Shown: positions 1 to 64,000 of the stretch, piece after piece | How positions within the stretch are numbered: position 1 is the first letter of the stretch | Layout: each line of letters opens with the position of its first letter | Source: Bilabrum cf. latius | Taxonomy: Eukaryota | Assembly (NCBI GenBank): GCA_965178125.1 | Contig: OZ237741.1 | Coordinates: 248,001-312,000 of the forward strand | DNA length: 64,000 nucleotides | Direction of reading: 5' to 3' | Made by a program: the position numbers and the translations under genes | Notes under the pieces: model-generated | What the model was told of the DNA's origin: nothing | Database searches by the model: none | What the model saw: the letters and a program-made list of their open reading frames with translations, nothing else

Positions 1-3000
1 CCTCCACTTCCACCTCCGCCCCTCCCTCCGGCAGCACCACCGCGAGCTCCGCGGCGGCCCTGCCCACCAGCAGCGGGAGCCGCAGGTCGCGGCGTGGCTG
101 CATCGCCTGCAGCCCCCAGCTCCACAGCGCCTTTGGCAGCGCCACCACCGGCCCCTGGGGCAGCTGCAGACGCGCCGCTCGCGGCAGAGTCACCGTCGAT
201 GGCGAGCCCGCCAGAGGACTCGTCGGCTGCTTCCTTCAGGGCGGCCAGCTCCTCCTCCGCGGGCTCCTCGTCGGCCTCCAGGTCAATCACCGCAGGAAGG
301 CAGAGCAGGACAGGCGCCTGGCCGCCGCCCGCAGTCGAAGCACCAGACTTGCCCTTGGCCCCGCCGGTCAGCGTGACCCTCGGCCCCCCCTCGCTCTCCG
401 CGATGGTGGCACCCGACCGCACCGCGGCGGCAAACCCGCCCGTCGGCGCCGGAGCCTTGCCGTGCGGCTTCCTCCCGCCCTTGCCTCTGCCGGCCCTCCG
501 GCCTGCCCCACCCCGGGCCTGGCCTCCTGCATCGTCAGCACCCGCCGCAGGCGGAACACCCCCGCTGTGAGTTACAGAGTCCCGGGCCGCCGTCAGGGGG
601 AGCAGCGAGTGCCAGGGAACAAGAACTGGCTTGGGACCGGTCGCGCCGGGGATGGCCAGCCCGCCGGCCCCGGGAGACGCCGCCCCGCCGCTTTCCTCGG
701 CCGAAGCCACGGCCTGCCCGTCGAACAGCACCTCCACGTACTTGCTCTCGGCGTGGACCGCGGTGACGATGCCTCGCTCGCCCAGCGGCCTGGCCCTGTA
801 GGCCAGGTTGGTGACCCGGTCTCCGAGCTGGGGCCCGTCGGCCCACCACCGAGCCGCGCCCTGCGCCTTGCGGCGGCCGTCGGCCACACCATCACCACCG
901 CCGATGTTCCCCACGGATCGCATCTCATCCCCCGCCTCGCGCCCGTACACGCCTTCCGGTGGCACGCCCTTGAGTACCATCCTGCCGGACACGGGCAGGG
1001 CACCGCCGGCGCCCGACTTGCCCTGGGCCCTGAGCTTCCCTCGCACGGATTCGGCGGCCGCCTGCGCCTTTGCCAGCATCAGGACGGCCTTGGGGGCCAG
1101 CACCTCGGACGATGCCCTGGCGAGGGGCATCTTGAAGGTGACCAGCTGCGTCAGCCAGTCCTGCGCCGCGACCATCACGCTGCCGCCGCCCATGTCCCTG
1201 ACGCCAAGCCGCCCGCGGCCCCCCGTGCGCTCGGCCAGGTCCCTGATCGAGGGGAAGGTGTTCGCGTATGCCTCCACAAGGTCGATAGCCCGCTGCGAGT
1301 ACTGCCAGCGGGTGCCTCCGTCTGGGCACTAAGAGCCGCCGTCAGACCAGTCCGGATGGAACGGCGTGCCGTTGTACATGACGGGACGGGCGTAGCCCGG
1401 AAGGAACAAGTAGTGGTTGATCTTGTGCTCCTCTTCTTCGTCGCCGCCGCGCGCCCCGTGTCCCTTGCCCCCGTGGTGCCCTCGGTGGTCCCTGCCCCCG
1501 TGGTGCCCTCGGTGGTCCCTGTCACCGCCGGTGAAGTCTTCTCTCTTGTACACCACTAGGTTCAGCCCGGCGTCGATCTTTGCATCTCCGATCCAGATGC
1601 TGCCCGACATGGCCATAAAGGCCTTCTCCGACAGACCAACCATCTTGGCTGCCACGCGCATGTCAAAGTACTGCTCGGCAAAGTGCTTCACCTGCTGCCT
1701 GCCAAACTCGGGCTCGGCGCCCGCAGCACCGACAAGGGCAACATCGAGGCCCTCCCTCGGCGCGGAAGGATCGGAAGCGGCGGGCCCGGTCTCCTGTACG
1801 GGCGAGTAGCCCACCACAACTCCGTGCGCACCTGCGAGCCTGTCCGGGGCCAGCTTGCTGAACCCCGCGCGCGCGAGCTTCTCGCTCTTGTGCCCCTCAG
1901 GACGGAGGGTCCCGCTGGTAACCTGCACGGGCCGCAACAGCACAACCCTGGACCCGACAGGCAGTCGCTGCTTGAGGGCCTTCCCCTCTGCCTCGGCAAA
2001 CGTGGTGTCCGGGTGTGGGTGACCGGCGAACACGAGCTGCGCGGCCTCCTCCTCCTCGCCGTCGCTGCCCGCCGCCGCAAACACGCGGGTGAGCGTGCCG
2101 GTCCTCGGATCCCGCCTCATGCCCACCAGCTTCCGCACCGTGATGATCAGGCTCACGCCGCCGATCCACACGCCGCACCGCGCGAGAAGGTTGTCCTCGC
2201 TGCCTGTGAGCAGCACCTGGGACTTGTCCGCCGCGCGGGAGAAGAAGCGAACCTTCTCCGAGTGGTCCAGCTGCCTACGGCGAGGCGGCCGCGTGGCGCC
2301 CTCAAACGTGATCTCCGTCTTGCCGTCGGACAGTCCCACGCACATGGCGGGAGCCAGGAACGGCCAGCCGGTGTACACCACAGTACCGAGCAGCGGCACG
2401 GCCTGCTCCGCCGTGGCGGACCCCGCGTTGGCACCGAGGGCGGCTCGGAGCTGCGACGCCCCCTGGTACACCAGGTCGTCCCCAGGTGTGGGTGACCCTG
2501 CCGCGATCTTCCTTAGACCCTCCACGGAGTGCGGCACCGTGCCCGGCAGGTAGCCGCCCAGGAGCGACGGCATGTGCAGGGGGGCCAGCTGCTTGACCTT
2601 TACCTTGCCCTTGGCCGCGGCGCCGCTCCTCCTGGCCTCGTCCTCTGCCTCTTTCCTCTCCTGCAGCAGCATCACGCCAGGCTCGACGTACCCGCCCTGG
2701 CTCGCCTCCTCGTGCAGAGCGTGCTTGCCCATCCCCTGGATCAAACCGAGCATCCGCGACTGGTCGTGCCAGGCCTTGGAGGCCTTGGGTGCCGCGTCAT
2801 GGAGGAGGCGGTTGGCCTCGGGCGTTCTTCCCTGGTCGCTGGCAAAGAGGAGGACCGAGGGCTTCCTGCTTCGGAACGCAACAGTGACCACCTGTGCCTC
2901 AGCCTGCACTGGGGACAGGGGCAGCGTGTGCAGCGTTGGGAACCCGGGAGCGGGGATCTGCGCGCCTTGGCATGGCACGGGCACGAAACCATCGGGGGGC

Positions 3001-6000
3001 AGCTCTGGATTTCTCCAGACCTGCTCCACCGAGTGCTTGCCCAGCAGCGACGGCCAGACGCCCGGCATGGTGGACGGCACCGGCTTGGCGTCGGGGATGG
3101 GCTTGTCCTGGTACTGCATCAGAATGTCCTCCCCGAAGGCGTTCCTGGCGCGCTCCTCCGGAGTGAGCGCGGAAGGGGGGCAGTACTTTTCCACAGCCGC
3201 CCGCATGGCGGTCTCGGGGAGGAAGGGGATGAGCGTGACCCCCTCCCACGGGTTCTTCTTGCCGTTCATATCCACGCGGATGTCTTTCATCAGCGGGAAC
3301 CACTGGGCCAGCGGTGAGGCGCGGTCCTCCATGAGCTTCTGGTAGCACTCGGGCAGGAAGTTGCTCGAGGCTGCGGGGAGGCAGCCCAGCAGCTGCATGA
3401 AGGGGTGGAACGGCCTCGCGTGGTCAAACGTGATCTCGAAGTCCCAGCCAGCCTCGAAGTACTCCTTGCTCCCGGGCAGCGAGTCGTGACCGCCGCCCGC
3501 GCCAGAGGAAGCGCCCTCCGACGCAGAGCCGCCGATCGCTGACAGGCCAGGCACAGGGGCGGCGTACCTGGACAGGTCAGCGAGGTCGCTCGTGAAGGGC
3601 GCGTAGTGGAATGGGAAGAACCAGCTCCAGGAGGGCACCCCTTGGTAGTAGTACAGCATGCACCACTGCAGGCTCTCGGCAAAGGACCGCCGCACAGCGT
3701 GGTGGACCCGCGCGTGCAGCGCAACCCTCATGTCGCACGTCACGCCGAACTTCTCCAGGTAGTACTTCTCCCTCGCGTTGAGGCGGCCCCACTGTGCCAG
3801 CCGACGGAGGACGGCCCCCACTGCCTGGTCCTCGGGCGAGTCGGCCTCGTTGAAGGCGAGGTCGGGCAGGGCGCCAGGCCCCGCCTAGAGGACACCGTCG
3901 GAGGGCACGCTGTTGGCGGGCACCTCGGTCTCGCCAGCCTTCTTGGCGGCGGACGTGTCTGCCGCGCGATCCGTCGCGTCGGCAACGGCGGGGTCAGCGG
4001 CGGGGAGGCCCTCGAGGAACTTGACGGCGGAGCCAGCGCCCACGGCTGAGGCGGCGCCCCCCATGACGCTGCCCTTGCCTGCAGCCTCGCCCCCACTCTC
4101 GCCCTCGCCCTCGTCCACCTTCCTGTCCTAGTCCTCGCCGCGCCCTGACCCGAGGCTGAGCTGCTTGCGGAGCTCCATCGCCCGGAGCACGGCAGCGTCG
4201 GCTGCACCAGCCCCCGAGCTAGGGCCATTCTCGGACTCGACACCCGTGGCAGCGGCCACGGCTGGATCTGCGGCGGCGTACGCCGCGAGCGCGGCCGCGG
4301 CCCCCGTCTTGGCCTTGGGCGCGCCGGTCCCCGTAGCAGCCTTGGCGGCGTTCATGAGCAGCACCTGCGGGTCCACCTCCGCGGTGTAGTCCTGGGTGCC
4401 CACCCGCGCGGGTCCGAATGCTTCCGAGCCGCCACCGTCCTCGTCATCGACGCTCTCAGAGCCGTCGCTGTCGCTTTCCGCGTCATCGGCGGCAGTGGCC
4501 CTCTCGCCCGCCCTCATGGCTCGTCCCTTGCCGTGCCTCCACCCGCCTGTCTGCAGCGCGGCGACCGCCCCCCTAGTGGCCGCATCACGGGCCAATTCCT
4601 CGGGATCGCCCGCCTTCTCCTTGTCCCTCGAGTCCTCGATCTTGCCCATGAGCCTGGCCTCTCTCTTCTGGTCGGACAGCTGCCTCCGCCTGAACTTCTC
4701 CATCTTCTTGTCCCTGGACTTGAAGATCGCCTCCTCCTGCTGCCCCACGTGCTGCAGGATGGGCTCTAGCCGACGGAAGTTGATCTTGCCCTTGTGGCAC
4801 AGGTAGCCCCCCAGGGTGGGCAGCAGACGCCGGTAGGCCTCCATGAGCTCGTCCATGGCGCCCTCTCCGATGTCGAGGGAGGGCAGGTGAGGGATGAAGT
4901 CGTTGCCGCACAGGCAGGTCAGCAGCACCCAGTCGTCGATCGCGCGCTCACCGTCCCATTCGAACGGCAGTGCCGCGGCGAGGTCTGCCGCGGCCTTTTC
5001 TGCAGCGGTGGCTGCTGCCTCTGTGTCCTCGTCGGAGGCAGCGCCGCCACTGGCTGCGGATGCTGCAGCGGCGGCCATGAGCTGCTACTGGCCCGCGACT
5101 ACCCTGGCCTGCTGTGCGGCGCGGTAGGCCGTGGGCATGAGGTCCATCTCGAGGTACTCCCTGAGGATGCCGATGTGCAGGCACTGCCACTTGGTTTTCT
5201 TGGTGGTGCGCTCGGTCTGCTTGGTGGGCAGCTTGGACCTGCCGAACGCCTTGAAGTCGATCTGCTCACGGAGCAGGCTGAAGTTGACCTCATGAGTCGC
5301 CAGGGCCAGCATGATGAGGTCGGCGTCGAGCCCCGCCATGCAGTGCGTCAGGTTGGGGTTGTACCCCGGCTTGCTCTTCATGGCTCTGATGTAGTTCATG
5401 ATCTTGTGCTCACCCTCCCCAGGCACCTCGTGTCCCGAGAAGATGACCTTGGGACCCTGCCAGGCCCGGTCCGTCTCGACCTTCTGCCTTAATAGGAATT
5501 TTAGGTGCTTTGACACCGTGGCCATGAACTCCGTCCCGGGAGTGATGCAGTTGCTGTCGAACACGTTGTCGTCCTCGTCGCCCATCCCCACTGCCTGCCC
5601 CTCCTCCTCGGCCTCCTTGCCCCCCGCCGCTCTCGTCTTGCGCATGGCTGCGGCGGCCTCGGCCTTCAGCTTGATCTGGTCGCGGGCGCTGCGGAACCGG
5701 CGGGACCTCTGCTGGTTCATCTTGGCCCTGGGAGCCACGCCGTCCACGGCGAGGTAGATGAGCTGCTTGGGGCGAGCGAGTCGGACCATCGTGTCGATCT
5801 GCGCCACGACCTTGGCGAGCACGACCTCGTCGCTGAGGCGGGTGCTCAGGCCATCGTTGCCGTGGGTGGCGTTGTGAATCAGTCCATTCATGTCAATATA
5901 CAGGCAATCAAACGCGGCAATGAGCGTGCTGTCCTGGATGGCTTGGTTGATGAGCGGGTACCGCTCGGCCAACCATCGGTAGAACTTTGGAACTCCCTGC

Positions 6001-6199
6001 GAGAAGCAGAAACGGAAAAATACATGAAACATACGATGAAGAACGATTGCCTCTCGCCGAGTGCCAGAGGTGCCACGAGAAGGGCTTTCGATTCTGAGCC
6101 AGTCAACGCGACGATCGGTGTACCAGGCAAACGCGGAGACGGGTCAGTGCCAGTTGATGCATGCAGCAACTAGTGTATAGGCTAGTTAAGACTAACCAT
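1..6199 (-). CDS. XRN1: 5'-3' exoribonuclease XRN1 (3' end runs off the window)
   Basis: Motifs (M)GVPKFYRWLAERYP, DCLYIDMNGLIH, AVDGVAPRAKMNQQRSRRF, FDSNCITPGT, PGEGEHKIM, GLDADLIML, GNDFIPHLP, YYYQGVPSWSWFFPFHYAP. The C-terminal WQYSQRAIDLVEAY..FP and LGDRV..RGIV..VEVLFD (SH3-like) segments lie beyond TAG 1329-1331. ATG 6199-6197, intron 6196-5997, in-frame TAGs at 5085, 4128, 3885 and 1329. Confidence 0.95.
1467..1520. repeat. 27-bp tandem duplication in XRN1 (RDHRGHHGG x2)
   Basis: gcccccgtggtgccctcggtggtccct occurs twice in tandem, in frame, within a His/Gly-rich insert. Confidence 0.85.
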
Positions 6200-6539
6200 G
6201 ACTTGGAGTTGTCTAGTTTCCGGAGATTTCCCTGCAACGGAAGTGGTTTGCTTGGTACAAGCTTCTGCAGTCCTATAAAGTAGAATAGGAAGAAAATCGG
6301 GTCAACTTGTTCCAATGATGTGCTTTATAACGATGGAAAATATCGGTACCACCTTACCTTGTACCAAGAAAACGGGGCAAAAAGTATGTAAGAAGCTTTC
6401 AAAACTGGCCGGAATCGCCGATCCGACCTCGATGGGTTCCGGTTTTCCATCGCGATGACGAGTGCGTTCCCTCCGGTTGGCGCAATTGGCCTTTATCTTG
6501 AATATTGACACACCTGCGCGCTGATTGCGCACTCCAACG

Positions 6540-8318
6540 ATGAGTGCATCATCTGCAGATCCAGGGGCACCGTCACCAGGCAAGGATGCAGCTGGTTCGG
6601 GCGCCCAAAGTGGAACGGCTGCCGCTGCCGAATCCGATCCCGCCCTGGCATTTTTGGACCTGCGGGGTCCCCATGAGCCATTGGATGGTGATCGCGCCAG
6701 AGAATTGGTGAAGTTCTCAGTGGAGCCGCGAAGGGAAGCCGGAACTTTGAAGTTTGTGAAGCGTGTGGCCTTGAGCGGGTGGGGGTTCGACGCGGACGCA
6801 GCCAAAGTTGTGGCGCACGAGCTGCAGTAGCTTCCCGGTCTGGAGCACGTAGAGTTTAGCGATGTCGGGTCTGGTCGGACAGATTCTGACAACATTGCGG
6901 TTTTCACGGTCCTCTCGGAAGCCCTCAGCCCAGCATCCCGCGCGAAGGCCCTGGGGTGCGAGCCTACGGACGAGCGAGCACAGCTCGTGAACATCGACAT
7001 ATCCGACAATGCGGTAGGAATCGGGGCAATCGAGCGGTGGAGGTCCCTGCTGAGCGGAAACCAGCGGCTGCAGCGCATATCGCTGAACAATTGCGGCCTC
7101 AGCGGGGTAGCCATGGAGGCCGTCAACAAAATCCTGCTGCGTCCCGCCGGCGAGACAGTGGCTGACGTGGCCGCCGGCACTGATGGAGACGGCGGTGAAT
7201 TCGCAAAGGCTGCGGACCCCGGGGCAGCGGCAGGGGGTGCGGGGGAGGCTGAGGCCGGGGCCAAGGAGGCGGTGCCAGCCAAGGTCAGGGACATGGGGGG
7301 GGTCGGGGTGCCCACCCGACTGCGGGCGGTGCAGCTGCACAACAACATGGGCGGGAACGACGGCGCCGAGGCGGCCGCTGCTCTGGTCCGGGCTTCTCCC
7401 GAGCTCCGCTTGTTCCGGTTTGCCTCCACGCGGGGCCGGTCGGAGGGCGGTGAGGAGCTGCTGTCCGCCGTGTCAGAGCTGCGGCATCTCGAGCACCTCG
7501 ACGTGTCGGACAACATGTTCAAGTCGGAGAAATGCAGGGAATCGCTGGTGAACATCGTGAAGGGGCCTTCTGCCGACAGCCTGAGGGTCCTAAAGCTGAG
7601 CGACCTGCAGATGGGAGACGCGACCGCCAAGCAGGTGCTGGAGGCTCTGCTGACCGGGGGCGAGGGCGGGGGTGCGTCGTGCCCGCGGCTGGAGGCGTTG
7701 TTCCTCGGTGGCAACGACATCACGGCGGGGGGAGGGGCCAGCAAGCTGCTGGTGCGAGCAGCGCGTGAGCTTCCCTAGCTTAGGCTGCTGTCGGTGCCCA
7801 ACAACGAGCTCGAGTGGGTGGTGGGCGGGCCCCTAGCGGATGCCATCCGGTCCAGGCCTGCGGGCAAGGAGCTAAGGGTGCTTGACGTGTCTGGAAATGG
7901 GCTTGGATCGGCATCCATCACTGAGGTGGCGTGCGCTCTGGCGTCTGGAGCTGCGGGTGCGGAGGCCGTGGCTGCCGCCAAGAAGGAGGAGGAGGCACTG
8001 TGGGCTGCCGGGGAGGCGGAGGGCGAGCCCGAGGGAGGCGAGTACAAGGCTGGGACCAAGAGCGCGCGCGCGATGACTACGAGGGAGAAGGACGAGGCCG
8101 AGCTGGATGTGTCTTCGGTGCGGTTCTCGCTGGACGACAACACGTGCTCTGAGAAGGCGCTCTGCATCGCGAGGAAGGCGATTGAGGGCGTGGCGGGAGG
8201 CAAAGTAGGAACCATCGAGCTGCTGGACCTGTTCGACGACGAGGAAGAGAACGAGGAAGAGCGCGAGAAGATTGCCGATAAGGACCAATGGGACGCGCTC
8301 ATGGTTGAAGACGAGTAA
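6540..8318 (+). CDS. RANGAP1: Ran GTPase-activating protein (LRR) with acidic tail
   Basis: VEFSDVGSGR, IDISDNAVG, LNNCGLS, LHNNMGGNDGA, FRFASTR, LDVSDNMF, LGGNDIT and NNEL follow the RanGAP LRR order. ORFs 6525, 6987 and 7794 join in one frame through TAG 6828 and 7776. Ends in TAA. Confidence 0.85.
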
Positions 8319-8509
8319 GGCAATGGTGCGCGCTTAGGTGCTAGCCAAGGGCTGCGTCGAGCTGCGTCGGGCTGGGTGGTTCCGCTCATCATCAGGTGCG
8401 CGGCAAGACAACGGATCGATGGCCGTGCAAGTCCGTGATAACCCCACGGAAATCCCTTGTTTTGTCTACTTTGATCCTAGTCACATATAAGTACTGATAG
8501 TAGCTACAC

Positions 8510-11230
8510 ATGGACGGCGATAGTGACGCGCTTCGGCTGCAAGCGCTGCGACTCGGCGCAGACTTGGGAGCGATTGCAGCGCGGCGGTTTGCGACAGAAC
8601 AGTCAAGGCGGAGCGTTGGTCTAGTCAGGGCAAACAAAGAACTCAAACAGAATTTGCACGAGGCTGGCGAGGATGGCGCGGGGGTCTATGCATATTTTCA
8701 GTAGAAGCTTGAGGAGTGTTTCCAGCGCATTGCTAGTCTCGAGTAGGAAAATGCTATGGTTCGAGCTGCAGCATCGTAGGCAGAAAAAGAAGCGGGGGAG
8801 CGTGAAACTGAAGCCAGGGCTGAAGCCGAGGCGGCCCTGGCCAAAGCACAGAAGGAATCGGAAGGTCTACAAGACGAGCTTGACAGACTGGTCGAGTTCA
8901 AGACTGCGCGCCAGCACCTGGAAGCCGAAGTCGAGAGGTTATCTACGGCCCTAGCTATGTCGGAGTAGTCAAGAAAAGACGACAACCAGGCAATGGAGCG
9001 AAGGGCAGTGTCTGAGAAAGAACGCCTTCGAGCAGAGACCCTCGACAGGCTTCGGCAGACAAAGGAGGCTATTTTGGCGAGCACAATCGAGTCTCTGGGG
9101 GATACAACTAAGCGAACTCTGGCAGAAAACGAAATGATGACCTCAGAGCTTGCGTTTTAGTCCCAGCAAGCCGAGCTACTCGTTTAGAAGAACGACAAGC
9201 TGGCCGCCGAGTGCAGCGAGCTGTAGCGCACTGTTCGCGAGCTCAGGGAAGAGGCAGCCGAAGGGGCGAGACAGAGGCATGCGCTCCGCAGAGCACTGCG
9301 GTCTTCGGTCACGCAGCTTAAGCAGCTGCGGATGCATCAGGCGAGAAAAGAGGTAGCCGCCAAGCGCGAGGCGAGCGAGCAAGTTGGAGAGGGTGAGCGA
9401 GCACCTCGCCGAGCAAGTGCTGCAAGCGAGGATGGGCGCGAGGCGGAAGGCAAAGGTGAACTAGAGGACACACTGGAGGTAGACATCGAAGCACAGGGCC
9501 GTACATCTGAAGGGGCGGGGGGCGGCAAGGAGCCAGAGACATTGTGCCAGGTTCCGCAACGCAGCGGCGGGATTGCGCGGCGCCCCGTGGCTTCCCCGCT
9601 GACTTCCCGAAGACGACCCGTGCAATCTCGTGGGCTCGCAGCGGGCTCTGGCGCGGCTGCAGGCAGCCCCAAGCCGCCCCCAGGCAGACCGCACATAGGC
9701 GGTGCTGGTGCTGGTGCTGGGGCATCCGGCGGCGCCGCGCTGCGGAACCTCAGCGTGCGCGCTCGCCTGAGGGTGCAAGCCGCCGAGCGGCGTGCAGTGG
9801 AGGCGGAGGCGCAAGCGGAGGAGGCCGTGGCCGCGGCCGACAGGGCAACTCGAGTGGCGGGGGCCACGCAGGGCTTGGTGGGCGAGGTCGTGCTGTCGCT
9901 GGGCACCGCGCTGCAGCGCCTGAAGGAGGGTAAAATCGAAGATCAAGGCAAGGATGGGGACGGCACGCGGGCTCCCGGGGAACAACAGTATAGGAGCGGC
10001 GGGGCTGGCTAGCTGGACGAGGCCCAGTCGCTGTGGATCCGGGGGGACGTGTCCACCGCAGTCGGCATGCTGCTGCGAGTGGCAAGGCAGGCATCTTTGC
10101 GGCTCCGGATGGCCATCGCCAAGGGCGATCTCGTTGTTCCCCCGCGGGAGGGCAGCCGGTCGCCTGAGGGTGGGAGGACGATGCAAGGCGTGGTCAGCGT
10201 GCCTTCGCTCATCACACTGCCAGACCCGCCGTCCGTGCTGGGCGGTCCAAGCGTGACGGACTCGATCGAGCCTGGAAGCGAAGGGGTGAACCAGACCCAG
10301 AACCAGAACCATGCTGGGTTCGCGACGGGAAGCGTGCCCCATGGCGCCCTCCAATCTCGCGAGCTGGAAGGGGCCAGCGTGCCTGATCTGGGCGTGCCCG
10401 GCGATGGCCTGGAGGGCGACCTGGAGGGCGGCGGTTCCGCATACTTGCGCGGCGCCGGTTCACCCCTGCAGGAGCCTTCGACGGCCACCAGTCCCTACCG
10501 CTCCCAGCTGTCCCTTGGGGCAGCGGCGGCGCCGGCGCCGGCGGCGGGGAGCACCGGGGCTGTAGCGTTGCTGTCTGGCGGGGCCAAGGGCTCCATGCAA
10601 GGCGCCGCGCAATCCAAGCAGCATGTTCCGCATAGGCAGTCTGAGGTTGCCATGGCAAAGGGCATCATCAGTGCCCATGGACATGGACATGGGTAGGGAG
10701 CTGGTGCGGGAGCGGGAGCTGGTGCGAGTGCAGGTGGGCTGGGTCCGCAGGGCAGCCTCAGCACCATCTTGCAGGCGCCAGGGGGGGCAGGTGCAGTCGG
10801 AATGTCTAGGTCTAGTAGGGGCAGGGGCAAGACAGGCAGAGTGGATGGGGAAGGGAGGTCTACTGGAACTCGAAGGGGTGTACATGGGGCGGCCAGCGGG
10901 CAGGCGTGGGATGGGGAACGTGGCGACGGAGGGCTAGCCGTCGGTGGCCAACAACTGGGTGGGATGGGGTCGCGCGGCGCCGGTTCTGCAGGCAGGAGGT
11001 CGGGGGCTTCCGCCGCTTCCAGCAGAGGAAGAGGGAGTGGGCTGGCGTCTGCGGGGCGGGAGTCCCTACGCGCGGGCGGTCGGTCGGCCGGTGCCTCTGC
11101 GGCGACTGGCAGTGGCATTGCAGGCCCTGGGGGAAGCAATGGCAGGGGAAGCGGGGCTAGCGGTAATCGAAGCGCATTTGGCCGTTCCTCTGGGGGTTCG
11201 GCGGCTGCGTCTCGAAGGGGAAGTGGGTAA
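8510..11230 (+). CDS. Coiled-coil protein, CFAP157-like N-terminal half, with a long Gly/Ser/Ala-rich tail
   Basis: One frame from ATG 8510 to TAA 11228-11230, with about 9 in-frame TAG and no TAA/TGA. The segment LGDTTKRTLAENEMMTSELAF*SQQAELL resembles CFAP157 (recalled, not searched). Confidence 0.65.
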
Positions 11231-11495
11231 GGTAAGGCCGGTCGGTGCCGGGGCAGGGGATGTTTCGGGTGGAAAACGAGGGGCTCAGATCCAGGGGGCA
11301 GGGCAGCCCGAGGGCTTGAGCGGAAGGGCAGAACGGTTTGTGCTGTTGTATGTTGTGCATATTGGGGTTCCATAGCGTTCCATCGCGATACGTGCAGCGT
11401 TCGTCACAAGTTGAGCCCAGCACGAGAACGCGGAGTATCCTTGGTCCGACGAAACGAGCCTGTCACAGATTTGCAAAGGCCTCGTGTTGCCAGTC

Positions 11496-12705
11496 ATGAT
11501 GCGGCGTTAGGCTGTCGGATTAAATAATGTACTGCGCAAGTCGTTCCATAGGATGCAATCGCGGTCCATCACGGTGCTGCGATCCGTAGAGGAAATGAGA
11601 TAGTATACACGGGCATAGGCCACCGGTGAAAAGCCTCGAATAGGGTTTGTACCAACGATGGGCGCGCTTCACGAGGGGCATATATCACTTATCAATGCAG
11701 TGAGTTCATGCATTTGTTGGGTTGGCCGTCATTCGCTGCGCACTCCTACAAGATGCACAGACAGACAGTTGCTTGTGTTGTTTCGATCAATCTCACCGCA
11801 GTCGAATAGAGAGTGCGCCTCGACCGTGTCAAGCGTGTTCGTTAATCCTGCTTAGTTTGCTCCTGGTGAAGACTTTGACGAATATCCTCGGCAGCTGGAG
11901 CGGGACGTTGAGCTGCTTCGGTAAGACGTCTCGAACCGCTGCCATCTTGCTTCCGAGGCGTGCGGCTTCACGCGTAGTAGACTTCCGCTCCACAAGCCTT
12001 TGCAGAGAGGCAGGCGCTAGCGCGGTGTTCGCCCCACCGGCATCGGAGATGTACCCCACGCACCCGCCAGCCCGAACCTACGTGGATCCCGCCGAGGCGG
12101 ACGAGGGCGCGGAGGGCCGCCGCCGGCCTGGCTTCTTTCGAGGCGTCGCGACGGTCGTCACAAAACTATTCAACGCCGTTCAGCCTGACCGCGCGTACTT
12201 TGGCCAGAAGGACGGGTACCAGTGCATCGTGGTGAAGTAGCTCTGCAGGGACCTGCTCCTGCCAGTGGATGTGCGGGTGCAGCCCACGGTACGGGAGGCA
12301 GACGGCCTGGCCATGTCGTCGAGAAACGCATACCTGAACAATGACCAGAGACTCGCCGCGCCTGCGCTGTACAAGGGTTTGCAACGCGTGAAGAGAGAGC
12401 TGGAGCAGGAGCTCGGTGAGGCGAGCACCGAGCACAGGAGCACTTGCTCGGTCGCGATAGGCAGCGAGCGGGGGGCCGCTCTGCTGGAATCGTTCCGGCA
12501 CGAAATCGAATCGGTAGGGGAGTTTGGAGAGATCGAATACCTCGACTGGGCCTGTGCTCTCACCGGCCGGCCAATCACAAGGCTTGGAGACTCGCTCGGC
12601 TCTGGAGGAGCAGTCCTGCTTAGCGCTGCGGTGCGCATGGGCAGCACTCGGCTCATCGACAACATAGTGGTGTTTGGGCAGCCAGAGGATCTCGGTGAGG
12701 GCTAA
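11496..12705 (+). CDS. panC: Pantoate--beta-alanine ligase (pantothenate synthetase)
   Basis: IGFVPTMGALHEGH, SVFVNPA*FAPGEDFDEYPR, EMYP, RPGFFRGVATVVTKLFN, AYFGQKD, READGLAMSSRNAYL, TRLIDN. Introns 11700-11801 and 11921-12005. TAGs at 11508, 11601, 11616, 11853 and 12238. Ends in TAA. An alternative start is ATG 11553. Confidence 0.93.
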
Positions 12706-12766
12706 AGTGGAAAGTATATCTGCGTGTTGAACAGCCATTGCTAGTGTTGTACCTGTAGACAGTGCC

Positions 12767-15700
12767 ATGCATGCTGTGGTCTTGCTTGACGGCCGACTCG
12801 GAATCTGCCACACACAAGCCAGAAGTCCGTTCAGGTTTCGGGACAAGACAGAAAAGAATTCCGATCCCGAGATGATTCAGAGCAGATCTTAGGCTTTTTG
12901 TTTTGATGCGAGTAGGACACACGATGCAAAATAGAGCACGCCGGGAACGAAGCAGGAGCTGCCGAAACTTGCCACCGCGAGCATCGGCGATGCTGTTGAC
13001 ATGAATGCGCTGCCCGGCGTGCAGAAGCTCCGTGCCGCGGCATCGGTTGCACCACAACTCGCCGACAGATCCGTTTCTTCTAACCGGAATGGCGATTTCG
13101 TAAAGTCGTTGCTAGCTTCCCCCACTCGCGTTGCAAGCGTTCAGTTGCAGCTGCACACACCAGGCTCACGAGCTCGTCGGCGACGAACGAAGAAAGCGGA
13201 CAGCGTAACGGAATCCAAGAGAGCGCATGAATCCGATCATTTTGCAAGGGTCCAGGGCACGAGTACAAGGGTGTCTCGGCGCGAGCATGCGTTACAGGCA
13301 GCTCGCCAACGGTACGCTTCCCAGTCGTAGACTGTTCCTGCGACGTCAAGCATTTTTATGCCGAAGGAAAGCCAAGCTGTAACATCTGATCAGTTGACGT
13401 CATCTCTGCACCTCTCAGGGGCGCACTTAGCGCACACTGGAGGTCGCTCGTCCGGGCATGGTCGCACGCCCGCGCACGGCGACAACCTGCCTGATCGGCT
13501 CAGGCTCGGCAGCCAGGTATCTCCCCACCATGAAACAAGCGCGCCTGAGTTGTAGCAACTGGGATATCCAGGAGAAGGGTTTGTAGACGATCAACCTGAT
13601 TCGGCCGAACCGACAGCTGGGGGTGTCTTCCGGTTCGGCGGCGCCGCTGATCACCACCATGCGCTGCACCAGGACAGCGGGATCGGACATGGCTGGCTCG
13701 GCGGCCACATGGCCTCATCTCTCGATTCCCTGCCCAGGTCTATGGTGGGGGGGGATGCGGAACCAACCAGCACTCGCGGCGCCGCGCACATCAAGGCTCC
13801 CACCCCGCTCGGTGCTGCACGGGCCTCGCACACGGCGCCGGGCGGAAGCGCTTTGTTATCCACGGGCTCGGGCACAGGTGCTGCACGGGCCTCGCACACG
13901 GCGCCGGGCGGAAGCGCTTTGTTATCCACGGGCTCGGGCACAGGTGCTGCACGGGCCTCGCACACGGCGCCGGGCGGAAGCGCTTTGTTATCCACGGGCT
14001 CGGGCACAGGTGCTGCACGGGCCTCGCACACGGCGCCGGGCGGAAGCGCTTTGTTATCCACGGGCTCGGGCACAGGCGCGCGCGCAAGTGAAAGCCAGCG
14101 AAGCGCCACCGCGGGGTCAGGCTTTGTGGGTGCTCCAGGCGCCTCGCAATCCGCGGGTGGATCGTAGACTCGGGTTGGTTTCGGATCCATGGCCAACTCC
14201 ACCAGGCCCTCTGCAACGGACCCGCACGGACATCTCCTCGGGCCGTCTGTGCCTCGCTCTGTGTTCTCGTCGCCTTCTTCTTCCACCATTGGTAGGGCGG
14301 TGGGTGTGGTATCCTCTGGTGGAAGCCAAGGGGGTCCCAGCGATCCAATGCACCAGTAGCGCCACCAAAAGCAGCAGCAGCAGCAGCAATAGTAGCAGCA
14401 GCAGCAGCAACAGCTTTTGCCTCCTGGTGCGCTCGCCACACTGCACCGAGCTGTGGATAGCGCCAATTCCGGAAGGGTATTCCTGCCCTCGCAGCCCAGC
14501 AACAGGCGAGCTGGGGATGTGACCGGCCGGGCCTCCGCACATGCAGGCAGCAGCATGCACCCGTCTGCCTCCGATGGCTCACTCGTCTTTGTGCCCTCCA
14601 AGGTGACCGTGGGACTCGGCGGCAAGCACGGCAAGAAACGGCACAGGAGACGAAAGAATGCGGGCTCTCTCTTGGATCAAAATGCCGGCAGCCCGCTGGG
14701 ACGCCGGCGCCACCGTGGAATGGGGGCTGGGTACTCGCAACAGTGCCAGAGCACGCCAGCACTTGCAGCTCAAGCTTCAAACGCAGCAACAGGCCAGCAG
14801 CAGGCCGTACGCTCTGTTGCTGCTGCCAAGTCCAGGAACCAGGGTAAGCTGCATCGTGAGCATGCACCCCCGAACGCCCACGCCAGGACGGCGGATGGCA
14901 GGCGGAGGGTGGACGCAATAGGACTGCATGCGGGGCCCAGCACCAGCCAACAGTAGCTCGCCCAGCTTAAGCAAGCAGTTCCGCTCGGGAGCCCCATGCG
15001 GCTCGGCCGACCCGCGGGTGGGTTTCCTATCACGCCGACCGGTGGTTCACCAGCCGACCCTGTGGTGGCGGTGTCATACGGTAAACTGCACGGCGCTGGT
15101 GGTGGGAGCAGCAGGAAACCTACCAATCGAGCTGCCACACGGACTATCGACACGTCCGACAGAACGAATGACATGACCGCGCAGCAGTCATCAAAGAGTC
15201 CCTTCGGTGCTGGATGGACCGGACTGCGACGGCCCGCACCATCGCGAGGCAGTCCGACTGCAGCCAAGCTGCAATACGTTCCCGCTGATGGGCTCGATGC
15301 CAGCTCTCGCCAAGCCGGAGCGGCACCCTCTTCTGCATCGCAGAGCTCGATTCGTGACGGGCGCTACGGGCCCGTGCCCACGTCTAGGGACGGTGGGGGT
15401 GATGGTTTGCTGCTGCACGAAGCGCAGAGTCGAGGCGGTGTTGGGCACGGCGGGCTCGGGCAGGTGGAGCTACAGGGCAGCCGCAGTGTGATAGAGGGGG
15501 GCGCATAGCAGAATGAGGAAACGTCTGCGGTGGAATACGCAGCAGAGCAATTCGAATCGGCCGAGAGCGTGTTCGATCGAGAGGAGAAGGCAGCGGAGCG
15601 CAGCGGCGTGGAGGGTGGGCAGAGCAAAGACGCAGTGGACCTGCTGCACCCTTCCGGTGCCACAACGGGAAGGAGTGCCAGCAGACACAGCATCAGTGGT

Positions 15701-18700
15701 GGGGGCTCTCGCCGGAGTGCCTTCCGCCCTGGCCCTTCGATCGATAGCACCTCTTCGGTGCTGAGCGGAGACGCGGCAAGCGAAGCAGCCAGTGCTGGTG
15801 GCAGGGGACAGCCGTGGGCAAACGGACTGGGGCATCCCTCAGTCGATAGTCTGCCGGTCGAGAGCCCACAGCCAGGCAAGTACGCAGTGGAGAAAACCGC
15901 TCCGAGCAGAGAGCCAAAGCAGCCGTCAAAGCGGAGATCCAAGCCAAAACCATCCAAGCTGCGCACACCCCATGCTGCGAGCGAGGCCAACGATGTGCCC
16001 GATCCAAAGACGCCGTGGGGAGCCGGCTAGCACGCCACCAGCGCCAAGGTGGTCAAAGGCGGTGGTTTTCAGCTGCAACGAGGCGCATCGAACGGCCAGC
16101 TGGCCGACTAGGCAGGCCTGGTGGTAAAAGGGTCACGGTCGGCTGGCAGCGAACAGTCACCCGGAGTCGAACCGGGGAGTGGTTCCCCCAAAGGCATCAA
16201 CTCATTGGCACAAGGATCTAGAGCAAGCTTCGATTCAATCCCAGTGCCTGCAGAGGACCAAGAGGGTCGAAGTTCTAGCAAACGAGCCGGTATGGAGTCG
16301 ATGCAGACAGCGGGCGGTGGAGCTGCGTCTGGGGTGATCGTCTCAGGGGATCAGCACGATCAAGACAGCAGCAACGCCAATGGTGCATGTTCTGAAGCAG
16401 CGGGAGTGGCGGGACCCAGGGAACGGAATGAGACTCTTCAGCGAGACAGCAACTTGTCCATGGGCCAAGATTCTCTCATCTCCACGAATGGCGGCCAGGA
16501 GAGTCGCATCCACGCAACAGAGTCACTGTCTCCTCGAGCGGTCGGTGCCGCTGCGCTAGTAAACGGGGAAGGGCGAGGCACTGATGAGGAGTCAAGCCTG
16601 TTCGAAGGCAGCCCAGGATAGACCGGAACAGTGCTAGGGCAGGGTGGCAGCAGCACGCCAAAGGGCAGCGTGGCGTTCCTTGACGACGGCTTCGCCAGGG
16701 TGGAACCTTCCTCTCCCGCTGGAGCCTCGATGGCGACCTTTGGGCAGGCAGGTCGCAGGTGGTCCGTCGGAACCATGGGCTCGACGCGGTCGGGAGGCAG
16801 CAAAGAGGGCTTGGCCAGTCCTGCGCGGCAGGGTGCTGGGTTTCCTGGGGAAGAACGTACAGGTGAATCGACTGCCACTGCTGCCAGTGGTGAGCATCGT
16901 GCGGCCGCACAGAAAGTAAACACCGAGTCGGCCTCGAGGCAGAGGCCGAGGTCTCGGTCAGCCGTGAAGCGAGCGAGGGCAGAGGCAACCAGGAGGCAGA
17001 AAGCCGATGTGCCAGTGCCAGCAATGGCGGACAGGAGGATCTTCCGTCCCAGCGGCGGGCTTGGAATCACATTTAAGCGCACGTCAAAGCCTCGTCTATA
17101 GGATGTTAGCTCGGACGCGGGACTGCAGAGCAGCGCTGGCACCGGCTTGGGATCTGGGTAGCCCGTGCTGCTTTCGCCACAGGAAGCCGCTCGGCGCTCC
17201 ATGATTCGCACGCGGCAGGAGCTGCGTGGAGGCGGGGCAGCACTCCGGATGCTCACCCGCGGCACCCAGCAAGGAGGCGCTGGATCGAATGCCACCCATG
17301 CGCCGATGAGCAGCCCCATGCGAGTGCCAGGGAAGGGCGACCTGCCGTCTCCACGGACTGCTGGGGAGTCGCTCAGGCGAGTGGCCGCCGGGATGGGCGC
17401 TCCATCGATCGCCGCCATGATCCTCACCGAGGATAGCGGCGATGCAGCTCACGCGGGTAGTGGCGCCCGCTCGAGGCCTGCGACTATCCTTTCTGAGGAA
17501 GACGCAGCCCGCGCGCGAGGAGCTGCCAACGGGCCCGTCACGCAGAGCTCGATGAAGAGGCGACCCCAACCTCTCCCGGCGATAGGCGCAGCGAAGCATA
17601 AACCGGTCCACGCAGCGACTGGAGGTCATAAAACGGCCGCATCGCACCAGGACATCAGCAGCTCCAGTCCCGCCGCCACAAGCGGGCGAGGGTCTGCCTC
17701 TTCAGCCCAATCCAAGCCATGCAAGCAGTCTGTCGGGGACAGCCGAGGAGCTTATCATGAAAACCACGACGAAGGGCGCGACCGGTCGCAGTCTCCCGTT
17801 CGTCTCACTGTAGCGCGCATGTCGCCGACACCGTCTGAGGTTGACGAGGACGGCCAGCCCTCGCCCACTGCATCCGCCATGTCAGCGAGTCCATCGGCGT
17901 GGAGGCGCAGCACGCGGCCGGGCTCTGCCAGTGGATAGACTCAGCCTGCTTCCCTTGTGGAAGGCGGGTCATCGTCAGCCTCCATCGGGGCTCACGTGAC
18001 CGACAGGAGCAAGGACAAAAAAGCTGGCATTGCGTCAGATTTGGCCGATGGAAATGGCTCAACACGGGCGGTGGCAAAGCAGAGCAGCGGCTGCATCTAG
18101 GCTGTCTCACCCCGCAAAGGAAACGAAAGACTTCCTGCCAACCAGGCGGCGGTGGGCGATCCCACCATTCGAGCGGCAGTGGAACGACCTAGGCACCAGA
18201 TCAAGCACCTGCCAAACGTGCTGCTGGGAGCCAGCAGCCCCAGCCAGCACGAGGTCAGACAAGGGGGCCCGCTGTATAGCAAGAGGCATGATAGGGGCAC
18301 GCATGCGGCAGTACGCCCTATGCAGCCTCTCGGAGGCGGCTGGCCGGGGCGGATGGTGGCAGACAAGGGCATGCCACAGGGGCATCAGCACGACTAGACT
18401 GCACACATCGCGGCAAGTGGGCGCACGGCCTCCAATGCTAGAAAACCGAAGTCGATAGCCAAGCTCAAGACAGATGCAGAGACAAGACACAATGACGGCG
18501 CACCTGCAGTGACCGTCAGCTTGCTGTCCAACGCGAGCATGTCAATACCATCGATGCAGCCGACTGGCCCTCTCGGCGCGCCTGCTCGAGCCACGATGGC
18601 ACCCGACGCCATCAAGCACCAAGGGAGATTGCCTCTAAAGCAGAGCAGCTCTGCATAGAGAGCATCGCCCGGCATGCCTGGCACGGAGCAAGCAGCCTCA

Positions 18701-19609
18701 TGGGGTCCAGAGGAGGCAGACCCAGGCGAGGCAGGAGCCTCCACAGAGGTCATCGTTGCGGCCATGGTCCCGCTGGGAGACGGCCCTATTCTAAGAGCCT
18801 CGCCCACCCAATCATTGTCGCTTCGCTAGCCGGCTGGTTCCTCTGGGTACGCACCTCCCGCTGGTCTGGGGCAGTTCTCATACTAGGGACCGAGAATCGC
18901 GCCCACGCTGGAGCGGCCTCACCCACAGCAAGCCTCTTTCACGAGCGACGGCGGCGGGGACTTTGCTGCAGGCGACAGTAGCAGCAGCAGCAGCCAGGTG
19001 CACGGGTATGAGGCGCTCGTGCAGGCCATGAGCTCAAGGCCAGTGCTGGTGCACACTCGGCCCAGTCTCGTTGGGTCTACGACAAGAGGGCGAGGCGCAG
19101 TAGAACGAAAAGGGCAGGGCAACAAAAAAGGTGAAGAAAAGGGAGAATCATCGCAGTCCAAGTCGCCCAAGCCAACAAGGCGGCAGGTGCACGCCCAGTC
19201 CCACGGCAAGACGCAGTCCTCGGTTGCTAGGGCCCGGTCCAGGAAGCTGGCCGAGCACGCGGCGCAGGCCCGGGAGGAGGCTAAGGCCACAGGGGTTGCG
19301 CACAGCGAGGATGCCCTCATCGACTTGAGGCCGCAGTCGAGAGCACTGCGAAGCCGGGGGGCGAGCAGGTCGAGTAGAGGCGCGGGCCATGGGGGTCGCG
19401 GACGGGCGTCTAGCAAGGGAACCGGAGGCGACGCGTTGCTGCACGAAGAGCCGTCGGCTGGCATGGCGGGCTTCAGGGATTCCATCTACTCCGACGGGAG
19501 CTCGGTCTTGGGCGCGATCGCCGGGCTGGGTGGGCAGGGGGGCGGCACGATCAGTTTGGTTGACGATGGGGCCAGCGGGGTGCTGTCCAGTGCCGATCCA
19601 CATGTGTGA
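12767..19609 (+). CDS. Large single-exon low-complexity (Ser/Gly/Ala/Arg) hypothetical protein, about 2,200-2,280 aa
   Basis: ORFs 13001, 13358, 13709, 14417, 14996, 15530, 16121, 16631, 17165, 18152 and 18998 share one frame. The gaps contain only TAG (about 21 in total). Ends in TGA. Start uncertain (12767, 12872 or 13001). Confidence 0.75.
13811..14074 (+). repeat. Four identical 66-bp tandem repeats (GAARASHTAPGGSALLSTGSGT x4)
   Basis: Units start at 13811, 13877, 13943 and 14009. There are no spacers, and the unit length is a multiple of 3. Confidence 0.95.
14372..14413 (+). repeat. Poly-Gln tract (CAG)5 CAA TAG TAG (CAG)4 CAA CAG
   Basis: Read directly, in frame with the 12767-19609 ORF. 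Confidence 0.9.
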
Positions 19610-19782
19610 CGAGTGGCTGTGCCGAGCCCCGCGTGTGTGGATCTGGATAGTCTATGGAGCGAGGGCAAGGTAGTGCTCAAGCAGAGAGTGCGTGACGGTT
19701 GCAATATCGATGTGATTATACTTCACAACGACCCCATCCAGTCTAGACACCGGGCGTCTCAACTCTGCACCCGGCGATCCAA

Positions 19783-21704
19783 TCAGAGCTGCAGCGTCGC
19801 ACCCACCGAGGCAATCCCATTGAACAAGAACGTGTTGTTGATCGGAAAGAACTGGTGCGTGATCACCTTGATGGCCTCCTGCGAGGCAGTGGCACCAACG
19901 ATGGCCGCGATCGCGTGAGGCTCGCAAGCCCCATACCTCGTGATTTCCACCGCATGGTCCTTCGTGTACCCGCCACCCTCCACCTCCTTCATCCCCAATC
20001 GCTCCGCGATGGGCCCCGCCAGCGCGTGGACCTCCTCCGCGTCCTTCTCCAGAGCGGCGTCCTCCATGCCGGGGAAGTGTCCGTGCGCAGCCTGGAACTC
20101 GTCCGCCGCTCTCAGCACGCAGTACCACAGCGCGGGCATCTGCGGCCTGAGCTCCTCCTCCGTGTCCCAAATACTCTCCTCTGTCGACTCCTTAGCTACC
20201 TCCACGTCTTCCTCCTCCGCTGACAGCTCTTGCGCGATACTCCGGGTCCGCAGCACCCGGATGTCCCTCACATTCTTCAGGAACCTGGAGGTCAGCTCAC
20301 CGTCGAAGTCTTCAAGCTTGCGGCCCGCCTTGGCCAATGCCGCGCCCAGGTGCGCCTCGAAGGCCGCCCTGTCCTCCGCGTGCTTTCCACCGTACACCTT
20401 TTGCAGCGCGATGTAATTCGCGGTGCTGCTGTGCATGTCGGGCAGCTCACCGGTGATAGGCAGCCTGCTGCCCCCGCCCTCGCCGCCGACAAACTCGCGC
20501 AGAGCACGGACCAGGAACCAGAAATCCTTGCAGCCGGGCTTGGCCAGGGCCTCGTCCGACGCAGCCGCGTCTTCCATGACCTCTTTAGTTTCATAGCCCA
20601 CGCCAACCGGGCTGAGCGCCTGGTAGTACACGGTGGAGGCCTGGGCCACGTTCTCCTAGTCATAGCTGAGGCTAAGCCCCTGCAGAGACTTGAGGAACTG
20701 GGCCTTTCCTTCCCTGTCTTTCGGCAGCTCGCCGCCGTTTGCCTTCTCCCACTGCTGCCTGGCGTGCACCAGCAGCGCCGGCCAGGGCACGTGCATGAAC
20801 GCCATGCTCGCCTCGCCCTCCTCCCCTGCCTCCAGCTCTTCCTGCGCTGCGGCGCGCAGCTCCTCGATTTTGAGCGACGCAACAAATTCGTCGAGGGCGG
20901 GGAAGCTCTCGTGCACCCTGAGGTCGATCTTGTGGCCTTCCGGGTGGGATTCGATCGACTCGTGCTCCGGCAGCTGCACGCGCACGCTGCCCAGCAAGCC
21001 GTACGACCGAGCCGCAATGAGGGGGGTTCCTCGTGCCCAGAGCAAGGCTCCGAGCGTCTGGAGGGCCTTGGATGGGAGCTGGGCGGCAATCACGAGGCTG
21101 AAGGAATCGAAGAACGCTGGCTCGGATCCGATCAGCGCGACTGGGTCTGCCTCCTTCCAGTCGCCCTTGACGTCAGGATTCAATTCTACCAAGTTTTCAA
21201 GAGTTGCCTGCGACGTAATGGGGCGAGTATTGTGCTGGAACTACCATTTTACGCGCACGCATGCAAGCGTCTCGGTCACCGACACTCGGACAAAACATCC
21301 CAAGCACCACGTCACGCACGATCTCACTTTCGCTCTGGACTAGCCGATCTGCTCCTTTGTAACAAAAAAGTTATTCCCGATGTCCGAGGCAGTCACCTTT
21401 TCGCCATCGACGATAGTGACATGACCACACCCAGGCAAGACAAGGTTCTTCAGTGTCTCAGTTCCCGTGGGTCCAGCGTGAAGCAGACAAATCTTGCTCT
21501 CCATCAATGCTTTCTGCGGGACTTCACACATCGGCGAATGTAGCAAAGCGAGCACCTAGAGCCGGATGAGCGCTTTGTACCACGACTAAGATCGTGCGTC
21601 TCTCTTACCTGACCATGGGCTTTCCACAGGCGCTTCTGTCTGTCGTACTTATCATCGGTAATACCTTTGGGCGCATCTCCACCACCTGCGCCGGATGCTG
21701 CCAT
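19783..21704 (-). CDS. NAE1: NEDD8-activating enzyme E1 regulatory subunit (APPBP1/Ula1/AXR1)
   Basis: [97 protein letters not shown]. Introns 21608-21514 and 21327-21208. TAGs at 21340 and 20656. Ends in TGA. Confidence 0.93.
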
Positions 21705-21842
21705 CTCCAATCTTGCTGCAATGCCACCGAGAACGCCCCCCAGCAGACTAATCATGCTTGCGAAAAAGCACGCAACAACAATCTCAGGTGCAACTCCGGT
21801 CTAACGCCTCACCAAGGTTCGCATACCGGCGGATCGTTCACC

Positions 21843-23049
21843 ATGAGCGAAAGTGGGTCATCCTAGGCCCCGATTGCGGCCGCAAGTGGCGCGGGGGGAG
21901 AAGGTGAAGCACCTGCTGGGGCATCGTCGAGTTCATCCGCGGCCTCGGCTAGCTCCAGCAGTGCCCCGCAAGGCGCAATGGCACACGTAGCTCTATCTGA
22001 GAGAAGAAAAATTCAACTCGAGAAGGACAGAGCCGCAGCCGAGAAAGTTGGAATATCTCCCGTAGCAAGCGAGCCCTTCTCGTACGGGAGCACAGGAGAA
22101 CCAGACTCACCAGAGCTCTATTTGGTCATGCACAATATAGCAAAGCAACGAAACATTGGGAACATGATTCGCAGCGCTGTGGCCTTTGGTGTGAAGGAGC
22201 TGATCGTGGTTTCAAGGACGAGCTCTCTCAACATGCCATCATTTGGAGCCCAAGGGTCTCGACGCTTCCTGAACATTCGAAGGTTTGAGAGAATGGATGA
22301 AGCCAAGGAATGGATGGTAGCAAACGGTGAGTACGAGTACGTCAGCAGAATACCAGCGCGCTGTGTATTGGAGCGGCAGCAGCACACGCGAGCCTCTTTT
22401 CTCACCGCCCCCAGCACCTTGCTAGGCGTACCGCTTCCATCTGCTCGCAGACATTGCCCTCATCGGAATTGAAATCATGGCCGAAGCAAAGACGGTACAG
22501 TCCCACCCGTTCCGGCGCAAGACGGCTCTCATCGCCGGGAACGAAGGCGACGGGCTGACAGACAAGGTCAAGGAGCTTTGCGACGGTTTCGTGTACATCG
22601 AGCAGTACGGCCACGGGATCCACTGCCTCAACGTGAACGTCAGCACCGCCATCGTGCTCCACCAGTTCGGCGTGTGGGCGGGCTTCAAGGCCCAGGCGAT
22701 GGACCCGGACAGGGACAAGTTCGTGGTGCAGGACAAGCCAGACCCCAAGAGCACGCCGCTCACCGAGGCGCAGCTGGCGCTCAGGGCCAAGAGGCAGGCC
22801 AAGAAGAGGGCGAGGGCGGAGGCAGAGGCGATGGCGGCTGCGGGAGGGGATGGCGCCGGGGCGGCGAAGGGGGGTGCGGGGGATGGTGCGGTGGCATCAA
22901 CCGACGGTGGTGGTGGGTCAGATGGTGCCCCGGCCGAAAAAAGAGGCAGAACGAGTGCAGAAAGCAGCTCTGGCAGCGCATCAGGCAGCTCTGCTGCTGC
23001 CGGACCCAGCCCAAGTGCTGCCATGAGCGATGGTCCCGTTGAGACCTGA
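21843..23049 (+). CDS. SpoU/TrmH-family RNA 2'-O-methyltransferase
   Basis: HNIAKQRNIGNMIRSAVAFG, AGNEGDGL, YIEQYG..CLNVNVS. Intron 22327-22450. TAG at 21864 if the start is 21843 (alternative ATG 21978). Ends in TGA. Confidence 0.88.
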
Positions 23050-23233
23050 AAATTTACGCCAGGATGCTTCTGACTGCAACCACAACATACAAGGCGTCTG
23101 CTTTGCCAATGAACATTCAGAACGCCGAAGGTATAGACCCAACATATACATTAAACTCATTGCGCCCATTCAATTCTGCGATTCGGAATTTCCACGCCTG
23201 TCGCACATTGCAGCCACATTCGAAAGCAACGAA

Positions 23234-24316
23234 ATGAATCGATTTCGGACGATAGTCCTTGGGTCTAGTTTATATCGATTGTCTCTTGGGAGAGCGCACG
23301 TCGCGACTTCTGCTCATTCACGCAGAACAGGAGCTGTGTTCGACATAGACGGAGTGGTTCTGAGGGGAAAGAACGTATTACCCGGTGCGAGAGAAGGTCT
23401 GAGGCTACTACAGGCAAAAAATATTCCATATGTATTCCTAACGAACGGGGGCGGTGTATTGGAGGCCAAGAAGGCAGCCGAGCTGTCCAGCTACTTGGGC
23501 ATGTCGGTCGTCGGAGAGCAGGTCATTTGCAGCCACTCGCCATTTCAGGTCGAAGCATAGCGGTACAAAAACGACCGTGTCCTCGTGCTTGGCTGCAGGG
23601 ACGTTGCGAACGTCGCGAGAACGTACGGTTTCCGCCGCCCGGTTACTCCTGCCATGCTGGCGGCTGACGAGCCGAGCCGCTACCCGTTTTTCGATTGGCA
23701 GCGCCAGACGTTGCCAGATCGCAACGAACCAATCAAGGCAGTATTTATCATGCATGACCCCGTACACTGGGCCGTGGATCTTCAGGTAACTCTAGATGCG
23801 ATTCGAGGAGGCACCCCGATGGGAGCAGGCCGCAAGCAGGCCATTCCCGTGTACGCGAGCAACCCCGACGCCGTGTTTGCGGGCGTGTACCCTGTGCCCC
23901 GGCTGGCCTGCGGGGCCTTTCAGTCCTGCTTGGCGCATCTGTTCAAAGAGCTGACTGGGCACGAGCTGCAGCTGACCAGGGTGGGGAAACCGCTGAAGAG
24001 AACATTCGATTTTGCTGAGCGAACCCTAGAGCGCTGGGCGAGCGGAGCAGGTGCTTCCGACAAGCGCCACGGGGATGGGTCAGCGGGATTTAGCAGCATT
24101 TTCATGGTAGGGGACAATCCGAAGGCTGACATCCGTGGGGCCAACATGGCGGGCGGGCCGTGGCACAGCGTTCTCGTCCGCACCGGGGTCTTCTCCGGGC
24201 CTCCTGGCTCGAACGATGCGGCGGATCCGGCCGAGCACGTGGTGGAGGGTATTGGGGAAGCGTGCGAGATAATTGTGGAGCATGCCGATGCAATGAAGCA
24301 AGATACAATACGCTAA
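23234..24316 (+). CDS. HAD-superfamily class IIA hydrolase (HDHD5/CECR5-like), probable mitochondrial presequence
   Basis: FDIDGVV, FLTNGGG, SHSPF, SNPD, GKP, MVGDNPKADIRGAN, LVRTGV. The two ORFs join through TAG 23558. Ends in TAA. Confidence 0.9.
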
Positions 24317-24852
24317 TTCTCAAGCATCTTGTGCGGCCATCTAGCGCAATCCACTGTTCAGATTGCGAGAGGTGCTACGTGGACGTTGCGCCATCCTTGG
24401 GCACAACTAGAGCCAGATCGAATACTCACTTACATGAAAACTGTATCAACGCAAATTGGACTGTGCATACATGCGCAAATTCAGGACAGGTGCGATCAGC
24501 TTGGGGTTGCTGAAACGCCTCCTCCGCCGCTGTCTGCGTGCAGGCCAGCCCACCAAGCCAGCCAGCACCGTCCTGTTCCCGAAATTGCCATCCATACGCG
24601 CCACAATGAGAACGCCAACCCGTCCGACGACTTACCAGTCCAGTCGGTTGTTCGCCGGTCCTCAATGCAGCTGCAGTCTCCCCGATTGGAAGCACATCCT
24701 CTGCCTACCATGCCTGCCTCTCGTCACCACCCCCTGGTGCATCTAGATCCCAGATTCCAGCACAAAGCTACGTCTCCTCCGAGACTGTGGCTGGGCTCCG
24801 CACACCGCCTTCGACTCGATGCACCCCCTACGACTCTCTTCCTCCTCTCCCC

Positions 24853-27470
24853 TCACAGCCCGATCATGCGCCTGCGCACCTCGCCGAGGATCAGGCTGCT
24901 CTCCTTGGCAGTGGCCCCTAGCACATCGCTGTTCTCCTCAGCGCGCCGGATCAAATAGGGAACCACCTCGTCCACGGGTCCGTACGGGAGGTACTTGAAC
25001 GTGCTGTAGCCTGCCTGTCCCAGGGTCAGGCTGAGGTGGTCGCACATGCCGAGCAGCTGACCGAAGGTGACGTCGCCGCCGCTCCGGTCGATCCCCAGCT
25101 CGGACATCCGGTGCGTGATCCTCCTGATGCTGTCCTCGTTGTGTGAGGCGATCATCAGCTGGGCGTTCCGGCCCGAGGCGATCTCGTCCAGCACCCTGGA
25201 GGCGATCGTGTCGTAGCAGCGATGGGTAGACTCCTTGTCAGGCTGGATGGGGTCAGCATACCCGTGGGATCTCGCCCTCTCCCTCTCCTGAATCATGTAC
25301 GCCCCTCTCACCAGCTTGGCGCCGAAGGAGAACCCGCCCCTCCTGGCCTTGAGCATGGCCAACTCTACGCGGCGAGGGCAGTCGCGGAGGTATGCCTGGT
25401 ACGTGTTGAACACCACGGGGGGCCCGTTCGTGTTGAACTCCTGCTGCATCTGATGCACCACGTGGTCGATGGCCGGCTGCAGGTACGTCTGCTCCGCGTC
25501 AAACATGATCGTCACGTTGGCGTCTTTGGCAGCCTGCGCCAGCATCCTGGCCCTCTCCAGCATATTGGACAGGCGGTCGATCATCTCGTCGTCCAGGCGC
25601 TGCGGCGCTCCCGGCATCACCACCTGGTGTGATGAGTGCACCCTCGCGTCGTACTGGTCCCCTCCCGCGGCCTTGCTGTCCCTCAGGGCCACCACGCTCT
25701 CGGGAACCGGCATCCTGCCCAGGGTCTGCAGGGACAGGAAATCCGTCCACTCCAGGATGTCAAAGCCGCCGCTGCCGTCCTTGTCGATCGCAGAGAACAA
25801 GTCGTCGATGGCCTCCGTCGACATGTGGATGCCACTGTTCTTCATGGCGGCGTGAAATTGTTCCTTGGTGACCACCGTGCTGAGGTAGGGGTCCTCGGCC
25901 AGCACCGACTTGCCCTCTGCCAGCGAGGCGGGGCCAAGGCCCAGGCCCATGGCTGCCAGGCCGTCCCGCTCCGCCTGCGCCACGGGGTCCCTGATCGCCT
26001 CTATCTCCTCGGCGGTGGCTCCAGCGGCGGCCTGCCCCGGCCCACTTCCCCCGCCCATGGATTGCGCGAGGGCCGACGCCATCTCGGCGTCCACGCCCGT
26101 CTCCTCTCCCCTGCCCGCCTCGTCCAGGAAATACTTTCGGAATAGCCGCTTGTTTTCCTATATAACAGTGCTGACGTGCTGCAGGAGCTCAGGCTTGCCC
26201 AGCGCGGTCACCTTGACGGCGGCGAAGCCCTGCTCTGCGCTGGCCGTCTGGATCGCGCGCAGCGTGATCTCCGCGTTCCTGTCGCACTCGTCCTCGCCCT
26301 CGTAGTGGTAGGTGCGGGCATGCAGCTTGTCAGAGCTCACGCCCAGATCCCTGGGCTGGGACACGTCGGCCTCGGCCGCGTAATCGAGGATTCCTCCCAC
26401 CCCCTGGGAGCGGAGCCACTCGAGCGTGGGCTTGATGGTGTTCGCGTCCGTCCCCGCGCAAAAGTGGGCGAAAAAGGTGTGCTGCGGGATTGGATGGGGC
26501 AAGAAACACGAAAACGGAGGCATTAGACCGACAAAGGCGATCGGATCTCAGCCTGGAATTGCCGAGGCCGTGTGGACTTGGCGACGTCCAATCGGTCCTG
26601 GCTGCCAATCGAAGACGGTATCCGCCGCACCGAGCCTGTAGTATGTAGCCTTAGTGTAGAATTGACACCAATCTCACCTCTATAACCTTGTTTGTGATCC
26701 AGGACCCGACTGTGGCGTACCCAAGGTCGATCAGCTTGCGCGCATGCTTCACCAGTGGCCTCAGTCCGCACAGCTAGAAGATAACCAGGGACCGCATCAG
26801 GTTCAAAGTGGAGCGGCTCTGCGCATATGAAGATTTGAGAGGCGGACGCAGGTAAGCACGGTCACACTTAAGCACAGTCAAGGGAGAAGCGTCTCGGGCC
26901 GTGCCTGGAGCAAGAACAACTGCGTCTCATTGCAAGCCGCGGTCGATTCAATGACAAGTAGACCAGCCATGAGAATTATGCAGCCAAACCAGACCACGTG
27001 GATAGGAACAAACCCTCTCGCAAGACCACATTGCCTGTTGGCACCGATCGGCATTTCAAGCAGACCGGCTGCCGATCGAAAGTGCAACTTCTACCAAATC
27101 TCGCACAGAGCAGCCAGAATCTGCAACTACCTTGCGGATTGATACGTGATACTTATCCGCATCCCGGGGCTGTGCGTTCCGGATCGCATGACTCGCGCAA
27201 TTAAGCGGTAAAACGAGTTGACGTGGCACCCGCGAAGCCTGCTCGCCAGTATGCGCCCGCAGTTGCGGCACATTCAGAGGTACTCACCTTGTACGCTGAC
27301 TTTGCATCGTTGAAATCAAGGGTATCAGGCGCAATCTGTTGGAAGTCAAGGGCAAACTGCTTCTTTGTGCGCGATTTCGAGGCCATCCATCGCGCATTGA
27401 AACCGATACCACCTGGGACTACTCGCAAGCGCCCAGCCAGCGGCCTAGCTACTCTGTTCAATCTCATCAT
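24853..27470 (-). CDS. PRODH: Mitochondrial proline dehydrogenase with EF-hand
   Basis: TFFAHFCAG, ILDYAAE, AVKVTALG, EF-hand DKDGSGGFDILE, FDAEQTYLQPAI, NTYQAYL, KLVRGAY, ASHNE, FGQLLGM, KYLPYGPV..YLIRRAEEN. Introns 27287-26819 and 26677-26482. TAGs at 26774 and 26158. Ends in TGA. Confidence 0.93.
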
Positions 27471-27695
27471 ATCGTTTGATAGGATACTTGGATACAAATT
27501 ACGGTCTTCGCGTATGTGTTTACCGTTTTCCTGCCTCTTGTATGCTTTATATTCTGTGAAAAGAGTCTTCCGTATGCGGCTTGGTTACAACCGGCGTTGC
27601 AACTTTTGCGCAATAATTGAAAAATGAAGATTTGAATGATCATCCGAAGGCTTCGGACCGAAGCTATCTTGTAGTGCTAGTGGTGGATCTTCGAC

Positions 27696-28040
27696 ATGGC
27701 TTCCAGTGCAGAATGCGCGATTCGGTATTCTGTTACAACAACAATAGGTGCTGAGGAGGGGCTGAAGGACGAATATATCAAGTGGCTGAAGGACGGCCAC
27801 GTTTAGGAGGTTGTCGAGAAGGGCGGAGCCGTATCTGCAGAGGTGCTGGATCTTGACGTCGCAGAGGGGGGTGGATCGAAGGTTGTATCGACATATGTGT
27901 TCCCATCGCGGGCTGCCTTTGATAACTACGTGGCCAAGGTTGCCCCTGAGTTGCGGAAGGACGGGGTTGAGCGCTTCGGAAAGCGGGATGTTTCTTTTAG
28001 CCGCACGATTGGCTCTTGCGTGTTTTCGCATTCAGCGTGA
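27696..28040 (+). CDS. Small DUF4286-like protein (114 aa)
   Basis: ATG 27696 gives YSVTTT..EYIKWLKDGHV*EVVEKGG..YVFPSRAAFDNY..APELRKDGVERF, a pattern that recalls DUF4286. TAG at 27804. Ends in TGA. Confidence 0.6.
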
Positions 28041-28130
28041 TGGAGCTTCATTATGGTATTGAAATCGTCTTCCAACCATCCCACAGCGCACGCGCGCGCT
28101 GCGCCGAGTCTAAGCCGCGAGCACTCATCA

Positions 28131-31115
28131 TCAGCTGCCTCGTCGCGAGCCGCCTCCGCCGCTGCTTCGCCTAGCACCGCCACCTGCCTGGCCTTTGGCG
28201 GGACCACCCGGCGAATCGGCACCCATGGACTCGAACTCAAAGGCAGAGTCGGTCATCCCGCCGCTGAGCTGGTGTGAGCCGCCACCTTCCACGGAGCCCC
28301 TGCGCCCCGGCTGCCCCGCCCTCTCCCTCGTCTGGCCCATGATGGGCCGCGCCGGGGGAACAGACGGTCCGATCGAAAGCACCTGCTTCTTGAGCACAGG
28401 GGCAGCCCCCGCGCGCCTCGAACCGCCTGCGGAACCGGCCGCGGCGCCGCCGCCCCCCGGCCCCCCCGCGCTGGCCAGAAGCATCCCCCTCCTGATGTCC
28501 ATCACCGACACGTCCACGCTCCGCCTTCTCTCCGCCCGCGACATCGCGCTGGCCCCACCCTTGCCGCCCACGGATGCCCTGCTTCCCCTCCGGCTGGCTC
28601 CAGTGGCAGCGGCCATTGAGCTCTGTCCACCCTGGCCGCTGGATTGCTGGCCGTGGGACCTGCCCGCGTGCCTGGCGTAAAAGGCCAGCATCTGCTTGAG
28701 CCTGTGGTCCAGCATCCCGAACAGGAGCTGCAGGAGAGCTGCCTTGTTCGGTGCCTGCCGCTGCGCCTGCTTGACCGCACCCCCGAGGTCCAGGGCGTCC
28801 AGCGTGGTCCGAATCCCGCCCAGCATCGCGTCCGTGATGCCCTGCAGCTTCTCCAGGTCCTCCACCTGCCTCATGCCCTTCTCTTCCGCCTGCTCCAGCC
28901 CCGTCTTGACCGACACCATCATGCCGCGCCGCGTGGACTCGTGCATTCGCATGCCCAGAGCCTCCTTCCTGGATTGCACCCTGCACTCCTCCAGCTGCGC
29001 CCGGACGTCATCCGCCTCTTTGGCCAGGCGATCCACCCTGAGGAACAACGCGTAGTTGTCGTCGTTCGCCTACCGGAACTTCTGCACGAACTCCTCCGGG
29101 GTTCGAACCCCGGTAATCTGCTTGATCCGCTCGAAGAGTCCCTTGAGAGTGTTCACTCTGCTCTCGGTCTGCTTGGCCCGGATCTGCAAGAAGGCGTTCC
29201 TCCACCTCTCCTTGGCCCTCGCCCTGTTCCCCAGCCTGGACTCGCCCCCGTGCTTCCCCTTGTTGGCGTCCTCTCGCCCTGGGCTGGGCGGGCTGCTCGC
29301 CACGGACACCACCGACTGCCTCCTCTTGGCCCCCCCATTGCCGCCTCTGCGCTTGCCAGCGGCAGCGCCGCCCCCTCCTCCCGGCACGGCTCCCGAGGGA
29401 CCCGACTGGCTGTGCGCCGCGCGCCCCAGTGCCCGTCTCCTCCTCTGTGTGGCTGCCCTCCTCTACGCCGCAGTGGCTCGGCGTATGGTCTCCGCCGCGG
29501 CATCCGCCTCGGTCTGCGTCTTGTCGAAGGGGTCTCTGGGCACGTGCTTGGGCATCTTCTTGATTCTTGCCTCATCCTGCTCCAGCCGCGCCTCCTCCGC
29601 CTTTGCCTCCTCGTCCCCGTCCCTTGGGGACGGCAGCGCCGTGTCGAACTTGGCCTTGCCCACCTGCCTGTCCAGCGCCTCCCAGGCGTGCTCCATCTCC
29701 AGGAGCTCCACACGTGCCTGCTCCAGAACTCCCTCCGTGTGGGCCTCCACGTCCTGCGCCTTCTCCTCCTTGTCCAGTATGCTCCTGAGCTGCAGCTGTG
29801 TGGCCGTCTGCTTGTCTCTGATGTCCTGCTCCAGCACGCCCACCGCCCTCAGCAGCGCCACTTTCTCCCTCCTGAGATCGTCTATCCTGCGCTTTGCCGA
29901 CTCGTTTCTTGCGACAGCCTTCATCTTCTCCGCCTTGGCGCGCACGATGCGCTTCTCAAGCACGCGGTGGGCGTGCCTCACCCTCTTCTCGTTCTCGGCA
30001 ACCGCGTGCCTGCCCCCGAGCGAGGCCCTCTCCAGCTCCAGGGCCCTTATCTGCTTCTGGAGCGCCACCGTCTGCTGCCTCAGCCTCACGCAAGCCTTGC
30101 CCTCCTGTGTCTTGAGGGCCATGAACACGCGGATCTGGTCCTGGATCTAGAACGTCTCGGCTTCGCGGCGGGCCGCCGGGTCCATCGTGGGGTTGTGACC
30201 CCCCTGGTTGTTCTGGCTCCGAGTCGTGCTGCGGGCGGCCGCGCCAGTGGAGGGTCCGACGCTGGTCGTCCTGATGCTGCTGCCGCCGCCCGCCGCGGAG
30301 CCCCGTCTCTGCCCCTGCCCCCCTCCAGATAGCCCCGATGTGTCTCCAGGCCGACGAGTCACTGCTCGTGAGAAGTCTTCCGATTCCGATTCCAGGAAGG
30401 AGCCGCTCTGGGCCCTCCCGTCCCGCGGTCCGCCGCCAAAGTCGCCCTCCCCGCTCTAAGAGGACCCCACGCTCTTCCCGTCCTAGGAGGCGCCCGCACC
30501 GTCAACGCCCCCTTGGGGCCGACCGAATGCGTGCCTTCCCCCGCTGCCGTCGCCTCCGATGCCGCCCGCCGAGTTGTAGATGGGCGGGCCAATCCCGCGG
30601 TTGGCTCTGTCGGCCGCAGCGGCAATCTCCTTGGCTGAGCTGCCCCCAGGGAGATCCGTGTGTCCCGTGGTAAACTAAAGCATCATTCCAGGTTTCATGT
30701 CCGGGCCGTCGGAGCTCCCACCCAGGGCTGCTTTCACTCTTTCTCGGTCCGTTCGGGTTTCTTTCAAGTCATCGAGCGATGCGTCCAGCTAAAGTTCGGA
30801 ACCCGTCGCGCGAGCGCCGCTTATGGCCTCTTCCATGAGTGCCTAGTCGGCTCGCAATTTTCTCCTGCCGCCATCCGCAGATGCATCCCCGCCGCCTGAC
30901 AAGTGAGATGCATCTGCGGCTGCCTCGCTGGACCTGGCACCTCGGTCCGATTCACTGCTGTGGTTATCGCTTCCGGAACGATATGCCTCGTCTTCATCTC
31001 TTTCGGCTGGCACAGGAAAGTCGGGACGGTCAAGCAAGCCCCAAACTGTCCGTTCATCGTTCGATCGAATCGCCATCGAGGCTACGGTCCCGTCTGGGTC
31101 GTCATGGCCATCCAT
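28131..31115 (-). CDS. Coiled-coil outer dynein arm docking complex-like protein (ODAD1/CCDC114 family-like)
   Basis: ORFs 30843, 30147, 29463, 29070 and 28131 share one frame and are separated only by TAG. FERIKQITGVRTPEEFVQKFR*ANDDNYALFLRVDRL resembles the ODA-DC coiled coil. Ends in TGA TGA TGA. Confidence 0.65.
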
Positions 31116-31437
31116 TGGAAGGATGTGTCGCTGCAGTCCAGGTGAACTGAATCCAGATAAGAATATGTATTTCTTGGCTTGAGTTTAGCGTGAATTGACC
31201 CAGAATGCGCTCCCAATCGCCCGTAGAAGTAGTTCCAGCAATCCGTTGGGACGCCTGCTTATCTTCATCTTCACGAGCGTGGCGATCGCAAGAATCATCG
31301 CCAAATGGCACGAGGGTAAGTCGCAACACCGACGAGTGGAATCCTCAACATTGCAAAATCACGTATCACTGAAATCTAGACGCAGCACTCAAGCAGAGAC
31401 AAGTCGCCGGCATAGGGAGCCAGCCGTCCGACCCCGC

Positions 31438-32514
31438 TCACATCCACATGTCGACCTCCTGCAGCTGCCTCCAGTAGGGCCGCAAGACCGCACTCGTCAC
31501 GTCCGTGTGGTTGCGAACCAGGCCTTGCAGCAGCAGCATCTGCCTGGGCTTGACGTGGTGCAGCGTGGTCAGGGGCACGGCGGAATTCTCGAGCTCCTGC
31601 TGAATGTCCCTCGACGACCACCCTGCGTTCCTGGGGCACGACACATGGGCGTCCCAAAGGCATGCCCCCAGCCTCCTATCACCCGCCCAGCAGTTGCTGT
31701 ACTTGGAGTAGCACTTCGGCAGCTGTTCCTTGAGAGATAGCATGGCAGCACGCGTCAAAATCATCCCGCCGCCACCCGCTGGGTAGTACGGACCGGGCTG
31801 GGGAGGGTACTTGCCGCACTTCGCCGCGTGCGGGGTGTCGCCCGTGAGCGGGTAGCAGAGAGCAAATATGTGCTTACCGTCCTTTCTTCCGTGCAGCTGC
31901 TTCGTGATAAGTTGCTTCAGCTGCTTCAAGAACACGAATGTGTCGTCGTCCGCCATCACGTACCACTACGCGTCTGGAACCTGCTTGTACAGCAGGTCAA
32001 ACGCCCCAAGATGCTTAATGAAATCTTTGTCCCAGGCAGCGGCCGTCGGAAGCGAGTCCTTGTCGTCCGGGACTGCGTACGGAGATACCGCATCGTGGAT
32101 CGGCGGTATGCTCGCGGCGTATCCCTCGAATTCCACCGCCTTCGTTTGGTTTCTGTCCGCGTCCGAGACGAAAACTACATTCTCGCGGGGCAATTCATTG
32201 GCCCACGTCACCATCTGGCCCGGCACCCTGGCATCGACAACATTGTCTCCGGTTCGAATGACAAATGCAACCCTTTCCCAGAACTTGTCTAGCTCCAAAC
32301 GGTCGTGGGAATCCTCACGAACAATATCTCCATCCTATTTCGCGTGTTCGTCTTTCGCAATCACTTCTCCTGATCCTATGGCTGGCTGGTTGGCTACGTG
32401 ATCGAACCTCGGGATTATTACTTTCCCCTTGTCATCTGGAGGCAGCGGACTATCGATGATTTTCCCGGATAAACACAACTACAACGAGCATGCAAATACG
32501 ACAAGAAGACGCAT
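31438..32514 (-). CDS. Secretory-pathway GT31/Fringe-like beta-1,3-glycosyltransferase
   Basis: Signal peptide MRLLVVFACSL*LCLSG, TWAN, PDA*WYVMADDDTFV (DxD motif), YPAGGGGMILT, GDRRLGACL, TLHH. The 3' end is uncertain because the TGA overlaps a possible GTGAG donor. Confidence 0.75.
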
Positions 32515-32840
32515 ACGCAGTATGCAAAAATGACCAGGTCTCCGCCCCTCTCCTGAACACAGAGAGGGCTTGGTCGCACCTCATGAGGCTTCCCGGTTGC
32601 GACCGCCATCGGAACCCAACGAGATGTTCCCGCGCTCGCACTCTGACGTGTGTTTCGTGGCTAGCGGAGAGTGAGGTGAGGGAGTGGGAGTGTGGGATTT
32701 CAGGGTCGGCGCAGTGGGGCTTGCCCTGCTGTATACGGTTGCGGACGAATGTCATCAGCGCCAAGTTTGGCGGCAGATTCATGACCTCGTTCTGCAATTG
32801 AATACCGGGGAGGTGCACCATTACAGCGCGAAGAGGCTCT

Positions 32841-35800
32841 TCAGTCTCCGCCGAATACCTTGGATTTCATCCCTGGTCCAACGTACGCAGGCGCAGCCCG
32901 ATCCAGGGCCTGCGCCGCCACCCCGCCTCTTGCCCCTGTCACGCCCGCCTGCGCCATCGCATTGAGCAGCCGGAACCGAGGGTTCGCGAACGTTCGTTCC
33001 TCGGACAGCCCGTGCTGCCGGAAGAGCCCACCCTCGGCCACTCTCCTCTCCAAAAAGGCGCGCAGCTCCTCGGAGACGACCCCCTCGGGCAGGGCGAGGG
33101 CTGCGCTGCGGCCCGCGCCGAGGGCCCCCGCACCATCGTGCGGTGCACCCTGCCCCTTCGAGCCCTTCCCAGCCTCCTTGACTAGCCTCTCAGCGGACAC
33201 CGCCTCGTCCCCACCGTCACCCCGGCCTTGTTCCTCGGTGGCACCGCCGGGCTATCCAGCGCCAGGGCTCGCACCCGCACTTGCACCCGCCGCCTTAGCC
33301 ACGGCCTGAAGCTCCTCCGTGCGGCCCTCTAGCCACAGCCGATGCACCTTGCCGATGATGCCCTGCAGCCCGCTGGCCAGCGTGTGCCCCGTGGCCCGGC
33401 CCGCGTCAGCAACCACGGCGCGAACGGCAGCCAGGCTGGGCGCCCGCTCCACCAGGCGGCGCAGGGCGGCCTCTCGCTGCTCCCTGGAATCCCGCTCGGC
33501 TTGTTCCCTGGCGAGGCGGGCGGCCCTCTTTTCGGCTAGGAGGTCTCTTCGCTCCTCCACTTTAGCCACCCTCTCCCCCTCCCCCGCCTTCCACTGTTCC
33601 CTGGCCTCAGCCCGCGCCAAGGCCCGGGCCTCCGCCTCCCTTGCGGCGGCCTCCAGCTGTGCCCGCTTGAAGGCGCGTGCCTCTTCCCTCAGCCCCTCCC
33701 GCGCCTCCTCGGACTCGGCCCAGGAGGCTGCTTCGGCCAGAGCGGCCTCCAGAGCCTCTTGTTCCCTGGATTGTTCCCTGGCGAGGGCTCGCTCCTACCG
33801 CTCCTGCCGCATGCGGGCCAGCCTGCGGTGCCGCGCCGACCGCACCTCTGCGGCATCCTGCGCCGCACCGGCCGCGTCCGCCCGTTTGCGGCAGGCCTCC
33901 GCTGCCTCGGAAAGGTGCCTGGTGGACCGGATTACGAGCGCTGTAGACTGCTCCGCTCGCTCTTCCTCCAGCGCCCGCATCGCGCTGCGGTGCCTATGCG
34001 CGTGCTCCAGCCACAGCGCGCCGAGCACGGCGGCGGCAATGGCGGCCGGCTCCCCCTCGTCCCTCTCGTCATGCTCCTGCCCCTCTGCTCCGTGAGCTCT
34101 GCTTCTGGTGCTGCTGCCATTGGTGGTGGCGCTGGCGGTCTCCTAGGCAGCCATGTCGGCCACCAGGGCGAGCACCGGGGGAGGCACTGCCGAGACCACC
34201 TGCTTGGGCAGGTCCTCAGTGGCTTGCACCCTCACCTGCTGCGCCAGCGACTCGGAGTCTGTTGCGGAACTGGCGCCGCGCACCCCAGGCGCCTTCCTCT
34301 GTAGCCGTCGCCTGGCAGCCCGCACCACCCTGCGGGCCTCGTCTAATTGTTCCCTGGAGGGGAAGAGAGGCGGCGGAGGCACCACGGAATCACCACCACG
34401 AGTCTGCTCCGATTTTCCGATTTCCCCTGCTTCGTCTTCTTCTCGCGCAGTAGCCTCATCGCTGGCAGTGGCATCGCGCACAGTATCACCCGCTGCCTCC
34501 TCCTCCTCCTCCTCCTCCTCCTCCTCCTCCTCCTCCTCCTCCTCCTCGTATTCGCGCCCTCCGTCGTGCTATTCTTCGTACTGCTACCCGGGGGGACTCC
34601 TCTTCGCTCCCGTCCTGAACCCCAGCTGCCTGGCCGCACCCAGCAGCTCCTGTCTCGCCAGCGCCAGGGCTGTCTGGATACGCTGATGGTCTCCCAGAAA
34701 CTGCTAGTCCAGTGCCTCAGCCTCAGCGACGGCCTCCGCGCTCGCGTCTTCCGCGGCATCGGACCAGTCGGCCTCGGCCTCGTTCGCCAGTGGCGGCACG
34801 ACACGAGCAGGTGCTGCTGCACCGGACTAGCCGCCAGCTGTGCTGCTGCCACGAAGCGAGGAAACAGAGCCGTGCGCGCCCTTCTGTTGCATACCAAGCG
34901 ATCCTTGCATAGCAATAGAGGGTATGTGTGGCACGGCCATGCCATGCATCTGGCAAGCCTTCACAGCGGCAAGCCTGAGTGCCTGTCCCAGCTCAGATGC
35001 AACGCTGCGCAGCACCCCGGGCTCCCTATCTCCAGCTGTACCGGCCGATTCTCTGCCTAGCCTAGCATCCTTTGGCCTACCCAGCTCATCCAGTTCCACG
35101 GGGACACCAAGTCGAGCAGCCCCCAGACACGCCTCCGCCCGCCTCCCTTGCAATCCAGCCTCCCTGCCTAGCCGAGCCACTGCGGCCCTGCACTCTCGCA
35201 GGGAGGACTCCTGTTTGGCCACCCTATCTTCCACTTTGACCAGATCTTCTTGCTGCTCCATGATCACCGCACCGAGGAACTGCTCGCCCACAGCGGCCAG
35301 TCGCTCCCTCAGGCTCGGCTTACCATGGCTGGCGTCTCTATGATCATCGGTAGTCTCGGCGGTGGCTCCAGCGGCAATCGAGCCTCCCGGAGAGTCCGCA
35401 CTGGAGCTATCCAGCTGCTCAGCTGCACGGAGCACTTGCTCGAGGAGGAGTGCTCGCTCATCCCGTTCTCCTGCACCCTCACCTGCTGCCACATCACCTC
35501 TGCCAGTGGCAAGCTCGATGCCGGTTTGGCCTACCCTGCTGCCGCCGCTGCTGCACATGCTGCAGACTGCCCGGGCGTCCCCTATGGTCTCTTGTAGCTG
35601 CCTTGCAAGCCCCTGCAGCGCCGCCCTTGATTCGTCCTGCCAGTGCGAGAGGGCGGCTGGCCCGCCCGCCGACCGCAGGCGCCTTGTCGCCGGGGAGGAC
35701 AGGTAAGGTGCGGGGGAGTGCGTGACCGGAGGGGGAGATTGGGCTGCTCTGCGGCCCGGGCTCTCTGCTGATGCTGCCTTGAGATTGTTGCTTGGAGAGC

Positions 35801-36359
35801 CTTGGGTCGCTCTGACGCCTGCTGCTCTAGCGGGGCTCCCAGCCAGGCCTGAGCTGCTGCTGCTGCTGCTGCTGCTCTTTGGGGGCCTCTGCAGCGGGCT
35901 CTGGCTGCGCCAGTCCAGGAGACCGACGCGAGTGGGGGCTACCATAGTCGCGCCAGAGCCAGCACCTGCGTATTCCAGCTTGCTGCGAGTGCTGGATGAC
36001 GTTGGGACGAAGCCCGCTCGTTTGGCCGCGGCGGCATGTGCTGCTTGGTCGTCCGCCAGCCGCTGCAGGAACACTCTCAAGTCTCTGGAGCCCCGCTCTT
36101 GATCACCCGTGAGTGATCGATACTCTTCAACCCAAATCTATTTCCTGTTTCGCTTCTGCTGGCGTTGCTTTACTCCTTTTGCCTACCCCTTCATGCGAGC
36201 CAGCAGGGCATCTGCGCGCTCCAATCGAGATTCCGCTGTCCCAGCGAGCATCGCAGCACGCTCCACAGCCCCACCTGCCTATCGTAGCTATCTAGCGCTA
36301 GGACCCCCGAGATTACGATCCGAAGCGTGGCGCTACCTGAGCTCCCGCGCGGCTTTCAT
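32841..36359 (-). CDS. Coiled-coil protein, CCDC148-like termini, about 1,172 aa
   Basis: One frame from ATG 36359 to TGA 32841 interrupted only by TAG. The C-terminal FRQHGLSEERTFANPRFRLLNAMAQAG and N-terminal *IWVEEYRSL recall CCDC148. Confidence 0.6.
34497..34547 (-). repeat. (GAG)17 microsatellite encoding poly-Glu
   Basis: (ctc)17 on the + strand, in frame with the 32841-36359 CDS. Confidence 0.9.
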
Positions 36360-36605
36360 TGTCGCCAAGTGCAACAGGAGGGACGAAGCAGTCTTCACTC
36401 CATGTATGCTACTGCTAAGGTATCAGACGGGTACATCAGTGCCATACTAGCATAAATTCAGCGTATCCAATCATAAAACACGCAAGCTGTAGTTAAGAGG
36501 GCCTCATTTCGAAAGTCAAATTGCATGGTAACGCGTACTTTAGCCAAACAGGATTTTCTGCAGAGCGGTTTTCTGGGTGTTGCCTTAATTCCCATCTATC
36601 TCGTC

Positions 36606-37925
36606 ATGGCGGAGTCCGGATCAAACAGACCAAGCGGTACGTTACGCTTTATCATCTAATGTACTGAATGCAGCGCCGTTTTGCCTTACTTGAGCCCATC
36701 CACACGTGTTCTTGCACTCGTCCACACCAACGTAATCGCAGATTCGAGTTTTTACAACCAAAGGTTGAAGGCATGGCACCCTATCCTCACGCCGAAGTGG
36801 GTGATTACATCCTTTGCTATCGTCGGGGTAATATTTCTTCCTATTGGGGCTATTCTGCTCAACGAGTCCAGCAAAGTGAGGCAAGGCCCGCGTCTGGATT
36901 CTAAGCTCCTAGCGAAGATTGCGTACTCCGATGGGCTTCCAATGCCTTATCACGTGCAGGTAGTTGAAGTTGTGCAGCAGTATGATGGAGATGGATCTAC
37001 CCATCCAGACTGCCACATTCGGTCGTCGAGCCTCGACAATCAGGCCCCACCTTGTTTCATCAATTTTACTACTGCGGAAGAGATGAAGGCTCCGGTGTAC
37101 GTATATTATGAACTTGACAACTTCTATCAGAACCATAGGCGATATGTCAAGAGCAGATCGGATTCCCAGCTCGAGGGTGAGACGCCGGGGGAGGACTATC
37201 CATCACATCCGTTGCGTTTCTCTTGCTAGGGCATGGGAGGCCCATTCTCCGCATAGTCGTCTCACGCACCACACGCACTTTATATTCATTGAAACCACGC
37301 ATCCGCAGGCGAGATCGAGTCCCTGTCCGATTTGGCCGACTGCGACCCCCTCAAGACTGGCTTCCTCAAGCAGCCCAACGGAGACCCCAAGGTGCTGCAC
37401 CCCTGCGGGCTCATCGCCAACAGCTACTTCAACGACACGTTCGACCTGGTCACGAGCGGCATCGACATGCTGGAGACCGACATCTCCTGGGAGTCGGACC
37501 GCGAGTTCAAGTTCAAGGCCTTGCCCGAGGCCACCAAGGCAGCCAACATGGACGAGTATCAGTTCATTAACCAGACCTATCCCGACGTGGAGGACGTGAC
37601 CAACGAGCACTTTATCGTGTGGATGAGGACGGCAGCGCTGCCCAACTTCCGCAAGCTCTACGGCAGGATCGAGCAGGATATCCCCAAGTCGACGCAGCTG
37701 AGCTTCCGGGTGGGCCGCAACTTTGTAGTGAGCACTTTCGACGGCAAGAAGAAGCTGGTGCTGTCCACTACCTCGTGGGTGGGCGGTAAGAACAGTTTCC
37801 TGGGCATCGCGTACATCATCGTGGGGGGAGCCTGCTTGCTGCTCGCGCTGCTCTTCCGGGTCAAGGAAGTGTACTGCCCTCGCAAGCCCGGAGATGTCAA
37901 GTACCTGAGGTGGTCCCAGCGGTGA
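36606..37925 (+). CDS. CDC50: CDC50/LEM3/ALIS family P4-ATPase flippase beta-subunit
   Basis: FYNQRLKAWHPILTP, YYELDNFYQNHRRYVKSRSDSQL, PCGLIANSYFNDTF, NEHFIVWMRTAALPNFRKLYG, WVGGKNSFLGIAY. Introns 36637-36741, 36876-36959 and 37177-37308. Ends in TGA. Confidence 0.93.
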
Positions 37926-38269
37926 GCGAACGCGTAAACGAGATAGTTGGTTGGACCCGTGTCGTGTGCTGCCTCTAGGTGGCGGTCCACTGGCGGTGGT
38001 TGGGTAGAGGAATCATGGTGTTGCGCAGGAGACATTGCAGGATGTGTTTTCAATAGCCTTGCCTGTGCAATCAACGCTCACGATCTTTCATGAAATAGAC
38101 CTAGCCGTTGGCCATCGTGTGCCGGCGACGCTCGACCTATTTCAAATCTATTTTCACAAGAATCTTTCTTGTTGACTCATTTGCCGCGCGGCGCCTAGCA
38201 AAACGGAACCATGGCATGGTGCGTGCACCACCAAAAACGCACAGAGACGAATCAACACCAAAAACGATA

Positions 38270-39634
38270 ATGGCGGGTGCTGCCGGAGCTTCATCAGGCT
38301 TTGCACCAGGCGAGGCAGGCGGTATCGATCTATTTGCATCGATTGGAGCGTGAGAGCGAAGACATATTTTCGTCGCAGAATATCCTAGCCAGTGCAACCT
38401 GATTTCCATATCGAAGCCGTCCCGATTACCTTACCTCGCAGAGCGGTGAGATATATATAAATATGTTGATTGATGTGAAGTGTACGTGGAGCGTGCACAG
38501 TGTCGTTGCTGTCTACGCTGTCCCGGACCGTGGACGGCAACTACGCCGAGCTGCAGTCCACCTTCCAGCCAAAGCGGCAGTGTGGCGAATAAGAATTGCA
38601 TTTGTATGGTTGTAGTAGCTGCAATGGCTATCTGCGTTGGTGGAGAGAATTGTGGCCATACGTGCCAAGAGACTCATTTTCCGCAAGAATTCCATTTGTA
38701 CTACCTACCACCGTGCGCATGGGCCAGTCAGCTACGCCATTCGCAGGAGGGAGTTCTGGTTAAACAAGTATTTGAATTCTTTGAGGCGCTGACCGGATGC
38801 GAAACTGAAAACAAGTGAGTCGCACCCGTAGCCCGCGGATCCGCCGCAAGTGACGCCGTCCACCTGAGCGAAGTACGTCGTGCTGTTGCGAGTTTTTCTT
38901 AAGCATACTGTGCCCCCCATGTTTCGATGCCGGCAAAGCATCGCAGGTACAAGGTGTACGCATGGAATCCGAAAGTGTCCCGCGACGATCCCATTCAGGG
39001 CAAGGGAGGCGACCTCGCCTTTGCCCGCGAGAAGTCTGACTGCGTCGAGCGCCAGTGCTGCGGCCCGGCCCGCTCCTTCACCCTCTTCGTTGACCCCATG
39101 ACGGGGGGAGTCAGACAGGCCGCCCCGGAGCACTCGGCAGTGACCGCGGACCGTCCCTTCAAGTGCACCTTCCTGTGCTTACAGCGCCCTGTCATTCACA
39201 TCAAGGTGGGTGGGCTGCATGTCGCTCGGGTGTTCAGCCCCTTCAGCTGCTGCTCCACCATCATGCAGATCCTGCCCCCCGACGCCGCAGAGGTGGGTGA
39301 GGACAACATCCACCCCTCGATGAAGGAGCACCTCAAGTCCCGGACCGTGGACGAGACCGTGCCCTTTTACACTCTCGAGGCGTCCTGCTGCCAGATCGTG
39401 TGCCCTTGCGGTCCCTGCAAGAGGTACGTGTTCGACATCACGGACGAAAGCGGGGCCAAGGTGGGCGAGATGGCCAAGATCTGGTCGGGCTGCTTCAAGG
39501 AGTGCATCGGCGACTCGGACAACTTCACGCTCGAGTTCCCCGAGGGCTGCCCTCCCGTCCTCAAGGTGGCCATGACCGTGTCGGTGGTGCTGGCCGACAT
39601 GCTCCTATTTGAGGAAAAGGACAACAATAACTGA
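38270..39634 (+). CDS. Phospholipid scramblase family protein
   Basis: VKQVFEFFEALTGCETENKYKV, AREKSDCVERQCCGPARSF, RPFKC, KIWSG, DSDNFTLEFP, DMLLFE. Predicted introns 38350-38441, 38446-38746 and 38815-38946. Alternative ATG 38216. Ends in TGA. Confidence 0.88.
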
Positions 39635-39946
39635 GCTCGGGGCGTGATGGCTTGGCTGTTGCTGCGGGGTGCCAGAGCGACTGTTGGAATGCGGGGTAGG
39701 GTAGGGGTGGGGGGGGGGGCAGTGTGACACGCAGACTAGTCGTCGTAGTCGGATCGTGCCACGCGTGCGGCGGCAAATGGGTTGAATCCCGTTCGAATGC
39801 AGCGAGCTCCATCATCACAATCAACCCTTGCGAACATGCACTCATTATCATGCGGCACGGTTTGCCGTGTCTTCGGCATGATTCGGAGCTGGAATGCGCA
39901 AACGGATGCTTCGCAAAGCTATTTACACACTTAAACCAATCAAACT

Positions 39947-42900
39947 ATGGAGAGACGACCTCCTAGACTTAAGCACCGAATTGCTCAGGTTCCCGCCTCT
40001 CTGCTGTGGGATGAAGAGGCTCAGATGCCGGCACAACCGCAGGTGCACAAGCCAGGTCCAATGCAGCCCTCGATGCATTCGCAGGGCCACCGTGCGACTG
40101 CAAGATCTGAATCACGAAGAAAATAGACAGGTACTGGCAGGCTACCAAAACGAGTTGCCGCTGCATTGGAAAAGGCTGCGGCTCTATTGGTCGGGCAGGG
40201 CAAGATAGACGCAGCGCAGGCTCTGGTAGTTGCAGCACTCCGCCGTCTCGGAGCTGTGGACACTGCGCACCAGCGTGGTATTATGAGACAAGAAGCCGTA
40301 GCAGGCCTAGAAAACGCAGAAGTTGTTCGCGTGTCTGATATTCCCGCCCAGGCATCTGAGGGAGAAACTCCTACCGCTACCAACGGCTCGACATAGGCAC
40401 AGGATTTCGTCCCGCGATCTTTAGCTCCATCTGCGAAAGTATTGGGCGAGATTTAGAAAATGAGGGGCTAGCATGCCCCTACGGGTTATCGCAATGGGTA
40501 TGGTGCTCGGACTGGAATAGATGGTCGCAAGACTCGGTCGCGCGAAGGCGACCTCGCCCGCGACCAACCGGCCGAAAGTAAAGCAATGCACGGGTCCGAT
40601 TCCGAATCCTATAATTCTGAGCCCACCAAGGAGTTGGCAGCTGAAGAATATCCTCTGGCGGCATTTTGGCGTGAGCTGGAGGCGGAGGAGCAGCTGCGAG
40701 AACGAGCAGCCGCCGCGCAGCAGCGGCACCAAATCAGAAGCGGTGGAGGTGGAGGTGGAGGTGCTGCTAGTAATGCCCATGATTCACAACAAGAGGCAAT
40801 GCCTCCAGATATCCCGCTGCCAGCCCGCCTGGAACGAGGTGGCGGGGAGCAGCAGCAGCGGCAGGCAGCATCCCACTCCAAGAGATCCGGGCAACCAGCC
40901 CATGCTCGCCTTGCCGCGCAGGCTCACATCAAAGCGCGGCATCACGGGGGCGCGTTGCAAACAACGGGCGTGTTCGGAGGGCAGCGAAGCAGCAGCATCG
41001 GGCCAAGGCAGCCGGGGTCCAGGCTTCGTGCGGGCGCCCGGGAAGTGCTGGGAGAGCGACCGATGGCCAGGAGTAAGTCCACCGGTGGATTGACCAGCAC
41101 TCCGGAGGATCAAGAAGGAATAGAAGCGGGGGAACAGCGGCTTGCATCCGCCCCCCTCTCCTCCCCCTCACCCTCCAGCTCCAGCTCCAGCTAGCCCTCG
41201 CAGTCCTCGTCGTCAGCATGGGCCTACAGCAGGGACGAGAGAGCCGAGGGACGTGCGAGGCTGTTCCGGTCTGGTCGGCACTCGTCATCCTTCCGCGAGA
41301 TCGAAGGTCAGGCTATCACGCAGATAGAGGCGCAGAGCGGCTCCCCCCCACGGGCATCTCAGCGTCGGCGACTGGGGAGCGCGGGCGCCGGCAGCGGTCA
41401 TGTGCCAGGCGCGGGCTAGCCCCAGGGTGAATGTGAGGACTTGCCACCACCCACCGTGCTGCAAACGGCTCACGATGTACTCCGCGGGATTCTCGCATCA
41501 TCTGCCATGAGAGGAGCGAAGGCGGCCGGTGAAGCTGATGCCGAGAGCGATCACGAAGGCGATGGGCGCGGGAGCGGGCGTGGATCGCAGCGTGGGAGCA
41601 CCTCCCGTGCGAGAGGCTAGGGGGGTATCTCGCGGCGCAGGCTCGGAGGTGCCCGATCCAGATCACGCTCCAAGGGAAGGAAAGGAGATGAGCAAGGCTT
41701 AGAATCATCAAAAGGGAGGCCGCGACGTGCGTCGATCTCTGCAATCGCTAGCGCTGTAAGGCTAACTGAAGGCTCTGCTGACCTCGAAGAGCTCCTCGGA
41801 GCCGAGAAAGAGCTGCAGCAAGCAGATGCTGGACCAAGCAATGGACAGAATACTGGTAAAACAGGTCAGGCAGAAGCTGCGCTCGCCGCCCGTAGGCACA
41901 GACGGCTCAGGATCAGCATGCAGAAGGAGGCAGATCGAGCGGTGCGGGCTGCCCTAGCCGCTCGCGTGTCGTTAGACGACAAGGATGAGACCACTGGTAC
42001 AGAACCTTAGTATATAAACCCTGCTCCTGCCGGCATAGACTATGGAGCTGCTAGTGCTGCTGGTGCTGATTCCGACCACTCGCGGGTGCAGAGAGCCTTG
42101 CGGGAGGTAGCCCATGGGACTGGCAGCAGCTCTCTATGGACGGACTGGGTGGCTGCCGGGGCCTCGCTACGCATCGCAAAGCTGCGTGGCGCAATGCTGC
42201 GGGTCGAGGAAGAGAAGAAGAAAGCGCAGCAACAGCAAGAGGAGAAGACCCGCCGGCGGCAGAGAATCGAGAGAGAGAAGGAGAGGAAGCGCGCCGCGGC
42301 AGGCCGCAGGGGAGGCCTCTCGTCGACTGCAGCCATGGACGGAACCGAAGGCGCCGAAGTTAGGCCTCGATCCCCCGACAAAGACCACGCCATGCTAAGG
42401 CAGCTGTCGAAGACCGGACGCAGGATGAGTGCCACCCTGCAGGACTTGGAGCGCGGACTGCAGGAGACAACGTCAAGGCTAGTAGGCATTTTTGCAGACG
42501 CCGAGACCAGCACCACCCGCTAGATTGCAGATGACGCTCCCCTGATGGGCTCAAGAGAGGCGCAGGAGCCCCTTGGTGGGGCACGTGGGGCTGAGTATCT
42601 GCAGGTCCTCGTGCGGATTGCCCGCCAGGCTGCCGCCGTGGACATCCAGAGGCTGGTGCGAGGAGCTCGAGGCCGGCGTGTTGCGCGAGCCACGAAGCTG
42701 CTGAAGCGTGCCCGCGCCTTCCACCAGGAACGCATGGCCGGCCGCATCAAGCAGGTGCTGAAGGCGTGGCTTGACGTGAGACGACGGGAGCTGGCGTTGG
42801 TGTGCATGCGAAAGCAGTTCGTGCATTGGAAGATGGCCATGCACCGCGGGCAAAGGAAGCGGGAGTTCTTTCGGTAGTCGTTCTGGCCCCTCTACGTCTG

Positions 42901-45900
42901 GAGGCGATACTCGATTTGGAGCAAGCAGGCGAAGCGAAAGGGTATATTCCTTCGACGGGTATGGCGGACCTTGATTAAGCTGAGACATTTCAGAGCAATG
43001 CGGAGGCTTGTGCAGCTTCCTCCAAGACTGGCTCCTCCGGGGACCCTCAAAGCAGCCGCATACCACCGGCAGACGGTGCTCAAGCGGTCTAGCTTTCGCA
43101 AACTCAAGCTGCTGCGTCTGATGCGCAGATCACAGAGGCGGTTTTGGACGCGCCATTTGCTTGCACTCAACCATGGCTTGGCTGGTGATAGTCCGGTAGC
43201 CGGGGTGCAGCTGGCCGAGGGCGGTGAAGGCGCAGCCGCGGGCGGTGCAAGGCGCTAGGAAGAAGCCGAGCGCAGCAGCAGCGGGAGCCTAGCAGGTGTG
43301 AACGGCGAGATTTCGCTAGGCTTCCAGACCAGAGCGGAGGTCTAGAATGATCCGATGGCAGGAAACACCCCGAACACCCCCGCGGCGAGCGGTAGTAGAG
43401 GCCAGCTAGACCAAGCCGATACCGTAGAGATCTAGCCGCTTGCCATCGATGGAGGCAGCACAAACAGTGTCGCCAAAGACAACGTGGAGAAGCGGGGCGG
43501 TGGCCTCGTCGCAGCACGCTGCACTTTCTAGGCGTGGAGTTTCCTAGCGAAAGCCATGCGGTCCAGCGGCAGAGCTGGCAGGGGCCTGGGGTACCCTTCC
43601 CGAATCGCCCTCGTGCCAGGAGACGCGCCTCCCGTGATCCCGACTCGCGCACAGGTGTGGACAAAGTCGCTCGAGCCGCAAGCAGCGTGGCTAGCGCTCG
43701 CATCTGCTACGATAGCTGGCAGAGAGCTTGATGAAGAGGCGAAGGATGCCGTGAAACTCGCAACACAAGCCCAGTATGAGTATGAGTGTTTGAGCACTCC
43801 AAGCATACCCCACTCGCCTGCTCCTGTGGACTAGAAAACAAGCGATGGAATCCTAGCAGGCGGTGGGACCAGCATTGATGGCGACACGAATGATGGGGCT
43901 TTGGCGACTCGTGATCCGCGCGTTCGCTCCGCGGCGACGCACATGCTGATCATCCCAAAGCTCCTCCCTGCCCCTCGCGTGCTGCTGCACTGCCGCCAGG
44001 CGTGGAGTGGCGACATCCAGTCGATGCTGCAGGCCGTCTCATGGCGAGAGAAGCTGGCCAGTGATACGAAGGCAGTGATGGGCTCACCCTCTCACCCAAG
44101 CCTGCTAAGCTCCGGCTCGGACGGCACTGGCACAGGCTCTGCCCACGGCGACGTAAGCGAGGACGCGGAGCACGCAGTCGACCCAGCCCTAAGGAGAACC
44201 AAGCTGAAGGTATGGTCTATGTGCATGCCGAGGGACAGGGTTCGAGTGGAGGTCACCGATCTGTTGGAGCCCACGCTGCGCCGGGCAATCGCACCGATTG
44301 CAAGGGAGGTGGCTCGGCGTGCCGCCCTCACCAGACTGGGCCAGTTCATCCGCGTGGGGCCTGGCGCGTATCGGCTTTGGGCCTTGCACACGCACCAAGC
44401 CAAAGTGGCGAGACTAGCAGAGAGGCTGGGCCGAGAGCGCAGGCTTCGGCGTGTCCTCGCAGCGCTGCGGGAGGTGATGCCTTCCTCTTGGCAGACGAAA
44501 GGGGCACCTGCAAAAGGACAGGTTGGGGGCGGATCGCGCGAAGGAGAGCTGGCTGGCAATACCAATGCTCCTGCATCCATGAGTGGGCCGCTTGACTCCG
44601 GTTCAGTCCATCGCAGTGCTGAGGATGAGCAGTCTTCAGCCCTTGGATCTGCGAGGAGCAGGGACTCTGCGAGCAGGCGGCAGGAGCAGAAAGATGCCGA
44701 GCAGAAGTCTGTGTATGCGCAGATTGAAGCGGAGGCTCAGGCAGCGGCACTTGCCACCAAGCAACTGAGCAGACGAGTTCGCGCGTGGAAAAAGAGACTG
44801 TACAACGTCGCCGCGATAGAGGAGAGCGACGATGAGAACGAAGGGGCCTTGGAAGACGGCGCCGCTGGCGAGGACGGTAGCGGATCCAGAGCAGGCAGCA
44901 GGTCGGGCCAAGGCGGAAATCACGAGGACGGCCCCATGCTCCTTGGGCTTACAGACGATGGGCGACGCATGAGCGTGACCTCGGTCGCATCAGGTGCTGC
45001 AGCCGGCCGCAGGCGCAGCATGGACGGACGCGGACAACGTGGCGAGCAGCAAGACGGCCAAGATGGGGTCGACAGTTATGGCCGGCCGATCGACGAATCC
45101 GGCGACTTAAATCATAGCGGGGACTCCCCCGACGGAAAGATTCGAGCAGATGGTGCGGGTGTGGCTGGCCACAGTCGCCCGACTGCCGACGGGAACGAAG
45201 CCAGTCGTGGTAGCACGCCCGGCCAGCGCGGAGCGACGGGCCCTGATGGAAGCGACGACCTGGATCCCAGCCTAGACTCTCGCGTGGCCCAGGAGTACTG
45301 GGAGGGCGGCGTACCCGGGAGCCACCTCAAGAAGCTGGCAGCACAACAAGCTGGTGGTATCGGCGATGGCACGGGCGCTGGCGTTGCCGGTGGGGCGAGT
45401 GCGATGGGCGCAGTGGACGATGCCCTGTCTACTGTGTACCAGCACACCCGCGCGGGGTTGAGACCAGAGGAAGACGCCATCAAAGCCGCGGCTGACAAAG
45501 TCCTCGCCGAGCGCGGGCAGAAGCTGGTCGATGCGCTCTACGGCGTGAAACAGGCCATACTCTAGCACGGCGCGTCGAAGCTGCTGCACCGCATCTTTAG
45601 GATTCTTAGGGCCCCGGTGCTGGACAAGGTCGTCAAGCGGAAGCACGCCCGCGCAAAACTGCGCCGCATGCTAGCTCACTGCAACCGTCTGCGTCGGTTC
45701 GACCGCTCTGCGCCCAGATACCACAATCTCCGCCTGTAGAAGACAGTATTTGATGCATTTCGCGACGCGGTTGTGTACCGAGAGAGGTACGGTACCCCAG
45801 GCCTAGCCAGCGACATGCGTGCGCGCACTAGTCGCGCCCACGGCCTCAGCGATATGCTAGAGAACACCGAGGCCGTGGAGCGAGACGCTGTTGCAGCTGA

Positions 45901-48900
45901 CAAGCCGGGGACGTTTCTGGCTTGGAGCGAACAGACGCAAGTAGGCAAGGCTCATGGTATCCTAGTGAATAGCTATCGGGAGGTGTTGCGCTGCCGGAGC
46001 ATGCGTAAAGCATTCGTAGCCGTCGCTGCATTCGCGGCTTCGGTGCAGAAGGCAAAGGCTGCGCTCCGACTCAAGCACGCGGCAGAAACGGCAGCGAAGA
46101 AGGAAGCATCATGCGGTAATCCAGGTGATGGTAGATTCGTCGACCTCGCAGCGGGGCGGATTCGGTTGCCTCTCTTGCTGCAGCGCCGCGGGCTTCGGTT
46201 GCTGCACCCTTCCAAGGCCGCCCGGTTTCTCAAGCTGCAATCAGGCAAACAAAGTACCCGCGTGCGGCAGCCCAGCACTCCTCGCTTCGATTCGATTGCT
46301 GGTGGATCCATCTCTGACCAGCTCGGAGAGCTCGTGGATCATCCGTCCCTCAACCCAGACATGGATATGGCCGGGCTTGCGAACGGCAGGCGGTCGCCAG
46401 AGTCTCCAACAGGAGCATACGAGGCTGTCAATAGGAGCCCGCGGGTTCTCGACAGCCCACTTGGTCCTCGCCCCGCCTCAAATGGTCAGTTGGATTGGGA
46501 GGTGGCATCGGTCGGCTCGGCGTCAACTGCCGGCACGAATCTGTCAGCCATTGATGGGCCTCGCGTGTCGAGGGCAGACGCATACCTGGCTAGGGCGGGC
46601 TACGTGCACGCCTCTGGACTGGACCTTGCGCTTGCCCACAGCAAGCCGGATTCGAGTGGGCAGCACCGCCCCGGAGGCGGTTGGGAGGCAATGCCTACCC
46701 TCGGGCTCGATTTCTTCTTGGCACGTAGTGCCGCGCACTGGTTGCGGACTGCGCTGCGCACCGCCAAGTCTGCCCAGCCGCAGGGTGTCGCGGTGGAAGA
46801 GCCTCTCCCGTGGCTGACTGAGGATGACTTGCACGAGCTGGCTACCTCCGGTGCTCCAGGCGCGGGATCAGGGCGGCGCGGGTCCAGGACAGGGGCGGAC
46901 ATGGTGCTGCTGCAAGGTGGCGAGCTGGAGCGCCTGGCGAGTGCCCTTGAGCCACGCATGGAGTCAACATACGGAGACTGGCTCAAGGGACAGTGGAACG
47001 ACGAGAAGCTGGAGCTGTACGACCTCACGAGGGCGGGCCGAAAGGCAAAGGGCGATCGGAATCCCGATGTATCGACGTATGCAGGTGTCGTTGCCGACAC
47101 GGAGGGCGATGAGGACGACCCTCACGGCTCGGGTGGCCGGCTGGCTAGGTTGCTGCACCCTGAGCACCAGACAAGGCGACCGTGGGCCTCGTACGGCAAC
47201 AGACGCATCGCACTGCTGCGCGGCCGGCGCGAGCTTGGAGGCTCCGAGCGCAGGGCGTGGATCGACATCGGGACTGTGAGGCAGCGGTTCATCGAGTGGA
47301 TGAGCCCTGCACGATGCTTCGCCACGTGGTACCGTCGCACAAAGAGGTACGAGGCCATGGCGAGACGGAGAGAGCACAGGACTCGAGAGGCGCGGATGGT
47401 GGCCTCCGAGCTCGCCTCGCCGGTCTTCAGCGCGGTGCAGTCCAGGGTCAAAGAGCAGCGCTCCGGCAAGCTTGCCACCAGTGCCAGCGAGCAGGACGAC
47501 CAGCTCGCCAGGGCACAGGGCAAGAGCCCCATCGAAACCGCTCGCAACCTTGCTGGTAAGCGTGCCGGCACCGGCCAGCACTCTGCAAGTATGAGGAAAC
47601 GTTCCCCCGGCAAGCACCCCCGTACTCTAGAGACGCAGGGTGCTGCAGCATCCAAGACGCTTGATCGCAGCGGTGCTGGCGGGAACTCTGCCCACGCAAT
47701 CGATCTGGATGGATCCAAGGGAGCATAGGAGCTCCGGGAGCTCGAGCAGGGTCCGCCCATTCGCGTGCCTCCGATCAGAGAGGAGGCCGAGGCATCGCGG
47801 GAGAAAGTGGCCATCGATGCAGGCGCATCTGCCGCGGAGGTACTGGAGGCTCGCGAGCAGATGGTGCGGCGAGCATTGGCCGTGGAGCGAGCAATGATTC
47901 GGTATGACATGCAGCAGAGGACGCAGCCCCAACAGGCGGAAGGCATGCGGCTGTTTGGGCCCGTTGGTCACGCGTCTGGATCTCGGTACAGACAGTGCAT
48001 AGAGGTGGGCGAAAGGGTGCTTGGAGTGCGCGTGTGGGTCAGCGGAGAAGGAAGCGTAGCCAGCATCCGTCTGGTGGCGCTGCGGGGCCACCATCCAGTC
48101 CGAATCGCAAAGAAGGAGCATTGGCTGGAGAAGGCCGAGAAGCAAGTCGGTTCCTTGGATTCGATGGAGCTGCCCACCTTTGTGGGCAGTGCAAGGCGAG
48201 AGGCGAGAAGGGCCATGCAGGAAGGCCTCGATATGCGTAGAGCCATCCTGTCTCAGCACCAAATGCGCAGACAAGGTGGGAGGCTGTAGAGGCCATCCGA
48301 GGCAGTGCGAAGCGGTGCTCCAGGGCCTGGTGCTTTCCTCACCGCTGTGGACGAGGGACTCGAGGCGAACAGCAGCACCTCGAGCTCTTCAGATTCAGAC
48401 GAAAGCGAAGTCGATCCATACGTGGAGGGGGCAGGCACCGCTGCCATGGAGCTGCAGCTGCAGCCCATGCCAAGGTAGCGGCGGAAAAGCCGCCCGGCCA
48501 GAAATCGTCCCAGGTCGCGGCCTGCCAGCACGTCAACGGCTCACTAGGACAGCCGCCGAATGGGTGGTTCGCGAGAAAGCACCACGCAGAGAGTATCCCA
48601 CGCCCCTGTGGCAAGCTAGGGCCGTTCTGGAGACGTTGCAACGTCAACTGGTGGCCGCAAGCAGAGCAGGACCAGGGAGCAATTCCTCAGCGCAGACAGC
48701 GATGATCTTGAGGAGAGAACCAGCAGCCACGCGCAGTCGGCACCGCTGGCTCGCCACAACTAGTTTCGTGTGCCGCAGCGGGAGCGTTCAATCTAGCAGA
48801 TATCCCGGCAAGCATATGTAGATCCATCCGGTGAAGCAGCCGAGTCCGGCATCGGGTCGCGTCCGGACGTGGAGAAGACGTGCAGGATCGCCTTGAGGCG

Positions 48901-51900
48901 GCTGTTCATATCATCTCACGTCGCCAGGCAAGCTAGCGAGGAGATGGAGGATTTCTTGAGCCGACAGGCGCCTCGAGTGCAGCTGGAGAGTTGTGCGGGT
49001 GTGTATGCTGGCCGCTCGCTGCAAGGCGTGATGGTTCGGCTTGGGCCGTCCGTGGGCCTCTATCCCGCCAAGGCACTGGACCGGATACAGAGGGAGGGGA
49101 CCGACGTGACGAGCACTGGCGCGTCAGGCGATGATGGAGGCAGACAGTCTTAGTCTTCTGGCAGGCCCACAGGCGACTCTTCCTCTAGCACAGGAGGAAT
49201 TGCCGGTGCTCGTAAACCCAAGCCAGGTGAAGAAGAGCCCAGTGAGGACGTGAAGGCGGCCCGACTGCTGGCTAACCGCCGCGCGGCTATGGGAAGGCAT
49301 GCCCAAGAGGAGGAACGAAAGATCCTGCGCAGGCTGGAAGGCATGACAGGAAGGAAGCGCAAAGCAGCCGAGGCAAAGGCCAAGAAGGATATCGCGGCCA
49401 TGAGGGCCCGGCTGGCTGCCCGCGCGCCGCAGCCCAACACCCAGTCATCAGCAGGTAGCTTGCCTGGGTCAAGGTCGTTCTTCGTGGGCGAGAATGAGTC
49501 CATCATTGCTATGGAACTGTGTGTTGGGGCTGCGGTGCGCTGCGTCCGGTTTTTGACAAATATGGGGCGGTCCAGCCCGTGGTTTGGCTCGCACAGCAAG
49601 GGCCTGTAGGTATTTGTGCTGGGCAACCCAGCAAGCTACTACAGGTCGTTGAATATGCTCAAGTAGGGCCTCCCGCCGCCCCCCGCTGTGAGTTCACTCC
49701 AGCCTTGGGAAAAGCCAGAGAGAGAGCTTTGCGGGTTCGTCGGCTCCAGCAGCTCCGCTGTCGTGACATCGCTCGGGATTGTGACGCGTCGCAGCTGCAG
49801 GCAGCCGGTGTCCCCCCTCGCAAATGCGTTCCAGGAGTGCGCAGTGGGAACGTACAGGGCATCTCACGTCGCGTTTCGAGCGTACATGCGGGAACACCAG
49901 CGCAGGGCGGCGTCGCGGCAGATGCAGATGATCAAGGAGGTCAGGCTAGAGGGGGGCCGTAGCCTGGCACCGCAGAGCAGGCTCGGACTGGAACTAGAGC
50001 CCCTAGTGCGCGAGGTGTGCAGCACTGCGGATGCGGTGCATGCTCAGTTCGACAGCCAGGTGTCGTCAACCGGGACGCAAAGGCTCGTCAAGCCGGCAAT
50101 ATTCCGCACGGAGGAGATGCAGAGGCAGGCAGACGCGGTGCAAGACTTGGCAGAGCAGCTGCATGACGCCATTGGAACGCGTAGAACGATACAGTTCTTC
50201 AGTTCAGATTCAAGTGAGCTGGAAATGCCGAGCCAAACCATAGAGAACGGCCTGGTTGTTGCGGTCGGTACCGATCTCGCTCGGTTTCTGGTCGCAGGAT
50301 CCTCCAAGGGCACGGAGGGCGGGCTGTCTGCCGACTCCTCCATCGACAGCCTGAATGTGCACGGTACCGGCAGCGCCATCATTGGCGGCAAGCGCACGCT
50401 CGCGTCGCGGAATTCAACTGCTTAGCATCGACCTAGGCGAAGGCAGAGCAAGCCAGCCGTGAACGTCCCCTGTGCAACGGGAGAGGCACGGCTAGCGATG
50501 ATGCTGTGGCTCGGCTCTGACATTGATGGGGTGTCTAGGGAGAGGTGGCCTCCGATTCCCCCAGCCGTCGTGGAGGAAGATCCCTCGAAGGCATTGTCGG
50601 CCAGCAGGTCCTCCTGGGCTAAGGCAAAGGCCGGAGTCCTGCTGACCAAGAAGAGCGCACCGAGCGGAGCAGTGCAGCCGCAGAGCCCCGAACAGGGCTA
50701 GAACGACGCTCCGGCCAGTCCGTCCAGAACCCACGGGAAGTCAGTTGGTTGGAAAGACGCCGCTACCGCCACGGTGGCAGCCAGCGAGGCAGGTTCCAAG
50801 TCCACCGGCGCACCAGCCACTACGCAGCTGCGGTCGGTGCTGAAGAAAAACAAGAGAAACGCTCGCAACACGCGCCGCGATTCTGTCGTGAGCGTCTCAG
50901 GAGCTGCGGTGGGGGCTCTCGTCGACACTGCGGCAGCCGCGTCAATCGAGTAGGCAAAGCTGCGACGCGTGCGGCTCCGCACGAAACACGTGCTGGTCGT
51001 AGACGCGAGTTAGAAGAAGCGGAGGGGTAGCACGCCCGTATCGAGGGCTCGCATGCAAATTTCGTAGGCGAGGCCAGCCTCCGCGAAAGCACCGGCACCT
51101 TCTGCTGCGGCCGTGGCGGACGGCCCCGGCAAGGACTTGCTCGCTGCTCGCGCCCTCATGGAACAGGCCGCGGGCGTTTCGGACAGGGCGCATTCGAAAT
51201 GGGTCGCTCTGTCCGCGGTGGACCGCCAGTCCGTGTTCCAGGGCCAGGACGAGTACGAGGCTGACATGGGCACGGCGAGCGTGGAGCACCCCAACCCTGA
51301 GGGCCTGGGCAGGACAACCGCACTCACTGAGATTTTGCTGCGGCTGCGGCGTGATTCCGTTCTGGAAGCCCTGCGGAGGAGCGATGGTCTTTGCTGGAGA
51401 CTCATGGAGGGCGGTGAGGTCGGCGTGAGGGTTGGTGCATCTGCGGTGGGCGGGCAAGGACCCGCAGCTGACACGGCCGAGATGCGAGCTCTCCGGGGCA
51501 AGCGCACGGTGGCCTACGGACTCAGCCGATGGCTGTTCATCGCGCACTGCAGAGGTCTCGTGCTCTTTTCGAGGAGGCAGCAGCCACCAGACTTCCGGAA
51601 GATGGGTGGCATCGACCAGGACGCCCAGACAGAGTTTCAGTTCCTGTATCGAGCCAAGCGCACGGACACAACGATGGGCCGCTCCAAGAGGAGGGCTGGA
51701 CGGCGCCGCAGCATGGACGTGCCCGACCCGCCCATCGTTCCCTAGAACGAAATGGTGGAGGAGAGGCTGGCACGAGTGGCCAGGATTCTCAACGTCGCTC
51801 GCTTGATGGAGGGACGAGGCCGCAGGTTAGTCGATGCTGGCCGGGCCATGATCGCGCAGGTGGCCCGAGGCGTTGCCTCCGTCCCTGCGTGCCTCGATTC

Positions 51901-53521
51901 TGCATTCTTTGGGGTGACTGTCGTGGACGAGCGGCTCAAGGTCATTTCCGCAGGCCGCAGAATCCTTCGATCGGGATGGCGAGCCATCGCTCTCGCCCGC
52001 CGCATCGAGTTCGAAGCGCTAAGGCAGTCTCCTCCCCCTCCCATGAATCCGAGCTGGAAGCGCCATTTGGAGGATCTCTCGCTGCAGGCGAGAACCATGA
52101 CTCTCAGGGATGCGCAGTCCGCGGCCGCGCTGTCTCAGGCCAAAGACGCGCTGGAGGCACAGCAGAACCTGCAGCGGATCCGAGCCGCGCCGCCAGGGCT
52201 GCCCGTAGAGAGGGAACGACGCCTAAGGGCGCGACTCGCGCAGAGGCAGGTGCAGGAGATGCGTGACAGGCGTCGCAAGGACACCCGAATGGCGGAGGAG
52301 GACGGCTGGGGCGTGGGCGCCAAGGGGCTCCTGGAGGCCGGAGAGCTGCACGCTGCTGACGCTGCTGACGCTGCTGATACTGCTGCTGCTGCTGCTGCTC
52401 CTGCTGCAAAGGATAGTTCGCAGCTGCTGTCACCGGGTGGCGTGAGCTCCCCCACCGCTGGTTCTCTGAGCTGGCGCACGCCCTCCAATGCAGGCGGGCA
52501 CGGTGGCCGATTCGATGTCACCACGCCGGCCAGTGCGTCTTCATCCGCATCCAAGGCCGGCAAGGCCCAGGTGTTCTTTCGAAGCGACCAGGATGACACG
52601 TCGGAACCCTCTGAAACCGGTATCGGGTCCAGATCTCAGCCAGCGGACACTCCATCCAGCACACGGTCCGGCAGGGCACTTAGGAGACGCATGTCCCTCG
52701 ACCCCACGGACGGTGCCACGGGCGTCTAGGATGGCCTGGGGGCAGTCGTGGAGGAAGGTTCAGGGGAAAATGCAGCGCACGGTGGTGCCATGAGTGCAGC
52801 GGGCAGGTCTATGCCGACCGATTCTCTGCGGCTGAGCTCGGTTGGAACCGACGGCCCTTAGAGCACTCGCGCAGGAGGCAGCTCGCATTCCGTCCGCGCA
52901 GCAGCTCAACACGGGCACGTGCACGTGCACGTGCCGGGAGCCTCTGTGAGGTCTCTGCACTCGGTCGCGGGTGAGGACGAGTGGGAGCCCCTACAATCTC
53001 GGGCAACCTTCCGCAAGACGGCTGCGTCGCCCATCGGCACGGACGGGGCCGGGTCCGGCGGCGGCATGTTTGCCGCCCGAGTCGGTTCACCGACGAGTCG
53101 AGGCTCTTTAAGGCGGAATTCTTCGCTGGTGGAGGATGTTGCGGAGGCAGACCACGACAACGAGTTGGGCGCCTTCCTTGGCATGCTAGATGACGACGAC
53201 ATGCTGCTGTCGGGGAGCGAGGGGGAGGAGGAGGGCGGTGAGGGAGAGGGGGAAGGGCTCCACGACGGGCTCTTCGATGGCAGCGACTCAGAGGCAGCGG
53301 AACAAGGAACAAAGGGCCGTGGAGGCGGACATAGGCGCCGGGGTGACGAGTCCGCAGACTCTGATGACTCGATGGAGGGCATGCAGCCACGCAGGGGTAA
53401 GGGCAAGGGTAAGGGCAGGCGGTCGTCATCCTCCGACAAGGATCCGTCGATCGTGCTGCGGGCGCTCACGCGAGCGTTCGATGCCTCGAGGAAGCAAGGT
53501 GTGCTCAAAGCTATCACATAA
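39947..53521 (+). CDS. Giant single-exon hypothetical protein, 4,524 aa, with Sfi1-like Arg/Trp helical segments and disordered linkers
   Basis: Sixteen ORF-track fragments (40166 to 52919) share one frame. Manual reading of every gap found about 35 TAG and no TAA/TGA. An in-frame TAA lies just upstream of ATG 39947. Ends in TAA. Confidence 0.8.
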
Positions 53522-53789
53522 CCCCCGACGGGTGTACCCTTGTGGGACTCTGGCGCGCTGCGGTATCTTCCTTTGGATGGCCCTGTTCGTGCCCGGTGCG
53601 TGCCACTGAATGCTTGCTCGAGTGATTCAAATTTGCACTGTAAATCACAAACCCATTGTACGAGCACTGCGTCCTGTGCAGATCATGTGCAGACTCTTCC
53701 TAACCGTTCTGTTCTGCTCCCAACAGCCTTTCTGTCGCAACGAGACACGTCGCCATGCTGTTGCGCATCCACGTCTCTCTGCCTCAGTG

Positions 53790-55067
53790 TTATCTGTGGT
53801 GGAAAACGACAACGTCTCCGTCTTGCATGACGTACCCCGCACCCTCGCTGCGCATGAGGCCCTTCTTCTTCGCGGCGGCTTCCGAGCCGCACTCCAGCAG
53901 CACGTCCCAAGCGATCACGTCGGCACGGATGAAGCCATCCGAGATGTCGCTGTGGATGGCCGCCGCCGCGTCCTTTGCCGTTGTTCCCTGTGCGATTGGC
54001 CACGCCCTAGATTCCTGCGGCCCCTGCGTGTAGAAGTTAATCGTCCCCAGCAGCCCCTGCACCTTGCGGATCACCTCGGGCAGGCCCTCTGCCTCGGCAT
54101 CCAGCCCCAGCTCGGCCATGTACTCTCGGCGAGCCTCCACCCCCTCCTCCCCCGCCCCCAGCTGGCCCAGCTCCGCTTCGAGCTTGGCGCACACCATCAG
54201 CACGTCAGCGAGGGGCGCTTGTGTTCCCTCGCTGGCATCGATCCCCTGCGCCTGCTCCTTTTCACGGAGCAGTGCCACAGACTGCTCCATCTCGTCCTAG
54301 ATGGCGGCCTTTGCCATCGCCGTGAGCTCGTTGCCACCAGAGGCAAGCCCATCCTCGTCCACATTCAGAACGTAGAGCACGGGCTTTTGGGTGATCAGGC
54401 CTAGCGTAGGCCAGGCGGATTCGTGGCCCTCGGGCAGCCTGCCTGCCAGTTCGAGGTGCCGCGCGGGTGCCCCCTCCTCTAGCAGGGGCTTGACGGCTTC
54501 CAGGCATGCAAGCACGCTGGCTTGCTCCGCTTTCTTCTTGCCTTTCTTGCTCATCGATTCCAAGCGTTTCTCCACGGACTGCAAGTCGGCCAGCACCAGC
54601 TCCGAATTGATCACTTGGATGTCAGCCGCCGGACTTAATCCGTCCTCAGCATCCACATGAATAACATCTTGGTCCTCGAAGCACCGAACCAAGTGCAAGA
54701 TAACACTACAACCCCGAACATCAGCGAGAAACTGGTTTCCTAATCCTTGCCCGGAGGCCGCCCCCTTAATAAGACCGGCAATATCTGTAATGTCAACGCT
54801 AGTAGGGACGGTCCTTTCGCTGTTGGCCATCTTGCCGAGGGCGATCAATCTAGAGTCCAAGATGGGAACGCTAGCCGTTTGCGCTTTGATCGTGCAAAAC
54901 GGGTAGTTTTCGCTTGCAGCGGCTTCGCTCTGCGTGCAAGCGTTAAACAGCATGCTCTTGCCAATATTCGGCAATCCAACGATTCCCGAGGACGCAAAGC
55001 GCCGAGACTTCCACGCGACCGAAATCAACTTAGCATTACATCTGCGAATGACTCGGGATATCAACAT
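53790..55067 (-). CDS. ychF: YchF/OLA1 Obg-like ATPase, bacterial/organellar type with presequence
   Basis: GIVGLPNIGKS, ENYPFCTI, DIAGLIKGA..G.GLGNQFL, HLVRCFED, NVDE, TGS domain (RAW, AAIHSDI..GFIRA, EGAGYVMQDGDVV.F). The two ORFs join through TAG 54297. Ends in TAA. Confidence 0.93.
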
Positions 55068-55170
55068 GTATCGCTCTGTGCTATGCAAATAAGCATTCAA
55101 ATGCAGCTGTTGCCTTTGAGCCCCAACGAACCTTCGGGCCAAAACGGTTCGTTTTGCCCTGCGATCCTGA

Positions 55171-56955
55171 TCACTGCCCAGCGACTCGCAGCATATCTGG
55201 AATGCTGGTAATCTTCACCCTCGGTCTGCCTTGCGGCTCCCCCGCGGCAGCCTCGGCAGCATCAATCCGCCCCCAGCCGTTCCAGTCCACAAACCCGCTG
55301 CCCTGCGAATCGCTCGTCACCATGCCACCCTACAGCCTCTGCCTCAGCGCCCCCAGCCGAGCACCCTTCTCCTCGTTGTTCCCCAGCCGCCCCTCCGACC
55401 AATCCTCCAGCACCGCTCCCGCCGTTTGCTTTGCGTCCGGAATGTTTGTCCCGATGATACCCGTGGGGCCTCGCTTGAGCCAGCCAGCGCAGTACAGGCC
55501 CCGCTCTGCAGAGGGCGATTCGGGCTCCTGGCCGTCCCCTCCCTGTTCCCCAGCCGCCGCTCCATCAGCCGCCACGGCCCGGGTCACCCGTCCGCCTGCC
55601 TGCCGCACCACCCCCCTCCACTCGTCCCAGCACGCCAGATCCAGGCCGGGCACGGGCTCGGACCTGTACCCGATCGACGTCAGCGCCATCCCGCAGGGAA
55701 CAACTTCCTCCTCGCCGGTTGCAACCGCCTTCTGTGCCCCCGCGACACCCTCAAGACCCGTGATGGTGCACCGCACCCCGGAAAGCCCCCCCCCGCTGCC
55801 GCCCCCCACAAACTCAACGGGGGACAGGAAGAATCGCAGCCACACGCTCCTGGGGATGCCGGCCTGCTCCGCTGCATCCACGCTGGGAAAGCCCCCTTCT
55901 CCCTTGGAGACCTTCTCCAACAGCGCGTCCATCCTCTTGCGCGCCCGCTGCTGCTTGATCTCCTCCATGCTCGACTCGGTACGTCCCTTGGCGAGGTCCT
56001 CGGGGCGCACCACCGCCGCGGCTCCCTCCAGCCTGGTCAGCTCCCTGAGCTCCTTCATCGTCATCGCGGCCTGTACGTGTCCGCGACGCCCCAGGACCTG
56101 CACTCTCCGAACCTTCGATTCGGCGAGAACCTCCAGGGCGTGGTCGGCGATGTCGGTCTTGCGCAGCTCGTCGAGCGATTTGACGAGCACTCTGGCGCAG
56201 TCCACCGCGACGTTTCCCTGCCCCACAATGGCGACGCTCTCTGCCTCTGATCGGCCCAACATCTCGGCCATGCGGGCGGTCTCTTCGGGTGAGCTGAAAT
56301 CGGGATGACCGTTGTACCAATTCACGAACCGGCGCGCTGACAGCACCTCAGGCAGATCTTCGCCAGCTGCTCCCAAGCTGCGGTCGGACTGGGCGCCGTA
56401 CGCGAGCACCACAGCGTCGTAGGAGTCTCGCAATTCATCCAAATTTACATCTTTGCCAAGCTCTACGCCGCCAAAGAACCGGAATTGCGAGGAAGGCGCA
56501 TCAGCCACCACCGCGGAGAAGTCGTTTGCTACGGATTTCACTTCAGGGTGATCGGGTGCGACCCCGCTACGCACCAGACCTGTGATCAAAATAAAATAGC
56601 GGTGGAAAGAAGTGGACTCTTTGCCACAGCAAGCATGGGCATCCAGTCTAAGAGCTGCCACAGCATCAACTTGGCATCACTCACCAAAAGGCGTAGGCAA
56701 TCGATCGATAACATCAACTTCGGCTCCATCGCACTATGATAGCAAGTACTTGGCGGTATAGAATCCACTCGGGCCACTGCCAACCACGCACACCTTTGGA
56801 GGCGATGCTGCCGCTGTCGACATCATCCGGCCGTCTTTGCGCAGGTCGAAACATCTTGTAGCTGTTGCAAGTCTAAACGAGGTGTAAGATCGAGCTACGG
56901 ATTGCGATACCACAGATACAAGCCTCCTAGATCGCATTGCATGCATACTATTCAT
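55171..56955 (-). CDS. FDXR: Mitochondrial NADPH:adrenodoxin (ferredoxin) reductase
   Basis: VVGSGPSGFYTA, LPTPFGLVRSGVAPDHPEVK, WYNGHP, GQGNVAVDCAR, GRRG, SIGY, GWLKRGPTGII. The C-terminal VDWNGWGRIDAAE..GRPRVK lies after TAG 55330. Intron 56684-56580, second TAG at 56734. Ends in TGA. Confidence 0.93.
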
Positions 56956-57072
56956 TGCGTAATATGTGGATTGCCCGGCCGGGACACGTCTCGAAGGGGT
57001 AAGGTGCAGTTATTGAGTGGTTGAATGGTCGCACGATGACCACGTTTTTGGCCAAATCTCGGTAAATTTGCA
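56956..57072. promoter_or_regulatory. Putative bidirectional promoter between FDXR and ferredoxin
   Basis: 117 bp separate the divergent start codons. Inferred from geometry only. Confidence 0.5.
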
Positions 57073-57788
57073 ATGCAAGCTGTATTAAGGGGCGTTCGAG
57101 CTACGAGTCGAAGCATCACAAGAACATCTACGCCAAAATTTGCATCATCAGCCCGTCTTGTACGCGCATTCAGCGCATCTGGTTAGACAACATGCGGATT
57201 GAGTTTTGTAGCTGGAATTGGCACACCAATGCAACGATATTACAGTGTACGTCGTGGTGTATTGCTTATTGATAATATGCTGGATCGGCTTGCAAGGCAA
57301 CTGCATGCTGATGTTTCACGGCTGGCTGCGGCCAAGTTACACAACCCTAGAGGGGCGTCTTGGCGTGCTCCCAGCCCTATAGTTTGCCCGTACTCTCCAC
57401 TTGCTTGCCGGAAAAGTAATTCTTTATTTGATCTTTCTCAGGTGTCAAGCGATCGGAGCGGGTAGCAATCACTTTCTTGGACAAGGATGGCAAGGAGACG
57501 GAGGTGAAGGCGGCCGTGGGTGACAGCCTCTTGACCGTCGCGCAGGAATATGACTTGGACGTAGAGGGTGCCTGCGGTGGAGAGTGCGCGTGCAGTACCT
57601 GCCACGTAATCATGACGCAGGACGTCTTCGAGTCCCTGCCGGAGGTGACGGAGGAGGAGGAGGACATGCTGGACCTTGCCGCTGGCCTCACCGACACGAG
57701 CAGGCTGGGCTGCCAGGTGTTCGTGACCCAGGAAATGGAGGGAATGCGAGTCCAGCTGCCCACCGAAGTGTCCAACATGATGGACTGA
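57073..57788 (+). CDS. Mitochondrial [2Fe-2S] ferredoxin (adrenodoxin/Yah1 type)
   Basis: Arg/Ser-rich presequence exon 57073-57181, intron 57182-57441, then EGACGGECACSTCHV, EEDMLDLA and SRLGCQ. Ends in TGA. Confidence 0.93.
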
Positions 57789-58243
57789 ATCTAGCCTCCC
57801 CAGGTCTGTGCGTCCGTGCTAGTGGACGGGATGAGCATCATGCCTCTAGGTGGGCGGTCGAAGATATGGACGGCTCTTATGATATTTGAATGTATGCAAG
57901 GCACATTAAATGCTTCTTCAGATGCACACTGTTCTGGGGGTCCATGCATTGAACTCGCCGCGTCGCGATCGCGCCATCATGTTGGCGTGCGGATTCAACC
58001 ACTCAGCCTGCAGCATTCCAGGCCTACATGGTATCGGCGTATGCGCCGTCAAATCAATTTTGTTTATCGCAGCTTATCAGCACACAGCACGACAAGCAGG
58101 TAAGCACTGAGCATTCAATCCCCCAACTGCAGGTGCAGCGCACTGTAATGCACCTGGTTGCTTGCCGACTCTGGCTGATCCTCTCCGAGTCTGGCGTACA
58201 CTGCTCAGTCAAATCAGCATGGTCGCTCGATTCGAACTTTGAT

Positions 58244-60721
58244 ATGGAGGCTGCAAGAATCGTGCCGGACGGGGCATTCCACGGAAGGCAGCAGGGTTCG
58301 AGGCGACCGCAGCTAGAGCAACAGTCACAGGCGTCCAATTAGGCATGCTTGTCACCGCAACTGCAAGCTGGACTATTTGTGTTCAATATTATGGTCGGCT
58401 CTGGTGCGTTAGCGCTGCCAAAGATATTTGGTGAAGCCGGCCTGGCACTTTCAACAGTGTTTCTATGCTTGGTGGCTGCTCTCTCTATTCACACGCAACA
58501 TCTTCTCCTGGAAGCGCAAGGTGTTGCGGCAGTTCTGGAAGGGCTTCGTCAGCAGGCCGGACAGAGTTCAGTGGGGGGTGACGTCCTAAATGCGAGCGCG
58601 CTGCAGCGATACCAGCGGCCATGGTCGTTCCCGGCGCAGATAGCTAGCATATGCCGTCTTTTGCTACCGCCATGGGGTGTCTGGATTTGGTATACCATTA
58701 TCATTTTATATTTGGTTCCAGATCTGGCTGTGTACTCTGTGTTCGTGCCTGCGACGGTGGCGCACGTGTTTCCCGGCGTGGAGCTGAACGGTTTCATGGG
58801 CAGGGTTGCCTCCAGTCTCGGAGCTCCGAAGAGCAATGGTACCACGGTGGATCATAACGGAGTATAGCCGCATGATGGTGCGGTTTTTGTGTCGGAGCAA
58901 GCGGTGTACGGGACCACGCTCCTGCTGCTCGCACTCATTGCAACCCCGCTGACTTTCTACTCCTTGAAGAAAACGACGGCACTGCAGGTTGGAACCCTGA
59001 TGACTAGGATTGCCGTTTTTGGTGCAATGACAGCCTGTGCGCTGTACTTTGCGATCACGCGGGATTTCGGCCGGCACGGTGAGTCCGAGTCGGCCGAGGC
59101 GCTCGACGCAGACGATGCGGATGAGGCCGAGCACGCAGGTGTTACAGCAGGAGCTGTCGACACCCACGTCATTGGGGGTACAGATCCCCTCAGGGTGTAT
59201 CAGATGTTTGGTCGAGAACTGCGCGATACTGTCTCGAACAGCTCCTCAATTGCGCCGAACTCTAGCGCCAGCATCGTGCCCGATCCCGATCCCGCCCCCG
59301 GCAACAGGTTCCACCCCAGCCACCTAAACCCAGATGGTGACCCGGCCGAGCCGCGAGTACGGCTTTGGAGAATGGCTGGCTTGCCTCTGCTCTTTGGAGG
59401 GGCTGTGTATGCCATGATTGCACAGCAGTACGTGCCTAGCCTGTTTGCTGGCCTGGGAGCTGCCGTGCCCAAGGCGGGCGAGCACGGAGCACCCGCTCAG
59501 GGCACATCGGTCGCAACAACGCAGAGGTAGGCTCCCGATGGGAAGGATGCAGCAGAACCAGAGAACAAGCCAGACCGCTGGTACGCCCGAGGCATCGTGA
59601 TCAAGGTGATCGTGTGCGTGCTGGCACTCTACCTCGTGGTCTGCTGGTCGGCTGTGTGGGCGTACCATGGTCTGGTGCAGCCCGAGGAGGGTTGTGACGC
59701 GCACACCACGCACGCGTGCGGGCTGCAAGACCTGTACATGTTTGGTTTCGGTTACGTGCGCCCGTGGGAGCTGTCTCGGTTCATCCTGCTGGCCCCTCTG
59801 CTCTCGATGCTCTCCTCGTTTCCACTTATTGCCATCACGCTGAGGGACTCTCTGATCCTGCTATACCTTCAAACCTGTGGGAGGAGTATTGCTAGCAACG
59901 CCAGTGAGGGCATGGTGCTATCCATCCGAAACGCTGGTGGAGGCTCTGGCACCGCAAGTTAGCTGGGTTCGGGGAACCCCCCAGGCTTAGATGAGGAGAA
60001 CGCTGGCAGTACCACCGGCCCGAATCCGTCTGCTGGTATTGAGATGCAGCGAATAGACGGCGGGTAGGACTCTTTCGGTGATGCGAGTAGAGTTGCCGCA
60101 TAGGGAGTCGCGTTTGGCGGAGCTGGGGCCGCGGCCATCGCCGAAGATGAAGACCAGAACGGAGAGCACGATCGTGACCCGCTCGTGCAAGCCGATAGCG
60201 GTGGTACCGGCTTGTCCCGCGCGGTAGGGGTGGCCAAACTCGCGGCCCAGTTGGCCGACGAAGCGGTTTCCGAGCTAGTCACGGCCACCGCCCCCCAAGC
60301 CTCCGCGGCCTCCATGCCGTTCAGCGTGAGGTGCGTGGCAGCGCTGGTTGCAACCGTGCCTGGGTACTTGGTCGCAAGTTGGACTCGGAATATTGACGGG
60401 CTGGTGGAGGTGACGGGCGCGTTCGGGGGCGCTGCGATCATGTTCGTTGTGCCTGCCTTGCTGGCAGCTAGGGCAAGGGCCGTGAGGGCGCGGCTGCTGA
60501 GCGCATGTGATGAGGCCGAGAAGAAGGGTGGGAGCCAAGGGCAAGGATACGGGGCGTTGTTGACGCGGGAAGCGGCTGTGCGGGTGAGGCTGGCGGTGCA
60601 TCACGTGGCGGATGCGACCAGGCCGCCGGAGTGGCAGCGATCCCTGGCTGGAGTCGTGATACCGCTCTTGTTCGCGGCGGTGTGCCTCGCGGTGAATTTG
60701 TGGACTTTGATCGCGGACTAA
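58244..60721 (+). CDS. Amino acid transporter, AAAP/SLC38 family (TMEM104-like)
   Basis: LFVFNIMVGSGALALP, DLAVYSVFVP, LFGGAVYAMIAQQYVPSL, SSFPLIAITLRD, VTGAFGG..IMFVVPA and multiple hydrophobic segments. Four ORFs join through TAG. Ends in TAA. Confidence 0.8.
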
Positions 60722-60858
60722 TTTCTTTTTGGTTCTGGCTGTGGTTGGTGTCAGCGCGTTGGTTGAATCGTTGCCAGCAGTGCCGAAGCTTGTAGCGTGC
60801 GGATTCGTTTCTCCATCGGCGGGCTGGCGATCAACACTACTGCAGTTACAAACGACGG

Positions 60859-62213
60859 ATGGCCGGCGTCCCTTTTACTGATGATGACTTTGAAGAGGAT
60901 CGAGTCCCTCAAGGCTCCCGCAGGCTTTCCGATGGCTCGCTCCTAAACTTCCGAGACATCAAAATGTAGAAGGAGATCGGACGTGGAGCCTTCAGCCATG
61001 TCTACATGGGAACTTGGCGGGGTCTCAAGGTTGCTGTCAAGAAAATGAGGCTTCCTAACAGAAAACTAGGGAAACGATCTGCCGAAGAGGATGAAGAAGA
61101 GCCAGATACGTCAAAGTACTTGGTAACCGAATTGGCAGTCCTGAAGGCTGTGCAGCACGAGCATCTCATCAAGTATCACGGTGCCTGCATTCACAAAGGA
61201 CATATTTACGTTGTGACGGAGTGAGTTGCCTGGGCTAAGTGTTGTGCTGCTTTGGCGTATTCCATCGCTGCCGTGCGAGACTCTGCAAGCTTCAACGCCG
61301 AGTCCCGCGTGCCGTTGCTTGCTCTCACGATGACAATATCTTGAATAGTTGGTCTTCATATCGCAGGTTGCTCGACGGAGGCGATTTGCAGCGCGTGCTG
61401 AACAAGGCACCCGCATCGCTGCCTTGGCTGCGCCGCGTGCAGCTTGCAAGGGACGTGGCAGAGGGAATAGCTTATCTTCATACCATGGAAATCATTCATA
61501 GAGATATTAAGACGGAGAACGTGTTATTAGATGACAAGTGGCGACCCGTTGTGGGGGACTTTGGCTTCGCAAGAAAAGCCGAGCAGGCGAAGGCGATGAC
61601 CATATGCGGCACGCCCGCTTTCATGGCCCCTGAAGCAATCTGGGGCGAGGAATATTCGCAGCTGGCGGACGTGTTCAGCTTTGGCATGATCCTTGCGCAC
61701 CTGATCACCCGGAAAGAGCCCGGCGAGAAGGGTTTCTTCGTCAGGGAGCCCCGCACCAAGTTTGAGCTCAACATCGACGAGATCGACGCCGCTGCCGACG
61801 AGGGCTGCCCCGAGTCCCTCATGGACCTGTGCAAGCAGTGCCTGGCAAAAGAACCCGACGACAGGCTGGAGAGCTCCCTGGTGCACGAGTGGCTTTCGGA
61901 GCTTCACGCCGAGCTGCTCGACGAGGCGGGCGAGGGCGCGGAGGACGCAGAGGACATGAAGGTCTCTCCCAGCAGCATCATCAGCGGGGAGGAGGCTCTC
62001 GGGGCAGCAGGTGATAAGGCGGGTGGGGGTGCGGCAGCAGAGCTCTCCCCGGAAGACAAAGAGAAGCGAGCACGTGCCCTGGCGGAAGCAGCGGCAGCAG
62101 AGGCGGCGATGGCCATGGCGGATGCTGGCGAGGCGCCCTTTGGCGCTGCGCACGCTTAGGTGGCATCGAGCGGCGACTTGGGCTCGCCTGTGGTGGGAGG
62201 TGAGGGTACATGA
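60859..62213 (+). CDS. TKL-group protein kinase (LIMK/TESK-like)
   Basis: IKM*KEIGRGAFSHVY, VAVK, HRDIKTEN, DFGFAR, ICGTPAFMAPE, DVFSFG. Intron 61221-61366. TAGs at 60967 and 62157. TGA at 62211-62213. Confidence 0.9.
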
Positions 62214-62401
62214 TGGGAGGTAGAGGGAGGCCGACGCGTTACCTGTAAAGGTGCCTGTCGAGCCCTCGGGGTGACGGATCCGCTCCATCATGCGCTGCAC
62301 TGCCAGCTTCCGGTTCTGGCAGCGCGGATGCTGGGTGCGTGCATTATTTAGCGATCGATATGGGAACGATAGAAATAGCAGGCTTTACCATCACTGAGGA
62401 G

Positions 62402-63904
62402 ATGGTTTTCTACTAGATCTTAATCGCTGCGTTTATACTTGTCGCCACTGCCGTGGTTTTCAAGATTTAGCAGCACAATGCGCTGCCGCAAGATGCCCGA
62501 GCCGTCATGCAGCAGAACGAGGACCACGAGTAGAATGACGGTGTTGAAAACGCGCGTGGCGATCAAGACGACTGGAATGCCGAGCATGACAGCGACGAAG
62601 ACGAAAGTGGCGAGGAGGACGATGGAGACGATGGAGACGATCGCGACAACGCTGCTGCACTGATGAACATGGGTCCCAGGGCCCGTGCAGCTGCATTGAG
62701 AAGAAGGGAGCGGGCCCATCGGCGAGAGATGGTTCGCGACATGAGGCGCGCCATGGTAGAACGCAACAACGAGGCCGAGCGAATCCGGCTGCAGCGCATG
62801 GAGGAGCGGGACGAAGAGCAGGAGGAGCAAGTTCGAGAGTAGCGAATCCAAGAGCGCGCCACAAGAGATGCGTAGGAACGCCGACTGTGGAGTGCTTTGG
62901 AGGCACTGGGCCTGGAGCGCGCTGATTGCCTCACGTCGGTGGCAGCAGATGGCACCCTGCTGCACAGAGCCCCACCCCAGCAAAACGGCACCTAGCGATC
63001 GCACCAGCCGTCTGGTACTATTAGACCCCCGGGTCTACCCGGGGGTGGTTCCTATTCAGGGGTGAATCCACAGAGCCTCAGGCTGGGGGCAGTCGCCCTG
63101 GCGTCGCTTCGCAGCCGGCTGCAATCGACCAGTGTCGCCGGCAGCAGCAGCAGCAGCAGCAGCAGTCCTACTGGCAGTGGCAGTTCGAGTCTGGCTGGAA
63201 ATGGCAAAGCGCTGATTGACATCCCGGAGATAGCTGGCTGCTTGCTGCACGGCCACGGTGCCCCCGACAGCCTAGCTGCTGCCCTGTCAATCTCTTCAGG
63301 TCAGGTAAAAGCCGGGGTGGAAGTGGCAGCATCAGTCTCTAGTATTGGGCATGCAGGAGCTAGAGGGCTTGCAGCTGTCATTCGGAGCATGGCTGAGGGC
63401 GCGGAAGCGTTGATACATTCTGCAACAGACTAGGCTATCTCTGCCACAGGGTCGAGAGACAGACCAGAAAGTGCTGTTGAGCCAAGTCAAGCCGATGCCG
63501 CTACGAATCACTTCTCATCGCCAGCAGGCGCCTCCACTCGAAGTGCGGCTGGCACTGATGCTGGCACTTTCACCGGCTCACGGTCGATAGAAGCACAAAC
63601 ATTTCAAAGCCTTGGCTCCGAATGGCACGCCGTGCTTGCTGACGCACCAGTTGGTAGGCTAGTCGGCTGCACGCGAGCGGCGCTTCAGGCATGGCTTGCA
63701 ATGGAGCACCCCGGAAATGGCAGCTCAAGAGGCGATGCAACCAATGAGCTCTCAGTCAGTGCTGGGGCTGCAGGGAAGAAAGGTAAAGGGATTGTGATTC
63801 CTAGGTCTGGGATCGATGTTGACGCGGTGCATGAGTGGATGCTGCGCGATGCAACACCGGCAGTCGGGACCGATGCATCGGCAGTCGACCGACCACGTGA
63901 TTAA
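62402..63904 (+). CDS. Hypothetical N-terminally membrane-anchored protein with acidic and coiled-coil segments (500 aa)
   Basis: MVFY*ILIAAFILVATAVVFKI*QH, then an Asp/Glu-rich stretch and an Arg/Glu helix. The frame is open apart from TAG up to TAA 63902-63904. Confidence 0.6.
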
Positions 63905-64000
63905 GTCGATGGCTATACCTGCAATCTTCTGTATCAACGGGTAAGCCCTTTTGAAAATCACGCTTCCTCTTTCTTGGCTTCCCCAGACTTGTCGGCGGCA

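Follow-up and report, generated by a model that had tools for sequence, protein, structure and literature searches.

Reassignment of UAG alone, very likely to glutamine, at a nuclear locus of Bilabrum cf. latius

Gene Content of the Locus

The window (the whole 64-kb stretch of Bilabrum cf. latius DNA analyzed here) harbors 20 gene models (Table 1). TAG occurs in frame in 18 of them, all but the CDC50 and scramblase genes. This recount is close to the 19 of 22 models given in a preliminary description of the sequence. Among the core genes named there, XRN1, NAE1, PanC, PRODH, YchF, FDXR, and the kinase are recovered by Pfam or PDB matches, but RanGAP is not. The latter is recognizable solely as a protein with leucine-rich repeats (LRR) and an acidic tail; its Pfam matches are to LRR families only, and its matches in PDB comprise ribonuclease inhibitor and designed LRR proteins. 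No tRNA genes are found in the 64-kb window.

Table 1. Features of the window, with the number of TAGs in frame and the closing stop codon
Feature	Position	Strand	TAG	Stop	Introns and evidence
XRN1 5'-3' exoribonuclease	3..6143	-	4		runs off window start; Pfam XRN_N 5.4e-90, XRN_M 7.1e-83, XRN1_D1
LRR protein, acidic tail	6525..8318	+	2	TAA	Pfam LRR_1/LRR_6/LRR_4
Coiled-coil frame, 910 aa	8498..11230	+	11	TAA	no Pfam match
Pantoate-beta-alanine ligase (PanC), 3' part	11704..12705	+	1 (VVKxLCRDL)	TAA	Pfam Pantoate_ligase 6.8e-56; PDB alignments
Low-complexity frame, 2292 aa	12731..19609	+	21	TGA	
TAG TAG in 14-codon polyglutamine run	14390..14395	+			CAG x5, CAA, TAG, TAG, CAG x4, CAA, CAG
NAE1 (NEDD8-activating enzyme E1 regulatory subunit)	19783..21710	-		TGA	introns 21208-21327, 21514-21608
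SpoU-type methylase	21850..23100	+	1	TGA	intron 22327-22450; Pfam SpoU_methylase on both exons
HAD-type hydrolase	23027..24316	+	1	TAA	Pfam Hydrolase_6 7.9e-23, Hydrolase_like 3e-11
Proline dehydrogenase (PRODH), EF-hand insert	24853..27700	-		TGA	introns 26482-26677, 26819-27287; Pfam Pro_dh 5.4e-64; spliced contigs
Outer-dynein-arm docking complex protein (ODAD1-like)	28131..31184	-	8	TGA	Pfam ODAD1_CC 3.8e-13
Fringe/DUF604-like glycosyltransferase	31438..32580	-	3	TGA	Pfam DUF604 3.5e-07, Fringe 2.8e-05
1193-aa frame	32841..36422	-	12	TGA	no Pfam match
CDC50/LEM3 gene	36400..38060	+	0	TGA	introns 36637-36741, 36876-36959, 37177-37308; Pfam CDC50 2.5e-57
Scramblase gene	38200..39500	+	0	TGA	intron 38815-38946; Pfam Scramblase 4.3e-08
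4528-aa frame	39935..53521	+	35	TAA	no Pfam match
YchF/OLA1-type ATPase	53790..55214	-	1	TAA	Pfam YchF-GTPase_C 1.5e-30
Adrenodoxin/ferredoxin-NADP reductase (FDXR), 3' part	55171..56676	-	1	TGA	
Amino-acid transporter-like membrane protein	57953..60721	+	6	TAA	Pfam Aa_trans 1.9e-08
Protein kinase, 3' part	61239..62213	+	1	TGA	Pfam Pkinase 1.2e-34
551-aa frame	62249..63904	+	7	TAA	no Pfam match

TAG as a Sense Codon

The 17 long reading frames (17,513 codons) contain 116 in-frame TAGs, a frame-level count that somewhat overstates the coding TAGs because some lie in introns (e.g., in NAE1). In-frame TAA and TGA are both zero, as the preliminary description had stated, partly by construction since both codons delimit the frames. 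In the two off-frames of the same set, TAG occurs 127 and 112 times, TAA 44 and 48 times, and TGA 262 and 281 times, such that TAG has a similar frequency in and out of frame. Treating TAG as a sense codon yields stop-to-stop frames of 4528, 2292, and 2047 aa, the last being that of XRN1; all three are open only under this reading. In comparison, the longest frame is 851 aa under the standard code, 851 aa when only TAA is read through, and 930 aa when only TGA is. As TAA or TGA occurs off frame approximately every 55 codons, frames of such length do not arise by chance.

In-frame TAG is confirmed to be real and far above chance, and the conserved proteins span their TAGs with domains intact in Pfam and PDB searches. 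TAG is a sense codon, ordinary and fairly rare, used approximately 6.6 times per 1000 codons and accounting for approximately 14% of glutamine codons. Individual TAGs may nevertheless be noncoding. Five are present in the NAE1 frame, three of them in the two introns, which happen to stay open, and two in coding sequence (20656-20658 and 21340-21342). The first two TAGs of the coiled-coil frame lie upstream of its first ATG, and the single SpoU TAG, seven codons past the first ATG, could belong to the 5′ UTR. PRODH harbors two TAGs, the first at 26158-26160 and the other within exon 26678-26818.

Termination at TAA and TGA

The 19 complete genes end at TGA (11) or TAA (8), and all genes with a C-terminus that can be checked by homology end at one of these codons right at the family end. 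TGA is found at this position in NAE1 (human NAE1 in PDB, 3.5e-85, aligned to its last residue), FDXR (bovine adrenodoxin reductase in PDB, 2.1e-86, aligned to residue 459 of 460), and PRODH. TAA is found in PanC, the HAD hydrolase (Hydrolase_like match ending at residue 412 of 429), and YchF, in which the YchF-GTPase_C match reaches residue 472 of 474 and 112 of 120 homologues end one residue past the last residue of the query. A further TAA stop coincides with the end of P0243, a protein fragment from a close relative. The codon table of the window therefore matches NCBI code 15 (UAG = Gln; TAA and TGA stops). As TAA and TGA are still stops, the reassignment is of UAG only, which bears out the earlier proposal; stop usage and code are those of one 64-kb window, in which termination at UAG, if occasional, could go unseen.

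An ambiguous UAG, mostly read as glutamine and serving as a terminator in some contexts, is improbable. Codons that are stop or sense depending on context occur in Condylostoma, karyorelicts, and Blastocrithidia, for other codons. Because gene ends were defined with TAG read through, a terminator TAG followed by an open frame would escape detection, and the absence of TAG from the two genes with the deepest contigs could hint at a decoding cost. However, the six genes named above end right at the family end with TGA or TAA, and TAG is as common in frame as off frame and spread throughout genes, with 35 in a single frame.

Less probable still is the reading of both UAR codons as glutamine, as in ciliates, hexamitins, and ulvophytes (NCBI code 6), with TAA merely rare owing to GC-richness. 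A change of meaning in UAG is nearly always accompanied by one in UAA, and vice versa (PMC5304391, PMC11687900), and TAA is indeed the rarest stop triplet on both strands of the window (341, compared to 841 TAG and 1455 TGA). Yet if TAA encoded glutamine, the CAA:CAG ratio of 172:563 predicts approximately 35 in-frame TAAs in the 17,513 codons, where none occurs. Eight genes end at TAA, including those at family C-termini and at the end of P0243, and reading through TAA extends frames by only 1 to 247 codons, merging no long frames.

Identity of the Encoded Amino Acid

Assignment of UAG to glutamine is supported by orthologous sites in close relatives and by the TAG TAG pair in the polyglutamine run. 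Seven TAG sites can be compared with protein fragments of close relatives (76-97% identity), which display Q at five, K at one, and S at one. The set is ascertained, as sites at which the relative itself has TAG escape comparison. The fragments covering these sites are P0121, P0242, P0241, and P0243, at 97, 94, 86, and 84.5% identity, respectively. P0121 has Q at NAE1 20656-20658; in the 4528-aa frame, Q is found at 49151, 49607, 49664, and 52727, K at 45563, and S at 52859. In the same alignments, 71 of the 83 glutamines that the window encodes by CAG or CAA are also Q in the relatives. For the orthologous sites, Gln has a log10 likelihood of −5.49, compared to −12.25 for His and −12.58 for Lys, placing Gln ahead of the next residue by approximately 10^6.7. 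These alignments show that UAG interchanges with CAG and CAA between close relatives. The same code is apparently used by the relatives, since fragment P0241 ends exactly before the window TAG at 45737, P0244, spanning residues 1131-1296 of the 2292-aa frame, ends just before TAG 16619-16621, and P0242 ends before a window CAG.

The preliminary description favored glutamine, as do the close relatives, but in distant homologues of NAE1, YchF, PanC, and ODAD1 glutamine is not singled out. The NAE1 “IGxSRAK” column contains K 42, Q 23, and R 17 among 119 homologues, and at the second site of this protein human NAE1 has E. The YchF column contains E 33, A 33, K 20, and D 14 of 120, the PanC column R, G, and R in three distinct PDB proteins, and the ODAD1 column E and A. 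Likewise, a likelihood based on neighbor composition does not place Gln first, the order being I, H, S, and then Q.

Lys, Glu, Leu, Ser, and Tyr are assigned to reassigned codons in other variant codes, and the K and S at orthologous sites, together with the abundance of K, E, and R in distant columns, could point to one of these residues. This is very unlikely given the five Q sites, the likelihood difference, and the polyglutamine run. Moreover, a single base separates TAG from AAG (K) and from TCG (S), and both residues are compatible with ordinary replacement between sequences of 84-86% identity.

RNA Evidence

Nine introns with GT..AG ends are absent from contigs of three runs from two studies (X6, X7, and X8) and kept in a DNA-like run (X1). 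From the splice joints and uneven depth, we infer that X6-X8 are RNA, the run label itself being a tool's guess. Their contigs match the exons with no other letters and keep TAG. The TAGs on demonstrably spliced contigs are NAE1 20656 and 21340 and PRODH 26158. The count of in-frame TAGs in 19701-39700 is 26, of which the X6 pieces listed contain 25; an additional one, NAE1 21340, lies within the contig piece 21327-21513. A single X6 contig (28077-31221, no other letters) spans all eight ODAD1-like TAGs, and all 12 TAGs of the 1193-aa frame are in X6 pieces with no other letters. Contig depth is highest for two genes without TAG.

Because TAG persists unchanged in the spliced contigs of X6-X8, neither RNA editing nor misassembly can account for it in the 20-kb stretch compared, and UAG is present in spliced mRNA as well as in the DNA. 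The 23 TAGs of the ODAD1-like gene, the Fringe-like gene, and the 1193-aa frame are covered by contigs with no joint across any, whereas three TAGs of the NAE1 frame are intronic. Those three aside, it is exceedingly improbable that TAGs are not translated as such, through sequencing or assembly error, editing to CAG, unrecognized introns, or pseudogenes, as five runs contain every word sampled from a 10-kb stretch, spliced contigs keep TAG, 23 TAGs are free of joints, and protein domains are intact.

Comparison with Known Codes and Proposed Mechanism

Ciliates are more prone to changes of the code than any other lineage. UAR = Gln (NCBI table 6) is used by Tetrahymena and other ciliates, hexamitin diplomonads, ulvophyte green algae, Streblomastix, and Amoeboaphelidium. 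As in these codes, a stop codon has become glutamine here, most simply via a tRNA-Gln anticodon mutation; in contrast to them, UAA is a stop in the window.

A code in which TAG alone is glutamine is rare and has already been reported in a few unrelated protists. Iotanema spirale (Fornicata) reads UAG as Gln and stops at UAA and UGA (Panek et al. 2017, PMC5304391). It resembles the window organism in being a non-ciliate flagellate in which tRNA-Gln(CUA) is expected. However, it belongs to Metamonada, an unrelated supergroup, and is an anaerobe known from its transcriptome (PMC5304391), whereas the window organism has GC-rich DNA and is placed among stramenopiles by a single-gene tree. The ciliates Protocruzia tuzeti, Hartmannula sinica, and Trochilia petrani share the same table (NCBI table 15), with UAA described as not reassigned. 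The evidence was similar, comprising UAG codons within genes where Gln is conserved and an inspection of the stops at C-termini (PMC11687900). Their C-terminal alignments end at UAA in 93.5-100% of cases (PMC11687900), whereas genes of the window are closed by both TGA (11) and TAA (8). UAG is also uncoupled from UAA in the rhizarian exLh and some phyllopharyngeans (Leu) and in Scotinosphaera (Ser) (PMC5304391, PMC11687900), whereas the orthologous sites here display Gln. Code 15 is further found in crAss-like and other phages, which are phage genomes employing suppressor tRNAs in bacteria (PMC9523058), unlike this spliced eukaryotic nuclear locus. No stramenopile with a UAG-only code was found in the literature searched. 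The independent, undescribed origin raised in the preliminary description may therefore apply, but the public runs are from 2025, and the code could already have been described elsewhere.

By analogy with other UAG-only codes, UAG would be decoded by a tRNA-Gln with anticodon CUA, which is one mutation from tRNA-Gln(CUG) and pairs with UAG and not UAA (PMC5304391). eRF1 would probably have weakened UAG recognition; an eRF1 T32G change was reported in I. spirale (PMC5304391). Termination at UGA and UAA is retained.

Placement of the Organism

The window is very likely nuclear DNA of a flagellated eukaryote with introns and a high GC content (approximately 62%), probably a stramenopile, in which UAG encodes glutamine and UGA and UAA are stops. 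In one quick single-gene tree of NAE1, the window and a relative are sister to Cafeteria roenbergensis (SH-aLRT 96), lending weak support to the resemblance to bicosoecids noted earlier. The description as an intron-containing flagellate agrees with the GT..AG introns and with the flagellar gene ODAD1, whose PDB matches are Tetrahymena and Chlamydomonas docking-complex chains.

Reading Frames Opened by TAG

In the window, which has a G+C content of 62%, the standard code allows no stop-to-stop frame above 851 aa. Readthrough of TAG alone opens frames of 4528, 2292, and 2047 aa (see the table) and further frames of 1193, 1017, 922, and 910 aa. With readthrough of TAA alone the maximum stays at 851 aa, and with TGA alone it reaches 930 aa. 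In the 17 frames taken as genes (17,513 codons), TAG occurs 116 times, a count slightly overstated by intronic codons, while TAA and TGA are absent, partly by construction, as both codons delimit the frames. The two off-frames of the same DNA contain 127 and 112 TAG, 44 and 48 TAA, and 262 and 281 TGA, respectively. The in-frame count of TAG is thus close to its off-frame count, such that TAG is not avoided in frame and TAA and TGA are excluded. At the observed off-frame stop densities, frames thousands of codons long cannot originate by chance.

Pfam matches in the window comprise XRN1, a ThiF-family protein, a HAD hydrolase, proline dehydrogenase (PRODH), YchF, an amino-acid transporter, ODAD1, PanC, a protein kinase, a Fringe/DUF604-like transferase, CDC50, a scramblase, and a SpoU methylase; Pfam finds nothing in four long frames. 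A PDB search identifies the ThiF protein as NAE1 (human NAE1, 3.5e-85, with the alignment reaching the last residue) and the Pyr_redox_2 protein as adrenodoxin reductase (FDXR, 2.1e-86). At least one in-frame TAG is present in 18 of the 20 gene models, the exceptions being CDC50 and the scramblase. The preliminary description had proposed that core genes carry in-frame TAG without a shift of frame, and this holds for XRN1, NAE1, PanC, PRODH, YchF, FDXR, the kinase, and ODAD1. Its assignment of RanGAP does not stand at that level, Pfam and PDB showing only an LRR protein with an acidic tail.

In the NAE1 frame, two introns contain three of the five TAGs; therefore, frame reading alone misjudges which TAGs are coding. 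Both introns are open in the exon frame, and the length of one (120 bases) is a multiple of three.

Coordinates of the features discussed
Feature	Position	Strand	Detail
2047-aa frame	3-6143	−	4 TAG
2292-aa frame	12731-19609	+	21 TAG
22-residue unit	~13800-14070		GAARASHTAPGGSALLSTGSGT, four unchanged copies; aa ~360-446 of the 2292-aa frame
TAG pair in polyglutamine run	14390-14395		2292-aa frame
TAG following end of fragment P0244	16619		2292-aa frame
Coding TAG, NAE1	20656-20658
NAE1 intron	21208-21327		120 bases
X6 contig piece	21327-21513		contains the TAG at 21340
Coding TAG, NAE1	21340-21342
NAE1 intron	21514-21608
TAG, PRODH	26158-26160
30-base stretch	32538-32567		between the Fringe-like gene and the frame at 32841-36422
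Frame with glutamate run	32841-36422		run of ~18 Glu
CDC50 and scramblase	36400-39700		without TAG
Scramblase joint	38349-38746		396 bases; X6, X7, X8
Alternative scramblase joint	38349-38442		X6
4528-aa frame	39935-53521	+	35 TAG
TAG following end of fragment P0241	45737		4528-aa frame
YchF	53790-55214

Termination Codons and the Code Table

With TAG read through, 11 of the 19 complete genes end with TGA and 8 with TAA, in agreement with the earlier proposal that UAG alone has been reassigned. The TGA stop lies at the family C-terminus in NAE1 and FDXR and 19 residues past the domain in PRODH. The TAA stop is found at the family C-terminus in PanC and the HAD hydrolase; in YchF, which also ends with TAA, the stop is within one residue of the ends of 112 of 120 homologues, and the TAA of the 4528-aa frame coincides with the end of P0243, a database protein fragment from a close relative. 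Readthrough of TAA extends the genes by only 1-247 codons. TAG acts as a sense codon for glutamine and TAA and TGA stand at gene ends; the code is therefore that of NCBI table 15, in which UAA and UGA are stops.

Two variants of this code were considered. Occasional termination at UAG is possible and compatible with 64 kb of sequence; a context-dependent TAG stop is needed by none of the six C-termini that can be checked by homology, where gene ends were themselves set with TAG readthrough. The second variant, UAR = Gln (NCBI table 6), was rejected: if TAA were a glutamine codon at the CAA:CAG ratio, ~35 in-frame occurrences would be expected in the 17,513 codons vs the zero found, and TAA closes eight genes.

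Identity of the Encoded Amino Acid

Distant homologues are not diagnostic of the residue encoded by TAG, either in the columns of YchF and NAE1 or in PDB alignments of ODAD1, the LRR protein, PanC, and FDXR. In the “IGxSRAK” column of NAE1, the residues are K (42), Q (23), and R (17) among 119 homologues, and a second NAE1 TAG site corresponds to E in human NAE1. The YchF column harbors E (33), A (33), K (20), and D (14) among 120 homologues. Three distinct PDB proteins have R, G, and R at the PanC site, and the ODAD1 columns are occupied by E and A. A likelihood based on neighbour composition likewise gives no clear answer for the TAG residue.

Close relatives are decisive here. Five fragments, derived from Logan assemblies of one or more relatives, align to the window: P0121 to NAE1 (97% identity over 469 aa); P0242, P0241, and P0243 to the 4528-aa frame (94%, 86%, and 84.5% identity, respectively); and P0244 to the 2292-aa frame (76% identity). 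Seven window TAGs lie inside these fragments, with five Q, one K, and one S in the relatives; these sites are an ascertained set, since a standard-code gene caller passes only sites at which the relative is without TAG. Most TAG differences are against a glutamine codon, as synonymy of TAG with Gln predicts. In the same alignments, the relatives retain Q at 71 of the 83 sites where the window has CAG or CAA. Given the substitution frequencies of these alignments, the seven sites have a log10 likelihood of −5.49 for Gln, −12.25 for His, and −12.58 for Lys, with other residues lower still.

A polyglutamine run of 14 codons in the 2292-aa frame reads five CAG, CAA, two TAG, four CAG, CAA, and CAG. 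Overall, glutamine codons number 563 CAG, 172 CAA, and 116 TAG. The relatives’ sites, the likelihood, and the polyglutamine context support the assignment of UAG to Gln made in the preliminary description.

TAG Codons on Spliced Contigs

A 10-kb stretch of the window is complete in five public sequencing runs and covered to 69-79% in three others. Contigs of runs X1, X6, X7, and X8 were aligned to positions 19701-39700. X6, X7, and X8 belong to two studies; their run type is only guessed, none being recorded as RNA, and the material consists of contigs rather than raw reads. Their contigs contain 11 joints, and the skipped stretch has GT..AG ends in all nine for which it was checked, bearing out the view of the genome as intron-containing. 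Depth in X6-X8 differs between genes, from ~1 to 740. X1 has none of these joints and a flat depth of ~34-40. On account of the joints and the uneven depth, X6-X8 are read as RNA-derived.

Both coding TAGs of NAE1 and the PRODH TAG at 26158-26160 are present on spliced contigs of X6-X8, as anticipated if UAG is unedited in mRNA. No differing letters are reported in any run, with 0 other letters in the listed pieces. Of the 26 in-frame TAGs counted in this region, 25 lie inside listed X6 pieces, the HAD site being the exception among the pieces listed; a 27th site, in NAE1, lies inside a further X6 piece (see the table). Thus, editing, assembly error, and splicing-out are excluded for the sites in these pieces. 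Of note, an X7 contig joins position 22844 to 37222 with 27 unrelated letters between them, which is probably an assembly chimera.

Relatives That Appear to Share the Code

Two fragments, P0241 and P0244, stop immediately ahead of TAG codons of the window, and P0242 stops ahead of a window CAG; this pattern fits Gln and is predicted if the relatives themselves have TAG in frame. For the 4528-aa frame, the protein database search yielded relatives’ fragments and no full-length form. A search with residues 1-1200 of the 2292-aa frame returned P0244, over a part covering no TAG, and two other matches that were dropped as low-complexity.

Public data contain at least one distinct relative, with protein identity of 97% in NAE1 and down to 76% in disordered proteins. 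Ten additional runs (X9-X18) each contain 5-10% of the sampled words and may represent relatives. Metagenome contigs were scanned with a segment of the giant frame and with exon 3 of NAE1, and neither scan yielded a relative.

Organism and Comparison with Known Codes

The best named matches of NAE1 are stramenopiles, namely Scytosiphon, Cafeteria roenbergensis, Tribonema, and Bicosoecida sp. CB-2014, at 36-39% identity. A quick maximum-likelihood tree was built from 31 rows, consisting of the window, the 20 named matches, and the 10 best unnamed ones, with the other 90 of 120 left out. In this tree, the window and P0121 are sister to C. roenbergensis (SH-aLRT 96) in a group made up mostly of stramenopiles, on long branches and with both taxa being GC-rich. 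A placement within stramenopiles near the bicosoecids, suggested by this one-gene quick tree, is a lead rather than a result. The presence of ODAD1 implies cilia.

As described in the cited accounts, UAG alone encodes Gln in Iotanema spirale, Protocruzia tuzeti, and two phyllopharyngean ciliates (PMC11687900), the same code as that of the window. It encodes Leu in a rhizarian and some ciliates and Ser in Scotinosphaera (PMC11687900), which differ from the window in the residue. Very few nuclear codes treat UAG and UAA differently; those named in these accounts belong to Iotanema, the rhizarian, Scotinosphaera, and Protocruzia, along with certain ciliates among the phyllopharyngeans and oligohymenophoreans (PMC5304391, PMC11687900).

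The code of the window is of this already known type, probably in a lineage where it was previously undescribed. No nuclear code change in stramenopiles came up in full-text searches, the matches in PMC11412368 and PMC12152300 being reference-list entries only; the runs date from 2025, and a description elsewhere is possible. The chances are about even that this is the first nuclear code change in stramenopiles, that is, an independent reassignment of UAG to Gln that leaves UAA as a stop, in GC-rich flagellates near bicosoecids and apparently shared by at least two divergent relatives. If so, it would provide a non-ciliate system, with public DNA and RNA-like runs, for how UAG is uncoupled from UAA. 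A further case, apparently stramenopile and GC-rich, would add independent evidence on the way in which eRF1 and tRNA-Gln(CUA) can split the UAR pair. In practice, gene calling with the standard code shatters the proteins of this organism, and annotation, phylogenomics, and orthology of the lineage need code 15.

Mechanistically, UAG would be read by a tRNA-Gln(CUA), CUA presumably being the sole anticodon to read UAG without UAA. Such a tRNA is one mutation from tRNA-Gln(CUG) and, according to the cited account, is documented in ciliates and hexamitins with UAR = Gln (PMC5304391). The N-domain of eRF1 would carry changes that weaken UAG recognition; the same account describes motif changes in this domain as usual, with T32G in Iotanema (PMC5304391). 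Within the window, ARAGORN finds no tRNA genes, Rfam has no match (rRNA included), and eRF1 is absent among the Pfam-annotated genes.

Additional Features of the Window

Two low-complexity features, the repeated 22-residue unit and the glutamate run, are given in the table. YchF is of the bacterial or organellar type, with best matches that are 41-47% identical and in which diatoms are mixed with Clostridia and other bacteria; its N-terminal extension may be a targeting peptide.

CDC50 and the scramblase, the sole TAG-free gene models, have the top contig depth in X6-X8 (up to ~740). One reading is that TAG could be avoided in highly expressed genes, an anecdote at n = 2. In X6, X7, and X8, the two sides of the longer scramblase joint are separated by three additional letters, and X6 also has the alternative joint; a 3-base micro-exon or alternative splicing may account for this.

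The 30-base stretch between the Fringe-like gene and the frame with the glutamate run has a word depth of ~4400 in the DNA-like run X1 vs ~38 nearby, and there the X1, X6, and X8 contigs have breaks or loose ends. It is single copy in the window with 3 mismatches allowed and may be a short element with many genomic copies.

Follow-up and report, generated by a model that had tools for sequence, protein, structure and literature searches.

The window analysed here, a 64-kb stretch of DNA, has a GC content of ~62%, and its genes are tightly packed and contain few introns. The following genes and open reading frames (ORFs) are given with the number of TAG codons found in them, where this was counted, and with their terminators:

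3-6032, minus strand: XRN1-type 5'-3' exoribonuclease (Pfam XRN_N, 5e-90; XRN_M, 7e-83), 4 TAG; the 3' end lies beyond the window
6525-8318, plus strand: LRR (RanGAP-like) ORF, 2 TAG, TAA at 8316-8318
8510-11230, plus strand: CFAP157-like coiled-coil ORF, 9 TAG, TAA at 11228-11230
11476-12759, plus strand: pantothenate synthetase (PanC) mRNA (Pfam, 2e-56), TAA at 12703-12705; contigs end at 12755-12759
12767-19609, plus strand: low-complexity ORF of 2,280 codons, 21 TAG, TGA end
19732-21700, minus strand: NEDD8-activating enzyme E1 regulatory subunit (NAE1), TGA at 19783-19785; contigs end at 19732-19737, and the 5' end near 21700 is approximate
21594-23049, plus strand: SpoU-type methyltransferase with an intron at 22326-22449 (124 nt), real stop TGA at 23047-23049; the coordinate 21594 marks where the raw ORF begins and not a mapped start codon
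23231-24316, plus strand: HAD-superfamily hydrolase (yeast YKR070W-like), 1 TAG, TAA at 24314-24316; one RNA-like contig reaches to 24338
24853-26523, minus strand: proline dehydrogenase (ProDH) with an EF-hand insert, 1 TAG, TGA
28131-31115, minus strand: ODAD1-like coiled-coil ORF, 8 TAG, tandem TGA TGA end
31438-32514, minus strand: Fringe/DUF604-like glycosyltransferase, 3 TAG, TGA
32841-36398, minus strand: ORF of 1,185 codons, 12 TAG, TGA
36681-37925, plus strand: CDC50/LEM3 gene of at least two exons, real stop TGA at 37923-37925 in a later exon
38927-39634, plus strand: scramblase ORF, no TAG, TGA
39947-53521, plus strand: ORF of 4,524 codons, 35 TAG and no in-frame TAA or TGA, TAA at 53519-53521
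53784-55142, minus strand: YchF ATPase of bacterial type (probably organellar), 1 TAG, TAA at 53790-53792
55171-57009, minus strand: adrenodoxin-reductase-like gene with an N-terminal exon near 56680-57009, 1 TAG, TGA
57432-57788, plus strand: exon of an adrenodoxin-like 2Fe-2S ferredoxin, named from reading the translation only, TGA at 57786-57788
58028-60721, plus strand: amino-acid transporter-like ORF, 6 TAG, TAA
61239-62213, plus strand: last exon of a protein kinase, 1 TAG, TGA
62339-63904, plus strand: ORF of 521 codons, 7 TAG, TAA at 63902-63904

The exons of the PanC gene (to 11699, 11802-11919 and from 12005) are separated by GT..AG introns of 102 and 85 nt. In NAE1, the introns lie at 21207-21326 and 21514-21608, and two TAG codons (21340-21342 and 20656-20658) are exonic.

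The length of the open frames depends on the set of stop codons. The longest one measures 851 aa under the standard code, 851 aa with TAG and TGA as stops and 930 aa with TAA and TAG, but 4,528 aa with TAA and TGA. As the giant frames are open under this last set alone, it is the freeing of TAG that opens them. With TAG taken as sense, the raw set of 20 long ORFs (18,216 codons) contains 121 TAG. When the frames are trimmed to their RNA- or homology-supported parts, 18 frame-checked ORFs remain, and their 17,398 codons include 114 TAG and not a single TAA or TGA, compared with off-frame rates of 6.6, 2.6 and 15.5 per 1000 for TAG, TAA and TGA, respectively. UGA, absent in frame despite its high off-frame rate, terminates and has no in-frame use; for UAA, the result in this one window is the same. 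UAG accounts for ~14% of the glutamine codons (6.6 per 1000 codons) and is present in nearly every gene. This window reads TAG as glutamine, and TAA and TGA still terminate.

It is hardly conceivable that the code is unchanged and that the TAGs reflect pseudogenes, errors of assembly or conversion of TAG to CAG by U-to-C editing of the RNA. Nothing was found in support of this explanation, and the 114 TAG against zero TAA and zero TGA speak against it; in particular, pseudogenes were rejected for the lack of in-frame TAA and TGA. The whole region is present in full in five sequencing runs, and three RNA-like runs contain about three-quarters of its sampled words. Spliced RNA-like contigs (X6, X7 and X8) span the TAGs of PanC and NAE1 with zero differing letters. 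Since TAG is kept in spliced contigs, it is not edited, and RNA editing is discarded. The RNA nature of X6-X8 is a guess, as no run containing the region is recorded as RNA, though spliced joints are present, and the evidence from these contigs is confined to the part of the window before 26300. A recoding of the selenocysteine or pyrrolysine type was rejected as well: TAG is far too frequent and is located at glutamine positions. The window has what a code of the NCBI table 15 type calls for, namely numerous in-frame UAG codons in genes that are conserved and expressed.

Among the 20 complete gene models, eight end in TAA, twelve in TGA and none in TAG. A preliminary description of the sequence had listed 21 complete models; its eight TAA ends were all recovered (8316, 11228, 12703, 24314, 53519, 53790 on the minus strand, 60719 and 63902), while its 13 TGA ends became 12 on recounting. 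Two raw ORF ends proved not to be real terminators, the SpoU-like gene ending at the TGA at 23047 and the CDC50 gene at the TGA at 37923. The adrenodoxin-like gene terminates at the TGA at 57786. The coding score, trained on the same ORFs to which it was applied, has the same mean on either side of 109 TAG codons (0.174 before and 0.174 after). Around the eight TAA, it falls from 0.200 to -0.119, with a drop in 8/8 cases (for the LRR ORF, from 0.507 to -0.124), and around the nine scored TGA from 0.285 to -0.062, with a drop in 9/9. Downstream scores after TAG and after TAA differ clearly (Mann-Whitney p = 9e-8).

Gene ends can be compared with homologues in two cases. In NAE1, 112 of the 119 homologues align to within 15 residues of the end of the window protein, and all of these 112 end at most five residues from the window TGA (median 0). 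The YchF TAA (53790-53792) is followed, as the next codon but one, by an in-frame TGA (53784-53786). All 120 YchF homologues end within five residues whichever of the two stops is taken; this gene, therefore, cannot show termination at TAA. The RNA-like contigs run on for 22 to 51 nt beyond the PanC TAA, the HAD TAA and the NAE1 TGA before they end, a weak hint of mRNA ends, which Logan contigs cannot prove. Past the PanC TAA, they stop ~50 nt downstream (runs X6 and X7, from two studies), and past the HAD TAA, 22 nt downstream (X7 only), while the next in-frame TGA would follow 27 and 247 codons after the TAA, respectively. The earlier proposal that TAA acts as an independent stop in PanC, HAD and YchF is supported for the first two genes, whose contigs end before the next in-frame TGA, and YchF provides no independent test of it.

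A code in which both UAR codons stand for glutamine, UAA being a rare sense codon that is merely avoided, would mean that UAG and UAA are not truly decoupled. The ORFs were delimited by TAA and TGA, which makes the absence of in-frame TAA partly circular for the shorter ones; TAA is also scarce at 62% GC, and the TAA of YchF is indistinguishable from read-through. Nevertheless, ~33 in-frame TAA are expected (114/574 x 168, from the TAG:CAG and CAA counts), as opposed to none in the 17,398 codons, and the frame of 4,524 codons accommodates 35 TAG and no TAA. Together with the decrease in coding score past each of the eight TAA and with contig ends 22 to 50 nt past the HAD and PanC TAA, before a further in-frame stop, this renders such a code highly improbable. 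UAA in frame as glutamine, the mark of NCBI table 6, is absent.

It is very unlikely, too, that the code is context-dependent, with UAG read as glutamine internally and as a terminator near the 3' ends of some genes. The sample is one 64-kb window with 20 terminators, and by position, only a single TAG could act as one: that of the kinase, 17 codons upstream of the TGA, where the coding score is 0.294 before and a low 0.024 after. On the other hand, over 50 codons separate the last TAG from the stop that follows it in all but one of the 16 ORFs (15/16), and the sequence beyond the TAG of the adrenodoxin-reductase gene (codon 444) is still coding-like (0.169). No TAG terminator was found in this small sample, the mean score does not change across TAG, and in-frame TAA and TGA are missing, unlike in the known ambiguous codes. 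The decoupling of UAG from UAA claimed in the preliminary description is thus supported within the window: UAG is a sense codon, and UAA and UGA are terminators. Neither conserved genes ending at TAG nor in-frame sense TAA, the two features that by that description would speak against its claim, was found here (0/20 models and 0/17,398 codons).

UAG encodes glutamine. The clearest position is codon 217 of the CFAP157-like ORF (9158-9160, plus strand), where 138 of the 144 homologues in the alignment column have Q; the query of the homologue search had Q at TAG, and the column was counted in an alignment with X at this codon. Summed over seven TAG columns, the log-odds are 7.8 for Q, 4.7 for K, 1.0 for R and -2.5 for E. 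The TAG in exon 2 of PanC (11853-11855, plus strand) corresponds to the Q of the FVNPxQF motif in all five PDB PanC alignments shown. Two near-identical relatives carry Q as well: P0121 (97% identical) at the NAE1 TAG at 20656-20658, and the fragment P0363, of which 64/64 residues are identical, at CFAP157 codon 217. P0363 terminates just short of the next TAG of the window in this ORF. In the public protein collection, the genes of the relatives are present as fragments only; gene callers using the standard code would shatter the proteins of such a genome. Finally, a poly-Q run of 14 codons (14372-14413, plus strand) reads CAG x5, CAA, TAG, TAG, CAG x4, CAA, CAG, so that a TAG TAG pair (14390-14395) is embedded among CAG and CAA codons.

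Not every column is as clear. The two NAE1 TAG columns (120 rows, including P0121) are ambiguous, one with K 43, Q 23 and R 17, the other with E 101, A 7 and Q 5. In the PDB alignments, the residues at other TAGs are K and E (NAE1), R, R, R and G (PanC exon 3) and N (HAD), and the TAGs of YchF and ProDH fall in unaligned parts. Several TAG columns in coiled coils are also rich in K, R and E. These positions could be taken to mean that UAG specifies a different amino acid, and Glu, Lys and Leu all have precedents among the variant codes. Given the CFAP157-like column, the PanC motif, the Q in both relatives, the TAG pair within the poly-Q run and summed log-odds that give Q a margin of 3.1 natural-log units over K and of 10.3 over E, this is scarcely credible.

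As to the origin of the DNA, two single-gene trees, with SH-aLRT values as their only support, place it close to Cafeteria. In the NAE1 tree, Cafeteria is the sister (92), within a stramenopile clade (82). In the XRN1 tree, the window sequence is sister (97) to a clade containing Cafeteria, inside a clade of 23 rows (100). The named rows of the latter are stramenopiles except one labelled as a dinoflagellate, which looks like contamination, and 12 rows are without a name. The YchF protein is bacterial, probably of organellar type, and uninformative on the lineage: a homologue search returned no relative above 48% identity, and a scan of metagenome contigs gave matches of at most 46% identity, with no DNA of a relative among them. 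An aphelid or ciliate origin was rejected, since both trees put the fungal and ciliate homologues farther away, and so was a giant virus, in view of the spliceosomal introns and housekeeping eukaryotic genes. Judged by its sequence, the window is probably nuclear DNA of a heterotrophic flagellated stramenopile related to Cafeteria (Bicosoecida).

The observations are very probably explained by a nuclear code like NCBI table 15 in a Cafeteria-related stramenopile, in which UAG is an ordinary, if minor, glutamine codon and only UAA and UGA terminate. Reading of UAG would fall to a cognate tRNA-Gln(CUA), which probably arose as a mutated copy of tRNA-Gln(CUG) and cannot pair with UAA. The release factor eRF1 would have lost efficient recognition of a third-position G after UA while keeping UAA and UGA. 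This mechanism is taken from the literature, in the portions available of PMC5304391 and PMC11687900. In the 64-kb window itself, a tRNA scan gave no tRNA gene, an Rfam scan no match, and the eRF1 gene is absent.

The same code could also operate if UAG were read as a near-cognate codon by a normal or altered tRNA-Gln(CUG), helped by a weakened eRF1. With no tRNA gene in the window, the CUA tRNA is something that we infer, and near-cognate reading has a precedent: in some trypanosomatids and ciliates, UGA is reported to be read by a near-cognate tRNA-Trp(CCA) whose anticodon stem is shortened to 4 bp (PMC13092985, in the part available). The tRNAs responsible for most variant nuclear codes also remain unknown, according to the accessible text of Panek et al. 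(PMC5304391). Decoding by tRNA-Gln(CUG) is, all the same, rather unlikely. At ~14% of the glutamine codons, in nearly all genes, UAG calls for efficient decoding, and tRNA(CUA) genes are present in two ciliate genomes with UAG as leucine (McGowan et al. 2024, PMC11687900, from the passages at hand). In light of the tRNA-Trp(CCA) precedent (PMC13092985), the earlier statement that a dedicated CUA tRNA is needed is too strong.

Both the decoupling of UAG from UAA and its proposed basis, a tRNA(CUA) together with a changed eRF1, have been in print since 2017. In Iotanema spirale and the rhizarian exLh, Panek et al. (2017, PMC5304391) came to the same mechanistic conclusion, which McGowan et al. 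(2024, PMC11687900) extended; the mechanism offered in the preliminary description is, therefore, not new. A code with glutamine assigned to UAG only is of a rare kind, already known from a few other protists. Iotanema spirale, a member of the Fornicata, shares with the window both the code (UAG as glutamine, UAA and UGA as terminators) and the reasoning that only a CUA anticodon fits and that eRF1 is altered; its eRF1 has the substitution T32G in the GTS motif. In contrast to the window, it is an unrelated anaerobic metamonad represented by a transcriptome only, and its primary terminator is UAA, whereas TGA prevails here (12 vs. 8) at 62% GC (all from the part of PMC5304391 consulted). The table 15 ciliates Hartmannula sinica, Trochilia petrani and Protocruzia tuzeti likewise use UAG alone as glutamine, and in the available text of PMC11687900, it is common as a sense codon, without sign of dual meaning. 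Their class has a GC content of 27-54%, with UAA stops in 87-98% of genes (same source and extent); the window, on the contrary, is GC-rich, is probably from a stramenopile and has TGA as its majority stop.

In other systems, UAG and UAA are split as in the window but with different residues: UAG is leucine in the rhizarian exLh and the TARA phyllopharyngeans, serine in Scotinosphaera and glutamate, with UAA as lysine, in Oligohymenophorea sp. PL0344. The UAR codes of NCBI table 6 (many ciliates, hexamitin diplomonads, oxymonads, some Ulvophyceae and Amoeboaphelidium) share UAG as glutamine with the window, but their UAA is also glutamine, while here TAA ends eight genes and never occurs in frame. 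Condylostoma, the karyorelicts and Blastocrithidia also read a standard stop codon as an amino acid; there, the same codon terminates as well, and each of the three stops is found within reading frames, whereas the window shows no TAG terminator and no in-frame TAA or TGA. The same codon with the same new meaning is found in giant-virus MAGs with TAG as glutamine (code 15; GVMAGs V2, in the accessible part of PMC13524828). These are viruses, whereas the window is nuclear DNA of a cellular organism and has spliceosomal introns. The Cafeteria-related clade could be the kind of host that such giant viruses imply. Cafeteria itself hosts a giant virus.

The lineage is the part that may be new. In the literature searched, mostly outside subscription journals, no report was found of UAG as glutamine, or of another code change, in stramenopiles or bicosoecids. 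We tentatively consider it possible that the window represents the first nuclear code change in stramenopiles, an independent origin of UAG as glutamine in a Cafeteria-related clade that is common to at least one relative of 97% identity, and possibly to one of 78%, in a GC-rich setting with UGA as the main terminator. A GC-rich genome with this terminator fits poorly with codon-capture scenarios driven by AT pressure.

Separate meanings for UAG and UAA are rare, with fewer than 10 lineages listed in the part of McGowan et al. (2024, PMC11687900) available. Codes of this kind are natural experiments on how eRF1 tells UAG from UAA, and a further independent origin would add a case from an unusual setting of high GC content, packed genes and UGA as the main stop. 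If the organism is in culture, its eRF1 and tRNA set would put the eRF1 determinants proposed so far to a fresh test, and an eRF1 that by nature leaves UAG alone would be of interest for amber-suppression engineering.

Long frames open in the window solely on freeing TAG, as a comparison of stop sets indicates. Under the standard code, no ORF is longer than 851 aa; keeping TAA and TGA alone as stops raises the maximum to 4,528 aa, whereas freeing TAA in place of TAG gives 851 aa and freeing TGA gives 930 aa. The 20 long ORFs, untrimmed, contain 121 in-frame TAGs in 18,216 codons. The set trimmed to frames that RNA joints or homology support comprises 18 ORFs and 17,398 codons; in frame it has 114 TAG, zero TAA and zero TGA, against rates per 1000 in the two off-frames of 6.6 (TAG), 2.6 (TAA) and 15.5 (TGA). 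Thus, TAG is equally common in and out of frame, and TAA and TGA are excluded from the frame. The TAG observation is genuine and clearly exceeds chance. With TAG as sense, a dense series of eukaryotic genes emerges across the window:

XRN1
LRR (RanGAP-like) protein
flagellar coiled-coil proteins, CFAP157-like (8510-11230, plus strand) and ODAD1-like
pantothenate synthetase (PanC)
NEDD8-E1 regulatory subunit (NAE1), minus strand
SpoU methyltransferase
HAD hydrolase
24853-26523, minus strand, proline dehydrogenase (ProDH)
CDC50
scramblase
bacterial-type YchF
55171-57009, minus strand, adrenodoxin reductase (adrenodoxin-reductase-like gene), and 57432-57788, plus strand, adrenodoxin-like 2Fe-2S ferredoxin
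amino-acid transporter
kinase
several very long low-complexity ORFs

The adrenodoxin-reductase-like and ferredoxin genes lie head to head with ~420 nt between them; their products would be functional partners, with a shared divergent promoter region. The ferredoxin gene also casts a shadow ORF, long and on the minus strand, at 57269-57949. In proline dehydrogenase, an EF-hand pair is inserted ahead of the catalytic domain (a weak Pfam match, below the gathering score), and a 2,280-codon ORF carries a 22-residue unit in four tandem copies at about 13830-14090. Public contigs have numerous chimeric joints and loose ends at 10520-10548, a GC-rich stretch of low complexity within the CFAP157-like gene; these are most likely assembly artefacts and not biology.

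The GC content is 56-70% per 4-kb bin over the 64 kb, in which neither a tRNA gene (tRNA scan) nor an Rfam match was found. GT..AG introns of 85-124 nt are spliced out in PanC, NAE1 and the SpoU gene, as seen from joints in RNA-like contigs of three public runs; therefore, the window is spliceosomal, nuclear DNA. The runs that contain the window DNA completely (X1-X5) and the RNA-like runs used here are dated 2025. At the TAGs of PanC and NAE1, the spliced contigs of the RNA-like runs X6, X7 and X8 show zero differing letters; hence, the mRNA carries UAG, and RNA editing is rejected, as these contigs retain TAG in both genes. Gene decay is rejected as well: in pseudogenes, TAA and TGA would also build up, yet none occurs in frame.

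The meaning of TAG is glutamine, on four independent lines. A full HMMER search with residues 1-300 of the CFAP157-like protein yielded 381 relatives, and the best 150 were aligned to it again, each TAG being entered as X. In these best relatives, 138 of 144 sequences have Q in the column of codon 217 (TAG, 9158-9160), and the log-odds summed over seven TAG columns reach 7.8 for Q, 4.7 for K, 1.0 for R and -2.5 for E. In PanC exon 2, the boundaries of which were set by RNA joints, TAG 11853-11855 lines up with the FVNPxQF glutamine in 5/5 solved PanC structures among those listed. A 469-aa NAE1 relative from another assembly, 97% identical, has Q at our TAG 20656-20658. Furthermore, a 64-aa fragment identical throughout to the CFAP157-like protein has Q at codon 217; it ends just ahead of our next TAG, codon 226. 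Finally, the 14 codons at 14372-14413 are CAG five times, CAA, TAG, TAG, CAG four times, CAA and CAG. Owing to this poly-Q tract, 14359-14422 was skipped as a repeat in read mapping.

Over 120 rows that include the NAE1 relative P0121, two NAE1 TAG columns are uninformative: one shows K (43), Q (23) and R (17), and the other E (101), A (7) and Q (5). Five other TAGs face K, E, R/R/R/G, N or nothing in PDB alignments. The share of TAG among glutamine codons is ~14% (121 TAG vs. 591 CAG and 181 CAA). It looks rarer in the most GC3-biased genes, as does the other minor Gln codon, CAA: proline dehydrogenase (GC3 0.87) has 1 TAG, 24 CAG and 2 CAA, and the last ORF (GC3 0.57) has 7, 10 and 9. PanC contains two more TAGs, at 11601-11603 and 11616-11618, 8-13 codons 5' of the conserved N-terminal strand. 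The sole in-frame ATG past them is the Met within the conserved PTMG motif, so translation must cross both.

The preliminary description had counted 21 complete models, eight ending in TAA and 13 in TGA. All eight TAA ends are found as named; the recount gives 12 TGA ends and 20 complete models, none of which (0/20) ends in TAG. In the SpoU gene, the true stop is not the codon closing the raw ORF but TGA 23047, past a 124-nt intron. The CDC50 stop is TGA 37923, within a later exon, and the ferredoxin exon closes with TGA 57786. A coding score, the codon log-odds of in-frame vs. off-frame averaged over 40 codons on each side, was computed around the three codons.

Coding score before and after each codon.
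TAG: n = 109; mean before 0.174, after 0.174; drops in 48/109
TAA: n = 8; mean before 0.200, after -0.119; drops in 8/8
TGA: n = 9; mean before 0.285, after -0.062; drops in 9/9

The downstream scores after TAG and after TAA differ (Mann-Whitney p = 9e-8); the ORFs scored also served to train the score, a bias that is small given 17,000 codons, but present. Were TAA to CAA as TAG is to CAG, ~33 in-frame TAAs would be expected, and none is observed. RNA-like contigs of X6 and X7 (two studies) end at 12755-12759, 50 nt past the TAA of PanC, and at 19732-19737, 46-51 nt past the TGA of NAE1; in HAD, a contig of X7 only ends at 24338, 22 nt past the TAA. The next in-frame TGA beyond the TAA is 27 codons away in PanC and 247 in HAD. 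Taken as mRNA ends, the contig ends are a weak hint. The YchF TAA, previously also put forward as an independent stop, fails as evidence for this: a TGA follows one codon on, and 120/120 homologues end within 5 residues either way. For the NAE1 TGA, all 112 homologues (of 119) aligning to our C-terminus end at most 5 residues away (median 0). The last TAG lies >50 codons 5' of the stop in 15/16 ORFs; the kinase TAG, 17 codons ahead of its TGA, is the sole one positionally able to be a stop.

Back-up stops are seen in YchF (TAA-CAC-TGA, 53784-53792, minus strand) and in the ODAD1-like gene (TGA-TGA, 28128-28133, minus strand). The 3' UTRs are apparently very short (22-51 nt), with the ~425 nt of ProDH as an exception, and genes are tightly packed (12755-12767, 19732-19785, 24316-24428). 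The PanC RNA-like contigs end ~10 nt ahead of the first ATG of the next long ORF, and the HAD and ProDH transcripts are convergent, with ends ~90 nt apart.

Reading UAG and not UAA would require a tRNA with anticodon CUA; a UUA anticodon is excluded, as wobble would read both codons. The release factor eRF1 would have lost release at UAG and kept UAA and UGA. It is possible that UAG is instead decoded via a near-cognate route, without a CUA tRNA. Panek et al. 2017 used the same reasoning to predict tRNA-Gln(CUA), and they found two eRF1 changes, T32G within the GTS motif for Iotanema and L69A for the rhizarian (PMC5304391). McGowan et al. 2024 present a like argument on tRNA and eRF1 (PMC11687900). 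That source lists UAG alone as Leu in the rhizarian exLh and TARA phyllopharyngeans, UAG alone as Gln in Iotanema, Hartmannula, Trochilia and Protocruzia, UAG as Ser in Scotinosphaera, and UAA as Lys with UAG as Glu in the ciliate PL0344 (PMC11687900). The window code belongs to the Iotanema, or table-15, type, and hence neither the phenomenon nor what it implies is new; the earlier interpretation is right as far as checkable, yet repeats published reasoning.

Compared to the known UAG=Gln-only systems, the window is GC-rich and its lineage is probably stramenopile. Its TGA is a commoner stop than TAA (12 vs. 8), whereas in the ciliates among those systems UAA ends 87-98% of genes (PMC11687900). 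No report of a UAG=Gln code in stramenopiles or bicosoecids was found in the full-text literature searched, with subscription journals mostly outside it and a recent report possible. A giant-virus catalogue includes code 15 among the alternative codes tested and raises unrecognised host associations (PMC13524828); a link of code-15 giant viruses to the clade of this organism is speculation.

Moderate evidence from sequence comparison suggests that the organism is a bicosoecid-related stramenopile. Among named NAE1 matches, the best come from stramenopiles, namely Scytosiphon, Cafeteria, Tribonema and a bicosoecid, with 36-39% identity vs. 28-32% in fungi and ciliates. For XRN1, the closest named organism is Cafeteria roenbergensis (53%), with most other named XRN1-type matches at 38-45%. 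Tree rows were hand-picked among named matches and top nameless ones, and plant XRN2-4-type matches were omitted from the XRN1 tree. The NAE1 tree, built from 37 rows with IQ-TREE in quick mode, places Cafeteria as the sister of the window (SH-aLRT 92), within a 20-row clade (support 82) with nine nameless rows and named members that are all stramenopiles. In the XRN1 tree (34 rows), it is sister (97) to a clade containing Cafeteria; the enclosing 23-row clade (100) has 12 nameless rows, and the named ones are stramenopile except one dinoflagellate label. An XRN1 labelled as the dinoflagellate Durusdinium (P0257) nests tightly in a labyrinthulomycete clade, and this public record looks like a contaminant.

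A 63-aa fragment, P0369, 78% identical to the CFAP157-like start (window 8519-8698), ends exactly one residue before the Gln-64/TAG-65 pair. A stop-type codon at that point would mean that the code extends to a more distant relative; the protein end may also be a contig end. Cafeteria database proteins are full-length with the standard code, so the code change would post-date the split from Cafeteria.
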